Below are positions 1-64,000 of a DNA stretch of 64,000 nucleotides, piece after piece. The position numbers and the translations under genes were made by a program. Within the stretch, counting starts at the first letter, position 1, and each line of letters starts with the position of its first letter. The notes beneath the pieces are model-generated. The model searched no databases. It had not been told where the DNA came from and saw only the letters and a list, made by a program, of their open reading frames with translations. Source of the DNA: a virus (Duplodnaviria; Caudoviricetes); the IMG/VR virus record IMGVR_UViG_651324008_000005, positions 2,777-66,776 of that record. One strand, written 5' to 3'.

Positions 1-790
1 TTCCGTCGGCCTTGACGACGAATTCTGTTTCGCGGACGCGCTCGAGCAGTTCCTGTAGGACAGGGGTCCGAAAGGAGACCCAATCAGGAACCGGATATTT
101 GAACGTGGTTCCGGGTTTCGTCTCGACCTTTTTGACCTTGCGGCCGGTGATCTCCTCAACGCGGGTTTTGACGATCGCTTCGCCGATCTGGCTGTCCGAT
201 TTGGACATGAAGTTGCGATTGTAAACAGCTCCTAGCGCGCGGCGCAGTTCCATCGGTTCGCGCAAGGCGTTCCAGAGATTATGCGTGGCATCAAGATCGG
301 AGTGGAGGCAGTAGTTGGCGACGATGTCCATCTGCTCGTGGGTCAGATGCATGTCGGGAGGGAACGGCAGATCCTGTAGTTGTTTGCCTTGCATCCGGCC
401 GTTCAAGGACTTCAAACTGGCGAAGGCGTCGGGCTGCGGCTCGGACAGGTCGATATGGAGTTTTTTGACTTCGAACGGGATATCGATCCCTAAGAACTCT
501 TCGGCTTCCCACCACTGAATATTACCTTCGATCAACCGGTCGCTGGCGCGCTTGAGATGTGCGTTGGTTACATGTTCCTGTAACGAGTACCAGATCATCG
601 GAACGTCGTAAGAGAGGCTCCGATAGCCGACTGTTGTGTGCTTTCTCAAAACGGAACGAACGTATCGCCGATCGTAACTTGGCGACCTGGAACTTAACTC
701 GACGCCGACGCGCTTCCCGTCTTCTTCGCGCTTGAAGCCGATGTAGAAGAAGTCGTGATAGCACTCGATGTCGGTAAAAATCACACTCAT
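1..790 (-). CDS. Phage DNA polymerase, N-terminal 3'-5' exonuclease region (partial, runs off the left edge)
   Basis: Translated by hand from ATG at 790: MSVIFTDIECYHDFFYIGFK...VGYRSLSYDVPMI...NYCLHSDLDAT...MSKSDSQIGEAIVK. Frame is open to position 1. ExoI (DIE), ExoII-like (GYRSLSYD) and ExoIII-like (YCLHSD) motifs are present. Not in the ORF track because it lacks a stop in the window. Confidence 0.85.
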   Translation of the reverse strand, partial: MSVIFTDIECYHDFFYIGFKREEDGKRVGVELSSRSPSYDRRYVRSVLRKHTTVGYRSLSYDVPMIWYSLQEHVTNAHLKRASDRLIEGNIQWWEAEEFLGIDIPFEVKKLHIDLSEPQPDAFASLKSLNGRMQGKQLQDLPFPPDMHLTHEQMDIVANYCLHSDLDATHNLWNALREPMELRRALGAVYNRNFMSKSDSQIGEAIVKTRVEEITGRKVKKVETKPGTTFKYPVPDWVSFRTPVLQELLERVRETEFVVKADG

Positions 791-873
791 GCGGTCTTTT
801 TCTCGTCTAAGATTTTGCCCGATTTGACCCTCGGAGCCGGGGTCGGTTGGCGGTCTTTAGCCGCCGATTGCAT
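787..873 (-). CDS. 28-aa leader ORF coupled to the polymerase start
   Basis: MQSAAKDRQPTPAPRVKSGKILDEKKTA. GGAGGT Shine-Dalgarno at 878-883; its TGA overlaps the polymerase ATG (ATGA). Confidence 0.45.
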   Translation of the reverse strand: MQSAAKDRQPTPAPRVKSGKILDEKKTA

Positions 874-944
874 GGCGACCTCCATCTGCTCGGTTTCTTC
901 AGAGCAAAGCTCGTTTCACAGAATTACTCATAACGACTCTTGAA

Positions 945-979
945 TTTCACGTAAAGAGTGAATATCACTTTAAACGAGA
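945..979. promoter_or_regulatory. Tandem operator-like sites in the divergent pol/alpA control region
   Basis: TTTCAC-gtaaaga-GTGA (945-961) and TATCAC-tttaaac-GAGA (963-979); copies of a motif repeated across the genome. Confidence 0.65.
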
Positions 980-982
980 CTA

Positions 983-1201
983 ATGGAGACGCAAATGAAC
1001 GAGAGCCTCATGAGGGTGACCGACGTGTCAAAGGTGACGACGTTATCGCGCGCCGAAATCTATCGCAGGGTCAAAGCTGGCACATTCCCGGCGCAGACGC
1101 GGATTTCACATCGGGTTTCTGCGTGGAACAGAAGTGATATTGAGCGATGGATCGCGCAGAAAACGCGTCGCTCTGTTGACCTTTCAGACTTGCTGGTGTG
1201 A
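983..1201 (+). CDS. AlpA-family / excisionase-like winged-HTH regulator
   Basis: LMRVTDVSKVTTLSRAEIYRRVKAGTFPAQTRISHRVSAWNRSDIERWI is the typical AlpA pattern. Ends in VDLSDLLV. Confidence 0.9.
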   Translation: METQMNESLMRVTDVSKVTTLSRAEIYRRVKAGTFPAQTRISHRVSAWNRSDIERWIAQKTRRSVDLSDLLV

Positions 1202-1204
1202 TCA

Positions 1205-1906
1205 ATGGTCGATCTCAGCGACTTGATGGGTGCAGAAGAGCCTGCCGGCCGCCCACGCGGCAGACCTACAAAAGCAGAAGCCGAAGCCCGTTTGCAGAAA
1301 CAGATGCAGGAAGACCTCCCGCACTACACCGAGTTTCGCAAACCTGTCGGTGTGATGTTCATCGCGAACGTGGTCGGTAAGCAGCCGAAGCAAATCCAGA
1401 AGCGACTGGAAAAGTGCCCGGTATCGAAATGGGCCACCCACGGCGGCAAGCAAGTGCCGTTCTACGATTTCATGACTGCCATGTCCTATCTCGTGCCGCC
1501 GCGCGGGAGCATCGAGGACTGGTTCGCTCAGCAGAATGCCGCCAGCCTACCGCCCTATGTCAACAAGATGTGGTGGGATTCTGCTCATCAGCGGAACCGC
1601 GTGATGCTCGCCTCTGGTGACCTCTGGCATACGGAGGATGTGATGCTTGTTCTCGGGCGCGTCGCGATGATGATCCGCCAGGACGTGAAGATGTGGATCG
1701 AAGACCTGCCGGAGAAGGAGTTGCTCAGCAACAAGCAGTATGGCGCCTTAGTCGATGCCACAAACCGGCTTGTTGAAGAAATCCGCAAGACGCTCGTAGA
1801 GATGCCTCGCGAAACTCTTTCCATGACCGCACATATCAAGAGCGAACTGGATAGCAGCGGTCGGATGATTGATGATGCTGACCGGCCTGCGGGAGATGAT
1901 GAGTGA
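1205..1906 (+). CDS. terS: Terminase small subunit (lambda Nu1 / DUF1441-like)
   Basis: 233 aa; position upstream of terL; N-terminal HTH-like segment; helical C-terminus (GDLWHTEDV...) like Nu1-type proteins. Confidence 0.75.
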   Translation: MVDLSDLMGAEEPAGRPRGRPTKAEAEARLQKQMQEDLPHYTEFRKPVGVMFIANVVGKQPKQIQKRLEKCPVSKWATHGGKQVPFYDFMTAMSYLVPPRGSIEDWFAQQNAASLPPYVNKMWWDSAHQRNRVMLASGDLWHTEDVMLVLGRVAMMIRQDVKMWIEDLPEKELLSNKQYGALVDATNRLVEEIRKTLVEMPRETLSMTAHIKSELDSSGRMIDDADRPAGDDE

Positions 1907-2715
1907 CTTCACCTCTTCCCGGCGACACAATCGTAGTTTGGTTCTCGAACGGCGCCGCCAGTGCGGTTGCCGCCTGGGAGACTATCCGTCGCTACGGCGC
2001 GATTTGTGACGTTCGCGTTGTAAATAATCCGATTATTGAAGAAGACGAAGATAATCTTCGGTTTCAGACTGACGTTTCGCGATGGCTAGGTCTGCCGATC
2101 ATCCTCCATGGAAACCCCGATTATCCTTCTAATTCCGCTGTCGAAATATGGGAAAAACGCAAGGCGATGGTGTTTCCGAAAGGGGCACCGTGTACCGTTC
2201 ATGGGAAAAAAGAAGCGCGGCAGGACTACGAAAAACATCATCGAGTTGACTGGCACGTATTCGGGTTCACTGCTGACGAACGGGATCGCCACGAGCGGTT
2301 TATCTTAACCGAGCGTGACAATGTTTTACCGGTCCTGATCGATGGAAACTATACGAAAGATGACTGCGCATCGCTGCTGCAATTCTTCCGAATAGCGCTC
2401 CCTCGAATATATACCCTTGGGTTCCCGAATGCCAACTGCAAGGGCTGCGTGAAGGCTACGAGCCCCACGTACTGGAATCTGGTTCGTCGCATATTTCCTG
2501 ATGTTTTCGCTGCCCGCGCCGAGCAATCTCGCCGCCTTGGAGTTCGTCTGGTTCGTTACAAAGGCGAGCGAATTTTCCTAGACGAGCTGCCTCCGGATGC
2601 TGTTGGCCGCCCTCTTAAAACGATGCGCATTGAATGCGGAATCGTCTGCGAGGAAGACCCGACAGGTGACCGTGAGGAATACTTCAATATCACAGAATGG
2701 TTGTTGGCCGCATGA
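1903..2715 (+). CDS. PAPS-reductase-like (PP-loop, Fe-S cysteine) protein
   Basis: PP-loop-like VVWFSNGAASAVA; GAPCT; PNANCKGCVK; C-terminal CGIVCE. Overlaps terS and terL by 4 nt each. Confidence 0.75.
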   Translation: MTSPLPGDTIVVWFSNGAASAVAAWETIRRYGAICDVRVVNNPIIEEDEDNLRFQTDVSRWLGLPIILHGNPDYPSNSAVEIWEKRKAMVFPKGAPCTVHGKKEARQDYEKHHRVDWHVFGFTADERDRHERFILTERDNVLPVLIDGNYTKDDCASLLQFFRIALPRIYTLGFPNANCKGCVKATSPTYWNLVRRIFPDVFAARAEQSRRLGVRLVRYKGERIFLDELPPDAVGRPLKTMRIECGIVCEEDPTGDREEYFNITEWLLAA

Positions 2716-4895
2716 ACTCACCTCTCCGCCAAATTCGCCCACCGACAATTGATGAACTAATCAGCTCCGTGCGGTTTAAAACGCTCGAGGATATTGTTGC
2801 ATCAGCGTTCGACGAGATGAAGCCGGCTAACCGCATGACGGTGACCGATGCTGCGAAGGAGTATTCGAGAATTGGCACCGGGGGCGGGCATAGCCAACCG
2901 TGGTCCGAAGATCGGACACCCTATCTCAGAGAGCCACAAGACGAAACGACATCGCTTGATTTCACGGGCATGGTATTCTTGGGGCCAGCGCGAACCGGTA
3001 AAACGGTGATGGTCCTGAACATGATCAGTCACACGGTGAAGACTGATCCCACCGACATGCTGCTGGTCCACATGGACCGCGAGAATGCCAGAAAGTGGTC
3101 AAACGGCGATTTAAGTCGATACCTCAAAGCCTCCACGCAAATCCGCGCTGAGCAGCTTACGGCCCGTCAGTACGACAATACGTTCGACAAAACATTCAAG
3201 AGCGGGATGCGGGTACTGGTAACCTATCCTACGCCAGCGAACCTCTCAGGCATCACCGTCAGGATCGGCGCATCGATCGACTATGACCGTTCAGAGGATG
3301 ATATCGGCGGTGAAGGTAACCTCTACGACCTTCTGTCCATGCGCACGACGACATTCAAACGCTTCGGTATGACCATTGCTGAGTCATCGCCGAACCCGAA
3401 TAAGGAAATCCAAGACCCTCGGTGGATGGCCAAGACGCCTCATGAGGCACCTCCAATCCGGGGCATATTCGCGCTATACAATCGCGGTGACCGTCGCAGA
3501 TGGCAGTGGTGTTGCCCTCAGTGTGAGGAGTGGTTTGAGCCGGATTTCAAATTACTTGACTGGGGCGGCCATACGGACCCCATGGAAGCGCGTGATGCGA
3601 CGGTTATGATTTGTCCTTCGCATGGCTGTATCATCAAGCCGCATCAGAAACACGACCTCAACCGCCATGGCCGCTGGATCCGAGAAGGGGAAATGATAGA
3701 ATCCGGCCTGTCTGGCAAGACTGTCGTCCGCCCCGGTATGAAAGTCACGCGGTCAACGATCGCCTCGTTTTGGTTGAAAGGCCCGGCCGCTGGCTATCGC
3801 GAGTGGGGCGATCTCGTGATGCTCGAGCTTAACGCTCTCAAGGAACTCGAAGAGACCGGCGACGACAGTGCGCTCAGGAAGACCCGAACGACTGACCAAG
3901 GGACGTTCTATATCCCGCAGGCCCGTCTTTCCGATTTTGCACCAGAACTGCTGAAAGCCAAGGGCGAGGACTGGGGATCGACACCCGAAGAGCCTCTTGT
4001 GCCAGAAGGCGTGCGATACCTCGTTTCGACGGTCGATATCCAGAAGCGCGCCTTCGTAGTCCAGGTCTTGGGATACACGGCCGATGGTGATCGCGTTGTC
4101 GTCGACATGTTCAAAGTTCGCTTGTCGAATCGCCGCAATGCGAAAGACGAGCGACTGCCGATTGATCCTGCCGCATTCGGTGAGGACTGGGATGTCCTGA
4201 TTCCCGAGGTGATGGGCAAGACATATGAACTGAGCGATGGCAGCGGTCGACGTATGGCTATCCGCGCTACGGCCTCCGACTCCGGTGGGGCGGAAGGTGT
4301 CACTGCCCATGCCTATAACTTCTGGCGCCGGTTGAAGGCGAAACAGGACGGTTCACATCGTCGCTTCATCCTAGTGAAAGGTGAAGCTTCGAAGTCGAAG
4401 CCGCTGGCGCGAACGGAATGGCCCGACTCATCTCAGAAGGGACCTCTTGCCATCGCACGCGGCGACGTGCCGGTGGTGATGCTTAATTCGAACAAGCTCA
4501 AGGATGCCGTTTCCTTGCTTATGTCGCGGCGAATCGCCGACGAGGGTGTCGATGGCGGCATGTTGCGATTCCCCGATTGGGCCGAGGACTGGTATTTTGT
4601 GCAGCTAACTTCGGAAACACGCACAGCCAAGGGGTGGTTGAACACGCGAAAGAAGCGCAACGAAGCATTCGATTTGACCTACTATGCTGAGGGCATTTCC
4701 TTGCGACCGGTCGAGAAAAATGTGCCTTACACGCACTTCGGTTTTGACCGGATAGACTGGAAAAACCCGCCTTCGTGGGCAGAGGAATGGGATCGAAACG
4801 ACCTCGTGTCAGGCGGTACGCGGGACGATGATCCTCCACCAGTAAAAAGCACTGGATTAAGCGCACTGGCAGAGCTTGCAAAAAAATTAGCATAA
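2712..4895 (+). CDS. terL: Terminase large subunit (lambda gpA family)
   Basis: Walker A GPARTGKT; Zn-finger CPQCEEWF...CPSHGC; nuclease STVDIQ and DSGG motifs. ATG 2712 overlaps the upstream TGA. Confidence 0.95.
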   Translation: MNSPLRQIRPPTIDELISSVRFKTLEDIVASAFDEMKPANRMTVTDAAKEYSRIGTGGGHSQPWSEDRTPYLREPQDETTSLDFTGMVFLGPARTGKTVMVLNMISHTVKTDPTDMLLVHMDRENARKWSNGDLSRYLKASTQIRAEQLTARQYDNTFDKTFKSGMRVLVTYPTPANLSGITVRIGASIDYDRSEDDIGGEGNLYDLLSMRTTTFKRFGMTIAESSPNPNKEIQDPRWMAKTPHEAPPIRGIFALYNRGDRRRWQWCCPQCEEWFEPDFKLLDWGGHTDPMEARDATVMICPSHGCIIKPHQKHDLNRHGRWIREGEMIESGLSGKTVVRPGMKVTRSTIASFWLKGPAAGYREWGDLVMLELNALKELEETGDDSALRKTRTTDQGTFYIPQARLSDFAPELLKAKGEDWGSTPEEPLVPEGVRYLVSTVDIQKRAFVVQVLGYTADGDRVVVDMFKVRLSNRRNAKDERLPIDPAAFGEDWDVLIPEVMGKTYELSDGSGRRMAIRATASDSGGAEGVTAHAYNFWRRLKAKQDGSHRRFILVKGEASKSKPLARTEWPDSSQKGPLAIARGDVPVVMLNSNKLKDAVSLLMSRRIADEGVDGGMLRFPDWAEDWYFVQLTSETRTAKGWLNTRKKRNEAFDLTYYAEGISLRPVEKNVPYTHFGFDRIDWKNPPSWAEEWDRNDLVSGGTRDDDPPPVKSTGLSALAELAKKLA

Positions 4896-4896
4896 A

Positions 4897-4931
4897 AATC
4901 ACGCTAGGATTGACTTTCACCTTTTGAGTGC
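4897..4931 (+). promoter_or_regulatory. Operator-like pair overlapping a TTGACT -35-like hexamer
   Basis: AATCAC-gctagga-TTGA followed by TTTCAC-cttttga-GTGC, in an AT-rich 260-bp gap between terL and gpW. Confidence 0.55.
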
Positions 4932-5157
4932 ATAATTGTCACGTAACGGCAGCGCTTGAACGGAAAGGAGGTCTTCATGAACTTGCTCGTTAACGTGGTT
5001 GAAATTGCTGAGTTTATGCATTTTCGCCCGCTACGGTTATTAAGTCGCCCATGATGGGCAAAACATGGAAATGGTTTACAAAATTCCAATTTAATATTGT
5101 AATTAAGAATGAACAGCGGTATTACTCACCCTGCAAGAGCGCATTGCGGGGTGACAC

Positions 5158-5385
5158 ATGGCGACAATCGCCGAATTACAGGGTTGGCTACGAGAGGCTG
5201 AAAAAGCCCTCCACGAATTGTTGACCGGTAAAGGTGTCGCCGAGGTTCGTGACAGCAACGGCGAGTCCGTCCGCTATACGATGGCAAACGTCTCTCGCCT
5301 TCGTCAGTATATCGAAGATCTCAAATCCCAAATCGCAGGACAGCCGAGAACCCCGCATCGTGTCATGAGGCCGACGTGGGGATGA
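5158..5385 (+). CDS. Head-tail joining protein (gpW family)
   Basis: 75 aa, ALHELLTGKGVAEV...VRYTMANVSRLRQYIEDL; lies directly before the portal gene. Confidence 0.9.
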   Translation: MATIAELQGWLREAEKALHELLTGKGVAEVRDSNGESVRYTMANVSRLRQYIEDLKSQIAGQPRTPHRVMRPTWG

Positions 5386-7073
5386 GAGCGGCTGTTGATC
5401 TTTCAGACCTGATCGGAACCGCCGCTGATGTCTCCACAGCGGTTGCCGATGCGGTGCGTCCGCCCGGTGCTACGGCGGCAGCATCGGGCGGGGTTGCCTA
5501 TGACGGCGCATCGAAAGTTGACCGGCTTGCTCGTTGGCAGCCCGCAATCCGTTCTGCTGACGCGGAAATCCTTCCTGAAAAACAAAACCTTGACGCGCGA
5601 GCGCGCGACACAATTCGCAACGATGCATTTGTGTCCGGTGGCGCTGACATCTATCGCGACTCGATTGTTGGTTCTCGTTATCAACTGAATGCCCGCCCTG
5701 AGACCAAGGTCTTGTGGGGCAAAGAGGATGCGAAGTGGGAAGAAGAGTTTCAGGAAGAAACTGAGACCAAGTTCATGCTGTGGGGCGAAAGCCAGCAGAA
5801 ATGGTCAGACGCTGCCCGTATCAATACCTTCACCGCACAGGTTCGTCTCGGTGTCTGCACGTTCTTCGGCGGCGGGGAAATTCTAGCAAGCGCCGAATGG
5901 ATGCCGGCTGATGGTCGCCCATACCGTTCCGCCGTGCAGATGATCGACCCCGATCGGCTTTCCACTCCGATGGACAAGCTCATGCAGGATTGGTCTCGCA
6001 TCCGAAACGGCGTTGAGCGTGACCGTCGCGGTGCTCCGATCGCCTACCACATTCGGAATTCCCATCCGAACGACGGCCCATATCACGATTTCTCCAGCCT
6101 CTCCGACATGAACTGGACACGGGTTCCGGCTCGCAACCGGTGGGGTCGACCTATGGTCCTGCACGTCTACGAGCAGGACCGGCCCGACCAGTCCCGCGGC
6201 GTGTCCGATATCGTTTCGGCGCTGTCCGAAATGCGGATGACGAAGCATTTCCGACGCACGGAACTGGAACGCGCCGTCGTTGCAGCCAGCTACGCAGCCT
6301 CGGTCGAATCGGAAATCCCTGACGATGTCTTGGCGGCCCTTGGCGGACAGCCTCCCGAGGGTAATGCCACGGTCGAATGGATGACCGCATATCTCGATGC
6401 GATCGCGGCATACAATTCCAATGCAACGAACTTGCACATGGACGGAGCGAAGATTCCCGTATTCGCTCCAGGTACAAAGCTCAAGATTCAGAACACCGGA
6501 GCCACCGGTCCACTTGGCGACAAATACGAGCAGAGCCTTCTGCGCTACATCGCAGCCGCGCTCGGTCTTTCCTACGAGCAGTTCTCCCGCGATTTCACGC
6601 AGACAAACTATTCGTCGGCTCGCGCATCGATCGGCGAAACGCAGAAAGGCATGAATGCCAAGAAGGCGATTGCAGCCGACGGCGTCGCCAACTTCATTTA
6701 TCGCCTCTGGCTTGAGGAAGCGATCAACAAGAACGACCTCGAATGCCTCAAGCGAAAGAACGTCCCGCTCTTTTACGAGGGGTTGAACGCCGAGGCGTAC
6801 TGCGCATGCGAATGGATCGGCGCAGGGCAGGGCCAGATTGACCCGCTCAAGGAAACTCAGGCTGCTGTTCTCAAGGTCAAGAGCGGTTTTTCCACGAAGG
6901 AAGCCGAGATCGCGAAGATGAGCGGTGGCGACTATCGCCGTGTCGCGCGACAGATCCAGCGCGAGCGCGAACTGGATAGCTTCTACGGCAACCCGTCGAT
7001 CTACGACAGCACCGACACCAAGGACATGGAAAACTCACTGTCCGCCACACCAAGAGAAGGAGAGGCGGCGTGA
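5382..7073 (+). CDS. Portal protein (lambda gpB family)
   Basis: RARDTIRNDAFVSG, NYSSARAS and GQGQIDPLKE motifs; ATG 5382 overlaps the gpW stop; N-terminus carries VDLSDLIG. Confidence 0.95.
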   Translation: MRAAVDLSDLIGTAADVSTAVADAVRPPGATAAASGGVAYDGASKVDRLARWQPAIRSADAEILPEKQNLDARARDTIRNDAFVSGGADIYRDSIVGSRYQLNARPETKVLWGKEDAKWEEEFQEETETKFMLWGESQQKWSDAARINTFTAQVRLGVCTFFGGGEILASAEWMPADGRPYRSAVQMIDPDRLSTPMDKLMQDWSRIRNGVERDRRGAPIAYHIRNSHPNDGPYHDFSSLSDMNWTRVPARNRWGRPMVLHVYEQDRPDQSRGVSDIVSALSEMRMTKHFRRTELERAVVAASYAASVESEIPDDVLAALGGQPPEGNATVEWMTAYLDAIAAYNSNATNLHMDGAKIPVFAPGTKLKIQNTGATGPLGDKYEQSLLRYIAAALGLSYEQFSRDFTQTNYSSARASIGETQKGMNAKKAIAADGVANFIYRLWLEEAINKNDLECLKRKNVPLFYEGLNAEAYCACEWIGAGQGQIDPLKETQAAVLKVKSGFSTKEAEIAKMSGGDYRRVARQIQRERELDSFYGNPSIYDSTDTKDMENSLSATPREGEAA

Positions 7074-8365
7074 ACGCAATCCTCGCACGTTTTCAGGACA
7101 GCACAGCTCTCGTGGCCGAAACCCGTGGTTCGTGGCTCGAAGCCTGCGCGCAAATGGCTTCCGAACATCTCGTCGAGATAGAGAAGGCATCGGCCAACGA
7201 CAATGACTTCTGGTTCAGCGAAGACGACTGGCGTGCGCGTTACCGGCCCTACAACGTCAAGAACGGCATTCTTTATGTTCCGGTTCAGGGTGTTCTCGTC
7301 AACAACTTCCCGTGGACGATCGGTGCCTGGATCACCGGTTACGAATACATCCGTCAGGCCATCAAGCGCGGTCGCGACGATAGCGACGTAAAAGCCATTG
7401 TCCTGGTCATCGACTCTGGTGGGGGGATGGTCTCGGGTAACTGGGACCTCGTCGATTATATCTTCGAAACCCGCGACATCAAACCGATCCGCGCCGTAGC
7501 GTCCGAGCACGCGTATTCCGCTGCTTACAACATTGCCGCTGCGACCAGTCATATCACGGTCGCACGCACGGGAGGTGTCGGTTCGATCGGCGTCATCATC
7601 ACCCATTTCGAATATTCCGAATACCTCAAGAGCGCAGGTATCAAGGTCAACATCATCCGCTCCAAGCCCGGCAAGGCACAGGGTAATTCGATCGAGCCGC
7701 TTTCCGAGGAAGCCCGGAAGAAGTGGAAAGCCGAAGTGGATGAACTCCACAAGCAATTCGTCGCCATGGTGGCGAGGGGTCGAGGCATGGAGGAGGAGGC
7801 GGTCGACGATACCGACGCGCAGACCTTCATGGCTCGTCAAGCCGTCAAGATCGGATTGGCTGACGCCATCGGAACTCTCGACGACGCTGTAACGGCCCTT
7901 GAGGCCACGTTCTCACAAGAAGGAGAAGAACCAATGGCCGAAAATAAACAGGCCGAATACGAAGCCGCGGTCGCTGCCGCACGTGCGGAAGGTGCCGCTG
8001 AAGGTGAAAAGACCGGTGCCGCCAACGCGATTTCCCGCATCAATGCGATCATCGGCTCCGACGCCGGCAAGGCTCGCCCTACCGCCGCTCTGAACGCTGC
8101 TCTCAAGACATCAATGTCTGCTGAGGAAGCAACGGAGTTTCTGGCTTCGCTGCCGGAAGAAGCGAAGCCAGATGCCGCCACCACCACGCAGCCCGGTGCA
8201 GGCGCACCTGCTGGCATGTTCACCGCCGCGATGGACGGAAGCAACCAGCCAAACATCGCTGCTGGCACTGGCGGCAACGACGATAACCAGGCAACCGATG
8301 TCGACAAGGACCGAGCGCTGATCCGCGGCTACGGCCTCGCCGGCTTCTCTGACAACAAGGAGTAA
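7070..8365 (+). CDS. S49 prohead protease (gpC-like) with C-terminal scaffold domain
   Basis: IDSGGG, AYSAAYNIAAA and GGVGSIGVI motifs; Ala-rich C-terminal region. Confidence 0.93.
   Translation: MNAILARFQDSTALVAETRGSWLEACAQMASEHLVEIEKASANDNDFWFSEDDWRARYRPYNVKNGILYVPVQGVLVNNFPWTIGAWITGYEYIRQAIKRGRDDSDVKAIVLVIDSGGGMVSGNWDLVDYIFETRDIKPIRAVASEHAYSAAYNIAAATSHITVARTGGVGSIGVIITHFEYSEYLKSAGIKVNIIRSKPGKAQGNSIEPLSEEARKKWKAEVDELHKQFVAMVARGRGMEEEAVDDTDAQTFMARQAVKIGLADAIGTLDDAVTALEATFSQEGEEPMAENKQAEYEAAVAAARAEGAAEGEKTGAANAISRINAIIGSDAGKARPTAALNAALKTSMSAEEATEFLASLPEEAKPDAATTTQPGAGAPAGMFTAAMDGSNQPNIAAGTGGNDDNQATDVDKDRALIRGYGLAGFSDNKE
7934..8365 (+). CDS. Nested in-frame scaffolding protein (Nu3-like)
   Basis: AAGGAG Shine-Dalgarno upstream of in-frame ATG 7934 (MAENKQ...), matching the lambda C/Nu3 arrangement. 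Confidence 0.65.
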   Translation: MAENKQAEYEAAVAAARAEGAAEGEKTGAANAISRINAIIGSDAGKARPTAALNAALKTSMSAEEATEFLASLPEEAKPDAATTTQPGAGAPAGMFTAAMDGSNQPNIAAGTGGNDDNQATDVDKDRALIRGYGLAGFSDNKE

Positions 8366-8371
8366 ACCGCG

Positions 8372-8803
8372 ATGGCAAACATTACGCCTCCCTATGCAGA
8401 TCCCGGCCGCGCAGCGTTCGAGGAACTCGACACCTACCTGCAGAACCATCTGCTGGCAGGTTCCCACCCGGAACTGGCACCCGCCTATTCGTTCCCGATT
8501 CCGCTGAACGCGAACTACGCGCAGTTTACGGTGCTCGGCTTGAACGCAAGCAAGGAACTGGTGCCTGCCGTTACCGGAAGCGCCGACCCTGATGACGACG
8601 TGCAGGCCATCGGCGTGCTCGCCCATGCAGTCTCGCGTGGCGGCGCAGGTTCGCCTGCCGTCAATGGTCAGGTGTTCTACTCCGGCTGCTTCAACCAGGA
8701 TGCGCTCGTATGGGACGACTCTTTCAGCACCGACGCGCTGAAGCAGGCGGCCTTCCTCGGCGCGCCCACTCCCACCACCATCATCGTCGCGAAGCGCGCG
8801 TAA
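8372..8803 (+). CDS. Head decoration protein (gpD-like)
   Basis: 143 aa between protease and capsid; AIGVLAH...VFYSGCFNQDALVW. Confidence 0.85.
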   Translation: MANITPPYADPGRAAFEELDTYLQNHLLAGSHPELAPAYSFPIPLNANYAQFTVLGLNASKELVPAVTGSADPDDDVQAIGVLAHAVSRGGAGSPAVNGQVFYSGCFNQDALVWDDSFSTDALKQAAFLGAPTPTTIIVAKRA

Positions 8804-8815
8804 AAGGAGGCTTCA

Positions 8816-9913
8816 ATGGGCACTCAGACCCAACATCTCGAACTATGGGACACCAGCCGCTTCCTCGGCGTGTTCCGTGACATCAAGCCCGATCCGCTCT
8901 ACTGGACTCAGTGGTTCCCTTACGAATTGCGCTCCAACGACGAATGGATCGACTTCGAAAAGATGCCGGTGCAGGGTCGCAAGCTCGCCCCGTTTGTCAT
9001 GCCGCTCGCTCGCGGCGAGTCGGTCTACGAAGACACCGGAACTGGTTTCCGCTTCAAGCCGGCCTACATCAAACTGGAAGACCAGATCGACCCGCTCATG
9101 CCGCTTCGTCGTCGTGTCGGTATCGATGCAAACATGTCTCAGATGCCCGTTCAGCTTACGCCGATGCAGCGCCTCACACTGATCCGCGCTGCGATCGCCG
9201 AGAGCCATGTTCGTGCCATCAATCGCCGCTGGAACTGGATGGCGGCAACCGCGCTGCGTGACGGCAAAGTCACCATCTCCGGTGAAAATTACCCCACCAC
9301 GCTCGTCGACTTCAAGCGTGCAGCGAACCACACGATCACGCTTGGCGCCGGCAGCCGCTTCGGTGAGAGTGGTGTTTCCATCGTCGATTTTATCCAGTTG
9401 GTGATCGACCGCATGGCCAACGCAGACTTCGGCGGCGTTCCCGTTCGTGTGACGATGGGCGGCGGCGTTTGGGCCATCATGCGCAAGGACGAAGAGTTCA
9501 AAACGCATATGGATATCAACATCAAGGGCGGGAACATCGTCTACGAACGCGGCTTGGTCACTGGTGATCCAGTCTTCAAAGTGGGCGAAATGACCATCGG
9601 CGGCGGTTCCGGCCAGTCAATTGAACTGTGGGTCGACAACTCCACCTTCATTGATCCCAGCACTGGCACCTCCGCACGTTACATCGGCAACCACCAGATG
9701 CTGTTCACGAGCACTGCCGAGGCCGTCAGCGGAACTCGCGCATTTGGCCGGATCATCGACAAGAAGGCCGGCTACGAAGCCCTCCCGATCTTCCCGAAGA
9801 ACTGGGAAACTACGGGTGATGTCGAAGTCGAATACATCACCCACAAGTCGGCTCCGCTGTTCGTTCCGATCAACCCGAACGCCACGCTGCTGGCCAACGT
9901 CATCGCGCCGTAA
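8816..9913 (+). CDS. Major capsid protein (lambda gpE family)
   Basis: 365 aa; KLAPFVMP, FKPAYIK and HKSAPLFVPINPNA; strongly biased codon usage. Confidence 0.95.
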   Translation: MGTQTQHLELWDTSRFLGVFRDIKPDPLYWTQWFPYELRSNDEWIDFEKMPVQGRKLAPFVMPLARGESVYEDTGTGFRFKPAYIKLEDQIDPLMPLRRRVGIDANMSQMPVQLTPMQRLTLIRAAIAESHVRAINRRWNWMAATALRDGKVTISGENYPTTLVDFKRAANHTITLGAGSRFGESGVSIVDFIQLVIDRMANADFGGVPVRVTMGGGVWAIMRKDEEFKTHMDINIKGGNIVYERGLVTGDPVFKVGEMTIGGGSGQSIELWVDNSTFIDPSTGTSARYIGNHQMLFTSTAEAVSGTRAFGRIIDKKAGYEALPIFPKNWETTGDVEVEYITHKSAPLFVPINPNATLLANVIAP

Positions 9914-9945
9914 CCAGCGGGCGGCGTCTGTTCTTTAGAGCATTC

Positions 9946-9972
9946 AGCATCCCCTGCATGGGGATGCTTTTT
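9946..9972 (+). terminator. Rho-independent terminator after the capsid gene
   Basis: AGCATCCCC-tgcat-GGGGATGCT followed by a T run. Confidence 0.8.
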
Positions 9973-9995
9973 CCCATCAACAGGAGACTGAGAAA

Positions 9996-10307
9996 ATGGA
10001 ATACGGTTTTACGCTTCACAGCATCCGTCGCAAGGGCGAAGAGCTTGCCGTCGGCAAAGTCGAGGAATTCACCAATGCCGATTTCAAAGACATGGTTCGT
10101 CTCGGCGCCATCCGCGAACCGACTGCCGACGAGATGAAGCTTTACAAGCTTGCTAACCCTGACCACGCCGTCGATCTCGACAATGATGAGACCGGCGTCG
10201 ACGAACCGAAGTCAGGTAAGGGCAAGGGTAAGGCTCCTGTGAAACCCAAAGCTGATGCCGCTACCGGTGAAGGTGCCAGCGAAGGTGAAGGCGGAGCACT
10301 CGTCTGA
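9996..10307 (+). CDS. Hypothetical head-associated protein (gpFI-like position)
   Basis: GGAG RBS; low-complexity C-terminus; position after the capsid gene. Confidence 0.7.
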   Translation: MEYGFTLHSIRRKGEELAVGKVEEFTNADFKDMVRLGAIREPTADEMKLYKLANPDHAVDLDNDETGVDEPKSGKGKGKAPVKPKADAATGEGASEGEGGALV

Positions 10308-10717
10308 TGAACTGGCGGGAAAGGAAGCGCGAGCATCTGCTTCCAGTCCATGAAACCTTCTCGATTCCCGCGGTGTATCTCACCCATGCCGCGGGAATTC
10401 CCGTGCCCGTCAATATTCGGCTCCATCAGCGTCCCGCGGTTATTGAAGTGCAGGGGGAGGATGGAACCGGACAGATCATCGACATCGCCGATCGCGTTAT
10501 CTTTACGGTCGCGGAAGTGGCTAACGTGGTTACGAGCGCCTTCGTCATTCTGAGCGATACCGAGGCATATGTGACCGGCCCAAGCCGCCCGGAACGTGAG
10601 GGTTTCGTTTGGGTCGAGGTTCGAACTGCCACCAAAGCAGAGTTGGCAAGCTTGCTGTCTCAGGTCGACACCGCAGGCGACGAGTGGAGGGGTATCCCGC
10701 CATGGTCGCAGCAGTAA
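10307..10717 (+). CDS. Head-tail adaptor/stopper-like protein
   Basis: 136 aa, coupled start, synteny with neck genes. Confidence 0.65.
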   Translation: MNWRERKREHLLPVHETFSIPAVYLTHAAGIPVPVNIRLHQRPAVIEVQGEDGTGQIIDIADRVIFTVAEVANVVTSAFVILSDTEAYVTGPSRPEREGFVWVEVRTATKAELASLLSQVDTAGDEWRGIPPWSQQ

Positions 10718-11313
10718 TCGCCATTGAATTCGATCAGCTTTCGTTCGTCGGTGAAATGACGAACTCGACCGAACTGGCATTGGTACGTGCTCTCAACACG
10801 ACAGCGACGCGTGATCGCACCAAGTTTGCTCGTGCTGCCCGAGACCAAGTGGCGTTCCCGGCGTCTTACGTTTCTCCTTCCAGCAAGCGTCTTTGGGTGA
10901 AGACGAAGGCGAAACGTAACGCGCTCGAGACCATTATCGAGGGTAGGGGGTCGGCGACCTCACTGGCCCGTTTCACGAAGCAGAAGCCGTTGGCGGGCGG
11001 TCAACGCCACAAGGGTGGTAAGATCAATGTGACGGTGAAGCCGGGTCAGACCCGGTCTATCCGTCGGGCTTTTCTTATGCGCCTGAAGAACAACAATATA
11101 GGCCTTGCTGTCAGGACAGACGGCTCGTTGCCGCAGGGTGCTTACAAACCAAGATCATTGGGAAAGAACCTCTGGCTTCTTTACGGTCCGTCTGTCGACC
11201 AGGCTCTCCGCGCTGCATCAGATGGCGGCGGTATCTATGAGGAGATGACGCCTGAGTCGTTGGACTTCCTCGAGAATGAATTTTTCAGACAGTTGGAGTT
11301 GTTGAATGGGTGA
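10702..11313 (+). CDS. Minor tail / neck protein (gpZ-like)
   Basis: ALVRALNTTATRDRT and LLYGPSVDQ; start refined to ATG 10702 after GGAGG. Confidence 0.75.
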   Translation: MVAAVIAIEFDQLSFVGEMTNSTELALVRALNTTATRDRTKFARAARDQVAFPASYVSPSSKRLWVKTKAKRNALETIIEGRGSATSLARFTKQKPLAGGQRHKGGKINVTVKPGQTRSIRRAFLMRLKNNNIGLAVRTDGSLPQGAYKPRSLGKNLWLLYGPSVDQALRAASDGGGIYEEMTPESLDFLENEFFRQLELLNG

Positions 11314-11833
11314 TCCTTTTCGCCTGCGGGTTATGAAGCAGTTGAGCCTCCAGGTGAAGGAGGTGAATCCAGCGAACGGTTGCGAGTTTGATCTGTCGGA
11401 TTTCGTTGACAGCGCTGGCCGATCTGCAGAGCGTGTATTCCGTGGTCGAACAGTGTTCGGCGACAACGATCCCCGACCGATGGTCGTGCTGCTCGAAGAC
11501 CCACGTCCTGCCGAGGCCGTCAACGGCACGTCCACGTCTCCTGCCGCCATCAATCAGTTTCGCGTGTTGCTTCAGGGCTTCGTCGAAGATGATCGAGAGC
11601 ATCCGCTTGATCCGGCGTACAAGCTGTCGGCCGAAATTATCAGAGCACTGGTGCGCGCCAAGGCTAATCGCTTCGACATTCTCGGTCTCGGAAATAAGGC
11701 ACCTTGTGTGATGTCGTTGTCGATAGGTCAGCCCGTACATCGACCACCGGACGACGAGGTTTCAAGCGTCGCCTATTTCCTCATACCCGTCACTCTCGGC
11801 CTTGCCGAAAACCTTGAGACGCCTTTCGCGTAG
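11306..11833 (+). CDS. Tail terminator-like protein
   Basis: RVFRGRTVFGDNDPRPMVVLLE; lies before the major tail protein. Confidence 0.7.
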   Translation: MGDPFRLRVMKQLSLQVKEVNPANGCEFDLSDFVDSAGRSAERVFRGRTVFGDNDPRPMVVLLEDPRPAEAVNGTSTSPAAINQFRVLLQGFVEDDREHPLDPAYKLSAEIIRALVRAKANRFDILGLGNKAPCVMSLSIGQPVHRPPDDEVSSVAYFLIPVTLGLAENLETPFA

Positions 11834-11879
11834 CATAAAATCACGTTATAGTCGCAATACTCACAAGGAGAGAAATTCT

Positions 11880-12674
11880 ATGGACCTGCAATCCCGCAAT
11901 CTTACTGTACCGCGCGGAACCGCTCTTTTCGCAAAATACAAGCCCGGAACGCAGGTTCCTGGACCTTTTCGCGAACTCGGTAACACGCCTGAATTCACGC
12001 TGGCTCGCGAAGCTGAAACGCTGCCTCACTATTCGTCGCGGGTCGGCTTCCGTACACTGGATGAAGAAGTCGCGATTGAAGCGACTCTGACCGGTTCCGT
12101 CACGACGGACGATATGAAGGCCGAGAACGCGGCGTACTTCTTTATGAGCGAGGTGAAGACGATCACCGTTACCGCCAGCTCGAACGTTGAAGAAACTTTC
12201 GAAGAAGTCAAAGCAGGTGACCTTTATCAGCTCGGCTTCAACGACACCAACCCGTCCGGTGCCCGAAAAGTCACCACCGTCGTTATTACCGACGGCGCCG
12301 CGACGACTCCGGCCACATTCGTTCTCGACGAGGACTACCTCCTCGATGCCGATCTGGGCACGGTCTACATCCCTGCCGGCAGCGCAGCGATCGGTGGTTC
12401 GATTGAAGTCAGTTATTCAGTGGCTGCCTCCACGCGCGACCAGATCGTTGCCGGGGAAACGCAGGTAGAAGGCGCGCTCAAATTCATCTCGAACAATCCG
12501 ATCGGTCCACAGTTCGACATCACGTTCCCGCGCGTTCGCCTGTCTCCCAATGGTGACCTCGCCCTGATCATGGACCCTGAGTCCAGCGAGTGGCAGCAGT
12601 TGCCGCTTTCGATCAGCGTCATGAAAAAGGGTAACCTCGCGCTCGCGTATCGCGACGGGCGTCCGGTAGCGTAA
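11880..12674 (+). CDS. Major tail tube protein
   Basis: AAGGAG RBS before ATG 11880; FRELGNTPEFTL and ALKFISNNPIGPQ motifs. Confidence 0.85.
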   Translation: MDLQSRNLTVPRGTALFAKYKPGTQVPGPFRELGNTPEFTLAREAETLPHYSSRVGFRTLDEEVAIEATLTGSVTTDDMKAENAAYFFMSEVKTITVTASSNVEETFEEVKAGDLYQLGFNDTNPSGARKVTTVVITDGAATTPATFVLDEDYLLDADLGTVYIPAGSAAIGGSIEVSYSVAASTRDQIVAGETQVEGALKFISNNPIGPQFDITFPRVRLSPNGDLALIMDPESSEWQQLPLSISVMKKGNLALAYRDGRPVA

Positions 12675-12683
12675 GGGATCGAC

Positions 12684-13100
12684 ATGGGTCAGTTGGAGAC
12701 ACTGATACTGCCGAGCGAGACCGTTAAGGTTGGAGAGCAATCCTTCGAGGTTTACGGTCTCGCCCTTGCGCATATCACCCGCATCATTCGTGAACATCGC
12801 AGCGTGTGTGCGGATCTTTATACCAAAGCCATTGCCGGTGAGATGAGCGGAAGCGTCGAGGAAATTGCCTTGAGCATGACCGATGATTTTGCGCCGCTTG
12901 CGGCAATGGTCATCGCTTACGGCTCTGGAAATCCGAACGCAGTCGATATGGCCGCGCGACTACCTCTCAGTGTCCAAGCCGACGCTTTGGAGAAGATCGT
13001 CAATCTCACGATCATCGCGGAGGGCGGCTTGGAAAAACTCATGGAGATCGTCGTTCGGGCGATGGCGGGCGCGGCAAGCCTGACATCCCTGAAACCCTGA
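12684..13100 (+). CDS. Tail assembly chaperone (G)
   Basis: 138 aa between tail tube and tape measure genes. Confidence 0.8.
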   Translation: MGQLETLILPSETVKVGEQSFEVYGLALAHITRIIREHRSVCADLYTKAIAGEMSGSVEEIALSMTDDFAPLAAMVIAYGSGNPNAVDMAARLPLSVQADALEKIVNLTIIAEGGLEKLMEIVVRAMAGAASLTSLKP

Positions 13101-13366
13101 CAGAGTGGGTAGAGGGTGTCCATCGCCAGGTGAGCTTGTTGCTCGACCACGGACACCCATCAGCCTGGTTCTACCCTGTCTGTAAGGTTTTTGTAGAAGC
13201 TCGCTTCGTGGTCGACAGGATCAACGCTCAGATGGCAAGCGAAGCGGCTCTTCTGCAAATGGCGATCTCCACAGTCCCAAATCAGAGCGTGAAGCCCGCC
13301 TCCACCAAGAAAGCTCAAAAAGCTTTCCAGTCGCAATTGAAGGTGCTGAACAATGGCGAGCCGTGA
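13031..13366 (+). CDS. Tail assembly chaperone extension (T; probable -1 frameshift partner)
   Basis: The -1 frame is open from the GGAAAAA heptamer at 13031-13037 through ETLTEWVEGVHRQVSLLLDHGHP to the stop at 13366. Confidence 0.6.
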   Translation, partial: GKTHGDRRSGDGGRGKPDIPETLTEWVEGVHRQVSLLLDHGHPSAWFYPVCKVFVEARFVVDRINAQMASEAALLQMAISTVPNQSVKPASTKKAQKAFQSQLKVLNNGEP

Positions 13367-16300
13367 AAGAGTCGTCGAATTTGCCGTCAAGGCTCGCGAT
13401 GAATATTCGAAAGTCCTCCGCAATCTCGAGCAGCAGCAAAAGCGCCTCTCAGCGTCGGCTGCTGCTCAGAGCCGTCGTGCGGTTGTCGGCGTCGCAAAAG
13501 GTGAGATTGAAGCCGCCGTTGCAAATTACAAGCGGCTGAGCACCGAAGTTGATCGTTATCGGGCCGTGCAGGCTAACGCTGCTCGGACTGGAGCACTTTC
13601 CGCGTCGGAAATGCGCGAACTGGGCGACACCATCAAGCTGGTGCGCGACAGGTCGCGGGAGGCCATGGGAGCGTTGCAGCAGAAGCGTGCGGCCCTTCAG
13701 CAGATCAACGGTGAGGCCCGTGTTGGGTTCACAAGCTTCAGCCGGCTTGCAAGTGAGATGCAGCGCGGCGCTGTAGCGTCGACGAATGAGAGTGTTGCAC
13801 TAGTCAACACCACGGCGGAACTCAACAAACTCACCACGGCGTCGAAAAAGGCTACGACTGCGCAGGGTGCGCTCGGCGATCGCATGGATTCCGTCGGCGG
13901 TTCGGGCGGCGGAAAAAAGAAGGGGTCTTCGGCAGGCGGTGATCCTGAAGATATTCTGGTGTACGGTCTGCGACCGTGGCAGTTGACGAACCTTGGCTAC
14001 CAGGTCAATGACGTTGTCTCTGGTCTTGCCATGGGTCAGGCACCGTTGCAGGTTCTCGCACAGCAAGCTGGTCAGTTCGCGCAGATTTGGCCGAACGTGA
14101 TGGTGAGCGTCGCACGGTCGATTCCGCAGCTTGTTCTGCTGGGAGGCGTGCTGGCACCGTTCATAGCGGTCGCGATGCGGCTGAAAGAGGCGGGTGACTC
14201 TGTAGAGTATTTCCAGAGAAAGCTTGCCCTATCCGCTGACGGCTACCGCAATACCGCGCAGGGGCTTGCTGGCGTCAGCGATGAAATCAAGAAACTCGGT
14301 ATTTCCATTGATGACGCACGGTCGTTGGCCGCTGGATTTGCGGCCGACGGATTGCCAACAGGCCAGTTCGCTCAGTTCGCGAAAATTGCGAAAAGTATCA
14401 GCGACGCTACCGGTGAAGGGGTGGTCGACGCCGGTCAGAGGCTCTCGCAGGCTTTCGGCGGCAATGTCGAGTCGGTCCTCGAACTGAACAAAGAACTCAA
14501 TTTCCTGACTCTCGCACAATACGATCAGGTGCGGGCGATGAAAGCTTCCGGTGACGAAGCCGGCGCCATGGCCTTTGCACTGGACGCTCTTAAGGCGCGC
14601 GCTGCTGCGAGCAAAGTTGAAACGAGCGAGTGGGGAAAAACCCTCGTCGAAGCCAAAGGTGCGTGGAACGACTTCGTTCAGGCGCTTCAGGACACAGGTG
14701 TGATCCAGTTCGTTTCGCGGGAGGTCCAGTACTTCGGGCGCGATATTCGCAATATGACTCGAGATGCTCGAGCAGGTGCAAAAGCGCTCAAGGATGTTTT
14801 TACCACCGATCTAGAGGACCGCATCCGCGATCTTCGCACCAGCATCCAAACTGAGGAATCTCTCCGATCAACAGGCTTCACCTCTGGCGCCGCTGGTATG
14901 TTTGGTGAGGACAATCTTTCAAAGATGAAGTCTGAACTGGCAACTTTGTTGAGCCAGCGTCGAGAACTCGTCGAACATGTAAAAGACGAGTCGTTGTATT
15001 CGGAGAAGGCCTATGAGGCCACGAAGAAGACAGTCGCCGCAACGGAGCAAAAAAAGGTGGCGGCGAGGGATGCCGTATATCAACTGCAGGAGCAGATGAG
15101 CCAGGAAACCCGCTTGGCGCAATTGAACGAGCGGCAGCAATACATCGAGCAGAAAGCACTGGAAGCGAAGAACAGGTTGCTCGCCGAAGGTGTTCGGTTA
15201 CGTCAGGAAGAGATTGACGCCGAGCTGAAAAAAGTTCGCGCGTCTGCTGGTGCTAATTTTGACTCCCGTCGGTTCAGCGCGGCGAACGGCTCTTCGTTTG
15301 CTGACTGGATCGTTGGTGCCGAGAGCGGCGGCGATCCAAATGCAAAGAACCCTCGGTCATCGGCAACAGGTTTGGGACAATTCCTCGATTCGACATGGTT
15401 GAACCTATTCAAGAAGTATTTTCCTGATCGTGCGAAGGGGATGACCGATCCGCTGATACTGGAACTGCGCAAGAACGCGCAGTTGTCCAAGACGATGATC
15501 GACCTGTATGCACAGGAAAATGCCGACATCATACAGAAAGCCGGGCTTTCTGTTGACGCTGCGGCCAAGCGCCTAGCGCATTTCCTTGGACCGGGTGACG
15601 CTGTCAAGGTTCTAAAGGCAGATGCAGCAACCCCGATCAGCGACTTAGTCGGAGCCGATAAGATTGCAGCCAATCCGACGGTATTGGGCGGTGGGAAAAC
15701 TGCCGGGCAGGTCCGACAGTGGGCGCAGCCGAATTTTGATATTCCTGATGCTGCCGTCGCTGCGCAGGCACAGATGGTAGAAGATGGTCAGCAGTATCTG
15801 GTAGATTATCAGAAACGGGTTGAGCAACAGAAGTTCGAACTGGACCTGATGTCCAAGTCTGCCCGCGAAGCTGCCATTCTCAAAGCCGTTCGCGAAAAAG
15901 AGAACGAAGCGCGGGACGCCGGCCTTGAACTGACAAAGGCGCAGCGAGCCGAAACCGAGCGGCTCGCTGCGTTGGAATTTGATCAGAGCAACGTCAATCA
16001 GAAGGTCAATGAGCTTCTCGAAAAGCGCTCCGTTTTGATGGAGCGGATGGATTTGGCACAGCAGAGCGGCGATCAGTCCCTCTACACCGCCGCTTTCAAC
16101 GAACTGGATGCGATCAACGGAAAGCTCAGCGAGGCTATCGCATCTGCCATCGCATTCTGGAAGGCCATGGGCGGCGAGGGCTCGGTCAATGCCATCGCCA
16201 ATCTCCAGAACATTGAAATCGCGATCGCGCAAACGACTCAGCGCATGCGGACTCAATTCCTCCCTACTGCCGAGGACCTAAATAAGGCCATTGCTGACAT

Positions 16301-16868
16301 CGGCGGATCAGCCTTCAGTTCTTTTGCCGAGGCGATCGCAAAGGGAGAGAATGCGGCCGACGCCTTTTTCAGGGCGTTGCAGCAGGGTATCGCTGAATTC
16401 CTCATCGACATCGGCAAGGCCATCGTGAAGCAGGCGCTGTTTAACCTTTTGACCGGTGGAACGAACGCCAGCGGCGGAGCAGGGGGCGGCATCGCCAGTG
16501 CGATCACCAAGTTGTTTAGCGCCAAGCACAGCGGCGGCGTCGTCGGGCAGACCACTCAAACCCGTCGCGTAAACCCCGCAGTATTTGCTGGCGCACAGCG
16601 CTATCACGGCGGCGGTATCGTAACTGACGGATTGCGCCAAGGCGAGGTTCCGATTGTGGCCCTTGAGGGCGAGGAGGTTCTAACCGAGAACGATCCTCGT
16701 CACTCCGCCAACGGCGGTGGCGGGAAAGCCGTCAACCTGAAGGTCGTCAACGCTTTCAGCCCCGAGGACGTGCTGGAAGCCGCCTTGTCCAGCGTCGCTG
16801 GTGAACGGGTTATCACCAATTGGATGACCCGGAACCAGAACAAGGTGAACGGTGCACTGGGTCGTTAG
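13353..16868 (+). CDS. Tape measure protein with internal lytic transglycosylase domain
   Basis: 1171 aa, Ala-rich and helical; LTNLGYQVNDVVSGLAMGQAPLQVLAQQAGQ; SLT motif GAESGGDPNAKNPRSSATGLGQFLDSTW; C-terminal RYHGGG. Confidence 0.93.
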   Translation: MASRERVVEFAVKARDEYSKVLRNLEQQQKRLSASAAAQSRRAVVGVAKGEIEAAVANYKRLSTEVDRYRAVQANAARTGALSASEMRELGDTIKLVRDRSREAMGALQQKRAALQQINGEARVGFTSFSRLASEMQRGAVASTNESVALVNTTAELNKLTTASKKATTAQGALGDRMDSVGGSGGGKKKGSSAGGDPEDILVYGLRPWQLTNLGYQVNDVVSGLAMGQAPLQVLAQQAGQFAQIWPNVMVSVARSIPQLVLLGGVLAPFIAVAMRLKEAGDSVEYFQRKLALSADGYRNTAQGLAGVSDEIKKLGISIDDARSLAAGFAADGLPTGQFAQFAKIAKSISDATGEGVVDAGQRLSQAFGGNVESVLELNKELNFLTLAQYDQVRAMKASGDEAGAMAFALDALKARAAASKVETSEWGKTLVEAKGAWNDFVQALQDTGVIQFVSREVQYFGRDIRNMTRDARAGAKALKDVFTTDLEDRIRDLRTSIQTEESLRSTGFTSGAAGMFGEDNLSKMKSELATLLSQRRELVEHVKDESLYSEKAYEATKKTVAATEQKKVAARDAVYQLQEQMSQETRLAQLNERQQYIEQKALEAKNRLLAEGVRLRQEEIDAELKKVRASAGANFDSRRFSAANGSSFADWIVGAESGGDPNAKNPRSSATGLGQFLDSTWLNLFKKYFPDRAKGMTDPLILELRKNAQLSKTMIDLYAQENADIIQKAGLSVDAAAKRLAHFLGPGDAVKVLKADAATPISDLVGADKIAANPTVLGGGKTAGQVRQWAQPNFDIPDAAVAAQAQMVEDGQQYLVDYQKRVEQQKFELDLMSKSAREAAILKAVREKENEARDAGLELTKAQRAETERLAALEFDQSNVNQKVNELLEKRSVLMERMDLAQQSGDQSLYTAAFNELDAINGKLSEAIASAIAFWKAMGGEGSVNAIANLQNIEIAIAQTTQRMRTQFLPTAEDLNKAIADIGGSAFSSFAEAIAKGENAADAFFRALQQGIAEFLIDIGKAIVKQALFNLLTGGTNASGGAGGGIASAITKLFSAKHSGGVVGQTTQTRRVNPAVFAGAQRYHGGGIVTDGLRQGEVPIVALEGEEVLTENDPRHSANGGGGKAVNLKVVNAFSPEDVLEAALSSVAGERVITNWMTRNQNKVNGALGR

Positions 16869-16929
16869 TTTGGTTGCGCAATTACACCTTTTGTGAGAAA
16901 TTCTCGCCAAACGAGGATCGGTTTAACAC

Positions 16930-18231
16930 ATGGTAGTCTTCCTCCCTTTCGTGCCGAACTGGCGTAACGGAATCCGGGATACCTACGAATTCAAAACGGA
17001 TGTGTTCACAGCCCGCGATGGCAGCGAACAACGACGCGCGCTTCGCATCCAACCACGACGAGCGATTGAAGCAACAATCCTTCTCGATGGCGAAAGAATG
17101 CGAAACTTCGCGGACGCTGTTAATCGTGCGCGGGACGGTAAAATACAGATCGCCGACTTTTCCGCCGAGCCGGCGCTTGTGACAGCAACGACGGGAGCAG
17201 GCGCCAATGTCCTGTCGATCGAGTCGACGCCGCCGTGGCTGGTTAACAGCGGGACTTACGTTCTGATGACGGGACGGACCGCAAGTAAGCTTGCGATCGA
17301 TTTCGTCGACAACAATACGGTCATTCTAGTCAACCCTCTGACTAAGGCAGTGGGTGCCGGCGCGTATCTGCTTCCATATTTGCCCGCACAGCTTGCAAAC
17401 TCGAACACCCTGTCACTCTACACCAACCAGGTTGCGACTGCTCCTGTGAAGTTCGATGTTGAGCCCGGCTCGATCGTCCGTATCGCTGACCAGTTGCCTT
17501 TCGACGAAAGTGCGGAAGGGGACAGTGTTCAGTCTTTCGGACCTGCTGCAATTCTGTTCGGGCGCTATGTGCTTCTGCGCAAGCCGAACTTCTTGAATAG
17601 ACCCCAGGTACAGTTCAACCTCAAATTTGAAACCGTCGACTATGATCGAGGCGTGGTCAAAACCTTCACGCCGGTTCCGCTCGTGTCCAGGACGCTGACG
17701 GCAACGTATCTTGCAATGAGCCGTGCGGAAGCGATGGCGATCCTCGATATCTTCGTGCGTTGCAAGGGCAGGGCGGGCGAGATTTATGTGCCGACGTGGG
17801 GAAGCGATCTCCCGCAGGCACTCAATGTTGCCGACAGGGTGATCCAGTTCGCCGGTACTGATTTCTACGAAACGTATAACGAAGATCGTGCACACGCTGC
17901 GGTGTTGATACGAACTCGCAATGGTCAACTACTACCCCGTGAAATCACGTTGATGGCGACGAGCGGCGGCAACACCTTCGTCGAGTTCCATGAGGATGTC
18001 GGTGTTGCTGCTTCGGAGATCGAGCAGATTTCGTGGATGTTTGTTTCTCGCTTCGCCCAAGACAGCCTCACGATAGAATGGGTGACGAATACCGTCGCCA
18101 ACGTCAGCCTCTCTTTCGTGACACTGGAGAACCTGGCCGCTGAAAGCTCGTATGGTAGCAACTGGGTGCTTGCCACCGGCTACTGGCGCGATCGCGGCCA
18201 ATGGGTAGACACCGCCGTGTGGGAGGACTGA
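16930..18231 (+). CDS. Distal tail / baseplate hub-like protein
   Basis: PNWRNGIRDTYEFKTDVFTARDGSEQRRALR N-terminus, typical after the tape measure gene in this architecture. Confidence 0.75.
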   Translation: MVVFLPFVPNWRNGIRDTYEFKTDVFTARDGSEQRRALRIQPRRAIEATILLDGERMRNFADAVNRARDGKIQIADFSAEPALVTATTGAGANVLSIESTPPWLVNSGTYVLMTGRTASKLAIDFVDNNTVILVNPLTKAVGAGAYLLPYLPAQLANSNTLSLYTNQVATAPVKFDVEPGSIVRIADQLPFDESAEGDSVQSFGPAAILFGRYVLLRKPNFLNRPQVQFNLKFETVDYDRGVVKTFTPVPLVSRTLTATYLAMSRAEAMAILDIFVRCKGRAGEIYVPTWGSDLPQALNVADRVIQFAGTDFYETYNEDRAHAAVLIRTRNGQLLPREITLMATSGGNTFVEFHEDVGVAASEIEQISWMFVSRFAQDSLTIEWVTNTVANVSLSFVTLENLAAESSYGSNWVLATGYWRDRGQWVDTAVWED

Positions 18232-18232
18232 G

Positions 18233-20554
18233 ATGCCCATCGGTCCAGTCGAACCCATCAAAAACGGAGAGTCCGGTGCCAGCGTCCGTGCGAAGCTGAA
18301 CTTGCTATTGCAAGGCGCGATCGACGGGACTCTGGGTTCCGTGACGCCAGAAGATCTAGACGCCCTGGTCGACACGGTCCCACCTGCTCGGCCGAAGGGT
18401 TTTACGCTGGACTCGACACTCGTTCCGTCGAACCTTCTGATCGGCACTTGGGAACCCTCTCTCGAGGGAGACTTTGCGTATTACGAAGTGCAGTTGAAGC
18501 AAGGTCTCGGTAGCTGGATCGGTTACCAAACAAGCTCCACTCTGCATCAGGTTCCGATGATTCCGAACACCGTCTACACCGGTCGTGTGTTCGCGGTCGA
18601 CCGATCGGGCAACAAGTCGGAGCCGAGCGTCGAGTTCACGCACACCACCATTGCCGACGACGTGCCGCCAGTGATGCCAGTAGGTCTCACCGCAACGGGG
18701 GGCATCAATTCGACTTGGTTGAAGTGGGCGGCAAACAACGAAATCGACTTCGCGCGGTATGACCTTTTCGAAGCGTTGGAGGAGTTTCCCGCACCAACCG
18801 AGACCTCGCTTCCGTCATACACCTCGCAGACGAATGCCTTCGTCGTCGGCGGCCAAGAACCGGAAGTCACTCGCTGGTATTGGGTGCGCGCAATAGACAC
18901 TTCCGGCAACGTGTCGCCGTGGTCCGCGCCGGCTTCGGCAACGACGGCCAAAATTCGAAGCGAAATCAAAGCAACGCTGGAAGGGATTCTTTTCAAGCCC
19001 GGCAACGCGCCCAATGGTAACCGGTTGACCTGGACTGCGGGTCAAATCACCTATGGCGTAGACGGCAGCACGCCGACCAGCCAGAACATACCTTCCGGTG
19101 CCGTCACTTTCAGCGGCGCGACCGTCTACGTGTATTACATCCTCGGCGACAACAAGTTCTCGGTCACCACGTCGCTTGTTACGATGTATGCGCAGGATTC
19201 CGTGCTGATCGGCGTCTATCGAGGAGGAAACGACTATCAGGCCGTAGAAGGCAAGGCTTACATCGATGGCGGCACGGTCCTCGCACAGACGATCGGTGCG
19301 AACCAGCTTGTCGCTGATCAAGCAGTCATCACCGGTTCCGCTCAAATTGCCGAAGCAATTATCGAGAACGCCCACATCGTGGAACTGAGTGCCGCGAAAT
19401 TGATGGCTGAGACGGCACTCGCGGGCTCCATAACGGTCGGCGGACATGCTTTGGGTGACGTGGCCGATTATGCCAACGACCCTGCCGGCCGCATCAATGA
19501 GGCTGTGACGCAGATTGATCCCGGTAAAATCCTGATCTCTGGCGGAACGTCCCTCGCAGACTGGCGGTCAGGCGGAGACACCACCAAGATCAACGGCGGT
19601 AACATTGCCACGAATTCCGTCCGCGCAAACGTGCTTGAGATAGGTGCACGGGGCGTCGCGACTGCGGGTATTGCGTTCTCCGGAAATACACCAACTTCGA
19701 ACCGCGTGAGTTGGACCGGCGGAACGATCACCTACCTGAATGACGCAGGCTCCCCGGTCGAGGTTACAGTAACTGAAAACCCTATTGGGGCGATGTGGAC
19801 TGACGCCACGATCTATATCTATTGGACGAAAGGGGCCACGTCTCTTTCGTCGACCACGCTGGCGCCAACGGCATTCTCGTCGAACAACATCGTCCTTGCG
19901 ACTTACAAAGGCGGGTTAAATCTCACCACTGATTACGGCCGCACGATCATTGATGGTCAGGGTATCAAAACCGGGAGCATTGGCGCCGACCAGATTGCGG
20001 CGAATGCCATCCGCGCCCAACATATCGCCGCCGACAGCATAACGTCGGCAATGATTAGAGCCGGTGCAGTCACAGCGGACAAGATGAGCGTGACATCGCT
20101 TGCAGCGATCACCGCTGTTCTGGGTAACGTTGATATCGGTGACGCTAACATAAGTCGACTGGTCGTAGGCACTTCCAACATCGCGCCGGGTGCGATCACG
20201 AGCGTGTCGTTCGCGGAGAGCGGCGGTGGACCAAACACAATCACGCTCGATGTTACAGCAAACCACGGCTTGGGGTCTCCCAAGGTGAAGGTCGAGTTCC
20301 GCGGTAACGTCAAGGCTGCGGCAGGTTCCACGTTGCAGACATATGCAGAACTCAGAGACCTCAACGCAAACGTCGTCATCGACAGTATACCTCTCGTAAC
20401 CACGGGGAACTACGGCCAAACGATACTCTGGTCAAAACTCTTCACACCGCCAGGGAACAGGGCCGCAACAACTTTCCGAGTCACGTTTGCCGGGGTCCCC
20501 AACTCCAATTGGTCCATGCTTGAGGCTACGACGTTCACATTCAAGCAATCGTAG
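18233..20554 (+). CDS. Tail fibre / tail-tip protein with fibronectin-III domains
   Basis: Two FN3-like motifs (VFAVDRSGNKSEPS, VRAIDTSGNVSPWS); IxADxI beta-helix-like repeats; internally duplicated module. Confidence 0.8.
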   Translation: MPIGPVEPIKNGESGASVRAKLNLLLQGAIDGTLGSVTPEDLDALVDTVPPARPKGFTLDSTLVPSNLLIGTWEPSLEGDFAYYEVQLKQGLGSWIGYQTSSTLHQVPMIPNTVYTGRVFAVDRSGNKSEPSVEFTHTTIADDVPPVMPVGLTATGGINSTWLKWAANNEIDFARYDLFEALEEFPAPTETSLPSYTSQTNAFVVGGQEPEVTRWYWVRAIDTSGNVSPWSAPASATTAKIRSEIKATLEGILFKPGNAPNGNRLTWTAGQITYGVDGSTPTSQNIPSGAVTFSGATVYVYYILGDNKFSVTTSLVTMYAQDSVLIGVYRGGNDYQAVEGKAYIDGGTVLAQTIGANQLVADQAVITGSAQIAEAIIENAHIVELSAAKLMAETALAGSITVGGHALGDVADYANDPAGRINEAVTQIDPGKILISGGTSLADWRSGGDTTKINGGNIATNSVRANVLEIGARGVATAGIAFSGNTPTSNRVSWTGGTITYLNDAGSPVEVTVTENPIGAMWTDATIYIYWTKGATSLSSTTLAPTAFSSNNIVLATYKGGLNLTTDYGRTIIDGQGIKTGSIGADQIAANAIRAQHIAADSITSAMIRAGAVTADKMSVTSLAAITAVLGNVDIGDANISRLVVGTSNIAPGAITSVSFAESGGGPNTITLDVTANHGLGSPKVKVEFRGNVKAAAGSTLQTYAELRDLNANVVIDSIPLVTTGNYGQTILWSKLFTPPGNRAATTFRVTFAGVPNSNWSMLEATTFTFKQS

Positions 20555-20581
20555 ACGGTGGCAATTTAAGGGAACAGAATC

Positions 20582-21475
20582 GTGTCGTTCGACCAATTTG
20601 AAAATAGCCGGTATAGCGGCACACCTGTATCGCTCTATTTGATCCAAGGTGCAGAAAACAACGGTGAAAACGGAAAGATTGGACCGTTCGGGTTCAACAA
20701 TGGCGAAACGACGATCACTAAAAAGATCGGCGTCGATGATCAGGGACAGGACATTCTTCTCCCGTTTTATCCTTGGCCAATCAAGAACAGCACCATCAGT
20801 CATGACGGATCGCTCGACAAATCCGATGTTACCGTAACCATGTCCCTCGGCACTGAGATCGACCAGCTCTTTCTCGCATATCCTCCGTCACAGGTTGTGA
20901 ACCTCACAATCTTTGAAGGCCACGTCGGCGCTCCTGTAACAGACGAGAATTATCCTGCCATTTGGTTGGGGCGGATACTTGGAAGCACCTACAGGAAAAA
21001 CGAAATGGAATTGTCGTGCCAGCCCGTGTCGACCGCATTGCGACGACCGGGACTGAGGCGAAACTACCAGATTGGTTGCCCTCACGTTCTTTACGGATCT
21101 CAGTGCAGAGCGAATCGTGCCGCAGCGACGGTCGGTAAGTCCGTGGCCAGCGTCTCGAGAAACAGGATCACGACCGACTCATGGTTGGGTGACAATTTCG
21201 CGCTCTATGTGGGCGGCCTGTTGGAGTGGATCAATTCCGAAACCGGCGTCCGAGAGCTGCGCACAATCGCCTCGGTGGAGAACGTTGGCTTCACCAGTGT
21301 GATCGTCATTCGCGGAGTGGCCCGTGGATTGGCTGTCGGGACGTCGCTTTCTGTCATCAGGGGCTGCAATCGACAGATGAGTGGCTGTAACCAGCACGGC
21401 AACATCTTGAACTATGGCGGCCAACCGTTCATCCCGCTTGAAAATCCCCTTTCCTCCAAGAACCAATTCTACTAG
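20582..21475 (+). CDS. DUF2163 / BR0599-family tail-tip protein
   Basis: GLRRNYQIGCPHVLYGSQC and IRGCNRQMSGC...NILNYGGQPFIP. Confidence 0.85.
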   Translation: MSFDQFENSRYSGTPVSLYLIQGAENNGENGKIGPFGFNNGETTITKKIGVDDQGQDILLPFYPWPIKNSTISHDGSLDKSDVTVTMSLGTEIDQLFLAYPPSQVVNLTIFEGHVGAPVTDENYPAIWLGRILGSTYRKNEMELSCQPVSTALRRPGLRRNYQIGCPHVLYGSQCRANRAAATVGKSVASVSRNRITTDSWLGDNFALYVGGLLEWINSETGVRELRTIASVENVGFTSVIVIRGVARGLAVGTSLSVIRGCNRQMSGCNQHGNILNYGGQPFIPLENPLSSKNQFY

Positions 21476-21479
21476 AATT

Positions 21480-21496
21480 ACTCACTAAACGTGAAA
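21480..21496 (-). promoter_or_regulatory. Operator-like site
   Basis: Reverse strand reads TTTCAC-gtttagt-GAGT; intergenic. Confidence 0.55.
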
Positions 21497-21513
21497 TCCA
21501 CGAAAAGTGAGCC

Positions 21514-21750
21514 ATGCCCTTTCCGTTCCTTGCATTGTTCGTTCAGCTTCTGGTCGGCATAGGATCGATGGTGATCGGCTATCTCATGATGCCGAAAGCC
21601 TCGACATCTCAGCCCGAGGAAGTGACGGACATGGACGAGCCGACGGCTGAGAGCCGGCCTATACCTGTCGTCTTTGGCGAACTCGATGTTGCGCCCAACA
21701 TCCTCTGGTTCGGCGACAAGGCAACGACCAGCAGAAAGGTTTCTGCGTGA
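21514..21750 (+). CDS. Small tail assembly protein
   Basis: Hydrophobic N-terminus followed by PTAESRPIPVVFGE...PNILWFGD. Confidence 0.8.
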   Translation: MPFPFLALFVQLLVGIGSMVIGYLMMPKASTSQPEEVTDMDEPTAESRPIPVVFGELDVAPNILWFGDKATTSRKVSA

Positions 21751-21950
21751 GCGAGGTCGATCCCATCGTTACGATTAGCGACATACGTCCGTTCTTCTGC
21801 GTGAAGGGCGTGCGCAAAGCGTTTGCGGCTGGCGGTGGCGACTTCGACCACTTCCTCAGACACGGTATGCCAGCCTCAGAATTGAGGGGCAAAGGCTTTG
21901 ACGCTCAGCTTGATCGCGTTCTCGATGCTATCCGCTCGAGGGCCTCCTAA
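21747..21950 (+). CDS. Small tail assembly protein
   Basis: FCVKGVRKAF...FDHFLRHGMPASEL; coupled on both sides. Confidence 0.75.
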   Translation: MSEVDPIVTISDIRPFFCVKGVRKAFAAGGGDFDHFLRHGMPASELRGKGFDAQLDRVLDAIRSRAS

Positions 21951-24316
21951 TGGGAATGGGCGGCAAGGGCGAAGGCAAAGTCGAAATCTACGAGTACACG
22001 ATGGGTCTCCATATGGGCATTTGCGCCTATGGAGACGGCGTTAAGCTGATTGCCGCGAAATACAACGAAAAGGAAATCTGGCGCGGGGAATTGGTCGACG
22101 AGACGACCGTCGCAATCAACAAGCCAGATCTGTTCGGCGATGTGAAAAAGGAGGGCGGAGTCAAAGGCCTTCTGTGGTGGTTGCCGGGAAAAGCAACGCA
22201 GGTCATGCCGGCATCACTGGCAGCCCGCCTTGGCTTAACGAGCGCGACATGCCCCGGCTTTCGCGGATTTACCAGTGTGTTCCTGACAGGCGTGGCAGAC
22301 GTTTGGGAAGGTGCATATCAAGGGCTCGTGAACGCGCTGAACAATCAGCCGTCGGCTTTCAAGCGCGGCTTTTATCTGGCTGCAAACAATCCATATCTGC
22401 GCGCCTTTTCGTTCCGTATTCGCCGGGCTCCGATCGGTCTCAATCCTGCTCTTGCGCTTATTCAGGTTGACAGCGATTCCTACGGCCGACCCCAGTACGG
22501 TGCAAATCCCGCGCACATCATCTACGAGTGCCTCACCAACCAGGATTGGGGAATGGGAGAGTCGCCGGGCGTCATCGACAAGGACTCTTTTGAGGCTGCC
22601 GCACAACTATTCTACAACGAACGACTTGGAATGAGCCTTGTCTGGACCCGCCAGAGCGAAATCCAGAAGTTCATCGGCGAGGTCTGCAACCATGTTCAGG
22701 CCGCTGTCTTCGTGAAGCCGTCGACTGGAAAGCACACGATCAAGGCTCTCCGAGGCGACTATGATGTCGATCTCCTTCCGGTCATCGATGCGAGCAATGC
22801 AGTCCTTGCCAATTTCGCGCGCAAGGCGTGGGGCGAACTCGCGAATGAAATCGTGGTCACGATGACCAATGCCGAAACCGGCAAGAGTGAAACGATCACC
22901 GTTCAGGACTTGGCAGGCATTGCCGCAGAGGGTGGCATCGTCAGCTCGTCGAGAAACTATTATGGTTTCACCTCGAAATCTGCGGCACAGTATGTGGCCG
23001 AGCGCGATCTGGCCGCGTCCGTAAATCCCATCGCAACATGTCAGGCGCAGGTGACGCGGCAGTTTTGGGATACTGTCAGCAGCGACGTGGTCGTGCTGAC
23101 TTGGCCCGAATACGACATTGAGCGCATAGTATTTCGTGTCTCCGAGGCTCAGAGAGATTCCAACACTGTGACGCTCGATCTCTACGAAGACATCTTTGGG
23201 CTCGATCTTGCGAGCTACCTCGAGTCGGATGACACGGCGTGGGTCAATCCATCACAACCGCCGACACCTGCTTCCTACTACCAGATCGGCACAGCCCCTG
23301 CATTCATGGCCGCCGCTGCCCTGAAGCTCAATGATCCGTCCGAACTCGAATACCCGGAAGCGCTGGCAGCCGTGACGGTTGGTGCCGACAGCGACGATGA
23401 TGTGAACTACGATCTCGTGACCTATGTCACGGACGTGAACGGGACCACCAAACGTTCATCGATCGGCACGCGCCCGTTCTTCGGCACTTTCGCGCTTACC
23501 ACTCCGCTCGTCGCCGAGTCGCAAAGCCAGTTGACCACGCTACCAGGTCTTCGCGGCGGGGTTCCGTCGGCTGGCGATTTCATTCTCATCGGAACAGGGA
23601 ATGACGAGTATACGGAAATCTGCACCGTGCAGACGGCGGATGCTCTCGGTTATCTGCTGAACCGCGGGATGCTCGATACGGTGCCAAAAGCTTGGCCTGT
23701 CGGGACGCGTTGTTTCATCATTCCAGCAGACTCGGTCATGGTTGACCCCACGGTGCGATCCGTTTTCGAAAGCACTTCCTACTGGCTGCTGACCAGGACA
23801 ACAGCCGGCGCACTGCCTCTGGCGAACGCACCACAGCTCAACATCTCAATCAGCCCACGTCCGTATCGGCCCAACCGGCCTGCCAACGTGAAGATCAATG
23901 GCGTCAGTTTCGGTGCAGTCGACGCGCGTTCTGCGTCCGAACTATCTGTAAGCTGGTCGAACCGCAACCGCATCCTCGAGTCGACGCAGGCTCTGAAATG
24001 GAATGAGGCTGATGTTGGCGGCGAAGACGGTCAGACGACGCGCATCGATGTTCGCACGACGACCGGGACATTGATCACCAGTTATTCCGGTCTGACCGGG
24101 AACACGTTCACCATTCCGCTGAGTGACCTTGGTACGAACGTCAACTCGACGGTCACCGTATCGGCCGAACGGGACGGTTATCGCTCCCTGCAGGCACACT
24201 CGCTGGCGGTCCAAATCACACCTCGCGACGCGATTAGATTGTCCGGTGACGAGAGCGGTTATCTCCGTCTGTCGGGCGACCAAAGCGGCCGCATTCTACT
24301 CTCAGGAGACGCCTGA
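21950..24316 (+). CDS. Central tail-tip / host-specificity protein
   Basis: 788 aa; YTMGLHMGIC, NPAHIIYECLTNQDWGMG and YRPNRPANVKING. Confidence 0.85.
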   Translation: MGMGGKGEGKVEIYEYTMGLHMGICAYGDGVKLIAAKYNEKEIWRGELVDETTVAINKPDLFGDVKKEGGVKGLLWWLPGKATQVMPASLAARLGLTSATCPGFRGFTSVFLTGVADVWEGAYQGLVNALNNQPSAFKRGFYLAANNPYLRAFSFRIRRAPIGLNPALALIQVDSDSYGRPQYGANPAHIIYECLTNQDWGMGESPGVIDKDSFEAAAQLFYNERLGMSLVWTRQSEIQKFIGEVCNHVQAAVFVKPSTGKHTIKALRGDYDVDLLPVIDASNAVLANFARKAWGELANEIVVTMTNAETGKSETITVQDLAGIAAEGGIVSSSRNYYGFTSKSAAQYVAERDLAASVNPIATCQAQVTRQFWDTVSSDVVVLTWPEYDIERIVFRVSEAQRDSNTVTLDLYEDIFGLDLASYLESDDTAWVNPSQPPTPASYYQIGTAPAFMAAAALKLNDPSELEYPEALAAVTVGADSDDDVNYDLVTYVTDVNGTTKRSSIGTRPFFGTFALTTPLVAESQSQLTTLPGLRGGVPSAGDFILIGTGNDEYTEICTVQTADALGYLLNRGMLDTVPKAWPVGTRCFIIPADSVMVDPTVRSVFESTSYWLLTRTTAGALPLANAPQLNISISPRPYRPNRPANVKINGVSFGAVDARSASELSVSWSNRNRILESTQALKWNEADVGGEDGQTTRIDVRTTTGTLITSYSGLTGNTFTIPLSDLGTNVNSTVTVSAERDGYRSLQAHSLAVQITPRDAIRLSGDESGYLRLSGDQSGRILLSGDA

Positions 24317-25287
24317 TGGCCGACAAAGAACTTGGAGCCCTATCACCGATCGAAACTCTGCTCGCGGCGGCGCTGTTTCATACGGTCCAAGGTGGCAATA
24401 GCCGGAAGGTGACAGCGCAGCAGATTGCTGACTTCGTCAACGGCAACTATCCGGAATTCATTCGCACGCTTCTCACGGCCCAGGACGCCGACGACATTTA
24501 TGCGGCCATTGGTGCGGCGCCTGACGCAGCTAAACTCGGCGGCCAGTCGCCATCGTTCTTTGCCTCAGCGGAGGCAGTTGATGATGCACTTGCGGATAAA
24601 GTGCCCACTTCGCGCACGATCGCAGGCCATGCGCTCACCGCGGACGTTACGCTCGTAAAAGCGGATGTTGGACTGGGGAACGCGGACAACACATCAGATG
24701 TCGATAAGCCGATAAGTACTTTGCAACAAGCTGCGCTTGATCAGAAGGTAGCCGGGCCAAACGGTGGCGTCACAAACAACTTTCCGGTTGCCTTCGACAC
24801 GGCTACTGGAAAGCTGATCAAAGCGATAACCGGAGCCATAGCCGCACTTCATGGTTTGACGCCATCGGCTAATACATTCCCATACTTCACTGGCCCTGCA
24901 GCTGCTGCGCTTGCCGATCTGACACCTCTCGCTCGCTCATTGCTGGATGACACGACTGGCGCGGCAATGTACGCCACGCTCGGGGCTACCCAGTTCCTTG
25001 GCAACGATGGTTTTGTTAGATTACCCAATGGGCTAATGATCCAGTGGGGTCAGCGATCAGCCGGGTCGGGGGTCGCCGACGTCTTGTTCCCTACCGCTTT
25101 CCCGAATGCAGCCTACAGGGTCATCGTTGGGACGGACATCGACAACAACACCGGAACCGATGCGTACGTGAACTGGTCAAGCTTGCTTTCGCTTACCGGA
25201 TTTCGGTTGAACGGAAGGTTTATAATCAGCGGCGGCACGGTCGGGCCGGGCGGAGTTGTTGCAAATTTCATCGCCATAGGAAGGTGA
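24316..25287 (+). CDS. Side tail fibre / receptor-binding protein
   Basis: Phage tail repeat KADVGLGNADNTSDVDKPIS; C-terminal RLPNGLMIQWG fibre domain. Confidence 0.85.
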   Translation: MADKELGALSPIETLLAAALFHTVQGGNSRKVTAQQIADFVNGNYPEFIRTLLTAQDADDIYAAIGAAPDAAKLGGQSPSFFASAEAVDDALADKVPTSRTIAGHALTADVTLVKADVGLGNADNTSDVDKPISTLQQAALDQKVAGPNGGVTNNFPVAFDTATGKLIKAITGAIAALHGLTPSANTFPYFTGPAAAALADLTPLARSLLDDTTGAAMYATLGATQFLGNDGFVRLPNGLMIQWGQRSAGSGVADVLFPTAFPNAAYRVIVGTDIDNNTGTDAYVNWSSLLSLTGFRLNGRFIISGGTVGPGGVVANFIAIGR

Positions 25288-25290
25288 CAG

Positions 25291-25752
25291 ATGACAAAAG
25301 CTGTATTCAACTCGGACGGTATTCCTCTCGGTTTTTACAATGAGGAAATACACGGAGAAAACATTCCCGCTGACGCAATCGATATATCCGACGAACAATG
25401 GGTAGATCTTTTGGCTGGCTGTGGAAGCCGCGTATGGAAAAACGGCGAGGTTGTGGACATTGATCCGACTTTCAATGCCCCGACCATCGCTGACTACGAA
25501 AACGCCATCCAGAACCTTGTCGACAGCACGGCGCGTGAGAAGCAATTCCGTGACGGCGTCACGCTCGCATCCTACACGGCATCGACAAAGCCCAACTGGG
25601 CAGCAGAGGCTCAAGCCTTTGTCGCATGGCGCGATAATGTCTGGTTCTACGCTTACGGCGAATTGGCCAAGGTGCAGGCCGGGCAACGCCAGCAACCCTC
25701 AGTCGAAGAGTTTCTCGCAGAGATCCCTCCGATCGAATGGCCTCAAGCGTAA
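25291..25752 (+). CDS. Tail fibre assembly chaperone
   Basis: GFYNEEIHG...AIDISDEQWVDLL and EAQAFVAWRDNVW. Confidence 0.8.
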   Translation: MTKAVFNSDGIPLGFYNEEIHGENIPADAIDISDEQWVDLLAGCGSRVWKNGEVVDIDPTFNAPTIADYENAIQNLVDSTAREKQFRDGVTLASYTASTKPNWAAEAQAFVAWRDNVWFYAYGELAKVQAGQRQQPSVEEFLAEIPPIEWPQA

Positions 25753-25763
25753 AGGACACCCCA

Positions 25764-25970
25764 ATGACATCCTACGTCGACTCACTGAAACGACAGAACG
25801 CTTTCCTCCAATCGGAAATCGAGCGGCACGCGAACGCGGTTGACGCTCTCGCGTCCGAACTCGACCTGAGGACCCGTCAATGCGACGATCTACAAAAGCA
25901 GCTTGAGGAATTGCAGAACGATCAGGCGGAGCTTCCTTTTGATGCTCAAAATTCCTCACAAAAGTTGTAA
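25764..25970 (+). CDS. Hypothetical coiled-coil protein
   Basis: AAAGGA RBS before ATG 25764; heptad pattern. Confidence 0.6.
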   Translation: MTSYVDSLKRQNAFLQSEIERHANAVDALASELDLRTRQCDDLQKQLEELQNDQAELPFDAQNSSQKL

Positions 25971-26027
25971 TTTGCGCTGACGTTGTGTATTTCTGATCGG
26001 GTCCACATCGTTCCCGAGGATTAATTC

Positions 26028-27023
26028 ATGACAGCAGTGTCCGTCTCGCAGGTCCGCGCCGCAGCAAAGGGGCGCGTTGACGAAAGCAACCTGAATTCTG
26101 TCATGATGGCGCTGTCAAAATACGGTGCCGGTGCCGGCTTGAACCTGCCGCATCGCACCGTTCCGTACCTGTCACAACTGATGCATGAGAGCGGATCGTT
26201 CCGGTATGACCGCGAAATTTGGGGCCCGACACCTGCGCAAGAGCGCTACGACACCCGCACCGATCTCGGTAACACCCCCGAGAAAGACGGCGACGGCTAC
26301 AAGAACCGTGGTCGCGGCCCAATCCAGGTTACTGGCGGCCGTAACATTCGCACCTTCTACCAGTGGTGCGTGCGGAAAGGGCTCAATCCTCCCGACTTCG
26401 TTAAGAACCCCGATCTCATCAACACCGATCCGTGGGAAGGTCTTTCGGCGATCTGGTACTGGGACGAGGGGAACCCTGACGGCAAGAGCCTGAACCGCTA
26501 CGCGGATCGCAACGACCTCGAAATGATCACACGCCGCATCAATGGCGGCCTCAACGGCTACGCAGATCGCCTGGATTATTACACGCGCCTCGGTCTCGCT
26601 GTTCTCGGTTTCAATGTCACCGACATCATCGGCCTGCAGAACGCAGGGCAGAAGGCGGGCTACTACAAGGGCAAGCTCGACGGTCTCGACGGCCCTCAAA
26701 CGCGTGCTGCCATCCACCTTATGCTCGTAGACCTCTCGCCCAAGTCGCAGGTTATCGAGGTTAAAGCTGCGCCCGTTACCGAAGAAAAACCGGTGCCGGT
26801 TACACCGCCGAGCCTGGATGCTCCGTGGTGGAAATCGAAGGAAGTCATCGTGCCCGCAGTTACCGGTGGCGGACTTTCCTCCGGGCTGGCTGCCGTCGGC
26901 TCGATGCCGTGGCAGAACCTCGCATTGATCCTCGTTGCATTCGGCCTCGCTGGCGCATTCCTGCTCTGGCGGAAGAAGTCCGATGCGAAGGCCGTCTCTG
27001 ACCAGGTGCAGGGGATGGCGTGA
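26028..27023 (+). CDS. Endolysin, GH19 (chitinase-like) with peptidoglycan-binding motif and C-terminal TM segments
   Basis: QLMHESGSF, YKNRGRGPIQVTG, ITRRINGGLNGYADR, GKLDGLDGPQT; hydrophobic C-terminus. Confidence 0.9.
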   Translation: MTAVSVSQVRAAAKGRVDESNLNSVMMALSKYGAGAGLNLPHRTVPYLSQLMHESGSFRYDREIWGPTPAQERYDTRTDLGNTPEKDGDGYKNRGRGPIQVTGGRNIRTFYQWCVRKGLNPPDFVKNPDLINTDPWEGLSAIWYWDEGNPDGKSLNRYADRNDLEMITRRINGGLNGYADRLDYYTRLGLAVLGFNVTDIIGLQNAGQKAGYYKGKLDGLDGPQTRAAIHLMLVDLSPKSQVIEVKAAPVTEEKPVPVTPPSLDAPWWKSKEVIVPAVTGGGLSSGLAAVGSMPWQNLALILVAFGLAGAFLLWRKKSDAKAVSDQVQGMA

Positions 27024-27316
27024 TGGGTGAGGTCAGGACGGAACCCGTCGAAGCGACATATTGCGAAGATATCGAAGAGGTGAACGCCAAGGCCGGTGCA
27101 TTCGAGTTCTTCGTCGATCGCGAAGAAAACGTGGCGGGGATGATCTATTCCTGTCCGTGCGGATGCGGTCGAACGGGTGCGCTGAACTTCCGTCCACATC
27201 CGTCACCGTCGTGGCAATGGAACGGCGATCGCGAAAAGCCGACGCTGACTCCAAGTGTCCACCATGTGGGCCACTGGCACGGGTTCCTCACCGACGGCGT
27301 CTGGAGATCATGCTGA
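27020..27316 (+). CDS. DUF6527-like small protein
   Basis: YSCPCGCG...WQWNGDREKPTLTPSV...HWHGFLTDGVW. Confidence 0.75.
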   Translation: MMGEVRTEPVEATYCEDIEEVNAKAGAFEFFVDREENVAGMIYSCPCGCGRTGALNFRPHPSPSWQWNGDREKPTLTPSVHHVGHWHGFLTDGVWRSC

Positions 27317-27573
27317 TGTTCAGTTTCACCGACTATCTCAAACTCGGTATTGGCGCGATCGCTGGTGCAGCACTGATGGCTGTGCCGGCGTGCTCATACG
27401 GCGTCCATCGAGAACGCGAAAGCGCGAAAGTCGAGGCCGCGAAAGAAGCGCTCGGCCGCATCACCAAAATGGAGAAAAACGATGCTTCGTTCCGCAAGCT
27501 TCCGTCTCGCGAGCGTTGCCTTGCTATCGTGCGTGATAGCGGGCTGCCAGACAGCACCTGCGATGAACGGTAG
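27316..27573 (+). CDS. i-spanin (Rz-like)
   Basis: N-terminal TM (LGIGAIAGAALMAV) followed by a coiled coil; start refined from the over-long 27061 ORF. Confidence 0.7.
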   Translation: MFSFTDYLKLGIGAIAGAALMAVPACSYGVHRERESAKVEAAKEALGRITKMEKNDASFRKLPSRERCLAIVRDSGLPDSTCDER

Positions 27574-27700
27574 CGGGTATCAGGTCACCCGGTTCTCTGA
27601 TCCGGAGGCCGCACGGCTTGCTTCACAGGATCCGACGGCCGGTCCTGCGATCTATTCCAACAATCGCCAGTGCAGCCGCGATGCTGCCTGCCGCAAATAA
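27482..27700 (+). CDS. o-spanin lipoprotein (Rz1-like), overlapping Rz
   Basis: Lipobox VIAG-C; overlaps the 3' end of Rz in another frame. Confidence 0.75.
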   Translation: MLRSASFRLASVALLSCVIAGCQTAPAMNGSGYQVTRFSDPEAARLASQDPTAGPAIYSNNRQCSRDAACRK

Positions 27701-27717
27701 GGGCAGGAAACCGTGAC

Positions 27718-27999
27718 ATGACTGAACAACTTCCGGAGAAGATGGTGGAGCTGCCAGAAAAGACCAGGGCCTTCCTTGCCGGGCTCCGTCTCGATGAATT
27801 GAAGACCCTCGAGGCAATCATCGAAATGCCAGCCGAAGATGTCCGAGAAGGATTTCGAATGGTGCGGGATATGCGGACCGTGGGCAAATTCATGCGCTGG
27901 CTACTGCTATCGATGATCGCGCTCTTCGTCGGCTCCATCATGCTTTACGAGAATATCCAAAAAGCTATCGGCTATCTGAAGGGAGGGCCGGCGCCATGA
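27718..27999 (+). CDS. Single-TM membrane protein, holin candidate
   Basis: MTEQLPEK...FMRWLLLSMIALFVGSIMLY. Confidence 0.55.
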   Translation: MTEQLPEKMVELPEKTRAFLAGLRLDELKTLEAIIEMPAEDVREGFRMVRDMRTVGKFMRWLLLSMIALFVGSIMLYENIQKAIGYLKGGPAP

Positions 28000-28466
28000 A
28001 ACGCATCGTGTGGAAAGTGGTAGGCGTTGGCGTTTTCGCGCTGGCTGGGTTGGGTTCAATCAATCTAGGTATTTGGGTTGCCGACCGGGAACCTCCGATC
28101 ATCTACGAAGATGCAAAAGCACTGTCGCCGTCGGTAGAGCAGGGCGGAACGATCGAGATCGAGTTCTCAGTATTCAGGACGCGGATCTGCCCGCTCATTG
28201 CCAAGCGTTGGCTCACTGACTCTGCGAACGAACGACATAACATCCCGCAGTTCACCACCGGTCTAAAGCTGCTGGCGGGCAGGGAGACCTACCGACGGTC
28301 TATCACTGTACCTCAGTCGGCATCTGCCGGATCGGCCGAGTATCGCGTGACCTTGGAGTACGTGTGCAACCCTCTCCAGAAGTTCCTCGGACCGATCGTT
28401 GTCACTTCGCCGCCCGTCCGATTCGATGTGTTGCCTGAACGATTTGTAGTCGCGCCGCCAGCTTAA
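27996..28466 (+). CDS. Membrane-anchored hypothetical protein (lysis cassette)
   Basis: N-terminal TM followed by a beta-rich domain with two cysteines; ATGA coupling. Confidence 0.65.
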   Translation: MKRIVWKVVGVGVFALAGLGSINLGIWVADREPPIIYEDAKALSPSVEQGGTIEIEFSVFRTRICPLIAKRWLTDSANERHNIPQFTTGLKLLAGRETYRRSITVPQSASAGSAEYRVTLEYVCNPLQKFLGPIVVTSPPVRFDVLPERFVVAPPA

Positions 28467-28502
28467 CAAATCGCCGGCGCTCCTCGATCTTGCTTTCGCA
28501 GA

Positions 28503-29903
28503 CTACAAAAACGCCGAATGCTGCGGAATCAGAATAGGATTGCCTGGGGGTAAAATCGTAAACACAAACTTTACTTCAAACATTTCATCTGGTTGGGGAT
28601 CGTTTGTCGCAAGCAACGTTGCTATAAGGGTGCAGCCTAGCGCATTTCTCGCCCATATCATGTCCCCCTTGTTTACGGAGAAAGCGCTCTGCGCTCCTAA
28701 AACTAGCTTGGAGTCAATTATTTGCCCGGCGCTGATTGCTGGAATAACGTTCAGTTGATCTTTACCGTTCGGATATGCCCACAGAGAGTCTTTGCCTTGC
28801 TCGGAAACGCTGAATTCAAATCGAGCGTCGCCGGCGGTAAATGTTATATTTTGTCCGCCGTTACGCATCCGAAAATTGGCAAGAGCAGTTGAACCCAGAG
28901 ATGATTTAGCTTCTCGGAAAAGGAGTAAGCCTTTTCCAACGTCAAACGATACTGAAGCACGGATGACGTTGTTGGCCGCAATCTCGGCACTTTCAATCAG
29001 GCTAACAAAGTCTTGTGAAACCTCCATTTCACTCAGAACTTCGTGAAACTCAACCAGTCTGATATTCTTACCGCCAGAGTGTTTCTTGTATTCTGCCACC
29101 AACTCTGGTCGCGGATATACACCTCGGCTGTTATGCCGTACAAACCAGTCTGCTTTTTCCTCACCGGTGACGAATATCAAATCTCTCTTTTGAGACGCGC
29201 CTAACGCAAGCAGCGATTTCCAAACCAGAAAATCGCCGATTCCTGTATCCTCTTTGCTGCCGTCCTTATAACCTGGGGGCACTTTATTAATTAGGCGCTT
29301 TTGCCATTCGACTAACATATCCGCGTTCGTGTCAGTGGGTGAGATGATGTTCTCGCCATCGAAAACGGTGTCGTAAATGCTCGTGACAGGATCATCGCCG
29401 CTCCAAGATTGAACCCTTGCTTCGACTTTCTCGAGCGCTGCCGTATATTGTTTCTTGGCCGCATTGAGCGCTTGGCTCACGGTTGCCATCTCTTCACTTC
29501 CGTCAACGCCGTCCAAGATCGGAGACAGTTTTTTCTCGCCAATATTCATGCGTGATTTCACGTCGCCGAGCGCTTTCAACAGCTCTGCCAGCTTCTTGTC
29601 TCTATTGGTGATGAACTCTCTTGCGACTCTTGCCGGGAGAAAAAGTCTGTTGGCGGATCGGAGGTCCTGATAAAACTTCTGTAGCGTTGATAGTCCGTCT
29701 TTTCGTAATGTGTAAGGCAATAAAAGAACGTTGGTATCAACGGCGATTAGGACGTCTTTATTTGAAGCCTTCGTCACCTTATTCGGTTTGAAAATTTGAG
29801 ACACGTCTTCGAAGCTGCTCTCGAGCTTGAAGGGGTCGAACCCCGCAACCAAGCCTTCGGTGTTCGCTGTCTTCTGCGGCTTCGCTTCTTTAGGTGCAGT
29901 CAT
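28503..29903 (-). CDS. PIN-like domain protein (PIN_8/DUF4935 type), moron
   Basis: IAVDTNVLLLPY, VPPGYKD, GDFLVWKSLL and IFVTGEEKADWF; antisense to the late operon; AT-richer. Confidence 0.85.
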   Translation of the reverse strand: MTAPKEAKPQKTANTEGLVAGFDPFKLESSFEDVSQIFKPNKVTKASNKDVLIAVDTNVLLLPYTLRKDGLSTLQKFYQDLRSANRLFLPARVAREFITNRDKKLAELLKALGDVKSRMNIGEKKLSPILDGVDGSEEMATVSQALNAAKKQYTAALEKVEARVQSWSGDDPVTSIYDTVFDGENIISPTDTNADMLVEWQKRLINKVPPGYKDGSKEDTGIGDFLVWKSLLALGASQKRDLIFVTGEEKADWFVRHNSRGVYPRPELVAEYKKHSGGKNIRLVEFHEVLSEMEVSQDFVSLIESAEIAANNVIRASVSFDVGKGLLLFREAKSSLGSTALANFRMRNGGQNITFTAGDARFEFSVSEQGKDSLWAYPNGKDQLNVIPAISAGQIIDSKLVLGAQSAFSVNKGDMIWARNALGCTLIATLLATNDPQPDEMFEVKFVFTILPPGNPILIPQHSAFL

Positions 29904-30004
29904 CGCAGTCCCCAAGTAACCAAATGTATGACACCATCTTCAGCATTATTGCTGAAAGCGCAACGTAGAGTGGTGGCTATCCACGGTTCATACATTCATC
30001 CGGC

Positions 30005-30196
30005 ATGGTGTCGCAAATTCATGTCGCGCTGTGGGTAGTGCTCCCAGCAATGCCACGTGGACTTTTCGGCTTTCGATCGGGAGAAGCCAAATCCACCCCA
30101 CTGCTTGCAACCTTGATGTTCGCACCAGTGATTTTCGTGGATACCGTCGCCGGCCTTGTTGGTTTGGTCGCTCATTACCTCACGGTCCCTTCATGA
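30005..30196 (+). CDS. Possible small membrane protein
   Basis: 63 aa with two hydrophobic stretches; weak support. Confidence 0.35.
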   Translation: MVSQIHVALWVVLPAMPRGLFGFRSGEAKSTPLLATLMFAPVIFVDTVAGLVGLVAHYLTVPS

Positions 30197-30497
30197 ACTG
30201 CGGTTCTTCTGCTAAGCGCTCAAGTTTCCATCCGCCCGTAGGTGGGGAGGCTGACAGGCGCTCTGCACGCTGATTGAGCTTCGCGATGGCGATGATCTTG
30301 GCATCGCGATACGACGTAGCTTCCACCGAGACGCGCCAGCGGCCGGCCTGAAACCGGTATGTTTTGAACTTCTTTTGTTCAACGAAGTCGCAGCCAGCGA
30401 CAAACGCGTCACGGTACGACTCCTTGTCGCCGTTGACGGCTTCCGACCGCGATTTCCACCACCGCTCGAAGTTTCTTTCGATATCCGCTTTTAGCAT
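30180..30497 (-). CDS. Hypothetical protein
   Basis: 105 aa; AGGA RBS; realistic composition. Confidence 0.65.
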   Translation of the reverse strand: MLKADIERNFERWWKSRSEAVNGDKESYRDAFVAGCDFVEQKKFKTYRFQAGRWRVSVEATSYRDAKIIAIAKLNQRAERLSASPPTGGWKLERLAEEPQFMKGP

Positions 30498-30680
30498 GTT
30501 CCTATTATGTTCTTCTGTCGGGAAGAGTCAATATTTGCAGAGAAGCGCTTTTTTGATTTGGAAGGTGCACGAAAACTGGCGTGGCTTCCCCCCTTCTTTT
30601 TCGCAGACCGTACTCAGGAGGGACGGGCTTGTATTGCTCGCGCTTTGGTTTATTTCTTCGAGCATAAAGTCGGGGGCGAA

Positions 30681-32207
30681 ATGGTAGTTTTAGGATCAAC
30701 CGCTGGTAAAGTGTTCAGCGCCTGTAGAACAACACTGATCGAGGTTTCAGCCCACCTACAGGCCTACGGATCGACTGCTCTGATGGAGGTTGCAACCATT
30801 TTAGACAGACTGGTGGACGACCTCGGCGATGGCAAGAAACCAGAAGAAAATCTGGATTTCATTCTCTTCGAATTGGATAGCATCTTCGAGTCAGCTTACT
30901 ACGAACCGCTCGACGCTGAGGAAATGTACGGAATATCAGTTGCGACTCGCCTTACCGACGTCGTGAGAGGTTTGAGGATTCTTTCAGATCACCACCATTT
31001 TGAACAGCAACTGAAATCGAGTCGAGACACAACTAAAGCTTCGTTGCTAACGGCGTCCGCGCAACCTGCACCCATTCAGGATAAAGTTAATCAGATCAAC
31101 AGGCGTATCAGATTAGGGGAAAATGAATACCGCCAACTCGTGCTCGATCAGCCAAGGACCCCGCGGATTGAGGAGCTAGGTTTCCATGCTGAACGCGTCA
31201 GCGACCTTGTCGACCAACTGCGATTGGCCGGAGAGTCGACACTGCTTATGGCCGTTGAAAATCTTGCGCATGCAATAGATGGTCTCATGGACGAGTACGC
31301 TGACTTCTTTTCCTCTGAGTCAGCCGATCAACTGCGTCAGACGTTCGAGGCGGCGTCTGAAATCGCTCATGACTTGCTTGCTGAAACGGCAGGAACTGCC
31401 GGCGTTGATGAACCTGTCGTTACGCATCGCGAGCAAGCATTGGCTCCCTTTCAGTTCGCCATCTCTGGCGACCGGCTGACATTACAACCTCAGCAGACAC
31501 ATCCGAAATCAGGCTCAGAGCGGATCGTAGCAGCTGCATCGCGAGCCCTGCACGCACACGCAGAAGACCTTGCCGATGATCTTGAGGGCTCGAACCACCC
31601 TCGGCTCTTCCGGGCGTTTAACCGCCTGCGTGCGGCCCTCAATGACGGGTCCAACGTAGTCGAGATCGGGATGCTCTGCGCCACGCTAGATGGACAAATC
31701 CGAGCCGCGTCAGAAGAACTGTCGGATAGCCTGTTAGCACTTCTATTGAGCTTCAGTAAGGGCGTGATGGATTTTGCATCTCAGTTTGACGAGTGGCAAG
31801 AGTTCTCTGACAATGCGGCTGAGGCCAACTTCGAACCGCAGGACGGCGAGAACTATACCAAGATCGCTCGGGTTCTCGCAGTTGAATTGGAACGTCGTCA
31901 AGAAGTGGACTCGAAGGTGCCTGAAGCCCTTCGCCAAGTTGCGGAGTGGAATGAAAAAACCGATTCGCCGCGATCACGTCTGAGCCTTGGAAGGACAGTT
32001 CTGAACATCATCACCGTCTGTTTCAACGAACTCGTCAAAAAACCAGCGCAGATGGTGATCGGCGTGACTGGGACCGCGATTGTCGCGATCGTGCTCCACC
32101 ACGCAGCGATCTATGCTGCTGAGATTTCACGAACGCCCGAAGGCTCATGGTTAAGACCTGCCGTAAGGGTGATCGAGAGCCACGTCGGGAAATTAGAAAC
32201 CCCTTGA
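30681..32207 (+). CDS. Large all-helical hypothetical protein with hydrophobic C-terminus, moron
   Basis: Long ORF (open from 30507); start uncertain, MVVLGST chosen. Confidence 0.7.
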   Translation: MVVLGSTAGKVFSACRTTLIEVSAHLQAYGSTALMEVATILDRLVDDLGDGKKPEENLDFILFELDSIFESAYYEPLDAEEMYGISVATRLTDVVRGLRILSDHHHFEQQLKSSRDTTKASLLTASAQPAPIQDKVNQINRRIRLGENEYRQLVLDQPRTPRIEELGFHAERVSDLVDQLRLAGESTLLMAVENLAHAIDGLMDEYADFFSSESADQLRQTFEAASEIAHDLLAETAGTAGVDEPVVTHREQALAPFQFAISGDRLTLQPQQTHPKSGSERIVAAASRALHAHAEDLADDLEGSNHPRLFRAFNRLRAALNDGSNVVEIGMLCATLDGQIRAASEELSDSLLALLLSFSKGVMDFASQFDEWQEFSDNAAEANFEPQDGENYTKIARVLAVELERRQEVDSKVPEALRQVAEWNEKTDSPRSRLSLGRTVLNIITVCFNELVKKPAQMVIGVTGTAIVAIVLHHAAIYAAEISRTPEGSWLRPAVRVIESHVGKLETP

Positions 32208-32210
32208 CGT

Positions 32211-32471
32211 TCAGCACAGCGCCTCGGCCATAGCCTGAGCAAAGCCGATCTCGACACCTTCCCATTTTCCGGCCTCAACCTGGGCCTGTAACACGCGGGA
32301 CAGGTGGAGTGGATTTTCCGTAGCGGTCATCACAGAACGAAGCTGCGTGAAATATAAGCGACCAGTGTCGCAGTCTGCCTGATAATCATCAGTGCGTACC
32401 GGAGCCCATGGTTGGATGCGGCCTGTATCGGAGGCGACGAAAGGAAGCTGCTCAAAACTCGTTACAATCAT
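32211..32471 (-). CDS. Hypothetical protein
   Basis: 86 aa; GAG RBS; follows the MTase gene. Confidence 0.7.
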   Translation of the reverse strand: MIVTSFEQLPFVASDTGRIQPWAPVRTDDYQADCDTGRLYFTQLRSVMTATENPLHLSRVLQAQVEAGKWEGVEIGFAQAMAEALC

Positions 32472-32481
32472 TGTTCCACTC

Positions 32482-33942
32482 TTATATTAGGTCGCTGAGG
32501 TCGACGGTTTCACCGATCAAGTCTGCTATGTAGGAATTTAATCCTTTTATTTTAGAATGTGAACATACCGAGAACGAATTTTCGGCAAGTGGTTCATCCA
32601 TAAGGGACATTTTTTGGTTGTGTTCCTCGATCTCTGGGAATCTGCGACCCAGAAACTCGACGTACTCAGTTTCGGCTTCCATGAGGATACAGTCAAAACC
32701 TTCGCGGCGGGCAGCCTCTGCTGTCGTTCCGGAGCCGGCAAATGGATCAAGCACGATGCCACCCGGTGGGGTGATGTGCCGGATCAGGTTCGCCATTAGC
32801 GCGATGGGCTTTACGGTGGGATGAGCGCCAACCGGCTTCCCGTTCTCATCGACCGGGAGAAGATGATGTGCTCGATCAGATTTACCGGCTTTCGCTTGGT
32901 AGATTAGCGCGTCACCGAGGTCGTCGCCTATAAAGCCGGCGAGCTTCGCCAGCGCATAATCTTCGTCGGTCAGCGGGAAATGATGAAAGAACCGACTGGC
33001 TGATGCCGAGCCATCGCCGGGAAACATCGAGAGCACGTTCTGAGACCCGTCGAGGATGAGATTAGACGGATGTCTGCCGACCGGATCGTAGTTTTCGCGA
33101 GCCTTGTCAAAGACGCCGTAGACGAGATTGGTCATGGCCCCGCTGCCGAAATCAGCGTGCTGGTTCTTTTCCTTCGATTCCCGTTCGTCCGCGTCGCCTG
33201 CGAAGGCGACGCGGCAGCCGTCTATGTTTACGGCTCCGACGCCGTGCCTCAGCATGTTTGCCGGCCCGTTTTTCTCACTGAACGGCTTCTGGCCGAGGTA
33301 AATGGGTTCAAGGGCTGGCTTCTGTGCCTGCGTTCCGTAAGCCCATCCTTCCCATAACGCCGCTTCATCTGAGCCGGGGACGTAGGTGCCGGGCTGATAT
33401 TCTCGACCATTGTCCTTGATCCAGCTTCCGTCGCGGTTTTGATCTGCGCCGGGGATCATGCGCTTCACCGGATTACCAGCGGCGTTGAAATGTCCCTCGA
33501 CACCCAAGTACTTGTCGATCGCCTTGTCGGCAGCGTGCGCCTTCGGAAAGCCGCTTCCAAAACACCAACCGTGCATCGGATGCATGATGAATCCGGCCAA
33601 TTCCATGGCGCATGCCTGCCAGTGGCCGGTTCGGCTTCCGCTGAAAGCGAACACGTAGCCGCCTGGTAACAGGATGTCGTAAATCAGCTTCCAGAACTCG
33701 GGATCGCGCTCGATACCGGTGCCATCCCACGCGCGGCCCATGAAGCCACCCGACAGACGGGCGAAGCTGCCGTCGTTCTTCTCGCGACGGGCAGGGGCTG
33801 AGCCTTCCTTGCCGAAACGCTTCTGGATCGAAACCAGTCCATACGGCGGATCTGTTACGACCGAATGGACGCGCACGCCATCTGCAATCAGGCGTCGTAA
33901 TGAGGCGCGATTGTCGCCGGGATGCAGGGTGATGCTTGTCAT
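32482..33942 (-). CDS. DNA amino-methyltransferase (N6-A/N4-C), beta class
   Basis: Motif IV VVTDPPYG near the N-terminus; HPTVKPIALM; motif I VLDPFAGSGTT near the C-terminus. Start refined to MTSITLHPGD. Ends VDLSDLI. Confidence 0.93.
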   Translation of the reverse strand: MTSITLHPGDNRASLRRLIADGVRVHSVVTDPPYGLVSIQKRFGKEGSAPARREKNDGSFARLSGGFMGRAWDGTGIERDPEFWKLIYDILLPGGYVFAFSGSRTGHWQACAMELAGFIMHPMHGWCFGSGFPKAHAADKAIDKYLGVEGHFNAAGNPVKRMIPGADQNRDGSWIKDNGREYQPGTYVPGSDEAALWEGWAYGTQAQKPALEPIYLGQKPFSEKNGPANMLRHGVGAVNIDGCRVAFAGDADERESKEKNQHADFGSGAMTNLVYGVFDKARENYDPVGRHPSNLILDGSQNVLSMFPGDGSASASRFFHHFPLTDEDYALAKLAGFIGDDLGDALIYQAKAGKSDRAHHLLPVDENGKPVGAHPTVKPIALMANLIRHITPPGGIVLDPFAGSGTTAEAARREGFDCILMEAETEYVEFLGRRFPEIEEHNQKMSLMDEPLAENSFSVCSHSKIKGLNSYIADLIGETVDLSDLI

Positions 33943-33952
33943 AGGAATACTT

Positions 33953-34204
33953 TCAGACCAGAAGATCGTCGGATGCGTCGGCGGTCGTTTTTGGTCGCAG
34001 CACCTGAAGCAGGACGCGACGCAATTTCTCCGATGGTGATGCTTCGGGCACCAGGTCGTCGACAACAAAGCTGTTGTGATCGCGACCGACGCTGACGAGG
34101 CTGCCGGTGCCACCCATCTTGCTGTTAAAGATGCGGATCGAGTGCCAGTCGCCGTTGGACATGGCGAGATCGATCAGTTCTTCGAGAGACATTTCCTCGA
34201 TCAT
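33953..34204 (-). CDS. Hypothetical protein ending DDLLV
   Basis: 83 aa; coupled to neighbours. Confidence 0.7.
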   Translation of the reverse strand: MIEEMSLEELIDLAMSNGDWHSIRIFNSKMGGTGSLVSVGRDHNSFVVDDLVPEASPSEKLRRVLLQVLRPKTTADASDDLLV

Positions 34205-34446
34205 ACGAGCAGTTCTTCCTCAGATGGGCTGGCGGGTGCAGCGAAAGCCGGCATGTCGCGCGTTCGGTGGCTCGGCGGCAGCAGCTTGACCGCCTCGAAG
34301 ATTGCCTGATCCAGATCGGCGGCATGTTGGATGTCGGTTTGCGATGCGTCCTGTGAGATCGCCCACAGGGTGGCGATCGCTTCATAGGCGGCGTCGAGTT
34401 GGCCGCGCAGGAAAGCAACTTGGATGTAGTTGTCGCTGGCGGCCAT
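34201..34446 (-). CDS. Hypothetical protein ending EELLV
   Basis: Start refined to MAASDNYIQ (34446). Confidence 0.65.
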   Translation of the reverse strand: MAASDNYIQVAFLRGQLDAAYEAIATLWAISQDASQTDIQHAADLDQAIFEAVKLLPPSHRTRDMPAFAAPASPSEEELLV

Positions 34447-34450
34447 CTGA

Positions 34451-34792
34451 TCACACCAGCAGGTCGTCGGGGTCGATGTTGCGCATAATGGCATCAGCGA
34501 CAACCAGGGTTCCGTGCGCAACTTCACCAAGGTCAAGATCGATGTCATCGTCGATAACAACAGCGGTAACCGCCGACGCGCCAGCCGCGTCGAAGCCCTC
34601 GAGTTTGCCGGTCGCTGCGTCGAACGTCAGACCGGTTTCAGCAGCCTTCCCACCTGGAAACACGCGGTCCAGCTCTTCGAGGAGAGGGGTTTTCTGCAGC
34701 ACGAGTGTTACAGCCTCGCCGCCTATGGTTACGATGGTGAAGGGGCTGCCCTTCGTCTTGCGGATCGCGCCGCGCAGTTCGCCGAGTTTCAT
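34451..34792 (-). CDS. Hypothetical protein ending DPDDLLV
   Basis: 113 aa; GGAG RBS. Confidence 0.75.
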   Translation of the reverse strand: MKLGELRGAIRKTKGSPFTIVTIGGEAVTLVLQKTPLLEELDRVFPGGKAAETGLTFDAATGKLEGFDAAGASAVTAVVIDDDIDLDLGEVAHGTLVVADAIMRNIDPDDLLV

Positions 34793-34813
34793 TTGAAGTC
34801 TCCGTTGTTGGGA

Positions 34814-35092
34814 TCAGGGGTCGAGCATCGTCATGCCGAGCGCGGCCATGTACGTCTGCAAGATGGTTTCCTCTTCGAGGCGCTCGTTGGCATCCTTTTT
34901 GCGAAGCTGAATGATGGTGCGGATGGCCTTCGTGTCGTAGCCGCGGCCCTTGGCCTCGCCCATCACGTCTTTGATGTCTCCCTGGATCGCTGCTTTCTCT
35001 TCCTCGAGGCGCTCGACGCGCTCAATGAACTGACGAAGTTCGGCGGCAGCGATCGTCTCGACCGTTTCGCCGCTGTTGTGTCCGATAGACAT
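34814..35092 (-). CDS. gapR: GapR / DUF2312 (UPF0335) nucleoid-associated protein homologue
   Basis: [50 protein letters not shown]...[14 protein letters not shown]. Confidence 0.92.
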
Positions 35093-35141
35093 TTCGACTC
35101 CTAATGATTGGAAATCTCGTAAAACGTGAAATATAAGCGCG

Positions 35142-35648
35142 TCAAGAAGCGACTGGTTTGCCTACAAGTCCACCATCGATGAACGACTTCGCGCCGGACA
35201 GGTGGGCCGGTCGAAGATGGTTCTTCCCGCTTTCAGTAAACGGCGGAACTCCCTCCGGATACTTCGCGAAAATTTCGTCGACGACGCGCTGAAGTTCACC
35301 ACGAACCGCGTCCAGGTTCGCTTTCGGCGGTCGGTCGTCGTTCAATTGCTGCTGGATCATCGCGTCGCGCAGGACCACGAGGCTGCTTATGGCTTTGGTG
35401 ATGTGGGACAGCTTGCTATCGTCGTCGATGTCTTCGCCTTCCCACCACTGCATGATGTGGCCCATCGCAGCGTCGACGTAAACCGATGCTTTGACACCAG
35501 TTACGCGATAGTTATGCCGACCGTATTTCGCTGCGCCTTCCAGCATCGCGACACCAACTTCGCACATGACGGTCATCGGGACCGTTGCAAACTGCCGCCA
35601 CTTCCTGATGCCGAAGCCGTCTTTTGGGTTCGTTTCCTTGGTGCTCAT
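35142..35648 (-). CDS. dATP/dGTP diphosphohydrolase-like protein (DUF5664)
   Basis: TNPKDGFG...[16 protein letters not shown]...[24 protein letters not shown]. Confidence 0.85.
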
Positions 35649-35845
35649 GACTGCACCTCGTAGCCCAGAGACGCGCGAATACGGTCGTAGGCCTCCCAGG
35701 CGGTTTCATGGTGGACAGGCTGGACGTTGTGTTCTCGTCCATCGTGCATGCGCACAACCACGCAACTGGCGTCGTAAGAGCATTGAACGCTTTGAACTAA
35801 GTTCGGATTGACGCTGGTGGTCTTCGTGATCTCGACGAGCGCCAT
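35645..35845 (-). CDS. Hypothetical protein
   Basis: 66 aa; coupled to neighbours. Confidence 0.65.
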   Translation of the reverse strand: MALVEITKTTSVNPNLVQSVQCSYDASCVVVRMHDGREHNVQPVHHETAWEAYDRIRASLGYEVQS

Positions 35846-35850
35846 GGAAA

Positions 35851-36390
35851 TCACCACTTCTTGCCGTTTGCAGCAAGCCTGGCCTCGTTCTTGTGATCGG
35901 CGCGAACAGCGTTGTATTCTCGCTTCTCCGTAACGGCGCCGTCGACATCATAGCCGAACTTCGCAGCATAGGCGTCGATCGTCGCGAGAACGCGGGTAAT
36001 TTCGATTCCGACACGAACGTGCCAGTTCGACTCGATGAGGTTGCCGACGCCCGTGACAAGCCGCACGATCGCAAATAGAGCCTCTGCGCGGTTGTCGCTG
36101 AGATCGATTGCGAGCCCTTCCGGATCGACGAGCTTGAATCCACAGCCGCCAGCGAAATCAAAGAGTCTGATCTTGGCGTCGGCCAATTCCACTTCCGCCA
36201 TTTTGCGGTGGGGCAAGTGGTCGTCCATGAGATTCTTCCGCTCGCCTTCCATGGCTTCGGAAAGTTCGCTGACGACCAGCATCAGCATCTCACCCTTGTT
36301 TCGGTCCAGACGCTCACCGTTTGCCGGGTCACGCCACCAGTGGGCATTGGAGGCGTGAATTTCAGCGGCGATGCTGTTTAAGTCGGTCAT
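35851..36390 (-). CDS. MazG-like / all-alpha NTP pyrophosphatase (tandem fold)
   Basis: EMLMLVVSELSEAMEGERK...AEVELADAKIRLFD and GAVTEKREYNAVRADHK. Confidence 0.85.
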   Translation of the reverse strand: MTDLNSIAAEIHASNAHWWRDPANGERLDRNKGEMLMLVVSELSEAMEGERKNLMDDHLPHRKMAEVELADAKIRLFDFAGGCGFKLVDPEGLAIDLSDNRAEALFAIVRLVTGVGNLIESNWHVRVGIEITRVLATIDAYAAKFGYDVDGAVTEKREYNAVRADHKNEARLAANGKKW

Positions 36391-36572
36391 TTCCACTTGT
36401 TCCTCATCTTGCGCTTGTTAGTGCTTCGACCGAGATGGAAGAAGCCGCAGAATGTACATTTGTAGGGCGGTGCTTTGGGATAGCGCTTCCTGACTGAGAC
36501 TACGACGTTTGCGGTGAACCGCTCTTTGCCCTGACAGGAAGACTCCCAAACCGTATCCTTATTTCGCCTCAT
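36387..36572 (-). CDS. Small basic zinc-finger-like protein
   Basis: SCQGKERF...YKCTFCGFFHLG. Confidence 0.6.
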   Translation of the reverse strand: MRRNKDTVWESSCQGKERFTANVVVSVRKRYPKAPPYKCTFCGFFHLGRSTNKRKMRNKWK

Positions 36573-36576
36573 AATT

Positions 36577-36611
36577 CCACCTTTAAAGTGAAAGTCAATA
36601 TAAAAGTGAAA
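36577..36611 (-). promoter_or_regulatory. Tandem operator-like sites
   Basis: CCAC-ctttaaa-GTGAAA and TCAA-tataaaa-GTGAAA on the + strand. Confidence 0.6.
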
Positions 36612-37194
36612 CAATTGGCCGCAGATCGTCTATCCACGTTACGAGCGGATCACCAGGCTTCTCATGCGACCGATTGTGGGACCGACGGACCATAAATGAG
36701 TTATGGCCACAGTCGTGCCCGGAGAGCGCATGGCTGTAGTTGTCTTCGATCCAGACGCCACGCTCAAGGATACCGAGCCACTTCTTTTTGCTTTCTCCGA
36801 GCGGCAGGCAGATAACCTGCTCGAAGATGTCGCCGAAGATGAGATCGAGATTGAACTTACGCCGCGCGACCACCACGGGATTGTCGGAGCAACTGGTCAG
36901 GACCGAGAGCCGATGACCCATCTCCTTCAGCAATGTGACATTTTCAATTGCATGAGGGCACGCTTCAAGATTGGCGAACTGGGAACTGTGGTTGAAGCCG
37001 ACGACCGTCTCACGCGACGCTGCCGGCGTCAGGCCGAGCCAGCCGCTCATATCCCATGAGTCGGGGAGACCTTTGATTTCGCGGTTTTCGATAGCTGACA
37101 CAAAGCGCCTGAAACCGCCGAGCCAGTCTAAGAGAACGTCGTCGCAGTCCAGGATGATGTGAAGGTTACGGTTCTGACGATGGAAGTCGATCAT
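36595..37194 (-). CDS. HAD-family 5'(3')-deoxyribonucleotidase-like protein
   Basis: HAD motif I ILDCDDVLLDW; motif II VLTSC; motif IV WIEDN. Confidence 0.85.
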   Translation of the reverse strand: MIDFHRQNRNLHIILDCDDVLLDWLGGFRRFVSAIENREIKGLPDSWDMSGWLGLTPAASRETVVGFNHSSQFANLEACPHAIENVTLLKEMGHRLSVLTSCSDNPVVVARRKFNLDLIFGDIFEQVICLPLGESKKKWLGILERGVWIEDNYSHALSGHDCGHNSFMVRRSHNRSHEKPGDPLVTWIDDLRPIVSLLY

Positions 37195-38093
37195 GCCTCG
37201 GTTTCCTTTGCTTGGCTCGCGACGGCATTGTCGATCGCATCCCTGAGCGATTTGCCGGTCCAAAAATCGTTGCGGACGCGCACTACCCAGTCTCGTGTCG
37301 CATCGTCCTGTGAAATTGAAACGGAAGTATCCGTGCCGTTTTCAACGTAGCCGCAGAGATCACGCAAGGCGTCCAAGCGAACCGTGTCCCCGTGAAGCGG
37401 CTTCGGCTTCTCACCGGCATCCATGTGTTTCGCGGTCGCGCGCTTTTTCCCTTCCGCCTGTGCCTTGTCGATGGCACGCGTCAGATCGCCAGCGGCTTTC
37501 ACACCGTCGCCGCCGTGTTTCTTCAGCGTGGCCATGGCGAGCGTCGCAGCGACCTGACCTGCGGCCACCAGAGTGGTGACGGCAGCCGGCGCGGCCTGCA
37601 GTTCAAGAAGCTCGATGATCCACTGGCGAGCGAGACCGGTCTTCTGCTGGATATCTTTTTCCGTCCACCCGAGATCGATGAGACGCTTGAAGACGCGCGC
37701 CTGTTCGATTGGTGTCAGCGGCTTGCCGGAATTACGCACGATCTGACTGAAAACGCGGTCAGCTTCGCTCGAATACCGATCTTCGGTCTGCACCGGAACG
37801 CTTTTGATTTCGGCTCCGAGGTGCTCGATCGCATACATCGTCGCACCGTGACGGCGATGACCGTCGGAGATGAACGCCTTGCCATCTTCCGTATAGACGG
37901 TGAGTGCCTGCTTGACGCCGACCTGCGAGATAGATTCAGCAAGCGCCAAATCATCCGGGTCTTCTGGATTGAAGTTGACGGTTCGGCAGTTCCAGTCGAC
38001 CTTCACATGCAGGTCGCGCGGGTCCATGCGATAGATGTCGGAGCGGCCGACGGCGAGCGATTTGATGACGCCCTGATTTGATGCAGCGGTCAT
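37191..38093 (-). CDS. ParB/Srx-like domain protein with HTH
   Basis: LAESISQVGVKQAL...ISDGHRR, RNSGKPLTPIEQARVFKRL and an HTH. Start refined to 38093. Confidence 0.85.
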   Translation of the reverse strand: MTAASNQGVIKSLAVGRSDIYRMDPRDLHVKVDWNCRTVNFNPEDPDDLALAESISQVGVKQALTVYTEDGKAFISDGHRRHGATMYAIEHLGAEIKSVPVQTEDRYSSEADRVFSQIVRNSGKPLTPIEQARVFKRLIDLGWTEKDIQQKTGLARQWIIELLELQAAPAAVTTLVAAGQVAATLAMATLKKHGGDGVKAAGDLTRAIDKAQAEGKKRATAKHMDAGEKPKPLHGDTVRLDALRDLCGYVENGTDTSVSISQDDATRDWVVRVRNDFWTGKSLRDAIDNAVASQAKETEA

Positions 38094-38314
38094 TCGGGTT
38101 TCCCTTCGATTTCGCTCAGTGTCCACGACCGGACGCTGGCGAGCGGAAATGAGTGAACTTTGGGGCCGCACAGGAGTGTAAGCACGTTATCCTCGCCGGC
38201 CTGTTTTGCGAGATGGCGGCCGAATGATGAACCGACTTTGAGCTGGTATGTCTCGATCGACCCGTCGATGAACGTGACTTCGACTTGCGACCATCTCTCG
38301 GGATAATCAGTCAT
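38090..38314 (-). CDS. Hypothetical protein
   Basis: 74 aa; coupled; GAGGA RBS. Confidence 0.7.
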   Translation of the reverse strand: MTDYPERWSQVEVTFIDGSIETYQLKVGSSFGRHLAKQAGEDNVLTLLCGPKVHSFPLASVRSWTLSEIEGKPE

Positions 38315-38323
38315 GGAATTTCC

Positions 38324-38602
38324 TCACACGAGCAGGTCGTCGAGATCGACCGGCTTTGGTTTGACAGGCGGAGAGTCGATCAGGTCATCCAGGTCGACGA
38401 TTGGTTTGGCGGAGGGCGGCGCGGTAGCGATCCGCCACGTAGCACCGAAGTGTCTGACACCCCGGCCGTCCTCGACGAGCACATTGGTTTCGCCGTAGTG
38501 CTTGATGACCACACCGTCGATCGGCTCAAGTCCGTAGGCGTTGCGGTATGTTACCTTCGTGCCGACGGGCCAGAATGCGTTGGGGCGATTTTCCGCTGCC
38601 AT
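38324..38602 (-). CDS. SH3-like small protein with two C-terminal VDLDDL motifs
   Basis: WPVGTKVTYR...DGVVIKHYGETNVLVEDG; tail IVDLDDLIDSPPVKPKPVDLDDLLV. Confidence 0.75.
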   Translation of the reverse strand: MAAENRPNAFWPVGTKVTYRNAYGLEPIDGVVIKHYGETNVLVEDGRGVRHFGATWRIATAPPSAKPIVDLDDLIDSPPVKPKPVDLDDLLV

Positions 38603-38697
38603 CACAGCACCCCTATGAGTAAAAGGATCCGCAGCGTGGAAAGCAGAAGGAACCATGCAGCGAGACCGAGGACCGACAAGATGAGAACTGTCCTCAT
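38602..38697 (-). CDS. 31-aa hydrophobic peptide
   Basis: MRTVLILSVLGLAAWFLLLSTLRILLLIGVL; coupled to both neighbours. Confidence 0.6.
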   Translation of the reverse strand: MRTVLILSVLGLAAWFLLLSTLRILLLIGVL

Positions 38698-38936
38698 CGC
38701 GTGTACCTCGACTGCTGATGCGCCCGTAAGCCGGTCTCTTCGACTAAACAGCGAATGGAGCCGTCGACGAAGCGTTCAAGTAGCTCGCCGCGGAACTCGG
38801 ACAGAGGAGTGCCGGGCGCGAGTTCTTCCCGCATCGGGACGGCAGTTTCGTGTATCCACTGGCGGTAAGCGGGGCTGCGTCTGGAAGATATGGTATTATC
38901 TCGAGCACTGCGAGCGATGTCAGCTTCGGTCATCAT
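38694..38936 (-). CDS. Hypothetical protein
   Basis: 80 aa; overlapping start and stop codons with neighbours. Confidence 0.65.
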   Translation of the reverse strand: MMTEADIARSARDNTISSRRSPAYRQWIHETAVPMREELAPGTPLSEFRGELLERFVDGSIRCLVEETGLRAHQQSRYTR

Positions 38937-39427
38937 ACATCACCGCCTTCCGCAATTCTGACCATCTGCCGCCCCATGTCGGTCAAACGGTAACCGGACC
39001 CGCACACCGAACCTTCGTCGGTCATGAGGCCGCGCACGTGTTCGGTGACCCCCTTACGGGCCAATGCTCTGGTGATAGTCCGAGAGGTGTCATCGTTATG
39101 AATGCCGGCTTCGCTCGATATCCATCTGAAGGTCACTGCGAAGTCGGGGTCGAGGGTATAAAGTGCCGTGACGATGTCCTGCTGGCGCTTTGACAGCGAT
39201 GCGAGGTCCGGAATAGGCTCCATATTGCGAAGCAACTCTGGCAACCCTTCGGCTAGCTTGCCGGATTCATGGCGCAGGATCATGCAGAGCGCTTCAAGCT
39301 CGCAAAGCTGGAACTCACCTGACAACCACGCCCTGCCACCCTTGCTCGTGCTGCGACCTTCGTCGGCGCCGTTGGAACGATCATTCCAAACTTCGTAGGC
39401 TTGGGAAATAGTGGCCTTTTTCATCAC
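38933..39427 (-). CDS. Hypothetical protein with C-terminal winged-HTH-like region
   Basis: LSKRQQDIVTAL...ISSEAGI...TITRALARKGV...GYRLTDMGR. Confidence 0.65.
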   Translation of the reverse strand: MMKKATISQAYEVWNDRSNGADEGRSTSKGGRAWLSGEFQLCELEALCMILRHESGKLAEGLPELLRNMEPIPDLASLSKRQQDIVTALYTLDPDFAVTFRWISSEAGIHNDDTSRTITRALARKGVTEHVRGLMTDEGSVCGSGYRLTDMGRQMVRIAEGGDV

Positions 39428-39708
39428 TCTTCTCCCTGATCAAACAGATGGAATACGAGAGCGCCGTTCCGCAGAAGAAGCGTCGAGATGAAGCGAGCGT
39501 CAGCAGGCGCTGGCTGTCCAGTCACCACGGCGTGGATAGTGCGACGGCGTCTGTGTTGACCCGGATCGCATCGATACCAAATCGCAATCTGTCCAGGGAA
39601 CTGAACGTCGGCGCTAAGGATTTCTGAGTGCGCCGGGCAATCGATTTCTACGCGGTCGGCAATATCTTCGAAATTAATCGTGGCTTTGTGGACGGTGAGC
39701 ATTCTCAA
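39424..39708 (-). CDS. Hypothetical phage protein
   Basis: TVHKATI...ILSADVQ...VVTGQP...FISTLLL...LVFHLFD; GGAG RBS. Confidence 0.75.
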   Translation of the reverse strand: MRMLTVHKATINFEDIADRVEIDCPAHSEILSADVQFPGQIAIWYRCDPGQHRRRRTIHAVVTGQPAPADARFISTLLLRNGALVFHLFDQGEE

Positions 39709-39726
39709 TGTCTCCTAAACATAATT

Positions 39727-39781
39727 GCACGATAAAAGTGAAATTCAATCAGGTCAACAGAAATACTCACTAAAAGTGAAA
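39727..39781 (-). promoter_or_regulatory. Two operator-like sites flanking a TTGACC -35-like hexamer (- strand)
   Basis: GCAC-gataaaa-GTGAAA (39727-43) and ACTC-actaaaa-GTGAAA (39765-81). Confidence 0.6.
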
Positions 39782-39782
39782 T

Positions 39783-39985
39783 TTAGTTGCTGGAACTGAT
39801 CCTTTTTGGCTTTCTCACCGGGCACGCTGGCAGTCTTTCGAACTGCGTGTTCCAACCGTAACCGTTCTTCGGATCCGCGATGAATTTCGACATGGTGGAT
39901 TTGGCTGCATAAAGGCTAGGGGCTATCACTTCGAACGTCTTTCGACTGCGACCGACAGCGAACCAAAACTGTTTCTGTGGGCTCA
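39783..39985 (-). CDS. Hypothetical protein
   Basis: MSPQKQFWFAVG...; AGGTG RBS. Confidence 0.5.
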
Positions 39986-40032
39986 TCCGAGACACCTCTT
40001 GACTGTCACATTGAACGTGAACAAAATAAGAA

Positions 40033-40321
40033 CATGAAACACCGTCGCGGCATAAACCTCGTTCCGGATTCCTTTCGCGTGATCTACGAAGGGACGGTGA
40101 GCCGCGACCTGTATCCGACGTTGAATGCATATCCCGAATGGTACGTATTCGGCGGACGATGTTCCCGCTGCGAAAGGGAAGGGTGGCTGGATCACCAGCA
40201 ACTAACCCGACGCTTTGGCACGAACGTCTTTCTCAACCAGTTGCGCCCCAAGTTGCGATGCCTGAAATGCGGTAACAAGGGAAACAATAACTGGATTATT
40301 GGGAAGATGGGCAGGGATTAG
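40033..40321 (+). CDS. Zinc-finger hypothetical protein, antisense to its block
   Basis: GRCSRCEREGWL...LRPKLRCLKCGNK. Confidence 0.65.
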
Positions 40322-40556
40322 TCACCGAATCGGTGACGCGCGCCATCAGCTCGGGCAGAATGATATGCCACATGGTGGCGTCATAGACCGGTTCACCTGG
40401 TGCGAATTGCATCGGCGCCATATGCGACATGTAGAATTTCGCCGTCGCAACCAGATTCTCGTTCGACAACGCGCGCATCTCGCCTCGTTTCCTGCGCGAC
40501 CAATCCTCGTACTGTTGCGCTCGAGCCTGCGCTTCCGGCGTCAGTTTAAAGGTCAT
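40296..40556 (-). CDS. Hypothetical protein
   Basis: MTFKLTPEAQARAQQY...; GGAAG RBS. Confidence 0.6.
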   Translation of the reverse strand: MTFKLTPEAQARAQQYEDWSRRKRGEMRALSNENLVATAKFYMSHMAPMQFAPGEPVYDATMWHIILPELMARVTDSVTNPCPSSQ

Positions 40557-40691
40557 TGAGTGTCTTCCGTTCGAAAGCGTCGGCCAGCAAGGATCCCGCA
40601 AAATAGGGCCAGACGAGTGACTTCCAGAAACCGTGTTTCTCGGCGAAGCCATCAGCGATGCCGGCATAAATGACGCAAAGAACAATTGAGG

Positions 40692-41396
40692 TCATTCCCC
40701 GCTCCTGATGTTTGTGTGTTTGTGGAGGATGCGTTCCTCCTGCTTTGCGGGTGCTGCGGGGTAAATGGCGAACACGATGTCAACCAGTTCACGGACCAGT
40801 TGCTCGTCTGGCTTCCCGTCGAAATGCTTCATTACTTGACCAACGAACCAGCCTCGGAGAACTGGCTTCTTTTCCGCTTCCGCCCACTTAACGGGGTTAT
40901 CAGTTGAGAGTTTTCGGATGCATCGACCGATGTCCGCACCGTCTACCGCCACGTCCTGCACCTGTGCGGAGAAGCCTTGACCGTTCAAAAAGTCTCGAAG
41001 CGCGGTCATCTCGCCAGCGGGAAAGCGTGCTATCCAGTGAACGCTGCCTTCCGGACCATGCTCGCCTTCGCGGCGGTCATCCTCGATTGTGAAGTCAGCT
41101 TCATCGACAACGATGTGCCCGCTCCCATCTTTTCGAACGTGCAAGCATCCGCCTTCAAAAACGAAGGCAGAGCCAGAGCAGTGTTTGGGAACGATAGACG
41201 CCACCGGCTCCGCAGCGGGCAGGGCAGCTTCGAGACGCTGAGCGATGACCTGAGACATACCACCACCGATATTCGAGATGAGAAAAGACGGATCGTCAGG
41301 GATGTCATATAGCTTGATGCGAGCGCCACGCTTCATGAGCTGGATGAGATTTCGGAGATGATCGTCTACTGAGGCCTCTGATACTTGCGCATTCAT
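40692..41396 (-). CDS. Mosaic hypothetical protein with C-terminal GatB/YqeY-like motif
   Basis: KKPVLRGWFVGQVMKHFDGKPDEQLVRELV. Confidence 0.6.
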   Translation of the reverse strand: MNAQVSEASVDDHLRNLIQLMKRGARIKLYDIPDDPSFLISNIGGGMSQVIAQRLEAALPAAEPVASIVPKHCSGSAFVFEGGCLHVRKDGSGHIVVDEADFTIEDDRREGEHGPEGSVHWIARFPAGEMTALRDFLNGQGFSAQVQDVAVDGADIGRCIRKLSTDNPVKWAEAEKKPVLRGWFVGQVMKHFDGKPDEQLVRELVDIVFAIYPAAPAKQEERILHKHTNIRSGE

Positions 41397-41596
41397 CGTT
41401 CCGGTCTCCGCAGATCGGCAAGCGCACGGGTCAGGTCCATGCTTGCCCGTTTGATTGCGCCTTGTTCACGCGGGAAATTGTCCCGCATCAGCGTGCTATA
41501 GCCACAGTCATACGGTTCTGGCGTCGGCAATGCTTCGGCGCGTGCGATGAACCGACGAGCCTCCAAAACAGCAATTTGAAGTTTTTGCCTGTTCAT
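41393..41596 (-). CDS. Hypothetical protein
   Basis: 67 aa; coupled to neighbours. Confidence 0.65.
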   Translation of the reverse strand: MNRQKLQIAVLEARRFIARAEALPTPEPYDCGYSTLMRDNFPREQGAIKRASMDLTRALADLRRPER

Positions 41597-42093
41597 TGCC
41601 CGCTCCGTTTCCAAAGGACGTTGCCTTCCAGGTCTTCGATCGACGTGAGGTGCACATTCAACTTGCCATGGTCCTCGGGCTTACATTTGTCGGTCGGCTG
41701 GATCGGATAGAATCCGCCGTCAACCGTTCTCATGATCCAGACGGTTGGGAGGAGCGAGGCGAGGGGTTCAAAGCGGCCGTCCTCAAACTCCTCGCGCGGA
41801 CGAACCCACAGGGAACCGTCGTCGATCGAGCGGTAGATCGCGACCTCGCGCATGTCAGTAGATGCGCCGGTATCGTATTCAAACCACTTCTCCGCCTGCA
41901 TCTTGCCGACGCCGAGCAGTTCGTATTCTGTGCCGCGTTTCTTGTGGCGATGCGTTGGCGTTGGCGCAGTCGCAGCGCTGTGTTTCATCACCAGTTCGAT
42001 GATGTCGTTGCGATCCACGTCGTGCCGCTTGCCATCGAACCAACCTGCCAGCAGGTCATCCACGTCTTTCGAAATTTCGTCTCTGTTTGTCAT
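41593..42093 (-). CDS. Hypothetical protein with DUF1653-like motif
   Basis: THRHKKRGTEYELLG...VAIYRSIDDGSLWVRPREEFEDGRF. Confidence 0.75.
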   Translation of the reverse strand: MTNRDEISKDVDDLLAGWFDGKRHDVDRNDIIELVMKHSAATAPTPTHRHKKRGTEYELLGVGKMQAEKWFEYDTGASTDMREVAIYRSIDDGSLWVRPREEFEDGRFEPLASLLPTVWIMRTVDGGFYPIQPTDKCKPEDHGKLNVHLTSIEDLEGNVLWKRSGQ

Positions 42094-42322
42094 AGTCCAC
42101 CATGAATCCTGATTGATGTTTCTTGCTGCTCTCGATCGACCACGCCGGCGCCCAAAAGCCGCCCTCGGCCTTCACCAGAACCTTCTTCGGGATCCAGACC
42201 TCGTGGCCGTAATACTGAAAAAGGTAGGCCCGGTGCGTCTCGTGCAGGCACTGGCCGAGCCCGCGATAGCCTGACGGCACCTCGTCGAGTTCGTTCGCCT
42301 TCACCTGTGAATCGGGGATCAT
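42056..42322 (-). CDS. Hypothetical protein
   Basis: 88 aa; GGAGG RBS. Confidence 0.6.
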   Translation of the reverse strand: MIPDSQVKANELDEVPSGYRGLGQCLHETHRAYLFQYYGHEVWIPKKVLVKAEGGFWAPAWSIESSKKHQSGFMVDYDKQRRNFERRG

Positions 42323-42383
42323 TTCAACCTCCGCGAACCTGTTGGGAAACCGGCATCTCTGACCTGCCGGAAACCAAAGAGGC

Positions 42384-42491
42384 TCAGCTTGCTTTCCAGC
42401 GCTCGAAACGACGACCGCCGTAAAAGAGGACGCAACTCCAGCAGAAGCCGAGGATCAGATCGGGAAGATTGTTGAGGATGGCGATAACCAA
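42384..42491 (-). CDS. 35-aa membrane peptide downstream of the TAXI gene
   Basis: TTG start: LVIAILNNLPDLILGFCWSCVLFYGGRRFERWKAS; GGGAG upstream. Confidence 0.45.
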   Translation of the reverse strand: MVIAILNNLPDLILGFCWSCVLFYGGRRFERWKAS

Positions 42492-42493
42492 GG

Positions 42494-43360
42494 TCAGCTC
42501 CCGAAGTTGGAGACGATCCCGCCGCGGGCCTTCATCACCGCGCGGATGAATGTCTTCAGTTCGACCTGGTCTGCGACAGCGTCCTTGTTAACGTAAACCT
42601 TCGCCAGCCACGTCAGTGTCGACTTGCTCGAGAACCAGCCCTGCAGACTCTTCTTGTAGGTGCCACTCGGGATTTCGGCATACGAGTAGAGCGGCTTGCC
42701 CTGCGGATCGACAGCGTCGTCGAAGTCGCGATCGTTGACGCCGACCAGTGACAGGCCGTCGCCGTAGAACTCGTCGGCCGAACGAACCAGCGTGTTACCG
42801 AGTGCTGCCGGCACGAGCATGCAGGTCGTTTGCTCCTTGCTCACCGAGGATAGTGCAATGTCACCGGACTCGTCAGTCTGACGGACCGGAGCATAATCAG
42901 CGTCTTCGGAGATGAAGTTCTGCCAGATGAGCCAAGCGCCCGACCCACGTTCGCCGAGTGCAATCGAATACTTCTTCGCGTCGCTCTCGAGATCACCGAT
43001 GTCGTCGACGCCGGATTTGCTGCCGCAGAGCGCATGCAGATATTCGCGATGCAGATCGGCGACCGGGACGAACTTGGAAGCGTTAGCCGGCTCGGTGCGT
43101 TTGAGGTACGCCAGACCATCGGGCTGCCCGACGAACGCATCGCATTTGCCCTGAAGGCTGAGCTGGATATTGCCCCAGGTGCCGCCCGTGTCCTTGACAA
43201 CGTCAACGATCAGGCCTGCTCCTTTCGCTTCTGCGCGGATCATTTCCCCGGCTGCTGCATAGGGCTGGTCTGCGGCACCTGTGCAAAGTGTGAGAGCCGC
43301 CGCGGGGCTGCTGAACATGCAAGCGAGCGCAAGCGCCGCTCCGATGAAGAGCTTCTTCAT
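42494..43360 (-). CDS. TAXI-type (TRAP) periplasmic solute-binding protein homologue
   Basis: Signal peptide MKKLFIGAALALACMFSSPAAA; CTGAADQPY, DTGGTWGNI, GQPD, LHREYLHALC and IALGERGSGAWLIWQN. Confidence 0.8.
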   Translation of the reverse strand: MKKLFIGAALALACMFSSPAAALTLCTGAADQPYAAAGEMIRAEAKGAGLIVDVVKDTGGTWGNIQLSLQGKCDAFVGQPDGLAYLKRTEPANASKFVPVADLHREYLHALCGSKSGVDDIGDLESDAKKYSIALGERGSGAWLIWQNFISEDADYAPVRQTDESGDIALSSVSKEQTTCMLVPAALGNTLVRSADEFYGDGLSLVGVNDRDFDDAVDPQGKPLYSYAEIPSGTYKKSLQGWFSSKSTLTWLAKVYVNKDAVADQVELKTFIRAVMKARGGIVSNFGS

Positions 43361-43395
43361 GTTGTCTCCTGTTAGGTTGGTGTGTTGAGGGGAGT

Positions 43396-43806
43396 TCATC
43401 GCGTGCTCCGCACTGGACGGAGGTTGCGGCCGACTGCCTCGCGCTTGGCGGGGTAGCTGCGGATGGAATGACGAATGGTCGTATGATCCCGCCCGCCGAG
43501 GTACATGCCGATCTCGACGAGGCTCGACGTGGTTCTACGCACCATCCAGTAGCAGCAGGCCTGCCGCACCAGGACGACATGCTTCTGCATGCGGTCGCTC
43601 GTGATCGTTTCAGCCGAAAGACCGGTACGCTTGCAGAATAGTGCGAGAATCCGTTCCTTGGTCGTCATCAGGCGAGTGGGCTCGACGATGAGCAGTGTCT
43701 TCGGCTTGCTGGCGATGTTGATGACCTTCGGTGCGCCGTAGATGCGCCGACGGACGGCGGCATAGCGCGCCAGTAGTTCCTCCGCTGTCTTGGGTTCAGG
43801 CCTCAT
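43396..43806 (-). CDS. DnaA C-terminal (DnaA-box-binding HTH) domain protein
   Basis: VVLVRQACCYWMVRRTTSSLVEIGMYLGGRDHTTIRHSIR. Confidence 0.88.
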   Translation of the reverse strand: MRPEPKTAEELLARYAAVRRRIYGAPKVINIASKPKTLLIVEPTRLMTTKERILALFCKRTGLSAETITSDRMQKHVVLVRQACCYWMVRRTTSSLVEIGMYLGGRDHTTIRHSIRSYPAKREAVGRNLRPVRSTR

Positions 43807-43976
43807 AGCAGGCCTGCCAAAGAGGCAGCCGAGGCGACGGTCAAGGTGAGGAGTAAAGTCACGGTGCTGCTGATAGCAGCGCTCATGTGCTCAACCGCAC
43901 CACGGTGACGATCGAAAGAGACGGATGCGCGCTGAAAAAATAACCGCGCATCGCGGACATCGTGTTTCAAGCTCAT
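43803..43976 (-). CDS. Small protein with C-terminal TM
   Basis: MSLKHDVRD...TVTLLLTLTVASAASLAGLL. Confidence 0.55.
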   Translation of the reverse strand: MSLKHDVRDARLFFQRASVSFDRHRGAVEHMSAAISSTVTLLLTLTVASAASLAGLL

Positions 43977-44065
43977 CACCGATCCCCTTCGAAGTGGCCG
44001 GCAAGCACGCTGACGAGGAAAGCGGTCAGAGCACTGGTCGCGCAAATGTAAAGAAGCATGCTCAT
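43976..44065 (-). CDS. 29-aa hydrophobic peptide
   Basis: MSMLLYICATSALTAFLVSVLAGHFEGDR after an AGAGGA RBS. Confidence 0.6.
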   Translation of the reverse strand: MSMLLYICATSALTAFLVSVLAGHFEGDR

Positions 44066-44091
44066 TCCGAATTCCTCTTGAAAGTTGAAAG

Positions 44092-44316
44092 TCAGGACGC
44101 GAAGTTGAGCTGACCGGCTGCGAGTTGCCGAGCAATGCGGTCGTTCTGTCTCGTCGATGAATGTGGATACTTCCGTCCGGTGCGTCGGGTTTTCGGGCGG
44201 CGGAAGTCTGCGGTCTGATGCGCAGGGACGATTGGCATACTGCGCGCCAGATCAATTGCAGAGCCCAAGGATGCGAGCAGGGCGGTTGCCGCGGAAAACA
44301 TCGATCGTCTCATCAT
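44092..44316 (-). CDS. Small basic protein
   Basis: MMRRSMFSAATALLASLG...; AAGGAG RBS. Confidence 0.65.
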   Translation of the reverse strand: MMRRSMFSAATALLASLGSAIDLARSMPIVPAHQTADFRRPKTRRTGRKYPHSSTRQNDRIARQLAAGQLNFAS

Positions 44317-44334
44317 AGTCACGTCTCCTTTGAG

Positions 44335-44392
44335 TTTCACGTTTAATGAGCAATATTGCACGAATTAAACGCAAGTCAACTGAGAAGTGAAA
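44335..44392. promoter_or_regulatory. Operator-like pair at the start of the leftward accessory operon
   Basis: TTTCAC-gtttaat-GAGC (44335-51) and TCAA-ctgagaa-GTGAAA (44376-92); TTGACT on the - strand at 44374-79. Confidence 0.6.
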
Positions 44393-44393
44393 T

Positions 44394-44579
44394 TTATTGA
44401 GATTTCTTCGGGATGGTTACCACGGCAGGTAACAGGTCTGCACCTTTTGTCGCATTATCAGCGTCCACGGGATCAAGTATAAGATGTCTAGTGTCGTCCT
44501 CGCGAGATCTGAAATGCGGCCAGTTGCAAACGTTTGCAACTGCGAGCGGCGCAAGCCTGACGCAATCTAAAATCGCCAT
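44394..44579 (-). CDS. Possible small protein
   Basis: 61 aa ORF; AAGGA upstream; contains the 22-bp palindrome. Confidence 0.4.
   Translation of the reverse strand: MAILDCVRLAPLAVANVCNWPHFRSREDDTRHLILDPVDADNATKGADLLPAVVTIPKKSQ
44521..44542. repeat. Perfect 22-bp palindrome
   Basis: CAGTTGCAAACGTTTGCAACTG equals its own reverse complement. Confidence 0.95.
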
Positions 44580-44868
44580 AGTCCTTAGCCAGAAGGGATT
44601 ATCGACGGTATGCAGCGATAATCAATTGTCGGTAATGTGTGGCAGAAACCGCTCAAATCAATTGAAGTTGACGCGATCGTCATTATGTTGATTGACAACG
44701 GAGTGATAGGACGCAAGAACACACGTACACGTAGCGCTGCTACGAAAACTGCCCACAAACGTTTACCTAGAATAAACGTGGAAATAATAAAACAGACACA
44801 ACTGAGCGTGGAACGAGTGCGTTGCAATGACGTTTACCGCCACTTAGCTCAGTGCAACGGAGGTGACA

Positions 44869-45081
44869 ATGTCACGAGTTCAGGCCGTAGTATACGAGAC
44901 ACACGTCAGCGAAGACGAAAATTGCAGAACCGTCATCATGGCGTCGAGTTCTTACGAATCTTCCGCGGTTACCGATTACAACGACGAAGTCACGCACGCT
45001 GATATCGTCGAACTTCACTCTCATGCCGCTTCGAAATTCGGTACGCCGAAGTTTGTAAAGTCGAGCGAAGCTGCTTGGTAA
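44869..45081 (+). CDS. Putative antitoxin / partner of the PemK-like gene
   Basis: GGAGGT RBS; acidic 70-aa ORF ending 10 nt before the toxin-like gene. Confidence 0.55.
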   Translation: MSRVQAVVYETHVSEDENCRTVIMASSSYESSAVTDYNDEVTHADIVELHSHAASKFGTPKFVKSSEAAW

Positions 45082-45091
45082 TTGGTGCTGC

Positions 45092-45520
45092 GTGTCTATT
45101 TTTCGTAAATTCTATAATTTAGACACGCACCCACATCCTCAGCCGTTGGACATCGTCTGGTGCAATTTCCCATATCGAGAAAACCCACGGCGGCCTGGCC
45201 CTAAATCTCGACCGGCTTTGGTGAAACAATGGCACATTGACGAGAACGGTCTCGCATGGATCGACGTCGTTTACGGAACGACGAAGGCAACACCAATGAA
45301 CCGACCGTTCGATCTTCATATTTACAAGTCTCTCGAGATCGATAAGTGCGGGCTTCTTCGGAATACGTGCTTTGTGCTGGAGCGTGTCGCTCGTCTACCG
45401 TGGGCTCCGGACTATTTCTGCGTCCGCAAAGACGATGGAGTCGGTCCAATCGTCGGACGCCTCTCCGAAAACAGAATAAAACGCCTCCGCTATCTTACAA
45501 AGCGTCCGAAGCGAGCCTGA
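45092..45520 (+). CDS. PemK/MazF-like endoribonuclease toxin
   Basis: PQPLDIVWCNFPYRENPRRPGPKSRPALV...VVYGTTK. Confidence 0.75.
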   Translation: MSIFRKFYNLDTHPHPQPLDIVWCNFPYRENPRRPGPKSRPALVKQWHIDENGLAWIDVVYGTTKATPMNRPFDLHIYKSLEIDKCGLLRNTCFVLERVARLPWAPDYFCVRKDDGVGPIVGRLSENRIKRLRYLTKRPKRA

Positions 45521-45629
45521 TAGTCATTTCTCCACGCTCATCTCCAGCGGTATTTTCGTACGACCAGTGTCGGCGTTGATATTTCTCAGAGGCACAGCTA
45601 TCTCTAGTTGTCTTGAGGTGGGGGTGGGT

Positions 45630-46088
45630 ATGATTAGATTTCTCCGGGGTACGATTCTTATGGCTTCGATCGCCCTGCCGGCTACGGCTGGAGCGTTCGG
45701 AAACGACGATCGATGGGAGTCCGGATGGGGCATGGGTGTCAAAGAGGCTATCATCACCCGTGGAGCTGGTAACCGGATATACGTCACATGTGACGATGGT
45801 GCTGCCAGGGATGCCACCGCTATATCGTTCATGGTCGGCGGCGATAGCCCTAAGGGGAGTTCTGTTCAGTTGACATTCGATGGAGAAGCGCCGGAAGATT
45901 ATTCGCTATGGGACGGCGAAATTAAATCGAACTGCCATGCGTGCGCCTCGACCTATGATGCGATTATAAACAAGCTGAAATCTCATAGGTTTGTGCACGT
46001 GAAATTTCAAAACGGAAACGCGGCGAAATTTTCGTTAAATGGGTCAACTAGAGCGATTGGCCAGTGCGTGGCAGATTTCTACCGGTGA
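45630..46088 (+). CDS. Exported protein with signal peptide
   Basis: MIRFLRGTILMASIALPATAGA signal peptide; CxxC (NCHAC). Confidence 0.75.
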   Translation: MIRFLRGTILMASIALPATAGAFGNDDRWESGWGMGVKEAIITRGAGNRIYVTCDDGAARDATAISFMVGGDSPKGSSVQLTFDGEAPEDYSLWDGEIKSNCHACASTYDAIINKLKSHRFVHVKFQNGNAAKFSLNGSTRAIGQCVADFYR

Positions 46089-46106
46089 GTTTGAAGGGGG
46101 CAGGTA

Positions 46107-46577
46107 ATGATTAAATTTTTTCGAGGTGCGCTTGTTGTCGCATTTCTCGCAGGTTGCACGTCGACACCGGGTACGATGAATGACGTACATACGGGCGTTA
46201 GCGCCAAACACTCGGCGTACCATTTCGTGCACACAGGTCTTCTCGACAGCTTGAAAGTCGCCACGTTCGTCGGCACGAAGGACAAGCAAACGAAATACGG
46301 TATAGCCACTAGCTATCTGTCCACGGGCCTAGGGTGGGCCTTCTACCAGGAGGCCTGGTCATTCGGAAAAAAACTCTCTTTCAGCATGACCAATGAAAAG
46401 CTGCTAAGTTGCAGCAGTGGGAGCTGCTCCATGCTCGAGGAGGGTGTCATAGAACTGACCAAGGAAGAATTTGAAACCGCCGCGGTGTCAGGTTTTGAGT
46501 TCAAACTCATCGGAAAAAATCGTCAGTTTGTGGTCAAAGTTCCGGCGAAAGCGTTTCAGGAATCCTTGTCACAATAG
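46107..46577 (+). CDS. Lipoprotein (superinfection-exclusion candidate)
   Basis: MIKFFRGALVVAFLAG-C lipobox. Confidence 0.8.
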   Translation: MIKFFRGALVVAFLAGCTSTPGTMNDVHTGVSAKHSAYHFVHTGLLDSLKVATFVGTKDKQTKYGIATSYLSTGLGWAFYQEAWSFGKKLSFSMTNEKLLSCSSGSCSMLEEGVIELTKEEFETAAVSGFEFKLIGKNRQFVVKVPAKAFQESLSQ

Positions 46578-46707
46578 CAAGATTTCTCCGGGGTCTGATT
46601 TTCTCCGAGGGGTGGGTCCGCAGGGGTCAGCTACAGGGGCTGTAAAACTCGTGATATTGGCGCTGTTTTTGGGTTGATATGTAATAACATAACGTGCATG
46701 CCGTTTC

Positions 46708-46795
46708 GGCAGCAGGGCAGCAGGGCAGCAGGGCAGCAGGGCAGCAGGGCAGCAGGGCAGCAGGGCAGCAGGGCAGCAGGGCAGCAGGGCAGCAG
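46708..46795. repeat. Perfect tandem repeat (GGCAGCAG)x11
   Basis: 11 exact 8-bp units counted between convergent genes. Confidence 0.97.
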
Positions 46796-46798
46796 GCA

Positions 46799-46825
46799 AC
46801 AAAAAACCCGCCACAATGGGCGGGC
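46799..46825 (-). terminator. Terminator for the leftward genes
   Basis: A-run plus CCCGCC-acaatg-GGCGGG hairpin. Confidence 0.65.
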
Positions 46826-46845
46826 TGAAGGCGGAACCGGTCGAT

Positions 46846-47043
46846 TTAAACATTCGGCGCATTCGCCTCACTGGCGCGGCGGCGTTTCTCGTCTCGAATC
46901 AATTTCATTTCGGCATACGTTCGTTCGGTTTGGGCTTTGGCGGCTTCAATCGAGCTAGGCCAAACACTATTTACGTGCCATTTCAAAAGCAGTTCTTCGG
47001 CGCGCAATTGGTCGTCTGTCATACCTGAATATTTGTTAGTCAT
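46846..47043 (-). CDS. Hypothetical protein
   Basis: 65 aa; AGGAG RBS. Confidence 0.7.
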   Translation of the reverse strand: MTNKYSGMTDDQLRAEELLLKWHVNSVWPSSIEAAKAQTERTYAEMKLIRDEKRRRASEANAPNV

Positions 47044-47052
47044 GTCCGTCTC

Positions 47053-48228
47053 CTAACTCATTACGTTAGCCAGCAAAGCCGCCCCATACAAAGCAATCCC
47101 AATCGAGACCGGCATGAAATACCATTTGCCGCGCAAGCGTTCCCATAGGCCTGAATCCGGCTTATAGGACACTTCGCTCGATACCGTCGGCACGGTTGCC
47201 GGTTGAACGGCTGGACGCGCCACGCCAACACTATGCAGCGGCTTGGAGCCACGAGACACGGCAACCTTGCAAGCCGGCATAGGCGCGCCGCTGGCGTTCG
47301 GCACGGACACAATAGCTTGCCCGGTTCCAAGCCCCGCAATGTCGGCAGCCGTGATATTGCCCGGCATGGTATCGGCTGCCGCCTTCAATGCCTTTTGGTG
47401 GACTGAAGTCGAGCCGCGCAACGCGTGCTGGATCCTGGTCGCCAGTTGTCCGCTAATGACGTTCGGCAGGTCAGACGGCGCTTGCGTCACATAAATCAGG
47501 CCGACTCCCTTAGATCGAATAAGCCGCGTGATTTGCTCGATACGTTGCACAATGGCAGGGCTTGCGCCGTCGAAAACCAAATGCGCCTCGTCGATCATGA
47601 CCATAAGACCAGGCGTGCCAGCGTCGCCAATTTCACCTAGGCCGCGATAGAGCGACTCCAGCACATGCGCGACAAACGCGCCATAGAGGCCGGGCAGGCG
47701 GGTTAGGTCTGAGACCGCATAAACGGTTATGCCTGCCGTGTCCCTTGGATCATGCCGGGCGCTGCCGAAAGCCCACGCTGCGCCGCGCTCGAGCCGCAAC
47801 ATGGCACGTTGAACGGCAGAAACGGAAACAGGCGATATCAGGCCATAGGAATCGGAAAGGTTCGCCCGCGTGGCGTCGTTCAAGAGCTGTCGCAAGTCCT
47901 GCAGCGTGGCGACGGCGCGACCGGTATCTTCAGCCCATGCAAGAGCAATGGCCAATGCGCCCGCTTGCGCTTCGGATAGATTCAAGGCGCGTGCGATCAA
48001 GTCCGCCCCCAAATCATCGATGCGCATTTGCGGGTATATCAGAGTCGAGCCTAGCGACTCCAAGTCGCCTTTTGCATCCAGCACCAAAACCGGACACGGG
48101 CAGCGTTCCGCGATTGCTCCTAGCGTCGTGGTTTTACCCGTGCCCGTGGCGCCGAAAATGCCGACATGGCGCGACAGATAGCGATAGGGAATCTGTGCGC
48201 CCGGTCCGATGGAAAGGGAATAGGTCAT
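47053..48228 (-). CDS. HerA-like / DUF853 (YjgR-type) P-loop ATPase
   Basis: RHVGIFGATGTGKTTT, VLDAKGDL, MIDEAHLVFD, RLIRSKGVGLIYVTQAPSDLP and QHALRG. Confidence 0.9.
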   Translation of the reverse strand: MTYSLSIGPGAQIPYRYLSRHVGIFGATGTGKTTTLGAIAERCPCPVLVLDAKGDLESLGSTLIYPQMRIDDLGADLIARALNLSEAQAGALAIALAWAEDTGRAVATLQDLRQLLNDATRANLSDSYGLISPVSVSAVQRAMLRLERGAAWAFGSARHDPRDTAGITVYAVSDLTRLPGLYGAFVAHVLESLYRGLGEIGDAGTPGLMVMIDEAHLVFDGASPAIVQRIEQITRLIRSKGVGLIYVTQAPSDLPNVISGQLATRIQHALRGSTSVHQKALKAAADTMPGNITAADIAGLGTGQAIVSVPNASGAPMPACKVAVSRGSKPLHSVGVARPAVQPATVPTVSSEVSYKPDSGLWERLRGKWYFMPVSIGIALYGAALLANVMS

Positions 48229-48443
48229 TTGCCGAAAGCCATATAGAGCATGGCGAGAAATCCGCCCAAACCAAGACCCGTCACAACTGCAAGGGCAAAA
48301 CCGTTAAAGGCGAAACGGTCTTTCTGATAATCATTCTTTTCCGCCACGTATGCCGCATGGTTTTTAATCAATGCGATGACAGCGGGAAAACCGATTGCGC
48401 CAAACATGGCAGCGACAAAAAGCAAGGGGCCGGTATTAGACAT
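48225..48443 (-). CDS. Two-TM small membrane protein
   Basis: Two hydrophobic segments; GAGGAG RBS. Confidence 0.7.
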   Translation of the reverse strand: MSNTGPLLFVAAMFGAIGFPAVIALIKNHAAYVAEKNDYQKDRFAFNGFALAVVTGLGLGGFLAMLYMAFGK

Positions 48444-48468
48444 TGGATAACTCCTCTTGAATCCGTCG

Positions 48469-48495
48469 CAACCGGCTTATTCATACAGCCGGTTG
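48469..48495. terminator. Intergenic hairpin / terminator
   Basis: CAACCGGCT-9 nt-AGCCGGTTG. Confidence 0.6.
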
Positions 48496-48503
48496 AAAGA
48501 GAC

Positions 48504-48725
48504 TCAAGCCGTGGCGTAGTCGCTCATGCTTTGATGAAGGAAAGCGGGCAGGGTGGTTTCATCGCTCGACTCGTCCGCCGCGTCATATTGGTCGCGCCAC
48601 GTGCTGGCGTCGTCTCCCTGCAGAAAGAATTCCCGCCCGTCGGTTTCATTGACGACGGCATAGGCAAGCCCGTTGCCATATGAGGTGATAGAAAACGCGT
48701 CGATTTTCCAAGTTACCTGTTTCAT
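48504..48725 (-). CDS. Hypothetical protein
   Basis: 73 aa, acidic. Confidence 0.7.
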   Translation of the reverse strand: MKQVTWKIDAFSITSYGNGLAYAVVNETDGREFFLQGDDASTWRDQYDAADESSDETTLPAFLHQSMSDYATA

Positions 48726-48728
48726 GGC

Positions 48729-48959
48729 TCAATCCTTATCTTCCCGGTATTCCTGCCGGGCCATATCAAGCGCCATTTCGATTTGAGCGGTCGCACCTTC
48801 AGGCGTCATGCCGCATTCGAGCCGCAAGAAGTGCCAGACGTTGCCGATAAGGTCGCGGGCTTGTGCTGCCGGGTCTTCGCTTTGCGAGCGCGTCGCGAAT
48901 GCGTGAGTTTGAATGCATCCGCTTGCCCATGCCGCCCGTGTAGAATTATTAATATCCAT
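48729..48959 (-). CDS. Hypothetical protein
   Basis: MDINNSTRAAWA... after the conserved AGAGGAATTC leader. Confidence 0.7.
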   Translation of the reverse strand: MDINNSTRAAWASGCIQTHAFATRSQSEDPAAQARDLIGNVWHFLRLECGMTPEGATAQIEMALDMARQEYREDKD

Positions 48960-48987
48960 GGCAGAATTCCTCTTTAAACGTGAAATA

Positions 48988-49593
48988 TTAGGCGTAGCGA
49001 ATGCGAATGATTTTGGTGCTAACCTTGGCCGTGGCGAACGTATCGGACGGCAATGTTTCCAAGGTTTCAGCGTCGGCATGACTGAACGTGACAGGCACAA
49101 GCGCAACCAGGGTTGCGGATTCGGAATGCCCGTTTCTGCCCATGAGTGAGACCGCCGCCGCGATATGCTTTCGAACTTGGCTAAAGGGCGGGTTCATGAT
49201 GATACGCGGGAATTCTACCTTCCCGCACGCATCCGCCGCATATTCGAGAAAGCAGCGGTTGATAACCGGACCGAGTGAGTGAAGACCTTGCGCCAGCTTA
49301 ATGTGACGTTCAACCATGGTCATTTCAAACCGGCTATGACCGGCCGCATAAAGCGCCCGCACCAATTGCCCGGTTCCCGCGCTCGGTTCCAAGGTCAGAT
49401 AGTCACCTTGTGGACCTAGATATTCAACCATGCGCGCCGCCACGTCGTCGGGCGTCACGTGGCATTCGGTGGCTGCGTCTACGGCGAGGGGCTCGGGAAT
49501 GGATCCCGGCTTGATTTCTGCAAAATCGGTTCGGCTTTGAACCGGAACAAACATAGGCTTTGCCGGGCGGGAATAAATTGAAGGCCGCGCCAT
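48988..49593 (-). CDS. Minimal SAM-dependent (N6-adenine, gamma-class-like) methyltransferase
   Basis: Motif I TLEPSAGTG followed by motif IV IIMNPPF; no obvious TRD. Confidence 0.8.
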   Translation of the reverse strand: MARPSIYSRPAKPMFVPVQSRTDFAEIKPGSIPEPLAVDAATECHVTPDDVAARMVEYLGPQGDYLTLEPSAGTGQLVRALYAAGHSRFEMTMVERHIKLAQGLHSLGPVINRCFLEYAADACGKVEFPRIIMNPPFSQVRKHIAAAVSLMGRNGHSESATLVALVPVTFSHADAETLETLPSDTFATAKVSTKIIRIRYA

Positions 49594-50945
49594 TACACGG
49601 ACTCCTTTGACTGCATTTCAGTGTAACTCTCCGGGCGGGCGTGCTCTTTCGAATCTGTCAGAAACACGGCGACCCATGGGCGGGAATAACCCGGACCCTC
49701 ATGAAAGGGATTGGGGCAAATCTTGAAACGATATTCGCCACAAATCGACGTGCGCGTGCCACGGCAATCTGAACTGATTTTACCGTACTGCGCTTTGGTC
49801 ATTTCGACCTGTTGGAATTCCCGCAATTCCTTGCCGTTCCACCCGGCATAGCAATAGAATTTCGGTGCCCGGAAATTGAGAATAGGCGGCAGGGCGTCTT
49901 TCTTCGCTGGCACTTCATAGCCAACGGAATGCATAAGGTCCCGCCATTCGTCTGCCGTCATTTCGAGCGATGCGCCGTCCGCCAAATGAAGCGGCAAAGC
50001 AACTTTGCTTTCAAGCTGGAACGAGTCGCCGTCAACCTTCGTTGCTTGCGGTTTATGGGCGCCATGTTCACGGGCGAACGCCTGAATGATGACCGGCGTA
50101 ACGTCACCTTCAAAGCGCTGGACGGTGCCTAACAATTCCCGCTCATAGCTCAAACGGTTCAAAATATGTTCGATCCAGCGACGGCGCTTGGCACTGTTAA
50201 CGACGCGTTCCGCGCCCGCGATGCAGGCGGCGCGGGCTTCCTGCATGGTCCAGCCTTTTTCACGAATGGTGCTGTGAAGGCTGTACGGCGCAAGAGCGCC
50301 GGTTTCGAGCACACCCATATCAATGGCGGCCTGAATTTGTAAGTCTTCGGTGATTTTCGCCCAAACCTTCAGGCACAGATTTGCATGGTTGATATCGCGC
50401 TGCAGGTCGCGCAATTCGGCCAGCAATGTTTTGATGCGGTTCGCCCGGACTCGCGGGTCGTTTTTCATGTTGGCGTGGCACTCAACGCCTGTAGCGCGAT
50501 AGAGCCAATAATTGGCAGCCTTGGACGCTTTAACTGCATTCGTCATTGCAGAATGCATCCGCTCTTGCGTCTTACGCGCCTTCCGTTCGGAATGATGACC
50601 GACAAGGATAGGCTGCCCCATATAGAACGCTTCTGATAGCTCATTTGCAGCCGCCTGAAATGCGTTTGCCTGTTGCGCCCGCTTGTGAGCGATACCGTCC
50701 AGGCGATCCGCCTTCAGTTGCGCGCGCTCGGCAAGCGTCATCTCTTCAGGTTCAATTTCGCCCGCCAGTTCAAGCGCCAAATCTTCCCGGTCTGGCGTCC
50801 ACTTAGGTGCAACAAAAAGTTCCTGTTTTGGAGCCCACGAAAAACCGGCAGCTTTAACACGTGCATAGGTTTCCGCATCAAGGCGGGTCGACGCGTACAG
50901 GCGCAATTTGTTGTCTTCGGGGCTGTAGGTGGCGGAAATTGTCAT
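49593..50945 (-). CDS. DUF3560-domain protein
   Basis: ATYSPEDNKLRLYA...GFSWAPKQELFVAPKWTP and GQPILVGHHSERKARK. Confidence 0.85.
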   Translation of the reverse strand: MTISATYSPEDNKLRLYASTRLDAETYARVKAAGFSWAPKQELFVAPKWTPDREDLALELAGEIEPEEMTLAERAQLKADRLDGIAHKRAQQANAFQAAANELSEAFYMGQPILVGHHSERKARKTQERMHSAMTNAVKASKAANYWLYRATGVECHANMKNDPRVRANRIKTLLAELRDLQRDINHANLCLKVWAKITEDLQIQAAIDMGVLETGALAPYSLHSTIREKGWTMQEARAACIAGAERVVNSAKRRRWIEHILNRLSYERELLGTVQRFEGDVTPVIIQAFAREHGAHKPQATKVDGDSFQLESKVALPLHLADGASLEMTADEWRDLMHSVGYEVPAKKDALPPILNFRAPKFYCYAGWNGKELREFQQVEMTKAQYGKISSDCRGTRTSICGEYRFKICPNPFHEGPGYSRPWVAVFLTDSKEHARPESYTEMQSKESV

Positions 50946-50973
50946 ATCTCGAATTCCTCTTAAAACGTGAAAG

Positions 50974-51915
50974 TTAGCGCAAAACGACGCGGTCGGCGCC
51001 ATCGTTGAAAGCAGCCTGAAGGCGTTCGTCGCCCGCCCAGAAATAGAGCGTGTCCGCTTCGCCACTTTTGAGGCGTTCCATGCGCTGGAAAATGGTTTCC
51101 CGTTCGCTCAATTCCGCTTTGATGGACGAACGCAGCCGGGCTTTCAGGCTATCGGGCAGGGCGCGCAACGTGGCGCATGCGCCTTTCATGTCGCGGATGG
51201 TCTGGCGAACTGACTCACGGATTGCGGCCAAGTCCTGAAGGCAACCGGCATATTGAGAACCGGCCTGCCATGCGGTTTGATATTCGCGTTCCTTTTCAGC
51301 TTCCGATTCTGCGAAATCATTCGCGGCGCGTGCGGCTTCTTTCTTTGCCGTCTCATGCGCGGATTCAGCCCAATAACCGGGTTTCAGCATGGCGGGCGTC
51401 TGATAACGCTTGCTGATAGTTTCTAGCGCTGTGAACATTTCGTGTTTGAAATTGGACCGGTAAACCGTGGAAAAGTCGACATATGCAGGACCGCCGCAAT
51501 CTGCCGCGCCGTTATCCTCATTGTCATGTGCGGCCACAAAGCGCGCCTTACCGCCACGGCCGGGCAACTGATACACGCAGCCGCGAATCTTGCCGTCTTG
51601 ATGCGGGTCTGTGAACCATCCCGTATGACGGATGGAGTCGCTGATAACGTCGCAATATCCGACGAAACGGAGTCCCATTGCGGCGGGATTCTCGATCCAC
51701 CTGCAACCGCTTTCCGTGCTGCCGTTGGTGACGGGCTTTGCCCATGGGCTGGATGCATACCGGCGTACCGAATTCACAGCGTCACGGCGGGCCTTATCAA
51801 GGGCAGCAACTGCAAACGTCGTCGGAATACCCTTAAGCCCGTCACGGGTAGGGTTCCAACGCGAAAGCGCCGTGGCGCGATGATAGCGATACGCCGATAA
51901 TAATAACTCGTTCAT
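50974..51915 (-). CDS. Hypothetical protein
   Basis: 313 aa; IRHTGWFTD...GCVYQLPGRGG; follows the conserved leader. Confidence 0.8.
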   Translation of the reverse strand: MNELLLSAYRYHRATALSRWNPTRDGLKGIPTTFAVAALDKARRDAVNSVRRYASSPWAKPVTNGSTESGCRWIENPAAMGLRFVGYCDVISDSIRHTGWFTDPHQDGKIRGCVYQLPGRGGKARFVAAHDNEDNGAADCGGPAYVDFSTVYRSNFKHEMFTALETISKRYQTPAMLKPGYWAESAHETAKKEAARAANDFAESEAEKEREYQTAWQAGSQYAGCLQDLAAIRESVRQTIRDMKGACATLRALPDSLKARLRSSIKAELSERETIFQRMERLKSGEADTLYFWAGDERLQAAFNDGADRVVLR

Positions 51916-51947
51916 GGTTGAATTCCTCTTTTAAGTTGAAAGTGTGC

Positions 51948-52040
51948 TTACAGAAAAAGCGGCGCTATGAGCTGGCCGAATTGGAGACCGGCTAACAGAA
52001 CTGCAGGGAGGGCGACGGGTAATAAAAGCGGGTGGATCAT
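51948..52040 (-). CDS. 30-aa hydrophobic peptide
   Basis: MIHPLLLPVALPAVLLAGLQFGQLIAPLFL; AGGTG RBS. Confidence 0.5.
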   Translation of the reverse strand: MIHPLLLPVALPAVLLAGLQFGQLIAPLFL

Positions 52041-52048
52041 GGCGACAC

Positions 52049-52648
52049 CTAAGCGAAGAATTCAGCCGCCTTGGCAATCTGCCATGCGTCATTCCAGAGG
52101 GCCAAATCTGCCGCTTCTTCGGGATTGGTAAGGAATGCCGGTTCCCGCTCGAAAGTGACTTTGAAAGCGTCAAGCATCACCATGTTGGCGTCGCAAAAGT
52201 CATGTGTGTGGCAGGCGGCGGAGTCGTTCCGGTTCAATTCCAGAACGGCGCGAAAGTCCGCACGGCTCAATTCCTCTTGCACCTTGCTACCGAATTCGCG
52301 GGCAAGGCGGATTTTATCCATGGTGACAACGTCCGTTGCATCCAAAGACGGAATGCGTTTCTGCAGGTCGACACGATCAAGCACAGCCTGCCAATCGTTC
52401 GTATCCACCAATGTGAAGAACTCGCCGTCTGCCCGGACCGCTTGCAGAGAGAAACGCGTGGGCGAGTCGGGGAATTCCCGAAGCACTGTATCAGCGTAGT
52501 CTACATACACGTGCCATTGCGGCAGCACTTCAAAGGAAGGGCACGTATCATTGTGCCATGAAATATCCTGCCAATCGTCGGGAATGGCGGGCAGGGTGGA
52601 AAGGTCAAAGTCGGGGAATTCCCGTGCCAAATTGCTGAAGCGTTCCAC
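52049..52648 (-). CDS. Hypothetical protein
   Basis: AAGGAG before GTG 52648; WQDISWHNDTCPSF and CHTHDFCDANMVM. Confidence 0.75.
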   Translation of the reverse strand: MERFSNLAREFPDFDLSTLPAIPDDWQDISWHNDTCPSFEVLPQWHVYVDYADTVLREFPDSPTRFSLQAVRADGEFFTLVDTNDWQAVLDRVDLQKRIPSLDATDVVTMDKIRLAREFGSKVQEELSRADFRAVLELNRNDSAACHTHDFCDANMVMLDAFKVTFEREPAFLTNPEEAADLALWNDAWQIAKAAEFFA

Positions 52649-52661
52649 GTGGTGCGTCTCC

Positions 52662-52850
52662 TTATTCAAACTCGGGGAATATGCCGATTGCGGGGCATTC
52701 CCGTTCCACAAACCATTTGCGTGCCGTCTCTGCCGCCACCACGTCAAAATCACTGACTGTCATCGGCGCTGTGCTAGATTGGACGCGTTTGAAACCGGGC
52801 AGGCGATAGTAGAAATCAGCGCCGTCTTGCTGGACAATCGTCTTTTTCAT
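52662..52850 (-). CDS. Hypothetical protein, first gene of the leftward block
   Basis: 62 aa; GGAG RBS. Confidence 0.6.
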   Translation of the reverse strand: MKKTIVQQDGADFYYRLPGFKRVQSSTAPMTVSDFDVVAAETARKWFVERECPAIGIFPEFE

Positions 52851-52876
52851 TCGCCCGTTCTCCGTTTCGATAATTC

Positions 52877-52930
52877 CAATCTAAACGTGAAATATGCGAA
52901 GCGCAAGAGATATTCACATTAAAAGTGAAA
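52877..52930 (-). promoter_or_regulatory. Two operator-like sites
   Basis: CCAA-tctaaac-GTGAAA and TTCAC-attaaaa-GTGAA (the latter a perfect half-site palindrome). Confidence 0.6.
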
Positions 52931-53064
52931 GTTAGTCTGTTCGGCCTGGTTTCGTGCAGGCGGATATAATGAGGGCCATTGCTGCCCGCCTTCCTGCTTA
53001 CATCATCGACGATACATGTTGCTGCGTCTCAATGCGTCCGTGCGTGTGTTGAGCTGGCATCACT

Positions 53065-53118
53065 GTCTCTATGCGTCTCGTGGCACTGCTACGGGGCAAC
53101 ACGTCTCTATGCGTCTCG
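53065..53118 (+). repeat. 16-bp direct repeat
   Basis: GTCTCTATGCGTCTCG at 53065-80 and 53103-18. Confidence 0.9.
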
Positions 53119-53203
53119 ATAAGGTGCAAATGGGCTGTATCGCATCATGCGATAGGATCAATTATCGCTAAAAGATAAACTAAAACAATAACATAGTGGC
53201 TTT

Positions 53204-53250
53204 GGGTCCTTCCTGGGGGTGGCCTGCGGGGGGCGGGAGACACCGACCGC
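53204..53250 (+). other. Candidate cos site (cosQ/cosN-like)
   Basis: GGGTCCT (identical to lambda cosQ) followed 20 nt later by GGGCGGGAGACA (lambda cohesive end is GGGCGGCGACCT), inside a long non-coding region. Confidence 0.55.
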
Positions 53251-53329
53251 GATTCACGCGCAATTTGAAAATTTCGGCAACGAAACGACTTTTGAGGCGT
53301 AATACTGTAACGTTTGGCAGAGAAAATGG

Positions 53330-53747
53330 GATACAATCGAACAGGGAAACGGCTGATACAGTTGGATTTAGACTGTATCGGGCAACTGTATCGGAAATTT
53401 CCCTTTAAAATCAATGCTTGATACAGTGAGTCAGTCAATACAGTAGGATTCTATATAGTTGTTTATAGAGAGGTATAAGCAGTGCGGAGCACGAACCAGT
53501 GGGAAACGCAAAAAGGGGTAAATAAGGAAAAGATATAGGAATCCGTATGTATTGACTGTATCAACTGTATCGGACGGGATAAGCTACTGATTTTTAATAT
53601 GTATTTGCGATACAGTTGCCCGATACAGTTGCCTTACCCCCTACTGTATCGGTCGTTTCAGGATGCAATACAGCGTATTTTCGGAGTAAATAGGATACAG
53701 CGCATCTCAGCAAAAACCCCGCCGTAGCGGGGTCAAATGCGATACAA
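53330..53747. repeat. Iteron-like cluster (GATACAG/CTGTATC), probable replication origin
   Basis: 10 exact and 4 one-mismatch heptamers in both orientations; ACTGTATCGG five times; AT-rich; adjacent to the primase 3' end. Confidence 0.8.
53712..53733 (-). terminator. Terminator downstream of primase
   Basis: ACCCCGC-cgta-GCGGGGT with a T run on the - strand. Confidence 0.7.
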
Positions 53748-53760
53748 TCCAAGATCGATC

Positions 53761-56175
53761 CTAGTCGATTTCGTCAGGTCGCGTATAAACGCGGCATTTT
53801 CCGTATTTTTTATTGATCTCCAGACCTGTGACCATGCCCTTTGATCTGTCCCACCCGACGATCTGCATAGCGCGGCCGATCTTGATGGTTTCGGTGTGAG
53901 GAACGGAACCGTCTCGCCCCATCATCTCTCGCCATATCTGAGCGATGCAGGTATCTTCGCGGTAAATCTTCGGTAGATCGTCGTCCAGGTCATCGAATTC
54001 AGCCCCTAGCGGAGTGTCCAGCCACGCGGCTATTTCGCCAGCCAGTGTCTCTTCAGAAGTCTCGACACGACGGCTTTCCTGCATCTCGTGGGCTATCTGA
54101 GCAGCTTCGTCCTGCATGTAGAGCGGCAGGGCTGGTAGATGTGCGTAATCCTTCGACATCTGCTGATAGATCGACACCGCCTCGGCCCAAATCTGCATGA
54201 CGTTGGCCCGGAATTTCAGATTGTCGATCTGCCTGTCGCCGGGAAGGTTGCAGACGATAGGCCAGAAGCGCCGGCCACCGGTCTGGTCTCGCAGGTACTC
54301 GCGGTCGTTGGTCGATCCGATGAAGATGCACTGGCGACCGAACTCTTTCGCGCGCTTCTCCCACGCCAAGCGGGCTTTGTCGTGCGTGCGGCTAACGAAT
54401 GCCTTCAGGTCGTTGACCTCGGATCGCTGCATGGCGGAAAGCTCACCCAGTTCAAGGATCCATTTGCCCTGCATCACCTCGATCATCTGCTTTGGGTCAC
54501 CGACATCACCCGTCAGTTCGCCATACCATTGGAGCCCGAGGACTTCGATGAAGGTGGATTTACCCTTGCCCTGAACACCTTCCAGGATCGGGACGAAATC
54601 AAACTTGTGACCGGGCTGGAAGATGCGCGCCACGGCGCCGACGAGAGTGAGAAGGGCGGCTTGTCGGTTGTAGGTGTTGTCCTCGCAGCCGAGATAGTCG
54701 ACGAACATCGTCTCTGCGCGGGGAACCCCGTCCCACTCGACGGACGTGATGACTTCCTTGACCGGGTGAAACGTCCGCTTGTGGGCGGCCATGTCGATCG
54801 CGCCGTGTAAATCGCGGTCGGAAACCTTGATGCCGTAGCCTTGAAGCTGCGTTTTTGTCTCGATCAGCGATCTGATGGCGATATCGTGGCTGTCGGTCCA
54901 GTTATCACCGTTCAGTTCGTCTTTCACCTTCCAGATCGAACTGTCGAGGTTGACCGGCTCGTAAGCAGCGTCGCGCTTCTTTTTCGCCCGCTTAGGTGCT
55001 GCTCGAAGCACCACTTCCTGTGCAAATTCGTTGAAATGGGCGATCCCGCGGACGCGCAGATCGTTTTCGACGATGAGATTGATATTCGGAAGGGTGGTTT
55101 TTAACTCGCCTTCCTCGTTGCGATGAAATCGCTGCATCCAGTTGGGGTCGATCTCGTCGACAATCTCCGCTTTCGCGGGAACTGGGGAGGGCGCATCGCC
55201 TAAAAGGTCGGAGAGATCAACGACCGGTTTGTCAAAGTCAGTTTCGATGTCGAGATCGAGATCCTGCGACATGCGATTGCTGTTTGCGGCCTGGATCAGC
55301 GTGCGGAAGGTGACCGGGTGCGGCTTGCCCTTGAAGGAATTCCACCTGACCTCGGAATATTTACGGTCAAACTTGGCAGATTGCTCGGACCAATCGCACC
55401 AGGCCTCGAAGCCTTCATCCTCGCCACGGAACTGGTGATGGAAGGCCATGCCGACGGTCAGCCAGTAATCGCGATCTTCGACCCAGTCTTCCGGCAGGTC
55501 GTCGAGGATGGCTTGAATTTCTTCTTCGTCGATGTCGAGTGGGTCGGCGCGGACGATTGCAAAAAGGTCGTCATCGTCAGGCTCGGCAGCCGCTGCGCGG
55601 GCGCCGCTGATCTTTGCGACCATCAGTTCTGTGAAATCCAGATCGAGCGGGCGCTCCCACCGATAGGGTTTACCGGTGTCGGGATGGATTGAAGGTGGAA
55701 TGGCGACTTGGGTTCCGGTTCCCTTGAGGTCGATTTCCCAGTCGTTCTTTTTTACATCACGACCCTTTTTCGGGTCGAATACCATCTCGAAGCCGTCAGA
55801 CTTCCGCAGCTTTTTGCTGGCGAGAGGCTCGGTCGAGAGAAAGTAGATGTGGCGGCTCTCTCCGCCCGAGCCTGAGATAACCCGAGGCAGGTTTTTCGCT
55901 GCCGGCATCATTTCTAACAAGGCTGACCATGCCTCGTTTGCTTTGGCAGGTTTGCGGATATCGAGGTCGATGACATGGAGATATAATCCGTCGATTTTTG
56001 ACGGTTCTCCGGTTCTCAGGCCGACATTGTTGCCCTGACGATATGAGCCTCGAAGCTGCTCGGCCGAGTAGCGCGGTGCGGTAGACCAATAGTCTTCGAT
56101 CGGCATCTTGTCGCGAGGTCGCAGCCAATGCAGCGCGGCACCCGCGTCGACGAGAGCGAGGTTTTCGGTGAGCAT
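53761..56175 (-). CDS. Primase-helicase (Prim-Pol, PriCT-2 and VirE-type P-loop domains)
   Basis: HVIDLDI, QVAIPPSIHPDTGKPYRW, DYWLTVGMAFHH, Walker A EGVQGKGKST, ELGEL and RDQTGGRRFWPI. Confidence 0.93.
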   Translation of the reverse strand: MLTENLALVDAGAALHWLRPRDKMPIEDYWSTAPRYSAEQLRGSYRQGNNVGLRTGEPSKIDGLYLHVIDLDIRKPAKANEAWSALLEMMPAAKNLPRVISGSGGESRHIYFLSTEPLASKKLRKSDGFEMVFDPKKGRDVKKNDWEIDLKGTGTQVAIPPSIHPDTGKPYRWERPLDLDFTELMVAKISGARAAAAEPDDDDLFAIVRADPLDIDEEEIQAILDDLPEDWVEDRDYWLTVGMAFHHQFRGEDEGFEAWCDWSEQSAKFDRKYSEVRWNSFKGKPHPVTFRTLIQAANSNRMSQDLDLDIETDFDKPVVDLSDLLGDAPSPVPAKAEIVDEIDPNWMQRFHRNEEGELKTTLPNINLIVENDLRVRGIAHFNEFAQEVVLRAAPKRAKKKRDAAYEPVNLDSSIWKVKDELNGDNWTDSHDIAIRSLIETKTQLQGYGIKVSDRDLHGAIDMAAHKRTFHPVKEVITSVEWDGVPRAETMFVDYLGCEDNTYNRQAALLTLVGAVARIFQPGHKFDFVPILEGVQGKGKSTFIEVLGLQWYGELTGDVGDPKQMIEVMQGKWILELGELSAMQRSEVNDLKAFVSRTHDKARLAWEKRAKEFGRQCIFIGSTNDREYLRDQTGGRRFWPIVCNLPGDRQIDNLKFRANVMQIWAEAVSIYQQMSKDYAHLPALPLYMQDEAAQIAHEMQESRRVETSEETLAGEIAAWLDTPLGAEFDDLDDDLPKIYREDTCIAQIWREMMGRDGSVPHTETIKIGRAMQIVGWDRSKGMVTGLEINKKYGKCRVYTRPDEID

Positions 56176-56194
56176 GGATTACTATCCCGTTCGA

Positions 56195-56479
56195 TCAGGG
56201 AATGGGGAGGAACGGAATCAGGTCGGTTTTAGTGAGTCGGTCCTTTTCGTCCGGTCGATCGGCATTGGCTGAAACCTCCAGAAGCGACGAAATTGCCTTC
56301 GGAGATAACTTGTTCTCATGGAACCAGCGATAGATCGTGAAACGAGCGTTTTCAGTGGCTTCGCTTAACAGGCGCGTATTCACCTTCCCATCGTGAACGT
56401 ACTCCGATGGGAGCTTGTCGCGCAGGAGGCTGTAAAGCGCACCTTCGTACAGCTCCTTGGTATTCGTAGGCTGATCCAT
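56195..56479 (-). CDS. Cro/XRE-like small DNA-binding protein
   Basis: TRLLSEATENARFTIYRWFHENKLSP HTH-like; divergent from the replication operon. Confidence 0.6.
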   Translation of the reverse strand: MDQPTNTKELYEGALYSLLRDKLPSEYVHDGKVNTRLLSEATENARFTIYRWFHENKLSPKAISSLLEVSANADRPDEKDRLTKTDLIPFLPIP

Positions 56480-56530
56480 ATTCAAACCCCTAATGAAACA
56501 TGGTGGCACCTTAGTCGTGCGAATTCAAAA

Positions 56531-56547
56531 TTTCAACATAGGTGAGA
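56531..56547 (+). promoter_or_regulatory. Operator-like variant in a divergent promoter
   Basis: TTTCAA-cataggt-GAGA. Confidence 0.45.
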
Positions 56548-56647
56548 AATAATTCCAACAGAGTGTTGCAACTTACGTCGGCTCGTGCCATAAAAATTGA
56601 AATTGCACGAGAGAAGTGTAATTCAACGCCGACCCATGGAGACATCA

Positions 56648-57121
56648 ATGAGCTTAGAAGCCGCCGTTACCGAACTGACTTCGTCCATCAACAAGCTGAT
56701 CAATATTACCCAGGCGCTGCACGATCTCCGCGCCGACGCCATTGAGAAGACCACGGCAGCCGCCGCGACCGGGTCCAAGTCCACGACGAAAGCCGACAAG
56801 ACTGACAAGACTGCCGCCGACAAGGGTGCAATCAGCGACAATCCTGACAACCGCGTCAATCCGATCGACGCGCTGACCGACGCCGCCAGCGATTACATCG
56901 GCGCCAGCGATCGCGAAGAAGAGCGCGCTGCTCGTAAGGAGAAGGTCAAAGCTCTTCTCAATCACGAAAAAATCCGCGATCCCAAGGTTGAAGCCGGCAA
57001 GGGCCTATTCAGCACGATCCAGCCCGAAGCCCACGATCTTTTCAAGTCGCAGATCGCGAAGCTCAAGGAAAAGGGCGACATCACGACGCCGAAAAAGGCT
57101 GACGACGACCTCCTTGACTGA
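56648..57121 (+). CDS. Hypothetical protein (first gene of the replication operon)
   Basis: MSLEAAVTELTSSINKLI; GGAG RBS; ends ADDDLLD. Confidence 0.8.
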   Translation: MSLEAAVTELTSSINKLINITQALHDLRADAIEKTTAAAATGSKSTTKADKTDKTAADKGAISDNPDNRVNPIDALTDAASDYIGASDREEERAARKEKVKALLNHEKIRDPKVEAGKGLFSTIQPEAHDLFKSQIAKLKEKGDITTPKKADDDLLD

Positions 57122-57136
57122 TCCGGCCCCAACGCT

Positions 57137-57259
57137 CTCCGACTTCGGTCGGGGGCGTTTCGGCGGGAAGCGCAGAGCAGGACTGCAATGTTCTCCTCCT
57201 CCCGACAGAGTGGTCCAGGTTCCACCGCCTCCCATCTCTGCGCTTCCTCCCCAAACGCC
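57137..57259 (+). ncRNA. Structured intergenic RNA element (putative)
   Basis: CCGAC-TTCG-GTCGG hairpin, then a long stem GGAAGCGCAGAG (57166-77) / CTCTGCGCTTCC (57236-47) extended by GGCGTTT/AAACGCC. Confidence 0.5.
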
Positions 57260-57273
57260 TTCAGGAGAATGAC

Positions 57274-57465
57274 ATGCCTTCCCCGATTATGAAGTATTTC
57301 ACGTTCGAGCACCTCCGCGACCCCGGTCTCAAGGAAGTCTCTCGTCAGTGCTCGTCGTTGGCGCGTGCGATGGAAGAAGAACTGCCCGACGGCCCGGAAA
57401 AATCGGCCGGCCTGCGGCTCCTGTTGCAGGCGAAGGATTGCTTCGTCCGCGCCAAGATGGACTGA
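57274..57465 (+). CDS. Small helical-hairpin protein, possible Acb2/Tad1-like nucleotide sponge
   Basis: YFTFEHL...SLARAMEEELPDGPEKSAGLRLLLQAKDCFVRA; AGGAG RBS. The CDS is well supported, the function is inferred. Confidence 0.6.
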   Translation: MPSPIMKYFTFEHLRDPGLKEVSRQCSSLARAMEEELPDGPEKSAGLRLLLQAKDCFVRAKMD

Positions 57466-57468
57466 TCC

Positions 57469-58767
57469 ATGAAGGCGCACGCTCGATTATCACCCTCATC
57501 GGCAGATCGGTGGATGACCTGCACGGCCTCGGTCGCGCTGATCGACCACCTGGTTAGCAAGGGAGAGCTGAGCGAAAGTGACCTCGATGAGGATTGCAAT
57601 GCGCCGGCCGTCGAGGATGAAGATGAGCAGGATTACTCCGCCTATGAAGGCGAGACGCTCGATCTAAACAGGGATTCCACCGCCTATTCGGCGGAAGGAA
57701 CCGTTATGCATGAGATCAGGGAACACTGCCTTGATCTCGGATGCGATCCGCATCACTTCGTCGGAGCCACGCTGACCGCCGACGGTCATTCGTTCGAGAT
57801 TGACGACCATATGGCCGATCGTCTGGTTGCCGGCATCGACTGGATCCGCCAGCACACCAGCAATCCGCTGGTTGAGATACGCGTTGACCTGTCACGCTGG
57901 CTGCCCGGTCAGTTCGGAACCTGCGACACGGCGTTCCTGTATCGAAAGATGCTCGGGGTCAGCGACTATAAAGATGGGGCAGGGGAGCCGGTTGAGGTTG
58001 TCGGCACAAGGCAACTCCGTCTCTACGCCCTCGGCGCTTGGGAACATCTTGGTCGGCCGGAAGTTGAGGATGTCGTTCTCAATATCGACCAGCCTCGCGC
58101 GGGCGGGATGAAGTTTTGGGAAATCACGCTCGATGAGCTGCTGGAGTTCGGCGAGGAAGTGAAGCGGGTATTCTCGCGGATCGAGCGCGGCGACGTGGAA
58201 TTCGTTCCCTCGACAAAGGGCTGCCGCTGGTGCCCCGTGCGCAAGACGAAGCGTGGTTGCGCGGCGCGCAATCAGTGGCTCATGCAGATGTTCGGCAGTG
58301 CGCTGCTCGACCCGAGCGAGCCTGAGCCGAAGTTCAAGGACCCTGCGCAGATGCCGCGTGCGCTGCGCTTCTACATCGTCAATCATTCCAAAGCCGCACG
58401 TGCCTGGCTTACCGAACTGCACCAGCAGTCGCTTCAGGCGGCGCTGGATGGCGACCCTGATCCCGGTTCCAAGGCGATCGATGGCGGGCTCGGAAATAGG
58501 TATTTCACCGCGCCTGCGGAGGCGGAGGCCATTCTGGTCGGCGCGTTGGGGGAGAAGGCTTACAAGCCTAAACAGCTTATCGGGTTCACCGATATCGACA
58601 AGCTCATGAAGCCGGGCAAGCGAAAAAAGGGCATGCCCGAACCGTGGGATGCTCTGCAGGAACTGGTCGACCGACCAGACGGGAAACCGAAACTGGTTCC
58701 CGTAGACCATCCAAAGCCGGCGTTAGAGGTCACGCCGATTGCGGATCAATTTGACGACCTCGACTAA
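57469..58767 (+). CDS. DUF2800 PD-(D/E)XK (Cas4-like) exonuclease
   Basis: HARLSPSSADRWMTCTAS, AEGTVMHE, FGTCD...VSDYKDGAG, QLRLYALG and GCRWCP. Confidence 0.92.
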   Translation: MKAHARLSPSSADRWMTCTASVALIDHLVSKGELSESDLDEDCNAPAVEDEDEQDYSAYEGETLDLNRDSTAYSAEGTVMHEIREHCLDLGCDPHHFVGATLTADGHSFEIDDHMADRLVAGIDWIRQHTSNPLVEIRVDLSRWLPGQFGTCDTAFLYRKMLGVSDYKDGAGEPVEVVGTRQLRLYALGAWEHLGRPEVEDVVLNIDQPRAGGMKFWEITLDELLEFGEEVKRVFSRIERGDVEFVPSTKGCRWCPVRKTKRGCAARNQWLMQMFGSALLDPSEPEPKFKDPAQMPRALRFYIVNHSKAARAWLTELHQQSLQAALDGDPDPGSKAIDGGLGNRYFTAPAEAEAILVGALGEKAYKPKQLIGFTDIDKLMKPGKRKKGMPEPWDALQELVDRPDGKPKLVPVDHPKPALEVTPIADQFDDLD

Positions 58768-58812
58768 CCACAGCCGCTGCAACCGAACTACCGTGAAAAA
58801 GGAAACCGACAA

Positions 58813-59535
58813 ATGGCAATCGAAGAAAAGTCCGACGGTCGCACCGTCCAGTTGAAGCGCGTTCGCCTCTCCTTCACCGACTCCCTGAAGGACAAAAAGA
58901 AGACGAGCGACGATCCCAAGGCCCTTCCGAAACACGGCTTGAACGTGATCAACGAGAAGGATTCGCCCTATTTTGATGAGAACAACAAGAAGATCATCGC
59001 TGCGATGAAGGCTGCTGGCGAAAAGGAATTCAAAAATCCTGACGCCTATAAGACCATCGCTGAAGATAACCCCAAGCGTGTTTGCTTTAAAAAGGGTGAG
59101 CGATTCAAGAACAAGGAAGGCAAGGTTTATGCGGGTTACGAAGGTAACACTGCATTTTCCGCATCAGGCCCGTCGGGCGGCCAGAAGCGGCCAAAACTTC
59201 TGGATCGTCGGAAGCGGATTCTCCGTGAACAGGCTGCAAAAGAGCAGTTGCAGGCGGGGAAGGTGTTCGAAGAAGCCGAAATCCTCGATATCTTCTACGG
59301 TGGCGTCATTGCCGACGTGATTGTTTCGTTCTTCGGCACGAAAAAGGGTTCGAACGGCATCTTCGCTTCTGCCGAAGCTATTCGCTCTCACGAGGAAGGC
59401 GAACGCATGGGCGGCGGTATCTACGTCGACGCAGACGACTTCGACGATCTCGAAGAAGATGACAGCTTCGACAGCGGTCCATCGACCTCCTCGGAAAAAG
59501 AGACCAAGTCCTCTGACGACGACTTCGACTTCTGA
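58813..59535 (+). CDS. DUF2815 single-stranded DNA-binding protein
   Basis: [10 protein letters not shown]; FYGGVIADV; acidic tail ending DDDFDF. Confidence 0.88.
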
Positions 59536-59544
59536 TCCAGCGGA

Positions 59545-59573
59545 ACTGGCGACGCAGAAACGTCGCCAGTTTC
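59545..59573 (+). terminator. Rho-independent terminator after ssb
   Basis: ACTGGCGACG-cagaaa-CGTCGCCAGT followed by Ts. Confidence 0.75.
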
Positions 59574-59599
59574 AACTTTCGAGAGGAATTTCTTGAGCC

Positions 59600-61216
59600 A
59601 TGGGTGCGAAGCCATATGCCCTCTACAACGAGAACGACGAACACGCCGCAGATTGGCTCGAAAACCTTATTGCCCTTGGAGTCATTGCGCCGGGCATTGT
59701 CGATCGACGAAGCGTCGAAGATTTGCGTGGGGATGACCTTAGAGGATTTCGACAGGTTCATCTTTTCGCTGGCATCGGAGTGTGGAGTTACTCCCTCCGT
59801 CGCGCTGGCATCTCGGATGATACTGCAGTTTGGACTGGAAGCTGCCCCTGCCAACCTTTCTCCGCGGCAGGCAAAGGAGCAGGGATGGATGACGAGCGGC
59901 ATTTATGGCCTGCGGTCCTCCATCTCCTCGGAGAGTGCCGCCCTGACATCTTTCTTGGAGAACAGGTTGCAAGCGCTGACGGCCTCGGTTGGCTCGACCT
60001 TGTACAAACTGACCTGGAAGCGGCGAGCTACGCCATCGGGTCGGTTGATACCTGCTCTGCGGGCAGTGGCGCACCGCACATCCGGCAAAGACTCCGTTTC
60101 AGTGCCTACGATATTCGATCTGCCTCAAGTCGGCGATCCGACCTGTCGATCCTCAGACGGGACTTCGGGTCCGGATTACGCGGGAGGATTATCGCTTCCG
60201 ACAACAGCACAATTGTCGAACTGGGGAACTCCCACGGCGACGGAACCGGGCGGAACGGCCGAGGCGTATGTCGCTCGCTCAATCGAAAAAACGGGGAACC
60301 TGGCGCCGACGATGCTAGCGCATCAAGCGCCATTGGCGGGATGGACTACAGCTTCAGCGAGGGACTGGAAGGATTCCGGAGCGGACATATCTCCGAGACC
60401 GGACAACGGCAAAGAGCGACTGGATCAACTCCCACGACAGGCGAATTTGGCCGGTTGGCCGACGACAGATGCAAACATGGGATCGGGAGGCCGGAAGCCG
60501 AAAGACCAACTCAAACTCGTTCGGGAGAATGGCAGCAAAGTCCAGTTTACGATCAATCATGCTGCATTGTTGAGCGGCTGGCCCACGTCGACGACGACCA
60601 ACAACGGCAAGGGCGAGACACCGGAGGCGCGTCAGGCGAAGGGATTTGGTCTGAACCTCGCGGACGCGACGAGTTTGACGGGATGGTCGACACCCACCGT
60701 GGCGGAGAGGGAGCGACGACCGGAAGTGATCGAGAAGATTGCACGGGATCGCCTCGAGAAACACGGTCAGACGACAGTGCCGCTCTATCACTGCGAACAG
60801 GCTCAATTGGCCGCGTGGCAGACGCCGACACTGGACAATTTCCGGAAGAGGGGCGGGGATCGCAGCGACGAGTTGGGGCCGCAGGAACTGGTCGACTGGA
60901 CGAAGGTGTCTTTGTTGGCCGAATTGAACGGCCCGGCCCGACTAACGGCTTTTGGCGAGATGCTGATTGGCTCTTTTGCCGAGATGGAAAGTGGCGGCCA
61001 GTTGAGCCCTGCACATTCCCGTTGGTTGATGGGGCTGCCTTCCGTTTGGGATCTGGCAGCGCCTTTGAAGGCAAGTCGCGCCAAGGGATGCTCAAAGGTT
61101 ACGGGAACGCCGTCGACGCGGAAGCGACGCGCGTCTTCATTGAGGCTTGTGCCGACTTCTTTGCTGATTTGGATGCTCGCCGCGTGAAGGCGGAATTGAT
61201 TGGAGACCTGCTATGA
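59600..61216 (+). CDS. C5-cytosine DNA methyltransferase, alpha (catalytic) polypeptide
   Basis: Motif [37 protein letters not shown] and X LKGYGNAV; motif IX absent from this frame. Confidence 0.9.
59889..61187 (+). CDS. Overlapping-frame beta polypeptide of the C5-MTase (motif IX plus six W-x-T repeat modules)
   Basis: AAAGGAG SD at 59873-79, 9 nt before ATG 59889; 432 aa open in the +1 frame; motif-IX-like [18 protein letters not shown] near its C-terminus. Confidence 0.8.
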
Positions 61217-61833
61217 AATTCACCGACCTCATGATCGACTTGGAAACCCTCGGAACTGCTGTGAACGCGCCCGTGGTTGCAATCGGCGCCGTTTTCTTCA
61301 ATCCCGAAACCGGTGAACTCGGTGAGACCTTTGATGCCGCGATCGATGTTGAAGACGCAATGCGCTACGGCAAGGCTTCAGGGTCAACGATTCGCTGGTG
61401 GCTCGGGCAGGGCGACGCGGCGCGCCAGAAGGTCGTGCGCGGCAAGCATCCGTCGCACCTCGTTTTCACGAAATTCCACGAGTTCTGCCTGAAGCACGGC
61501 GACAACGTTAAGCCTTGGGGCAATGGTGCTTCGTTCGACATCTCGATCCTCGAATATGCGTTCGGGCGGATTATTGAGAAATCGGCCCCATGGAAATTTT
61601 GGAACGTCTGCGACTGTCGGACGATCAAGCGTCTCGCCGACGGGATTGTTACTTTCGATGAAAAGCTCGAGGGAACGGCACATACGGCACTCGATGATGC
61701 CAAACACCAAGCTAAGTGGGTTTCCGTATACTGGAGGGGGTTACGTCGTCGAGTTCATCCAACACATGAGGAGAGGCAGGCTGCGCCTATGCCTGTCGTC
61801 AAGACATCATCGGACCTGCTTGACGGTCTCTGA
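61213..61833 (+). CDS. DEDDh 3'-5' exonuclease (RNase T / exo VIII-like)
   Basis: LMIDLETLG, WGNGASFDISIL and HTALDDAKHQA. Confidence 0.9.
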   Translation: MKFTDLMIDLETLGTAVNAPVVAIGAVFFNPETGELGETFDAAIDVEDAMRYGKASGSTIRWWLGQGDAARQKVVRGKHPSHLVFTKFHEFCLKHGDNVKPWGNGASFDISILEYAFGRIIEKSAPWKFWNVCDCRTIKRLADGIVTFDEKLEGTAHTALDDAKHQAKWVSVYWRGLRRRVHPTHEERQAAPMPVVKTSSDLLDGL

Positions 61834-63239
61834 TGTTCCTTCGTACCCGCTCAGCCTTGCGTGCCGGCCAACAGGCAATCAGTCGCATCGTCCGCACTGA
61901 AAAGGCGAAGCTGATCATCAGCGGCATGGGTTCGGGCAAGACCGGAGCCACGCTGGACGGATTAACCTATCTGCTGAATCGCTTCGACGTGGAGCACGTC
62001 CTCGTGATAGCGCCGCGCTATGTTGCCTTGAACACATGGCACGACGAGGTGAAGGCGTGGGCACACACACAGGCGATTTCCTGTGCAGTCGCCGTGGGCG
62101 ACGCCTCCGAGCGTGCCGCCGCTATCGCGCAGCGCGCCGAGATTACCACCATCAATCCCGAGAACCTTCCATGGCTGGCGAAGCATATCCGCACGGTTGA
62201 GAACTGGATTTGGGATACAGTCATCATCGACGAGTCCAGCCGCTTCAAGGCGGGTGAGGCCCGCACAAAAGCGACCAAGACGAAGCGCGCCGACGGAACT
62301 GTCCGTGCTTCGAAAGGTGGCAACATGACCCGGTTTGGTATCATAACGACGGCGCGCAGGAAGATCGAGCGCATATTCCTGTTGACCGGTACGCCAGCGC
62401 CGCAAGGTGTCATCGACCTGTGGGCGCAGTCATATCTTCTGGACCAGGGGAAGGCCCTCGGCCGCAGCAAGTCGGATTTCGAGAAAGAGTATTTTGACCG
62501 GGATCGCTACACGCATGCCGTGACGATAAAGCCGGGGGCGGAAGCAAAAATCCTGTCGAAGATTGAGCATCTCATCGTCACGATCCCGCAGGAGAAAGTG
62601 GCCGATGAACCTCAGTTCATTCCGATGCCGGTCGATCTGCCAGCGAAAGCATTCGAGGAATACAAAGACTTCGAGCGCACGCTTTACACCGAGCCTTACG
62701 ACGTGGAGGCGGTTTCGAGTGGCGTCCTTGCGAACAAGCTCTTGCAATTTGCGAATGGCAGTCTTTACCGGGAAGATCGAAGCGTTGTTGAAATTCATGA
62801 CGCCAAGCTGGCGGCATTGGAAGAACTCGTCGACACCGCACACGGCGAAAACCTGCTCATTTTCTACAGCTTCAAATTCGACAAGGATAAAATCAAGACC
62901 CGGTATCCCGATGCTGTGGTCGCAAACGATTATAAGGGTGATCTTGTCGGCGACTGGAACAAGGGAAAGATCAGAAAGCTGCTGGCACACCCGGCATCGA
63001 TCGGACATGGCACCAATCTTCAATACGGCGGACATATTGCCGCCTGGTATGGTCTGACGTTCTCCCTCGAGCTTTGGCAACAGGCGAACATGCGGCTACC
63101 ACGACCAGGACAGACGAATCAGGTCTTGATTTACCCTATAATTGCTCGCGGAACTTACGATGAAAGGGCGCTCTCAGTCCTCAATCGTAAGGAGGCGACG
63201 CAGGATCACATCATTCGAACCTTTGCAATGAAACCTTGA
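61833..63239 (+). CDS. SNF2-family helicase
   Basis: GMGSGKT, IIDESSRFK, LLTGTPAPQ, GHGTNLQ and QANMRLPRPGQ. Confidence 0.92.
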   Translation: MFLRTRSALRAGQQAISRIVRTEKAKLIISGMGSGKTGATLDGLTYLLNRFDVEHVLVIAPRYVALNTWHDEVKAWAHTQAISCAVAVGDASERAAAIAQRAEITTINPENLPWLAKHIRTVENWIWDTVIIDESSRFKAGEARTKATKTKRADGTVRASKGGNMTRFGIITTARRKIERIFLLTGTPAPQGVIDLWAQSYLLDQGKALGRSKSDFEKEYFDRDRYTHAVTIKPGAEAKILSKIEHLIVTIPQEKVADEPQFIPMPVDLPAKAFEEYKDFERTLYTEPYDVEAVSSGVLANKLLQFANGSLYREDRSVVEIHDAKLAALEELVDTAHGENLLIFYSFKFDKDKIKTRYPDAVVANDYKGDLVGDWNKGKIRKLLAHPASIGHGTNLQYGGHIAAWYGLTFSLELWQQANMRLPRPGQTNQVLIYPIIARGTYDERALSVLNRKEATQDHIIRTFAMKP

Positions 63240-63257
63240 CTTTCACATTAGATGTGA
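63236..63257 (+). promoter_or_regulatory. TTGACT -35-like hexamer overlapped by an operator-like site, upstream of the regulator
   Basis: TTGACT at 63236-41; TTTCAC-attagat-GTGA at 63241-57. Confidence 0.65.
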
Positions 63258-63319
63258 CATTTCATGACGGTGAATCGGGCCCCTTGGGGTCTTGATATTC
63301 CGTTTTGAAAGGATTCATC

Positions 63320-64000
63320 GTGAGCGTTCCCTTCCGGACACCTGAGAAACAGGTGCATCCTGAGTTTGCCCGACGCCTGCTGCAGGCTGCCGACAGCAAT
63401 CCCCAGGTGCCGGCGCCAAATGAAGGTCGGCTCCGCTGGTTTGTTGAACAGCTTGATCGCCGCGGCTACAAAACTTCGCTGGAGACCGTGCGAAAATGGC
63501 TTTCGGGCATGACAGTGCCACGGCAGAAGATGTACGTACCCCTCGCTGAGATCCTCAAGGTTGACGCCGGCTGGCTTGCTGCCGGCACACCAGCGAAGGC
63601 GACCGGTGCGCAACAGCGTGCAAACATCATGTCTGAGCAGGGTGCCGCTAACGTAGTTGCTGGCTTTATACAGATGGACGGTGGGCAGGTCGCGGTTCCT
63701 CAACCCGACGACCGTGCAGCGCACGATAAGTCTGTCGACATGCATGCAATCATCCGCGGTGCAAAATACGACCTCACGATAACGACTCTCGTTCAGGGTC
63801 AGTTTAGAATCCCCGTCAACGCATCTGAGAACATCATTCTTGCCGTCGCACGCGACCCAGACTCAAGCTTCGGCGTAAAGGTGCTGGAGATCGAGTGGGA
63901 TCGAGCACTGGAAGCCGGAAAACTCGAAAACGGAGCAATCGTTTTGAGCGATGATCTTTCCCCTTGGAAGGAAATCAAGTCGTTCACGGAGAGGCTGTGA
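63320..64000 (+). CDS. XRE-family HTH transcriptional regulator (repressor candidate)
   Basis: SLETVRKWLSGMTVPRQKMYVPLAEILKVDAGWLAAG; AAAGGA RBS before GTG 63320; no S24 autocleavage motifs recognised. Confidence 0.8.
   Translation: MSVPFRTPEKQVHPEFARRLLQAADSNPQVPAPNEGRLRWFVEQLDRRGYKTSLETVRKWLSGMTVPRQKMYVPLAEILKVDAGWLAAGTPAKATGAQQRANIMSEQGAANVVAGFIQMDGGQVAVPQPDDRAAHDKSVDMHAIIRGAKYDLTITTLVQGQFRIPVNASENIILAVARDPDSSFGVKVLEIEWDRALEAGKLENGAIVLSDDLSPWKEIKSFTERL

Follow-up and report, generated by a model that had tools for sequence, protein, structure and literature searches.

The bacterial clamp-binding motif is QL[SD]LF, and in phages T4 and RB69 the tails of the polymerase gp43, gp33 and gp55 bind the gp45 clamp. 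The T4 capsid-targeting sequence and the encapsulin cargo-loading peptides are portable terminal peptides found on head or particle cargo. In phage T7, gp2.5 and gp4 each have a tail that ends in DF and interacts both with T7 DNA polymerase and with the DNA-binding cleft of the SSB (the ssDNA-binding protein) itself. Competition of such an acidic tail with DNA is known for T7 gp2.5 and has been suggested for Enc34 ORF6 (PMC5686142). Finally, the leader of the lambda portal protein gpB is annotated as cleaved and has no known function (PMC3224144).

The window analyzed here is a 64,000-nucleotide stretch of a provirus (positions 2,777 to 66,776 of IMG/VR record IMGVR_UViG_651324008_000005) from a Casjensviridae-like phage lineage with lambda-type heads. 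About a dozen unrelated proteins of DNA packaging, portal, integration, methylation and replication carried one short acidic tag, of which we found no published description. A six-frame search of the window returned VDLSDL at 1175-1192 (+), 1208-1225 (+), 5394-5411 (+), 32488-32505 (-) and 55204-55221 (-), and VDLDDL at 38333-38350 (-) and 38381-38398 (-), on the carriers named in the original prediction; the non-coding frames contained neither hexapeptide.

The first two copies were 15 nt apart and spanned a gene junction. VDLSDLLV (1175..1198, +) formed the C-terminus of an AlpA/excisionase-like protein (gene 995-1201), in which the AlpA domain stops at residue 57 of the 72-aa ORF, and VDLSDLMG (1208..1231, +) formed residues 2-9 of the small terminase (phrog_141; gene 1205-1906), with VDLSDL at residues 2-7. 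In the lambda-family portal (gene 5382-7073), VDLSDLIG (5394..5417, +) was part of the N-terminal leader, VDLSDL being residues 5-10. The N6/N4 DNA methylase (gene 32482-33942) ended in the tail IADLIGETVDLSDLI (32485..32529, -), in which one full tag was accompanied by a half copy, with VDLSDL within the last 7 residues. In the primase-helicase (Prim-Pol/PriCT2/VapE; gene 53761-56175), VDLSDLLG (55198..55221, -) was located in a linker: VDLSDL occupied residues 319-324, and the flanking domains ended at 297 and started at 477. A 92-aa protein without a known family (gene 38324-38602) had both VDLDDL copies, within VDLDDLID and VDLDDLLV, in its proline-rich tail (38327..38398, -), at a spacing of 16 residues.

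Looser C-terminal forms were confirmed at their coordinates. Three were found in succession on the minus strand: ASDDLLV (33956..33976) on an 83-aa protein (gene 33953-34204) and SEEELLV (34204..34224) on an 81-aa protein (gene 34201-34446), both of no known family, and DPDDLLV (34454..34474) on a conserved 113-aa protein (gene 34451-34792). On the plus strand, QFDDLD (58747..58764) ended a DUF2800/PD-(D/E)XK (Cas4-like) nuclease (gene 57514-58767), SDDDFDF (59512-59532) ended the SSB, and SSDLLDGL (61807..61830) ended a DnaQ-like 3'-5' exonuclease (gene 61213-61833). ADDDLLD, which ends a conserved 157-aa protein of the replication module (gene 56648-57121), was real, although 56648, where it had been placed, is the gene start; the tail lies at 57098..57118 (+). 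A candidate weaker match, KDVDDLLA (42046..42069, -), was near the N-terminus of a 166-aa protein (gene 41593-42093), at residues 9-16. We also corrected the earlier reading of gene 61833-63239, which encodes a SNF2-type helicase.

The number of copies far exceeded the chance expectation. Based on composition, the expected count of VDLSDL was 0.0025, and 1000 shuffles within proteins never put any one hexapeptide into more than 3 proteins. Similarly, the C-terminal tag class was present on 11 provirus proteins as compared to 0.27 expected from the shuffles (maximum 4). All copies fell outside Pfam domains, on termini or linkers, as originally described. Codon choice varied from copy to copy, serine being encoded by TCA, AGC or TCC, and the adjacent AlpA and small-terminase copies were identical at 12 of 18 bases, every difference being synonymous. 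As the original prediction had held, selection is on the peptide rather than on a DNA site. A repeat at the level of DNA (a site, a mobile element or a recombination linker) was rejected because synonymous positions differed and only coding frames contained copies.

VDLSDL proved to be the local version of a lineage-wide consensus, [DE]-[LF]-x-[DE]-L-[LFIM]-(G/V), with an LxxLL-like hydrophobic spacing in an acidic stretch that is usually closed by Gly or one last residue. All seven clade genomes had the N-terminal tag of the small terminase, as did more distant relatives; the portal N-terminal and integrase C-terminal tags were each present in 7/7. Among the 120 nearest portals, about 70 fit the acidic N-terminal pattern, and most others kept a non-acidic LLG form. 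The methylase C-terminal and primase-helicase linker tags were kept at orthologous sites, the methylases each in their own flavor and the linker tag doubled in genomes G003 and G004. An acidic-LL(V)/LF(V) ending was found in all six orthologues of the 113-aa protein, and five of six orthologues of the Cas4-like nuclease ended in FDDL(D/N), the sixth having FDDLD five residues upstream of its end. The AlpA-tail tag was absent from orthologues beyond the closest relatives. The tag is portable: it also occurred on small proteins of related phages and prophages and as an add-on to non-orthologous proteins in RcPescado, in prophages of Mesorhizobium, Manganibacter and Aquamicrobium, and in five IMG/VR proviruses. 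Retention in orthologues and independent gain, both raised in the original prediction, were observed.

The flavor of the tag was specific to the genome: V-D-L in this phage, N-D-L in G003 and G004, T-D-L..F in RcPescado, D-F in G002 and D-D-F in L023. Within-genome identity across protein families was 0.68 as compared to 0.56 in permuted data (p ≤ 5e-5). The flavors of the Mesorhizobium and Aquamicrobium prophages differed, as did those of RcPescado and Ruegeria phage V18, and each genome was uniform. Lineage-specific flavors could also follow differences between hosts. As relatives carry their own versions, the tag looks like a private docking label with one partner. Tandem copies were common, 9-17 residues apart, and suggest that the reader has several sites.

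In type, the tag resembles an SSB tail, and the SSB tail is the archetype of the class. The SSB (58813..59535, +) was identified as T7 gp2.5-type by PF10991, by PDB profile matches to 4klk and 4jg2, and by Foldseek matches to 5odl (E 7e-10) and 1je5 (E 4e-5). Its acidic tail, residues 202-240, had a pLDDT of about 40 in the AF2 model, indicating disorder. Related tails were carried here by the replisome proteins primase-helicase, Cas4-like nuclease, exonuclease and 157-aa protein. Many SSB homologues ended in DDDDLLG. Analogous tags across the family center on this tail: in phage V18, the SSB, Cas4-like nuclease, primase and other proteins ended in DDLLG, and in Salmonella phage Chi, 11 of 72 proteins ended in DDEV as compared to 0.24 expected, including the SSB, primase, helicase, RdgC, methylase and small terminase; the Chi portal carried no tag. 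In both V18 and Chi, the flavor of the SSB tail was that of the other tagged proteins. In the phage studied here, the SSB tail (DDDFDF) and VDLSDL differed in flavor, which may indicate two readers. Moreover, the T7-type tail forms the very C-terminal end of its protein and closes with a hydrophobic or aromatic residue, whereas the small-terminase and portal tags were N-terminal and the primase tag internal. VDLSDL therefore appears to work like a T7-type SSB tail without being a strict member of the class.

Based on these data, we consider it about an even bet (probability roughly 0.5) that the tag is a portable docking peptide and that all copies plug into one co-evolving receptor, most likely a replisome component. 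Binding of any kind, a single reader and the identity of that reader are what we infer from the sequence patterns; the receptor is probably phage-encoded and replisome-linked. In this model, VDLSDL would be this phage's flavor of a docking peptide carried on disordered tethers, of one class with the SSB tail, and in this lineage the class would have spread to the small terminase, the leader of the portal, integrase, excisionase, methylases, primase-helicase, nucleases and small proteins. Plugging into a single receptor that co-evolves with the phage would gather at one place the proteins that have to work on the phage genome, namely those of integration and excision, replication, methylation and packaging initiation. 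The shared docking code of the original prediction fits the selection on the peptide, the placement on termini and linkers, the retention and gain in relatives, and the within-genome co-variation of flavor.

The first candidate for the receptor would, by analogy with T7, be DNA polymerase, and the second the DNA-binding groove of the SSB. The 3' part of the polymerase gene (phrog_1252) was located at the left edge of the window (1..790, -) and continued into the provirus (whole gene L001:248-2290, minus strand). Polymerase termini carried no tag in the nine genomes read, nor did large-terminase termini in more than ten. The polymerases of V18 and of this phage had no BLAST match to each other, despite V18's having the same kind of tag system. 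The polymerase and a PAPS-reductase-like protein had separate endings in AA, which look more degron-like. In AF2 monomer models of the portal and the SSB, the tag or tail did not dock onto its own protein.

In the portal, residues 1-43 had an AF2 pLDDT below 50, and hhalign aligned residues PTLLG of the lambda gpB leader with the tag segment. As that leader is cleaved, the portal tag may be a removable tether. Lambda-type leader removal in head assembly suits a replisome partner no better than a scaffold, protease or capsid partner. A more specific version of the docking model, which we put forward tentatively and regard as rather doubtful, is a private tag-and-reader code in each lineage, in which one phage-encoded receptor would bring together integrase and excisionase, replisome, methylases, small terminase and unprocessed portal in a single genome factory, the portal tag being cut off at head maturation. 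If so, tag and reader would co-evolve, and modules swapped among related phages would meet a compatibility barrier.

The reader could instead be a conserved host hub, such as the beta sliding clamp, a protein that interacts with SSB or some further DNA-associated factor, through which phage enzymes would join the host machinery. Nearly all carriers act on DNA, the central S/D and closing hydrophobic pair resemble the clamp-binding motif, and a neighboring regulator ending in DLIPF resembles the bacterial SSB tail (DDDIPF). We nevertheless consider a host hub unlikely. In Mesorhizobium sp. AR07, 7 of 17 pattern matches were inside a 62-kb related prophage, and the other 10, over the rest of the 8.7 Mb, approximated the reversed-pattern control (8); the host proteome thus makes no use of the motif. 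Flavors differed among related phages of related hosts while being uniform per genome, the DNA polymerase lacked the tag in all nine genomes read, and tandem copies 9-17 residues apart would probably be too close to fill both pockets of a clamp dimer. The beta-clamp motif (QL[SD]LF or QLxLxL) was rejected: it has Gln at position 1 and hydrophobics at 2, 4 and 5 (or 2, 4 and 6), whereas all copies had Asp or Glu at position 1 and hydrophobics at 2, 5 and 6. The host readers that the original prediction had listed, the clamp, PopZ and ClpX adaptors, are disfavored by these observations and by acidic tails that are unlike degrons.

It is also possible, if quite unlikely, that there is no common reader and that each DNA-binding protein has its own acidic, DNA-mimicking, auto-inhibitory tail, the likeness having arisen through old small duplications and similar constraints. 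The DNA-competing tails of T7 gp2.5 and, possibly, Enc34 ORF6 provide a precedent. Basic DNA-binding segments often adjoined the tag, as in the small terminase, AlpA and integrase, and the proximity of the AlpA and small-terminase copies would suit a small duplication. However, six or seven positions remained constant, including the flanking V/N/T and the hydrophobic spacing, while synonymous sites were scrambled, a constancy not expected from DNA-binding surfaces that are unrelated to one another. Further, the portal and several small proteins carry the tag without known specific-site DNA binding.

Equally, the tag might be a head-targeting or cargo-loading peptide that binds the scaffold-protease or the inner capsid face, recruiting the portal and possibly loading enzymes for co-injection. 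The alignment of the portal copy with the gpB leader and the status of the portal tag as the most widely conserved copy are consistent with such a role, but the small terminase, a universal carrier, is not in the head interior, and an excisionase with an integrase would be odd cargo. In Chi, the portal was untagged while SSB, RdgC, helicase and primase were tagged, and the scaffold-protease is a highly acidic protein with a net charge of -21. We found no virion proteomics for these phages in the literature, and judge head targeting distinctly unlikely. A degron or protease-recognition signal timing the turnover of early and packaging proteins is highly improbable: terminal placement, C-terminal LLV endings and the protease control of lambda Xis, O and CII count for it, but the signals known for ClpX, FtsH and Lon have a non-polar or basic character, so the C-terminal degron class (ssrA-like LAA, FtsH/Lon tails) was rejected for tags that are acidic and also N-terminal, in a linker, in tandem, and on SSB and portal.

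Compared with described systems, the tag shares with the T4 and RB69 clamp tails and QL[SD]LF a hydrophobic-acidic peptide on unrelated proteins, with one ring-shaped hub and a link between replication and late functions there; consensus and spacing differ, the polymerase here is untagged, and no clamp gene was recognized in the annotated parts of this phage. The T4 and encapsulin peptides are likewise portable, terminal and common to unrelated proteins of one particle-forming system, but their carriers are head-interior cargo whereas those described here are mostly replication, recombination and packaging-initiation proteins. The gpB leader of about 22 residues, removed in prohead maturation, aligns (IPTLLGPDG) with the portal tag, and both are disordered N-terminal extensions of a PF05136 portal; the lambda leader, however, is non-acidic, no other lambda protein is known to carry it, and any cleavage of the portal in the present phages is putative. 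The bacterial SSB tip, on which many genome-maintenance proteins dock, is likewise a short linear motif of acidic and hydrophobic residues on a disordered tail and organizes DNA transactions, but it has one carrier and many readers, whereas here there are many carriers and presumably one reader, and, unlike in the tip, a free C-terminal carboxylate cannot be needed. Like this tag, the T7 gp2.5 and gp4 tails are disordered acidic peptides with a hydrophobic end that are common to more than one replication protein. T7 has two carriers, C-terminal only and with a terminal Phe, as compared to about a dozen here, also at N-termini and in a linker, with an LxxLL-like core. The statement in the original prediction that it knew of no description of such a motif spanning terminase, portal and replication proteins should be qualified, T7-type SSB tails being of the same kind; what is new is the spread of such a tag to terminase, portal, integrase, methylases and other proteins.

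A six-frame search of the window recovered five copies of the hexapeptide VDLSDL, three on the plus strand (1175, 1208 and 5394) and two on the minus strand (32488 and 55204), and two minus-strand copies of VDLDDL (38333 and 38381). Every copy lies in frame within a plausible gene. Based on Pfam and PHROGs assignments, the tag lies past the domain at the C-terminus of an AlpA/excisionase-like protein (1175), at residues 2-7 of the small terminase, whose core begins near residue 50 (1208), and at residues 5-10 of a lambda-family portal, whose Pfam match begins at residue 50 (5394). On the minus strand, it forms the last seven residues of an N6/N4 DNA methylase (32488), occupies residues 319-324 of a Prim-Pol/PriCT2/VapE primase-helicase, between flanking domains that end at 297 and start at 477 (55204), and occurs twice in a 92-aa protein without a family assignment (38333 and 38381). 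The composition-based expectation was 0.0025 copies, and when each protein was shuffled 1000 times, any given hexapeptide was shared by at most three proteins. Indeed, all of the copies named in the original prediction were present, in coding frame only and far above both expectations. The looser C-terminal versions that it listed were also borne out: eleven provirus proteins have C-termini of the tag class, versus 0.27 expected. In its general form, the tag is [DE]-[LF]-x-[DE]-L-[LFIM] and then either Gly or a single final residue, an acidic peptide with hydrophobic residues at LxxLL-like spacing.

Most synonymous positions differed between the seven DNA copies, with Ser encoded by TCA, AGC or TCC and Leu by CTT, CTC, CTG, CTA or TTG. 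The peptide, not a DNA site, is therefore what is conserved. DNA-level explanations are ruled out by this scrambling together with the restriction of the copies to coding frames, and a PDZ-type reading of the C-terminal ..LLV and ..DEV by the N-terminal and internal copies. Two genes downstream of the 92-aa protein lies a gene for a ParB-like protein (37191-38093, minus strand; phrog_1033, PF17762 HTH_ParB), without a BLAST match in any of the eight further genomes compared.

Almost the whole of a 66.8-kb IMG/VR provirus falls within the window. Among named relatives, the closest are prophage proteins from Agrobacterium, Rhizobium and Mesorhizobium; among cultured ones, the closest are the Rhodobacter capsulatus phages of cluster RcD (68 kb), for example RcPescado (family Casjensviridae), whose portal is 62% identical. 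The head module resembles that of lambda (gpA-type large terminase, gpW, gpB-type portal, S49 protease, gpD and gpE), and the replication genes form an Enc34/Chi-type module (primase-helicase, DUF2800 nuclease, DUF2815 SSB, exonuclease, polymerase and SNF2 helicase). At the left end of the whole provirus (G000 1-3566; the window begins at G000 2777), the gene after that for the integrase (G000 1-1200; C-terminus ..RDDLLEGLL) encodes the polymerase and runs on the opposite strand. The RcPescado polymerase gene is part of the replication module and distant from the integrase gene; thus, either the gene order is rearranged with respect to RcPescado or the record is permuted.

Retention in orthologues was the central test of the original prediction. 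The relatives compared were RcPescado, five whole IMG/VR proviruses, and prophages of Mesorhizobium, Manganibacter and Aquamicrobium. The portal of RcPescado starts with ..NNTDLSDLLG and the small terminase with MTTDLTDLF; at the C-terminus, the integrase has ..TDLSDIFGDTELLV, a methylase ..TDLSDLFLTNATTNDDLLV and a 92-aa protein ..TDLSDLFQ. The N-termini of both the small terminase and the portal were tagged in all seven clade genomes, and the integrase C-termini bore a tag or tag-like tail in 7/7. The methylase C-terminus and the primase linker were tagged in relatives too, the latter with two copies in the proviruses G003 and G004. Further carriers in relatives were a variable set of small proteins and, once, the N-terminus of the SNF2 helicase. 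The tag is thus kept in related phages and prophages at the small terminase, portal, integrase, methylase and primase. Outside the clade, integrase and AlpA orthologues have C-termini without the tail, which identifies the tag as an add-on. An acidic x-D-L-[ST]-[DEH]-L-L-G was present at the N-terminus of approximately 70 of the 120 nearest portal homologues; most of the others kept a non-acidic ..LLG form, and some had two copies. Among homologues P0015, P0020, P0027, P0038, P0040 and P0057, some carry a tandem double leader tag and others a non-acidic one (..NLSHLLG, ..NLNNLLG).

Tag copies on unrelated proteins of one genome were more like one another than like those on orthologues in other genomes. 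Specifically, V-D-L-S-D-L is the flavour of the provirus and its closest relatives, N-D-L-S-D-L-L that of G003, G004 and, on some carriers only, the Mesorhizobium prophage, T-D-L-[ST]-D-L-[FL] that of RcPescado and provirus G005, and D-F-x-D-L-L that of provirus G002; D-D-F-[DE]-x-[LF]-L occurs on six proteins within 20 kb of locus L023. Co-variation was evaluated using program-extracted tags from five protein families in ten genomes, with genome labels permuted within families as the null. The mean within-genome cross-family tag identity was 0.68, versus 0.56 for the permuted labels (p ≤ 5e-5), and the result was stable after removal of the two closest genome pairs. As synonymous sites are scrambled, the likeness within genomes is due to selection rather than recent copying. 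Such private flavours are most simply explained by one reader per phage, a single receptor for all copies, with a specificity that drifts with lineage. The original prediction was of a phage-wide docking code: conservation and co-variation support the code, and binding is the part that stays a proposal from the sequences.

Mesorhizobium sp. AR07 carries a related prophage of 62 kb in its 8.7-Mb genome; a DNA-level search of this genome for D-L-[ST]-D-L-L gave 17 matches, seven of them inside the prophage. The other ten matches, distributed across the remaining 8.7 Mb, were internal to ordinary proteins and similar in number to a reversed-pattern control (8). The motif is therefore not used by the host proteome. 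Flavours also differed between phages of related hosts, as between the Mesorhizobium and Aquamicrobium prophages and between RcPescado and Ruegeria phage V18. Based on these two results, a phage-encoded reader is favoured, not proven. The tag does not match the clamp-binding consensus, and the polymerase, the obvious clamp client, had no tag wherever its termini were read. Together with the chance-level occurrence of the motif in the host proteome, these results leave the proposed host hubs (DnaN, ClpX adaptors or PopZ) unsupported.

Similar tails were found on the SSBs of other phages. The version in Ruegeria phage V18, ..[DE]-D-[LI]-L-G, is carried at the C-terminus by the DUF2815 SSB, a Cas4-like nuclease, the primase, a 182-aa replication protein, an HTH protein and further proteins, and at the N-terminus by the small terminase and portal. 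Salmonella phage Chi is the type member of the family. Of the 72 predicted proteins of Chi (JX094499, loci L077-L079), 11 have a C-terminal ..D-[DE]-E-V, versus 0.24 expected: the SSB, primase, Cas4-like nuclease, SNF2 helicase, an RdgC-like protein, a methylase, the small terminase and small proteins. We found no description of these Chi tails. The SSB of the window is of the T7-gp2.5/Enc34 type (PF10991; Foldseek matches to 5odl, E 7e-10, and 1je5, E 4e-5) and ends ..SDDDFDF; many of its homologues end ..DDDDLLG. In T7, such tails are present on gp2.5 (..EDGDF) and gp4 (..NDTDF) only. The tail of the window SSB was disordered in the AF2 monomer and did not dock onto its own protein. Crystal structures of Enc34 ORF6, two DUF2815 proteins and gp2.5 show the tail of one molecule lying in the DNA-binding sheet of its neighbour (PMC5686142). 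The tag is best regarded as a putative docking peptide of the SSB-tail type, which in this phage family has come to be distributed across the proteome.

The polymerase (phrog_1252) was the sole core replication enzyme never seen tagged. For this reason, and by analogy with T7, it is our first guess for a candidate reader; the SSB groove is the second. The polymerase itself (window 1-790, minus strand; locus L001, 248-2290, minus strand) ends in ..AA in five of six orthologues (VVAA, LRAA, SLAA, AMAA and LALAA) and in ..LVA in the sixth. A PAPS-reductase-like protein encoded between the terminase genes (1903-2715, plus strand) ends ..WLLAA, and both C-termini are ssrA-like, unlike the acidic tag. 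A 94-aa HTH protein (56195-56479) ends ..TDLIPFLPIP (56198-56227, minus strand), which resembles the bacterial SSB tip ..DDDIPF. D-L-I-P-F is kept in three orthologues, with a looser D-V-L-P-Y in RcPescado, and by its sequence this tail may be a second, different docking peptide.

The portal copy fits two readings. Portal residues 1-43 had pLDDT values <50 in the AF2 monomer, placing the tag on a flexible tether, and the leader did not dock onto its own protein. In a profile comparison, lambda gpB was alignable with the portal family from residue 3, with ..IPTLLGPDG.. placed on ..DLSDLIGTA..; BLASTP gave no alignment between the first 50 residues of gpB and the portal N-terminus. The lambda record annotates the 22-residue leader as cleaved, and a curated interaction paper describes removal of a 21-22-residue peptide from B, with unknown effect on its interactions (PMC3224144). 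Judging by the lambda alignment, the portal tag sits in the segment removed in lambda, a position that would fit a temporary tether. A capsid-targeting peptide for a head-assembly partner is equally compatible with this position and fits the portal copy equally well, but it accounts poorly for the small terminase as a universal carrier and for Chi, in which the portal has no tag and replication proteins do; moreover, the scaffold-protease is strongly acidic. The large terminase is a possible reader of the small terminase's tag. As a general reader, it would explain the other carriers poorly, including RdgC, SSB and others in Chi; in addition, the lambda portal leader is gone before packaging, and the enzyme's own N-terminus has a tag-like helix, ..RPPTIDELI... 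This helix is conserved in the large terminase (2697-4895, plus strand) and its homologues P0124-P0243. A second feature is a C-terminal ..LAELAKKLA, and several homologues of ~1070-1095 aa contain an intein-type insertion (PF14528).

Three further candidates were rejected: a HerA-like ATPase (47053-48228, minus strand) and a GapR-like protein (34814-35092, minus strand) as universal readers, by their absence in BLAST searches from V18 and AchV4 and from AchV4, respectively, and the SNF2 helicase, which is itself tagged in G004 and Chi. The ATPase (PF05872/PF01935) is conserved in the close clade and has a hydrophobic, membrane-anchor-like C-terminus. The GapR-like protein is a phage-encoded DNA-binding protein (PF10073, E 6e-33) whose RcPescado orthologue is annotated as DsbA-like; an apparent V18 homologue of 98 aa has a tag at its N-terminus.

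Full-text searches of the literature found nothing on a phage-wide tag or the tag peptide strings, and the genome paper on the RcD-cluster Rhodobacter phages does not mention it. Within the reach of these searches, no phage has been described with one code that covers integration, methylation and DNA packaging in addition to replication. If one reader exists, it would show how excision, replication, modification and packaging are spatially coupled in a mid-sized temperate phage and would explain the upkeep of such tails across a whole phage family. The seven-residue peptide would then be a simple handle for finding the organiser, and its flavour a sequence marker of module compatibility in mosaic phage genomes. 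The cultured relatives, namely the RcD-cluster Rhodobacter phages, Ruegeria phage V18 and Salmonella phage Chi, make the docking idea directly testable. Replication is organised by short docking peptides in bacteria, through the SSB tip and clamp motifs, and in T7, through the gp2.5 and gp4 tails. The concept of a docking tag thus has clear precedents in the T7 tails, the bacterial SSB tip and clamp-binding tails.

Follow-up and report, generated by a model that had tools for sequence, protein, structure and literature searches.

Organization of the locus

The locus contains two overlapping reading frames on the + strand (Table 1); all of the coordinates are positions in the window, that is, the entire 64,000-nt stretch of DNA that was analyzed. 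Frame A encodes alpha, which is assigned by its motifs (I, IV, VI, VIII, and X) to the DNA cytosine-5 methyltransferase (PF00145/Dcm) superfamily; the initial annotation of this DNA had listed the same motifs, with motif IX missing, and all of its coordinates are correct. Alpha matches PF00145 (aa 77-146, E 1.9e-9) and phrog_363 (3e-70), and its profile aligns with M.HhaI over residues 71-172 (motifs IV-VIII, including PCQ, GEQV, and PHIRQR; E 2e-14). Motifs I and IV are unusually near each other, and motif I follows a segment that resembles motif II/III. The residues that are invariant in alpha are G450, W452, D454, A455, D456, W457, D462, R466, Y501, G502, and N503.

The AlphaFold model of alpha contains a confident core (aa 1-178) and a terminal motif-X helix that are separated by a disordered linker of ~275 aa (aa 181-455; pLDDT 28-47); when used as the query for Foldseek, this model matches both M.HaeIII and M.HhaI (prob 1.00). 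Neither motif IX nor a folded small domain (TRD) is found in the alpha polypeptide, in which aa 181-455 are unconserved and disordered.

The +1 frame encodes the putative second polypeptide, beta. The Shine-Dalgarno (SD) sequence, start codon, six modules, and motif-IX-like end that the initial annotation described in this frame are all present at the positions that it gave. The TGG codons of the modules, each within the sequence L..(G/A/N)W.T, are located at 60222, 60342, 60456, 60579, 60684, and 60816. The beta frame ends 29 nt upstream of the alpha stop, and motif X is not in beta. The N-terminal domain of beta is predicted to form a helix and a beta-hairpin (residues 10-60, pLDDT 73-89); the model for the whole of beta alone is poor (pLDDT 59).

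Table 1. Positions of the alpha and beta coding sequences and their features in the window.
Feature	Position	Strand	Description
Alpha CDS	59600..61216	+	538 aa, frame A; putative C5-methyltransferase catalytic chain: core, long linker, motif-X helix
Alpha folded catalytic core (predicted)	59600..60133	+	aa 1-178; motifs I, IV, VI, VIII; pLDDT 75-96
Alpha motif I	59762..59782	+	LFAGIGV, aa 55-61
Alpha motif IV	59840..59878	+	PCQ region, 13 residues
Alpha motif VI (ENV-type)	59954..59968	+	LGEQV
Alpha motif VIII (QxRxR-type)	60077..60100	+	HIRQRLRF
Alpha linker	60140..60946	+	~aa 181-449; R/G/D-rich, unconserved, predicted disordered, stop-free
Alpha C-terminal conserved segment	60947..61213	+	19-residue conserved sequence, motif X, terminal helix
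Alpha motif X	61097..61114	+	GYGNAV, aa 500-505
Beta Shine-Dalgarno sequence	59873..59879	+	AAAGGAG; formed by alpha G-K-G codons; 9-nt spacer to ATG 59889
Beta CDS (predicted)	59889..61187	+	432 aa from ATG 59889; +1 frame open 59604..61187 (527 aa)
Beta N-terminal conserved domain	59889..60083	+	MTSG.YG...(15 residues)...LRA..RTS; overlaps alpha motifs IV-VIII
Beta six-module array	60186..60830	+	L..GW.T(P); spacing 35-44 aa; beta-frame purifying selection
Beta motif-IX-like segment	60996..61049	+	18 residues; overlaps a 17-residue alpha segment; nearly invariant columns

Selection in the two reading frames

Considered by itself, the openness of the +1 frame in the window gene exceeds chance only modestly: ~6 stops are expected in synonymous shuffles and 0 are seen, and its longest run without a stop has 528 codons compared with a maximum of 482 among 300 such shuffles. 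The dual-coding case derives its strength from the related loci, because all of these (160/160) have an open +1 frame that is homologous. Beta matches an open +1 frame in each of the 80 viral loci that were collected with alpha alone (80/80); the open stretch begins 68 nt or more before PC and reaches to between -116 and +31 nt of the alpha stop, or past it. Conversely, in the bacterial-genome loci that were collected with beta patterns, the N- and C-termini of alpha are found in the -1 frame in 80/80. The same relationship is seen in epsilon15, AeroV_348, and EBPR siphovirus 2, where the annotated frame is the one that aligns with alpha and the +1 frame is the one that aligns with beta (E 1e-36 to 1e-43).

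The initial annotation had also suggested a measurement of selection in each frame. We counted substitution classes by region in 12 close pairs, as direct pairwise counts. From the alpha start to PC, 155/196 differences are located at alpha position 3; from PC to motif VIII, the classes are mixed (58/21/68) and the rate is the lowest of any region. In the middle region, 402/801 differences are located at beta position 3, with substitutions that are nonsynonymous in alpha and synonymous in beta at 1.69x and those that are synonymous in alpha and nonsynonymous in beta at 0.66x. The classes are again mixed in the 3' overlap, and downstream of the beta stop the pattern is that of alpha only. These counts fit selection on alpha only before PC, on both frames from PC to motif VIII, on beta only in the middle region, and on both frames at the 3' end. 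Relative to a synonymous-resampling null, the excess in beta identity is ~0 upstream of PCQ and +0.16 to +0.46 downstream.

Stops in the alpha frame are absent from the middle region (0 vs 8.7 expected in the window; 0 vs ~164 expected over 49 non-redundant loci); therefore, alpha is read through this region. By the substitution counts, its variable segment evolves as a passenger of beta. As judged from these sequence comparisons, the hidden frame proposed in the initial annotation is a real, selected coding frame, with purifying selection that is region-specific in both frames. In one locus (L003), an intein splits alpha at PC|Q; the beta frame is closed only within the intein.

Initiation of beta

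An SD core of at least 4 nt precedes the beta start in 108/126 loci, and ATG, GTG, or TTG is located in the two codons before TSG in 102/126 (within six codons in 110/126). The alpha Phe codon at the beta start is TTT in 87 cases and TTC in 2, compared with a TTT background of 27%. Beta most likely initiates at ATG 59889, from which translation is predicted by these features. The initiation site is not universal, because canonical start codons are missing from the two columns ahead of TSG in 24/126 loci (16/126 when six codons are allowed). We also considered an upstream ATG (59733; 113 nt before PC) and rejected it as a family-wide start: at this codon, 27 loci have ATG and 24 have ACG, and beta shows no excess conservation upstream of PC. 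In the clade of the window gene only, beta could alternatively start at ATG 59733.

Extent, variation, and annotation of the family

The initial annotation implied that this phage is unique in combining a nested beta chain with a repeat array; that is an overstatement, because beta-like proteins produced by gene callers form ~18,000 clusters at 50% identity. Sequence comparisons place the nested two-frame layout in thousands of phage and prophage methyltransferase genes and indicate that it is fixed across the family. The group spans Proteobacteria, Desulfovibrio, Bacteroidota, and Planctomycetota, with a diverged form in Firmicute phages. The number of modules varies from 0 to 6 among relatives, with the window gene at the six-module extreme; the smallest members have an alpha of ~300 aa and a beta of ~200 aa. 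Modules are gained and lost (by indels) and swapped between close relatives, so the proposal that the repeat region is expandable is borne out.

The prediction that standard annotation would miss beta is correct in part: sometimes only alpha is annotated, or only a 'hypothetical' beta; however, two overlapping methyltransferase CDS in different frames are annotated in Xanthomonas phage PhiXhv-28, PHROGs contains beta families (phrog_1008 and phrog_31772), and gene callers have produced the ~18,000 clusters. Many Paenibacillus phage records also have two methyltransferase features under the match (counted as features, not by frame). A homolog in PMG1 is labeled 'Mte8-like'; we found nothing for that label in the literature.

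Published work has already noted overlapping C5-methyltransferase ORFs in phages, and some GenBank records carry annotations for both frames; the published examples include the Streptococcus thermophilus 5093-group phages, pneumococcal phage MM1, and Tn5252 (PMC5601072). Unlike the alpha of the window, MM1 ORF13 forms a complete enzyme from a single chain, and its motifs IX and X are in frame. MM1 ORF14 (+1 frame, 141 aa) was considered as a beta homolog and set aside; it does not match the beta profile. No Streptococcus phage is among the matches listed in beta-frame tblastn searches that used the homologs in Lactobacillus phage Lc-Nu and Paenibacillus phage HB10c2.

Comparison with characterized methyltransferases

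M.EcoHK31I (and M.EaeI) is a two-polypeptide C5-methyltransferase with the target YGGCCR. Its alpha and beta chains are said to have been put by Lee and colleagues in 1995 at 309 aa and 176 aa, close to the sizes of the smallest members of the family described here. Both chains are needed for activity, and a second reading frame within the alpha gene encodes beta (PMC2836561; PMC3404938); association depends on the beta N-terminus, and there are several usable internal starts (PMC2836561; PMC3404938). The layout of the window gene (beta nested wholly within alpha in another frame and ending in a motif-IX-like segment, alpha without motif IX) agrees, at the level of gene layout and motifs, with this published description, which the initial annotation had also invoked (PMC2836561; PMC3404938). 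In both systems alpha contains motifs I-VIII plus X, whereas beta contains motif IX, which in the window is a short match. The differences are that the variable region of the window alpha is disordered and unconserved, with the selected modular region located in beta (the literature places the TRD of M.EcoHK31I in alpha; PMC2836561; PMC3404938), and that the window beta has 432 aa and six modules and belongs to an orphan phage gene that has no restriction partner.

The M.AquI type (alpha, motifs I-VIII; beta, motifs IX-X) is similar in having two chains that are split after motif VIII; however, in the window gene motif X belongs to the alpha frame, and beta lies within alpha instead of following it. 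The gp62/gp61 locus of Gordonia phage Float294 looks like the M.AquI type: its alpha ends after motif VIII, and the +1-frame ORF has three LLPTP modules, motif IX, and motif X.

The phage enzymes from SPR, phi3T, and rho11s are single-chain multispecific C5-methyltransferases in which each TRD has a mapped target. Like these, the window gene has short tandem modules, variable in number, immediately upstream of motif IX; this resemblance is positional only. Unlike their TRDs, the window modules share one motif (L..GW.TP) and are located on a separate chain, and we found no similarity in sequence or fold between the two. The idea in the initial annotation that every module would confer a specificity of its own gains no support from the variation among relatives, which consists of differing module counts (0-6), indels, and swaps.

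A proposed two-chain enzyme

The sequence similarity that connects beta to methyltransferases is in its motif-IX-like end. This gives a short match (8/17 identities, E 0.005, in a single comparison) to the in-frame motif IX of the single-chain enzyme gp47 of Mycobacterium phage Graduation and also a short match to the Float294 +1-frame ORF that is annotated as gp61. From this similarity of 13-17 residues and its position, we infer that beta contains the TRD and motif IX.

We consider it probable that the two frames encode an M.EcoHK31I-like enzyme whose catalytic domain is alpha and whose recognition domain, together with motif IX, is beta. One stretch of DNA would thus specify two proteins in overlapping frames. 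Alpha would be the large catalytic domain, with the AdoMet loop, the PCQ nucleophile, the ENV-like and QRR-like motifs, and the C-terminal GNA helix (motif X); its ~275-aa disordered linker would occupy the place of the small domain in other C5 enzymes. Beta, with its conserved N-terminal helix-hairpin, variable array of W-x-T-P modules, and motif IX, would supply the parts of the small DNA-recognizing domain that alpha lacks. By analogy with M.EcoHK31I, we infer that the chains assemble into an active heterodimer; within it, beta would determine specificity.

A different reading is that beta is translated but is an independent phage protein (e.g., a DNA-binding or anti-defence factor) that is overprinted on a methyltransferase gene. 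Beta has no match in Pfam or NCBIfam, and its profile has 0 matches at E<=10 among PDB sequences; the best match of its low-confidence model to 48,161 PDB chains has a Z of 3.8 and is confined to the N-terminal helix-hairpin, and neither the sequence nor the structure comparison with the PDB detects similarity to any solved methyltransferase TRD. An ESM Atlas search finds unnamed viral clusters only, with the N-terminal domain and W-x-T-P modules resembling nothing that has been characterized, and the matches in protein databases all have 'hypothetical' or 'uncharacterised' names, with no named EcoHK31I protein among them. Such isolation is compatible with an independent beta, and the conserved C-terminal segment of alpha might be a minimal recognition element. 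We nevertheless judge this reading unlikely: at 80/80 loci collected with beta, alpha is present and in the same relative frame; alpha has neither motif IX nor a folded small domain, and the motif-IX-like end of beta is in frame in single-chain relatives. In addition, PTP modules, IX, and X are combined in the gp61-annotated ORF of Float294, and M.EcoHK31I is such a pair working as one enzyme (PMC2836561).

Alternatively, the gene could specify a single canonical chain by two programmed frameshifts (from frame A to B after motif VIII and from B to A after motif IX), with no separate beta. Splicing the frames in the order A-B-A does restore the canonical order of the motifs, and a metagenomic ORF (P0367) is an alpha-beta-alpha chimera that matches PF00145. 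P0367 looks like the indel product of a doubly open gene, because it lacks motif VIII; we set it aside as a natural single-chain enzyme for this reason. Frameshifting would not require alpha to be stop-free through the middle region (0 vs 164 expected), beta is selected from the PC motif on (~70 codons before any shift would be needed), and the SD and start are conserved at the beginning of beta, so this explanation is very improbable. Finally, we give almost no credence to a non-coding +1 ORF (a by-product of the composition and conservation of alpha) or to two frames that reflect sequencing errors: although with ~6 stops per shuffled gene long +1 frames without stops are not especially rare, conservation and purifying selection in the middle region are seen in beta and not in alpha, the same test gives no excess +1 conservation upstream of PC, and 160 independent assemblies, drawn from many phyla, show the pattern.

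A more specific version of the proposed two-chain enzyme, in which the overprinted beta is the whole DNA-recognition domain and its W-x-T-P modules are exchangeable, so that their gain, loss, or swap retargets the enzyme, is tentative, and we consider it rather doubtful. If it is correct, phages would diversify their methylation specificities by shuffling modules that are kept open in two frames, and the assignment of the TRD in M.EcoHK31I would need revision. The pair (0.6-1.3 kb; ~18,000 clusters at 50% identity) would then also rank, in length and in spread, near the top of the same-strand overprinted genes known in dsDNA phages.

Textbooks present C5-methyltransferases as monomers and M.AquI and M.EcoHK31I as oddities (PMC3404938). 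The comparisons described here show that a huge group of orphan methyltransferases from phages and prophages has, as a rule, the nested two-frame layout and that their annotation is systematically incomplete or inconsistent (sometimes alpha, sometimes beta as 'hypothetical', rarely both); for these, prediction of specificity from alpha alone would fail. The family provides a clean natural system for the evolution of two proteins on the same nucleotides and may supply naturally split, modular methyltransferases for engineering.

The window gene is located within the phage replication module and has no nuclease partner; because of this context, we read it as an orphan methyltransferase, which would protect the phage DNA.

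The alpha and beta reading frames

The alpha ORF (C5-methyltransferase catalytic chain) and the beta ORF (+1 frame) lie on the same strand, and the Shine-Dalgarno (SD) sequence, the start codon ATG 59889, the six TGG codons, and the motif-IX-like segment that the initial annotation had located in beta were all reproduced in the sequence. Alpha matches a 'DNA methyltransferase' family in PHROGs (phrog_363, 3e-70), its Pfam match to PF00145 is limited to the motif IV-VI region (E 1.9e-9), and it carries the C-terminal motif GYGNAV; beta matches two PHROGs 'DNA methyltransferase' families (phrog_31772, 1e-30; phrog_1008, 2e-28). The neighbors encode a DUF2800 PD-(D/E)XK nuclease, an Enc34-type ssDNA-binding protein, an Rv2179c-like 3'-5' exonuclease, and an SNF2 helicase; the locus sits in a phage replication module without a restriction enzyme.

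Features of the alpha/beta gene (window coordinates)
Feature	Position	Strand	Remarks
Alpha ORF	59600..61216	+	538 aa, long same-strand ORF
Beta frame (+1) ORF	59604..61187	+	527 aa, same strand as alpha
Shine-Dalgarno AAAGGAG	59873-79	+	9 nt 5' of ATG 59889
Six beta TGG codons	60222, 60342, 60456, 60579, 60684, 60816	+	each in L..(G/A/N)W.T context; spacing 35-44 codons
Beta motif-IX-like segment	60996-61049	+	18 residues

At the alpha N-terminus (aa 1-87, window 59600-59860, a region confidently modeled by AlphaFold), a motif II/III-like stretch precedes motif I (LFAGIGV, aa 55-61), which is only ~25 aa upstream of PCQ (catalytic motif IV, hereafter PC); the motif order looks permuted, unlike the usual I-II-III-IV order in Paenibacillus phage HB10c2 YdiP and Mycobacterium phage Graduation gp47.

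Openness and homology of the +1 frame

Taken alone, the window gene makes a modest case for a +1 frame open beyond chance: synonymous shuffles of alpha contain ~6 stops in the +1 frame, and the longest open run in 300 shuffles was 482 codons vs 528 observed. Comparison among loci settles the question at the level of sequence, in favor of the two-frame coding initially proposed. tblastn searches of phage genomes with either frame converge on the same genes; E values are 1e-36 to 1e-43 in epsilon15, Aeromonas phage AeroV_348, and EBPR siphovirus 2, where the annotated frame corresponds to alpha and the +1 frame to beta. When 80 viral loci were retrieved with alpha-frame peptides only, all 80 had a beta match in the +1 frame, which opens 68 nt or more 5' of the PC motif and ends between -116 and +31 nt relative to the alpha stop, or continues past it. 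Reciprocally, 80 loci from bacterial genomes (Alpha-, Beta-, and Gammaproteobacteria, Desulfovibrio, Flavobacteria, Planctomycetota, and Lentisphaerae) were retrieved with beta-frame peptides only, and every one has the N- and C-terminal parts of alpha in the -1 frame, although in two (L103 and L112) the alpha frame is broken. In a beta profile search of 1.84 billion representatives, 18,153 clusters (50% identity) passed E<=1e-3, and 7,904 of these passed E<=1e-30; the top matches are without a Pfam domain and are named 'hypothetical'.

Selection on the two frames

We sorted 1,373 substitutions from 12 closely related pairs (81-97% nucleotide identity, including the window and locus L004) by their effect in each frame, and set the classes against all possible single changes; alpha position 1 is beta position 3. 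The constraint on alpha and beta is region-specific.

Substitutions by region of the alpha/beta gene
Region	Alpha positions 1/2/3	Constraint
Alpha start to PC	25/16/155	alpha only; nonA&synB 0.23x
PC to motif VIII	58/21/68	both frames; lowest rate, 4.8%
Motif VIII to GFWRDADW	402/216/183	beta; nonA&synB 1.69x, synA&nonB 0.66x
GFWRDADW to beta stop	50/14/68	both frames
After beta stop	21/23/53	alpha only

In a second test, synonymous codons were resampled in 26 diverse genes, giving the beta identity expected from alpha; between PC and motif VIII the beta identity is 0.56 vs 0.31 expected (z ~6.7, 298 pairs). Column by column, the excess conservation of beta is ~0 5' of PC (-0.02 to +0.05; +0.12 in the first window), rises to +0.28 to +0.46 just past PC, and stays positive until motif VIII; the region 5' of PC acts as an internal control and indicates saturation of synonymous sites over this range of divergence.

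In the middle region the alpha sequence is unconserved. Nonetheless, it has no alpha-frame stop in 49/49 non-redundant loci, vs 164 expected from synonymous shuffles of the beta codons (0 vs 8.7 in the window alone, P(0)<1/300), so the middle is read in the alpha frame as part of a single chain. The beta frame has a GC3 of 0.66 in this region and the alpha frame 0.55, against 0.64-0.70 in neighboring genes. Together, these comparisons strongly support dual coding.

The start of beta

We aligned 126 non-identical loci on the alpha PC motif. The beta-frame consensus at this anchor is (A/S)(S/N)LS(A/P)RQAKE.G(TTG/W)(L/ATG)TSGT(Y/F)G; ATG, GTG, or TTG occurs within two codons before TSG in 102 loci and within six codons in 110, and 108 loci have an SD core of at least 4 nt upstream. 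The alpha Phe codon in the start column is TTT in 87 loci and TTC in 2 (TTT background in the same genes, 27%), and this TTT yields TTG in beta; the window has the ATG variant, with AAAGGAG encoded by alpha G-K-G codons. EBPR siphovirus 2 gp44 (JF412297.1; L003:1750-2860) has a ~370-aa intein between the C and Q of PCQ; its beta frame stops inside the intein and reopens 150 nt before the intein end, which fits a beta start just 3' of the intein.

An ATG farther 5', at 59733 in the window, is unconserved as a family-wide start (27 ATG vs 24 ACG). In the window clade (L004-L009, L011, L013, L014, and L016), the beta frame is open from the alpha start (window 59604-59888), and a longer beta isoform may start at ATG 59733; this openness is within chance (P0 ~0.45 per gene), and the last 130 nt before PC have a mixed pattern with small counts (alpha positions 1/2/3, 33/7/36).

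Structure and the repeat modules

In an AlphaFold model of alpha (55-sequence alignment), the core (aa 1-178) is confident (pLDDT 75-96) except for the catalytic loop, aa 181-455 have no structure (pLDDT 28-47), and a C-terminal helix (aa 507-537) is confident. In Foldseek, the model pairs with M.HaeIII, M.HhaI, the CP-933R prophage methylase, and DNMTs (probability 1.00, 170-200 columns); the alpha profile aligns with M.HhaI over residues 71-172 (E 2e-14). Beta modeled alone is poor (pLDDT 59, pTM 0.27), with confidence only at residues 10-60 (a helix and hairpin) and the motif-IX region; this might be expected of a chain that folds on its partner or DNA, but the model is in itself uninformative. 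Beta resembles no PDB entry in sequence, nor in fold when this low-confidence model is compared (best Z 3.8).

The beta repeats (modules) had been proposed to form an expandable array. By a strict pattern, 55 non-redundant genes contain 0-6 modules (mode 2), with the window at the maximum; beta length correlates with module count (r = 0.77). Among the closest relatives of the window the flanks are near-identical and the arrays are not: the final module is missing from L005 and modules 1-3 from L009, and in L004 another segment separates modules 3 and 4. Thus, the array gains, loses, and exchanges modules. Its likeness to the SPR/phi3T enzymes is positional only.

Motif IX and relatives outside the family

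Graduation gp47 is a short single chain with motif IX (EFYEWLMGLPRGW) and motif X in the core frame. In Gordonia phage Float294, gp62 ends after motif VIII, and a +1-frame ORF (annotated gp61, open from 1298) contains three LLPTP modules, IX, and X, an arrangement like that of the split enzyme M.AquI. HB10c2 YdiP and Lactobacillus phage Lc-Nu ORF40 are dual-frame like the window; their +1 frames are open for 236 and 184 aa, match the beta HMM (5e-14 and 1e-4), contain KMT(V/A)TSG, and end with GQLNPDWVECLMGFPIGWTD or AAEFQETMMGFPKGWTD. The HB10c2 +1 frame matches proteobacterial phages in tblastn (N15, BcepC6B, and Xanthomonas phages; E 7e-5 to 2e-5), linking the Firmicute and proteobacterial versions. 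Beta motif IX matches the in-frame motif IX of Graduation (8/17, E 0.005) and that of Float294 (8/13, E 0.024). This series and these matches support assignment of the beta C-terminus as a putative motif IX, with beta as a displaced small domain.

Pneumococcal phage MM1 ORF13 (L173:7480-8637) is a complete canonical single-chain C5-methyltransferase. MM1 ORF14, an annotated 141-aa +1-frame ORF across motifs III-VIII (MTLFEES..SVEDFRARLSA inside, ending ..SLSDILEEEVDERYFLS), does not match the beta profile and was rejected as a beta homologue.

Proposed mechanism and precedent

The most likely mechanism is a two-chain enzyme like M.EcoHK31I: alpha would provide the catalytic domain with a looped-out linker, and beta, whose translation would begin at an SD and start lying within the catalytic-loop codons of alpha, would provide the recognition domain and motif IX. 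Activity of alpha and beta as a heterodimer is inferred, as is any specificity of individual modules.

M.EcoHK31I requires both alpha and beta, with beta wholly within alpha in another frame; internal Met codons also serve as beta starts, and beta truncated at its N-terminus associates less well (PMC2836561; PMC3404938). An 'apparent total overlap' of two C5-methyltransferase ORFs was described in S. thermophilus 5093-group phages (McDonnell et al., 2017; PMC5601072), with earlier cases in MM1 and Tn5252 (PMC5601072). In GenBank, both frames of Xanthomonas phage PhiXhv-28 are annotated 'DNA methyltransferase', and many Paenibacillus phage records have two methyltransferase features under the match (from the feature listing alone). 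In a literature search without most subscription journals, no published account of the family, of how selection acts on it, or of its size was found. The layout is already published and is shared by thousands of genes, among which the window gene stands at the six-module extreme. The interest lies mainly in how extensive and clean the overprinting is and in the possible seat of specificity in the hidden chain.

Atypical loci

Prophage regions of Pseudomonas saxonica (L103) and Consotaella salsifontis (L112) have an interrupted alpha frame (19 aa and 195 aa) and an unbroken beta frame; decay of the gene copy or an assembly error may explain this. In four loci (L010:2769-4547, L021:2486-3811, L022:2781-4217, and L089 2198-4102), the beta frame overruns the alpha end by 200-300 codons and enters an apparent downstream gene; three overruns share similar ends, ...L(S/G/A)E(V/I)P.D.(L/I)G..KA..D.... 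In P0367 (350 aa, an ENA metagenome cluster of 4), one ORF runs from the alpha frame to the beta frame and back: motifs I-VI are followed by beta sequence from LRQRASVRRTS up to and including motif IX, and this by RLKGYGNAI. The ORF has a PF00145 match and lacks motif VIII; it probably arose by indels, which a doubly open gene permits.
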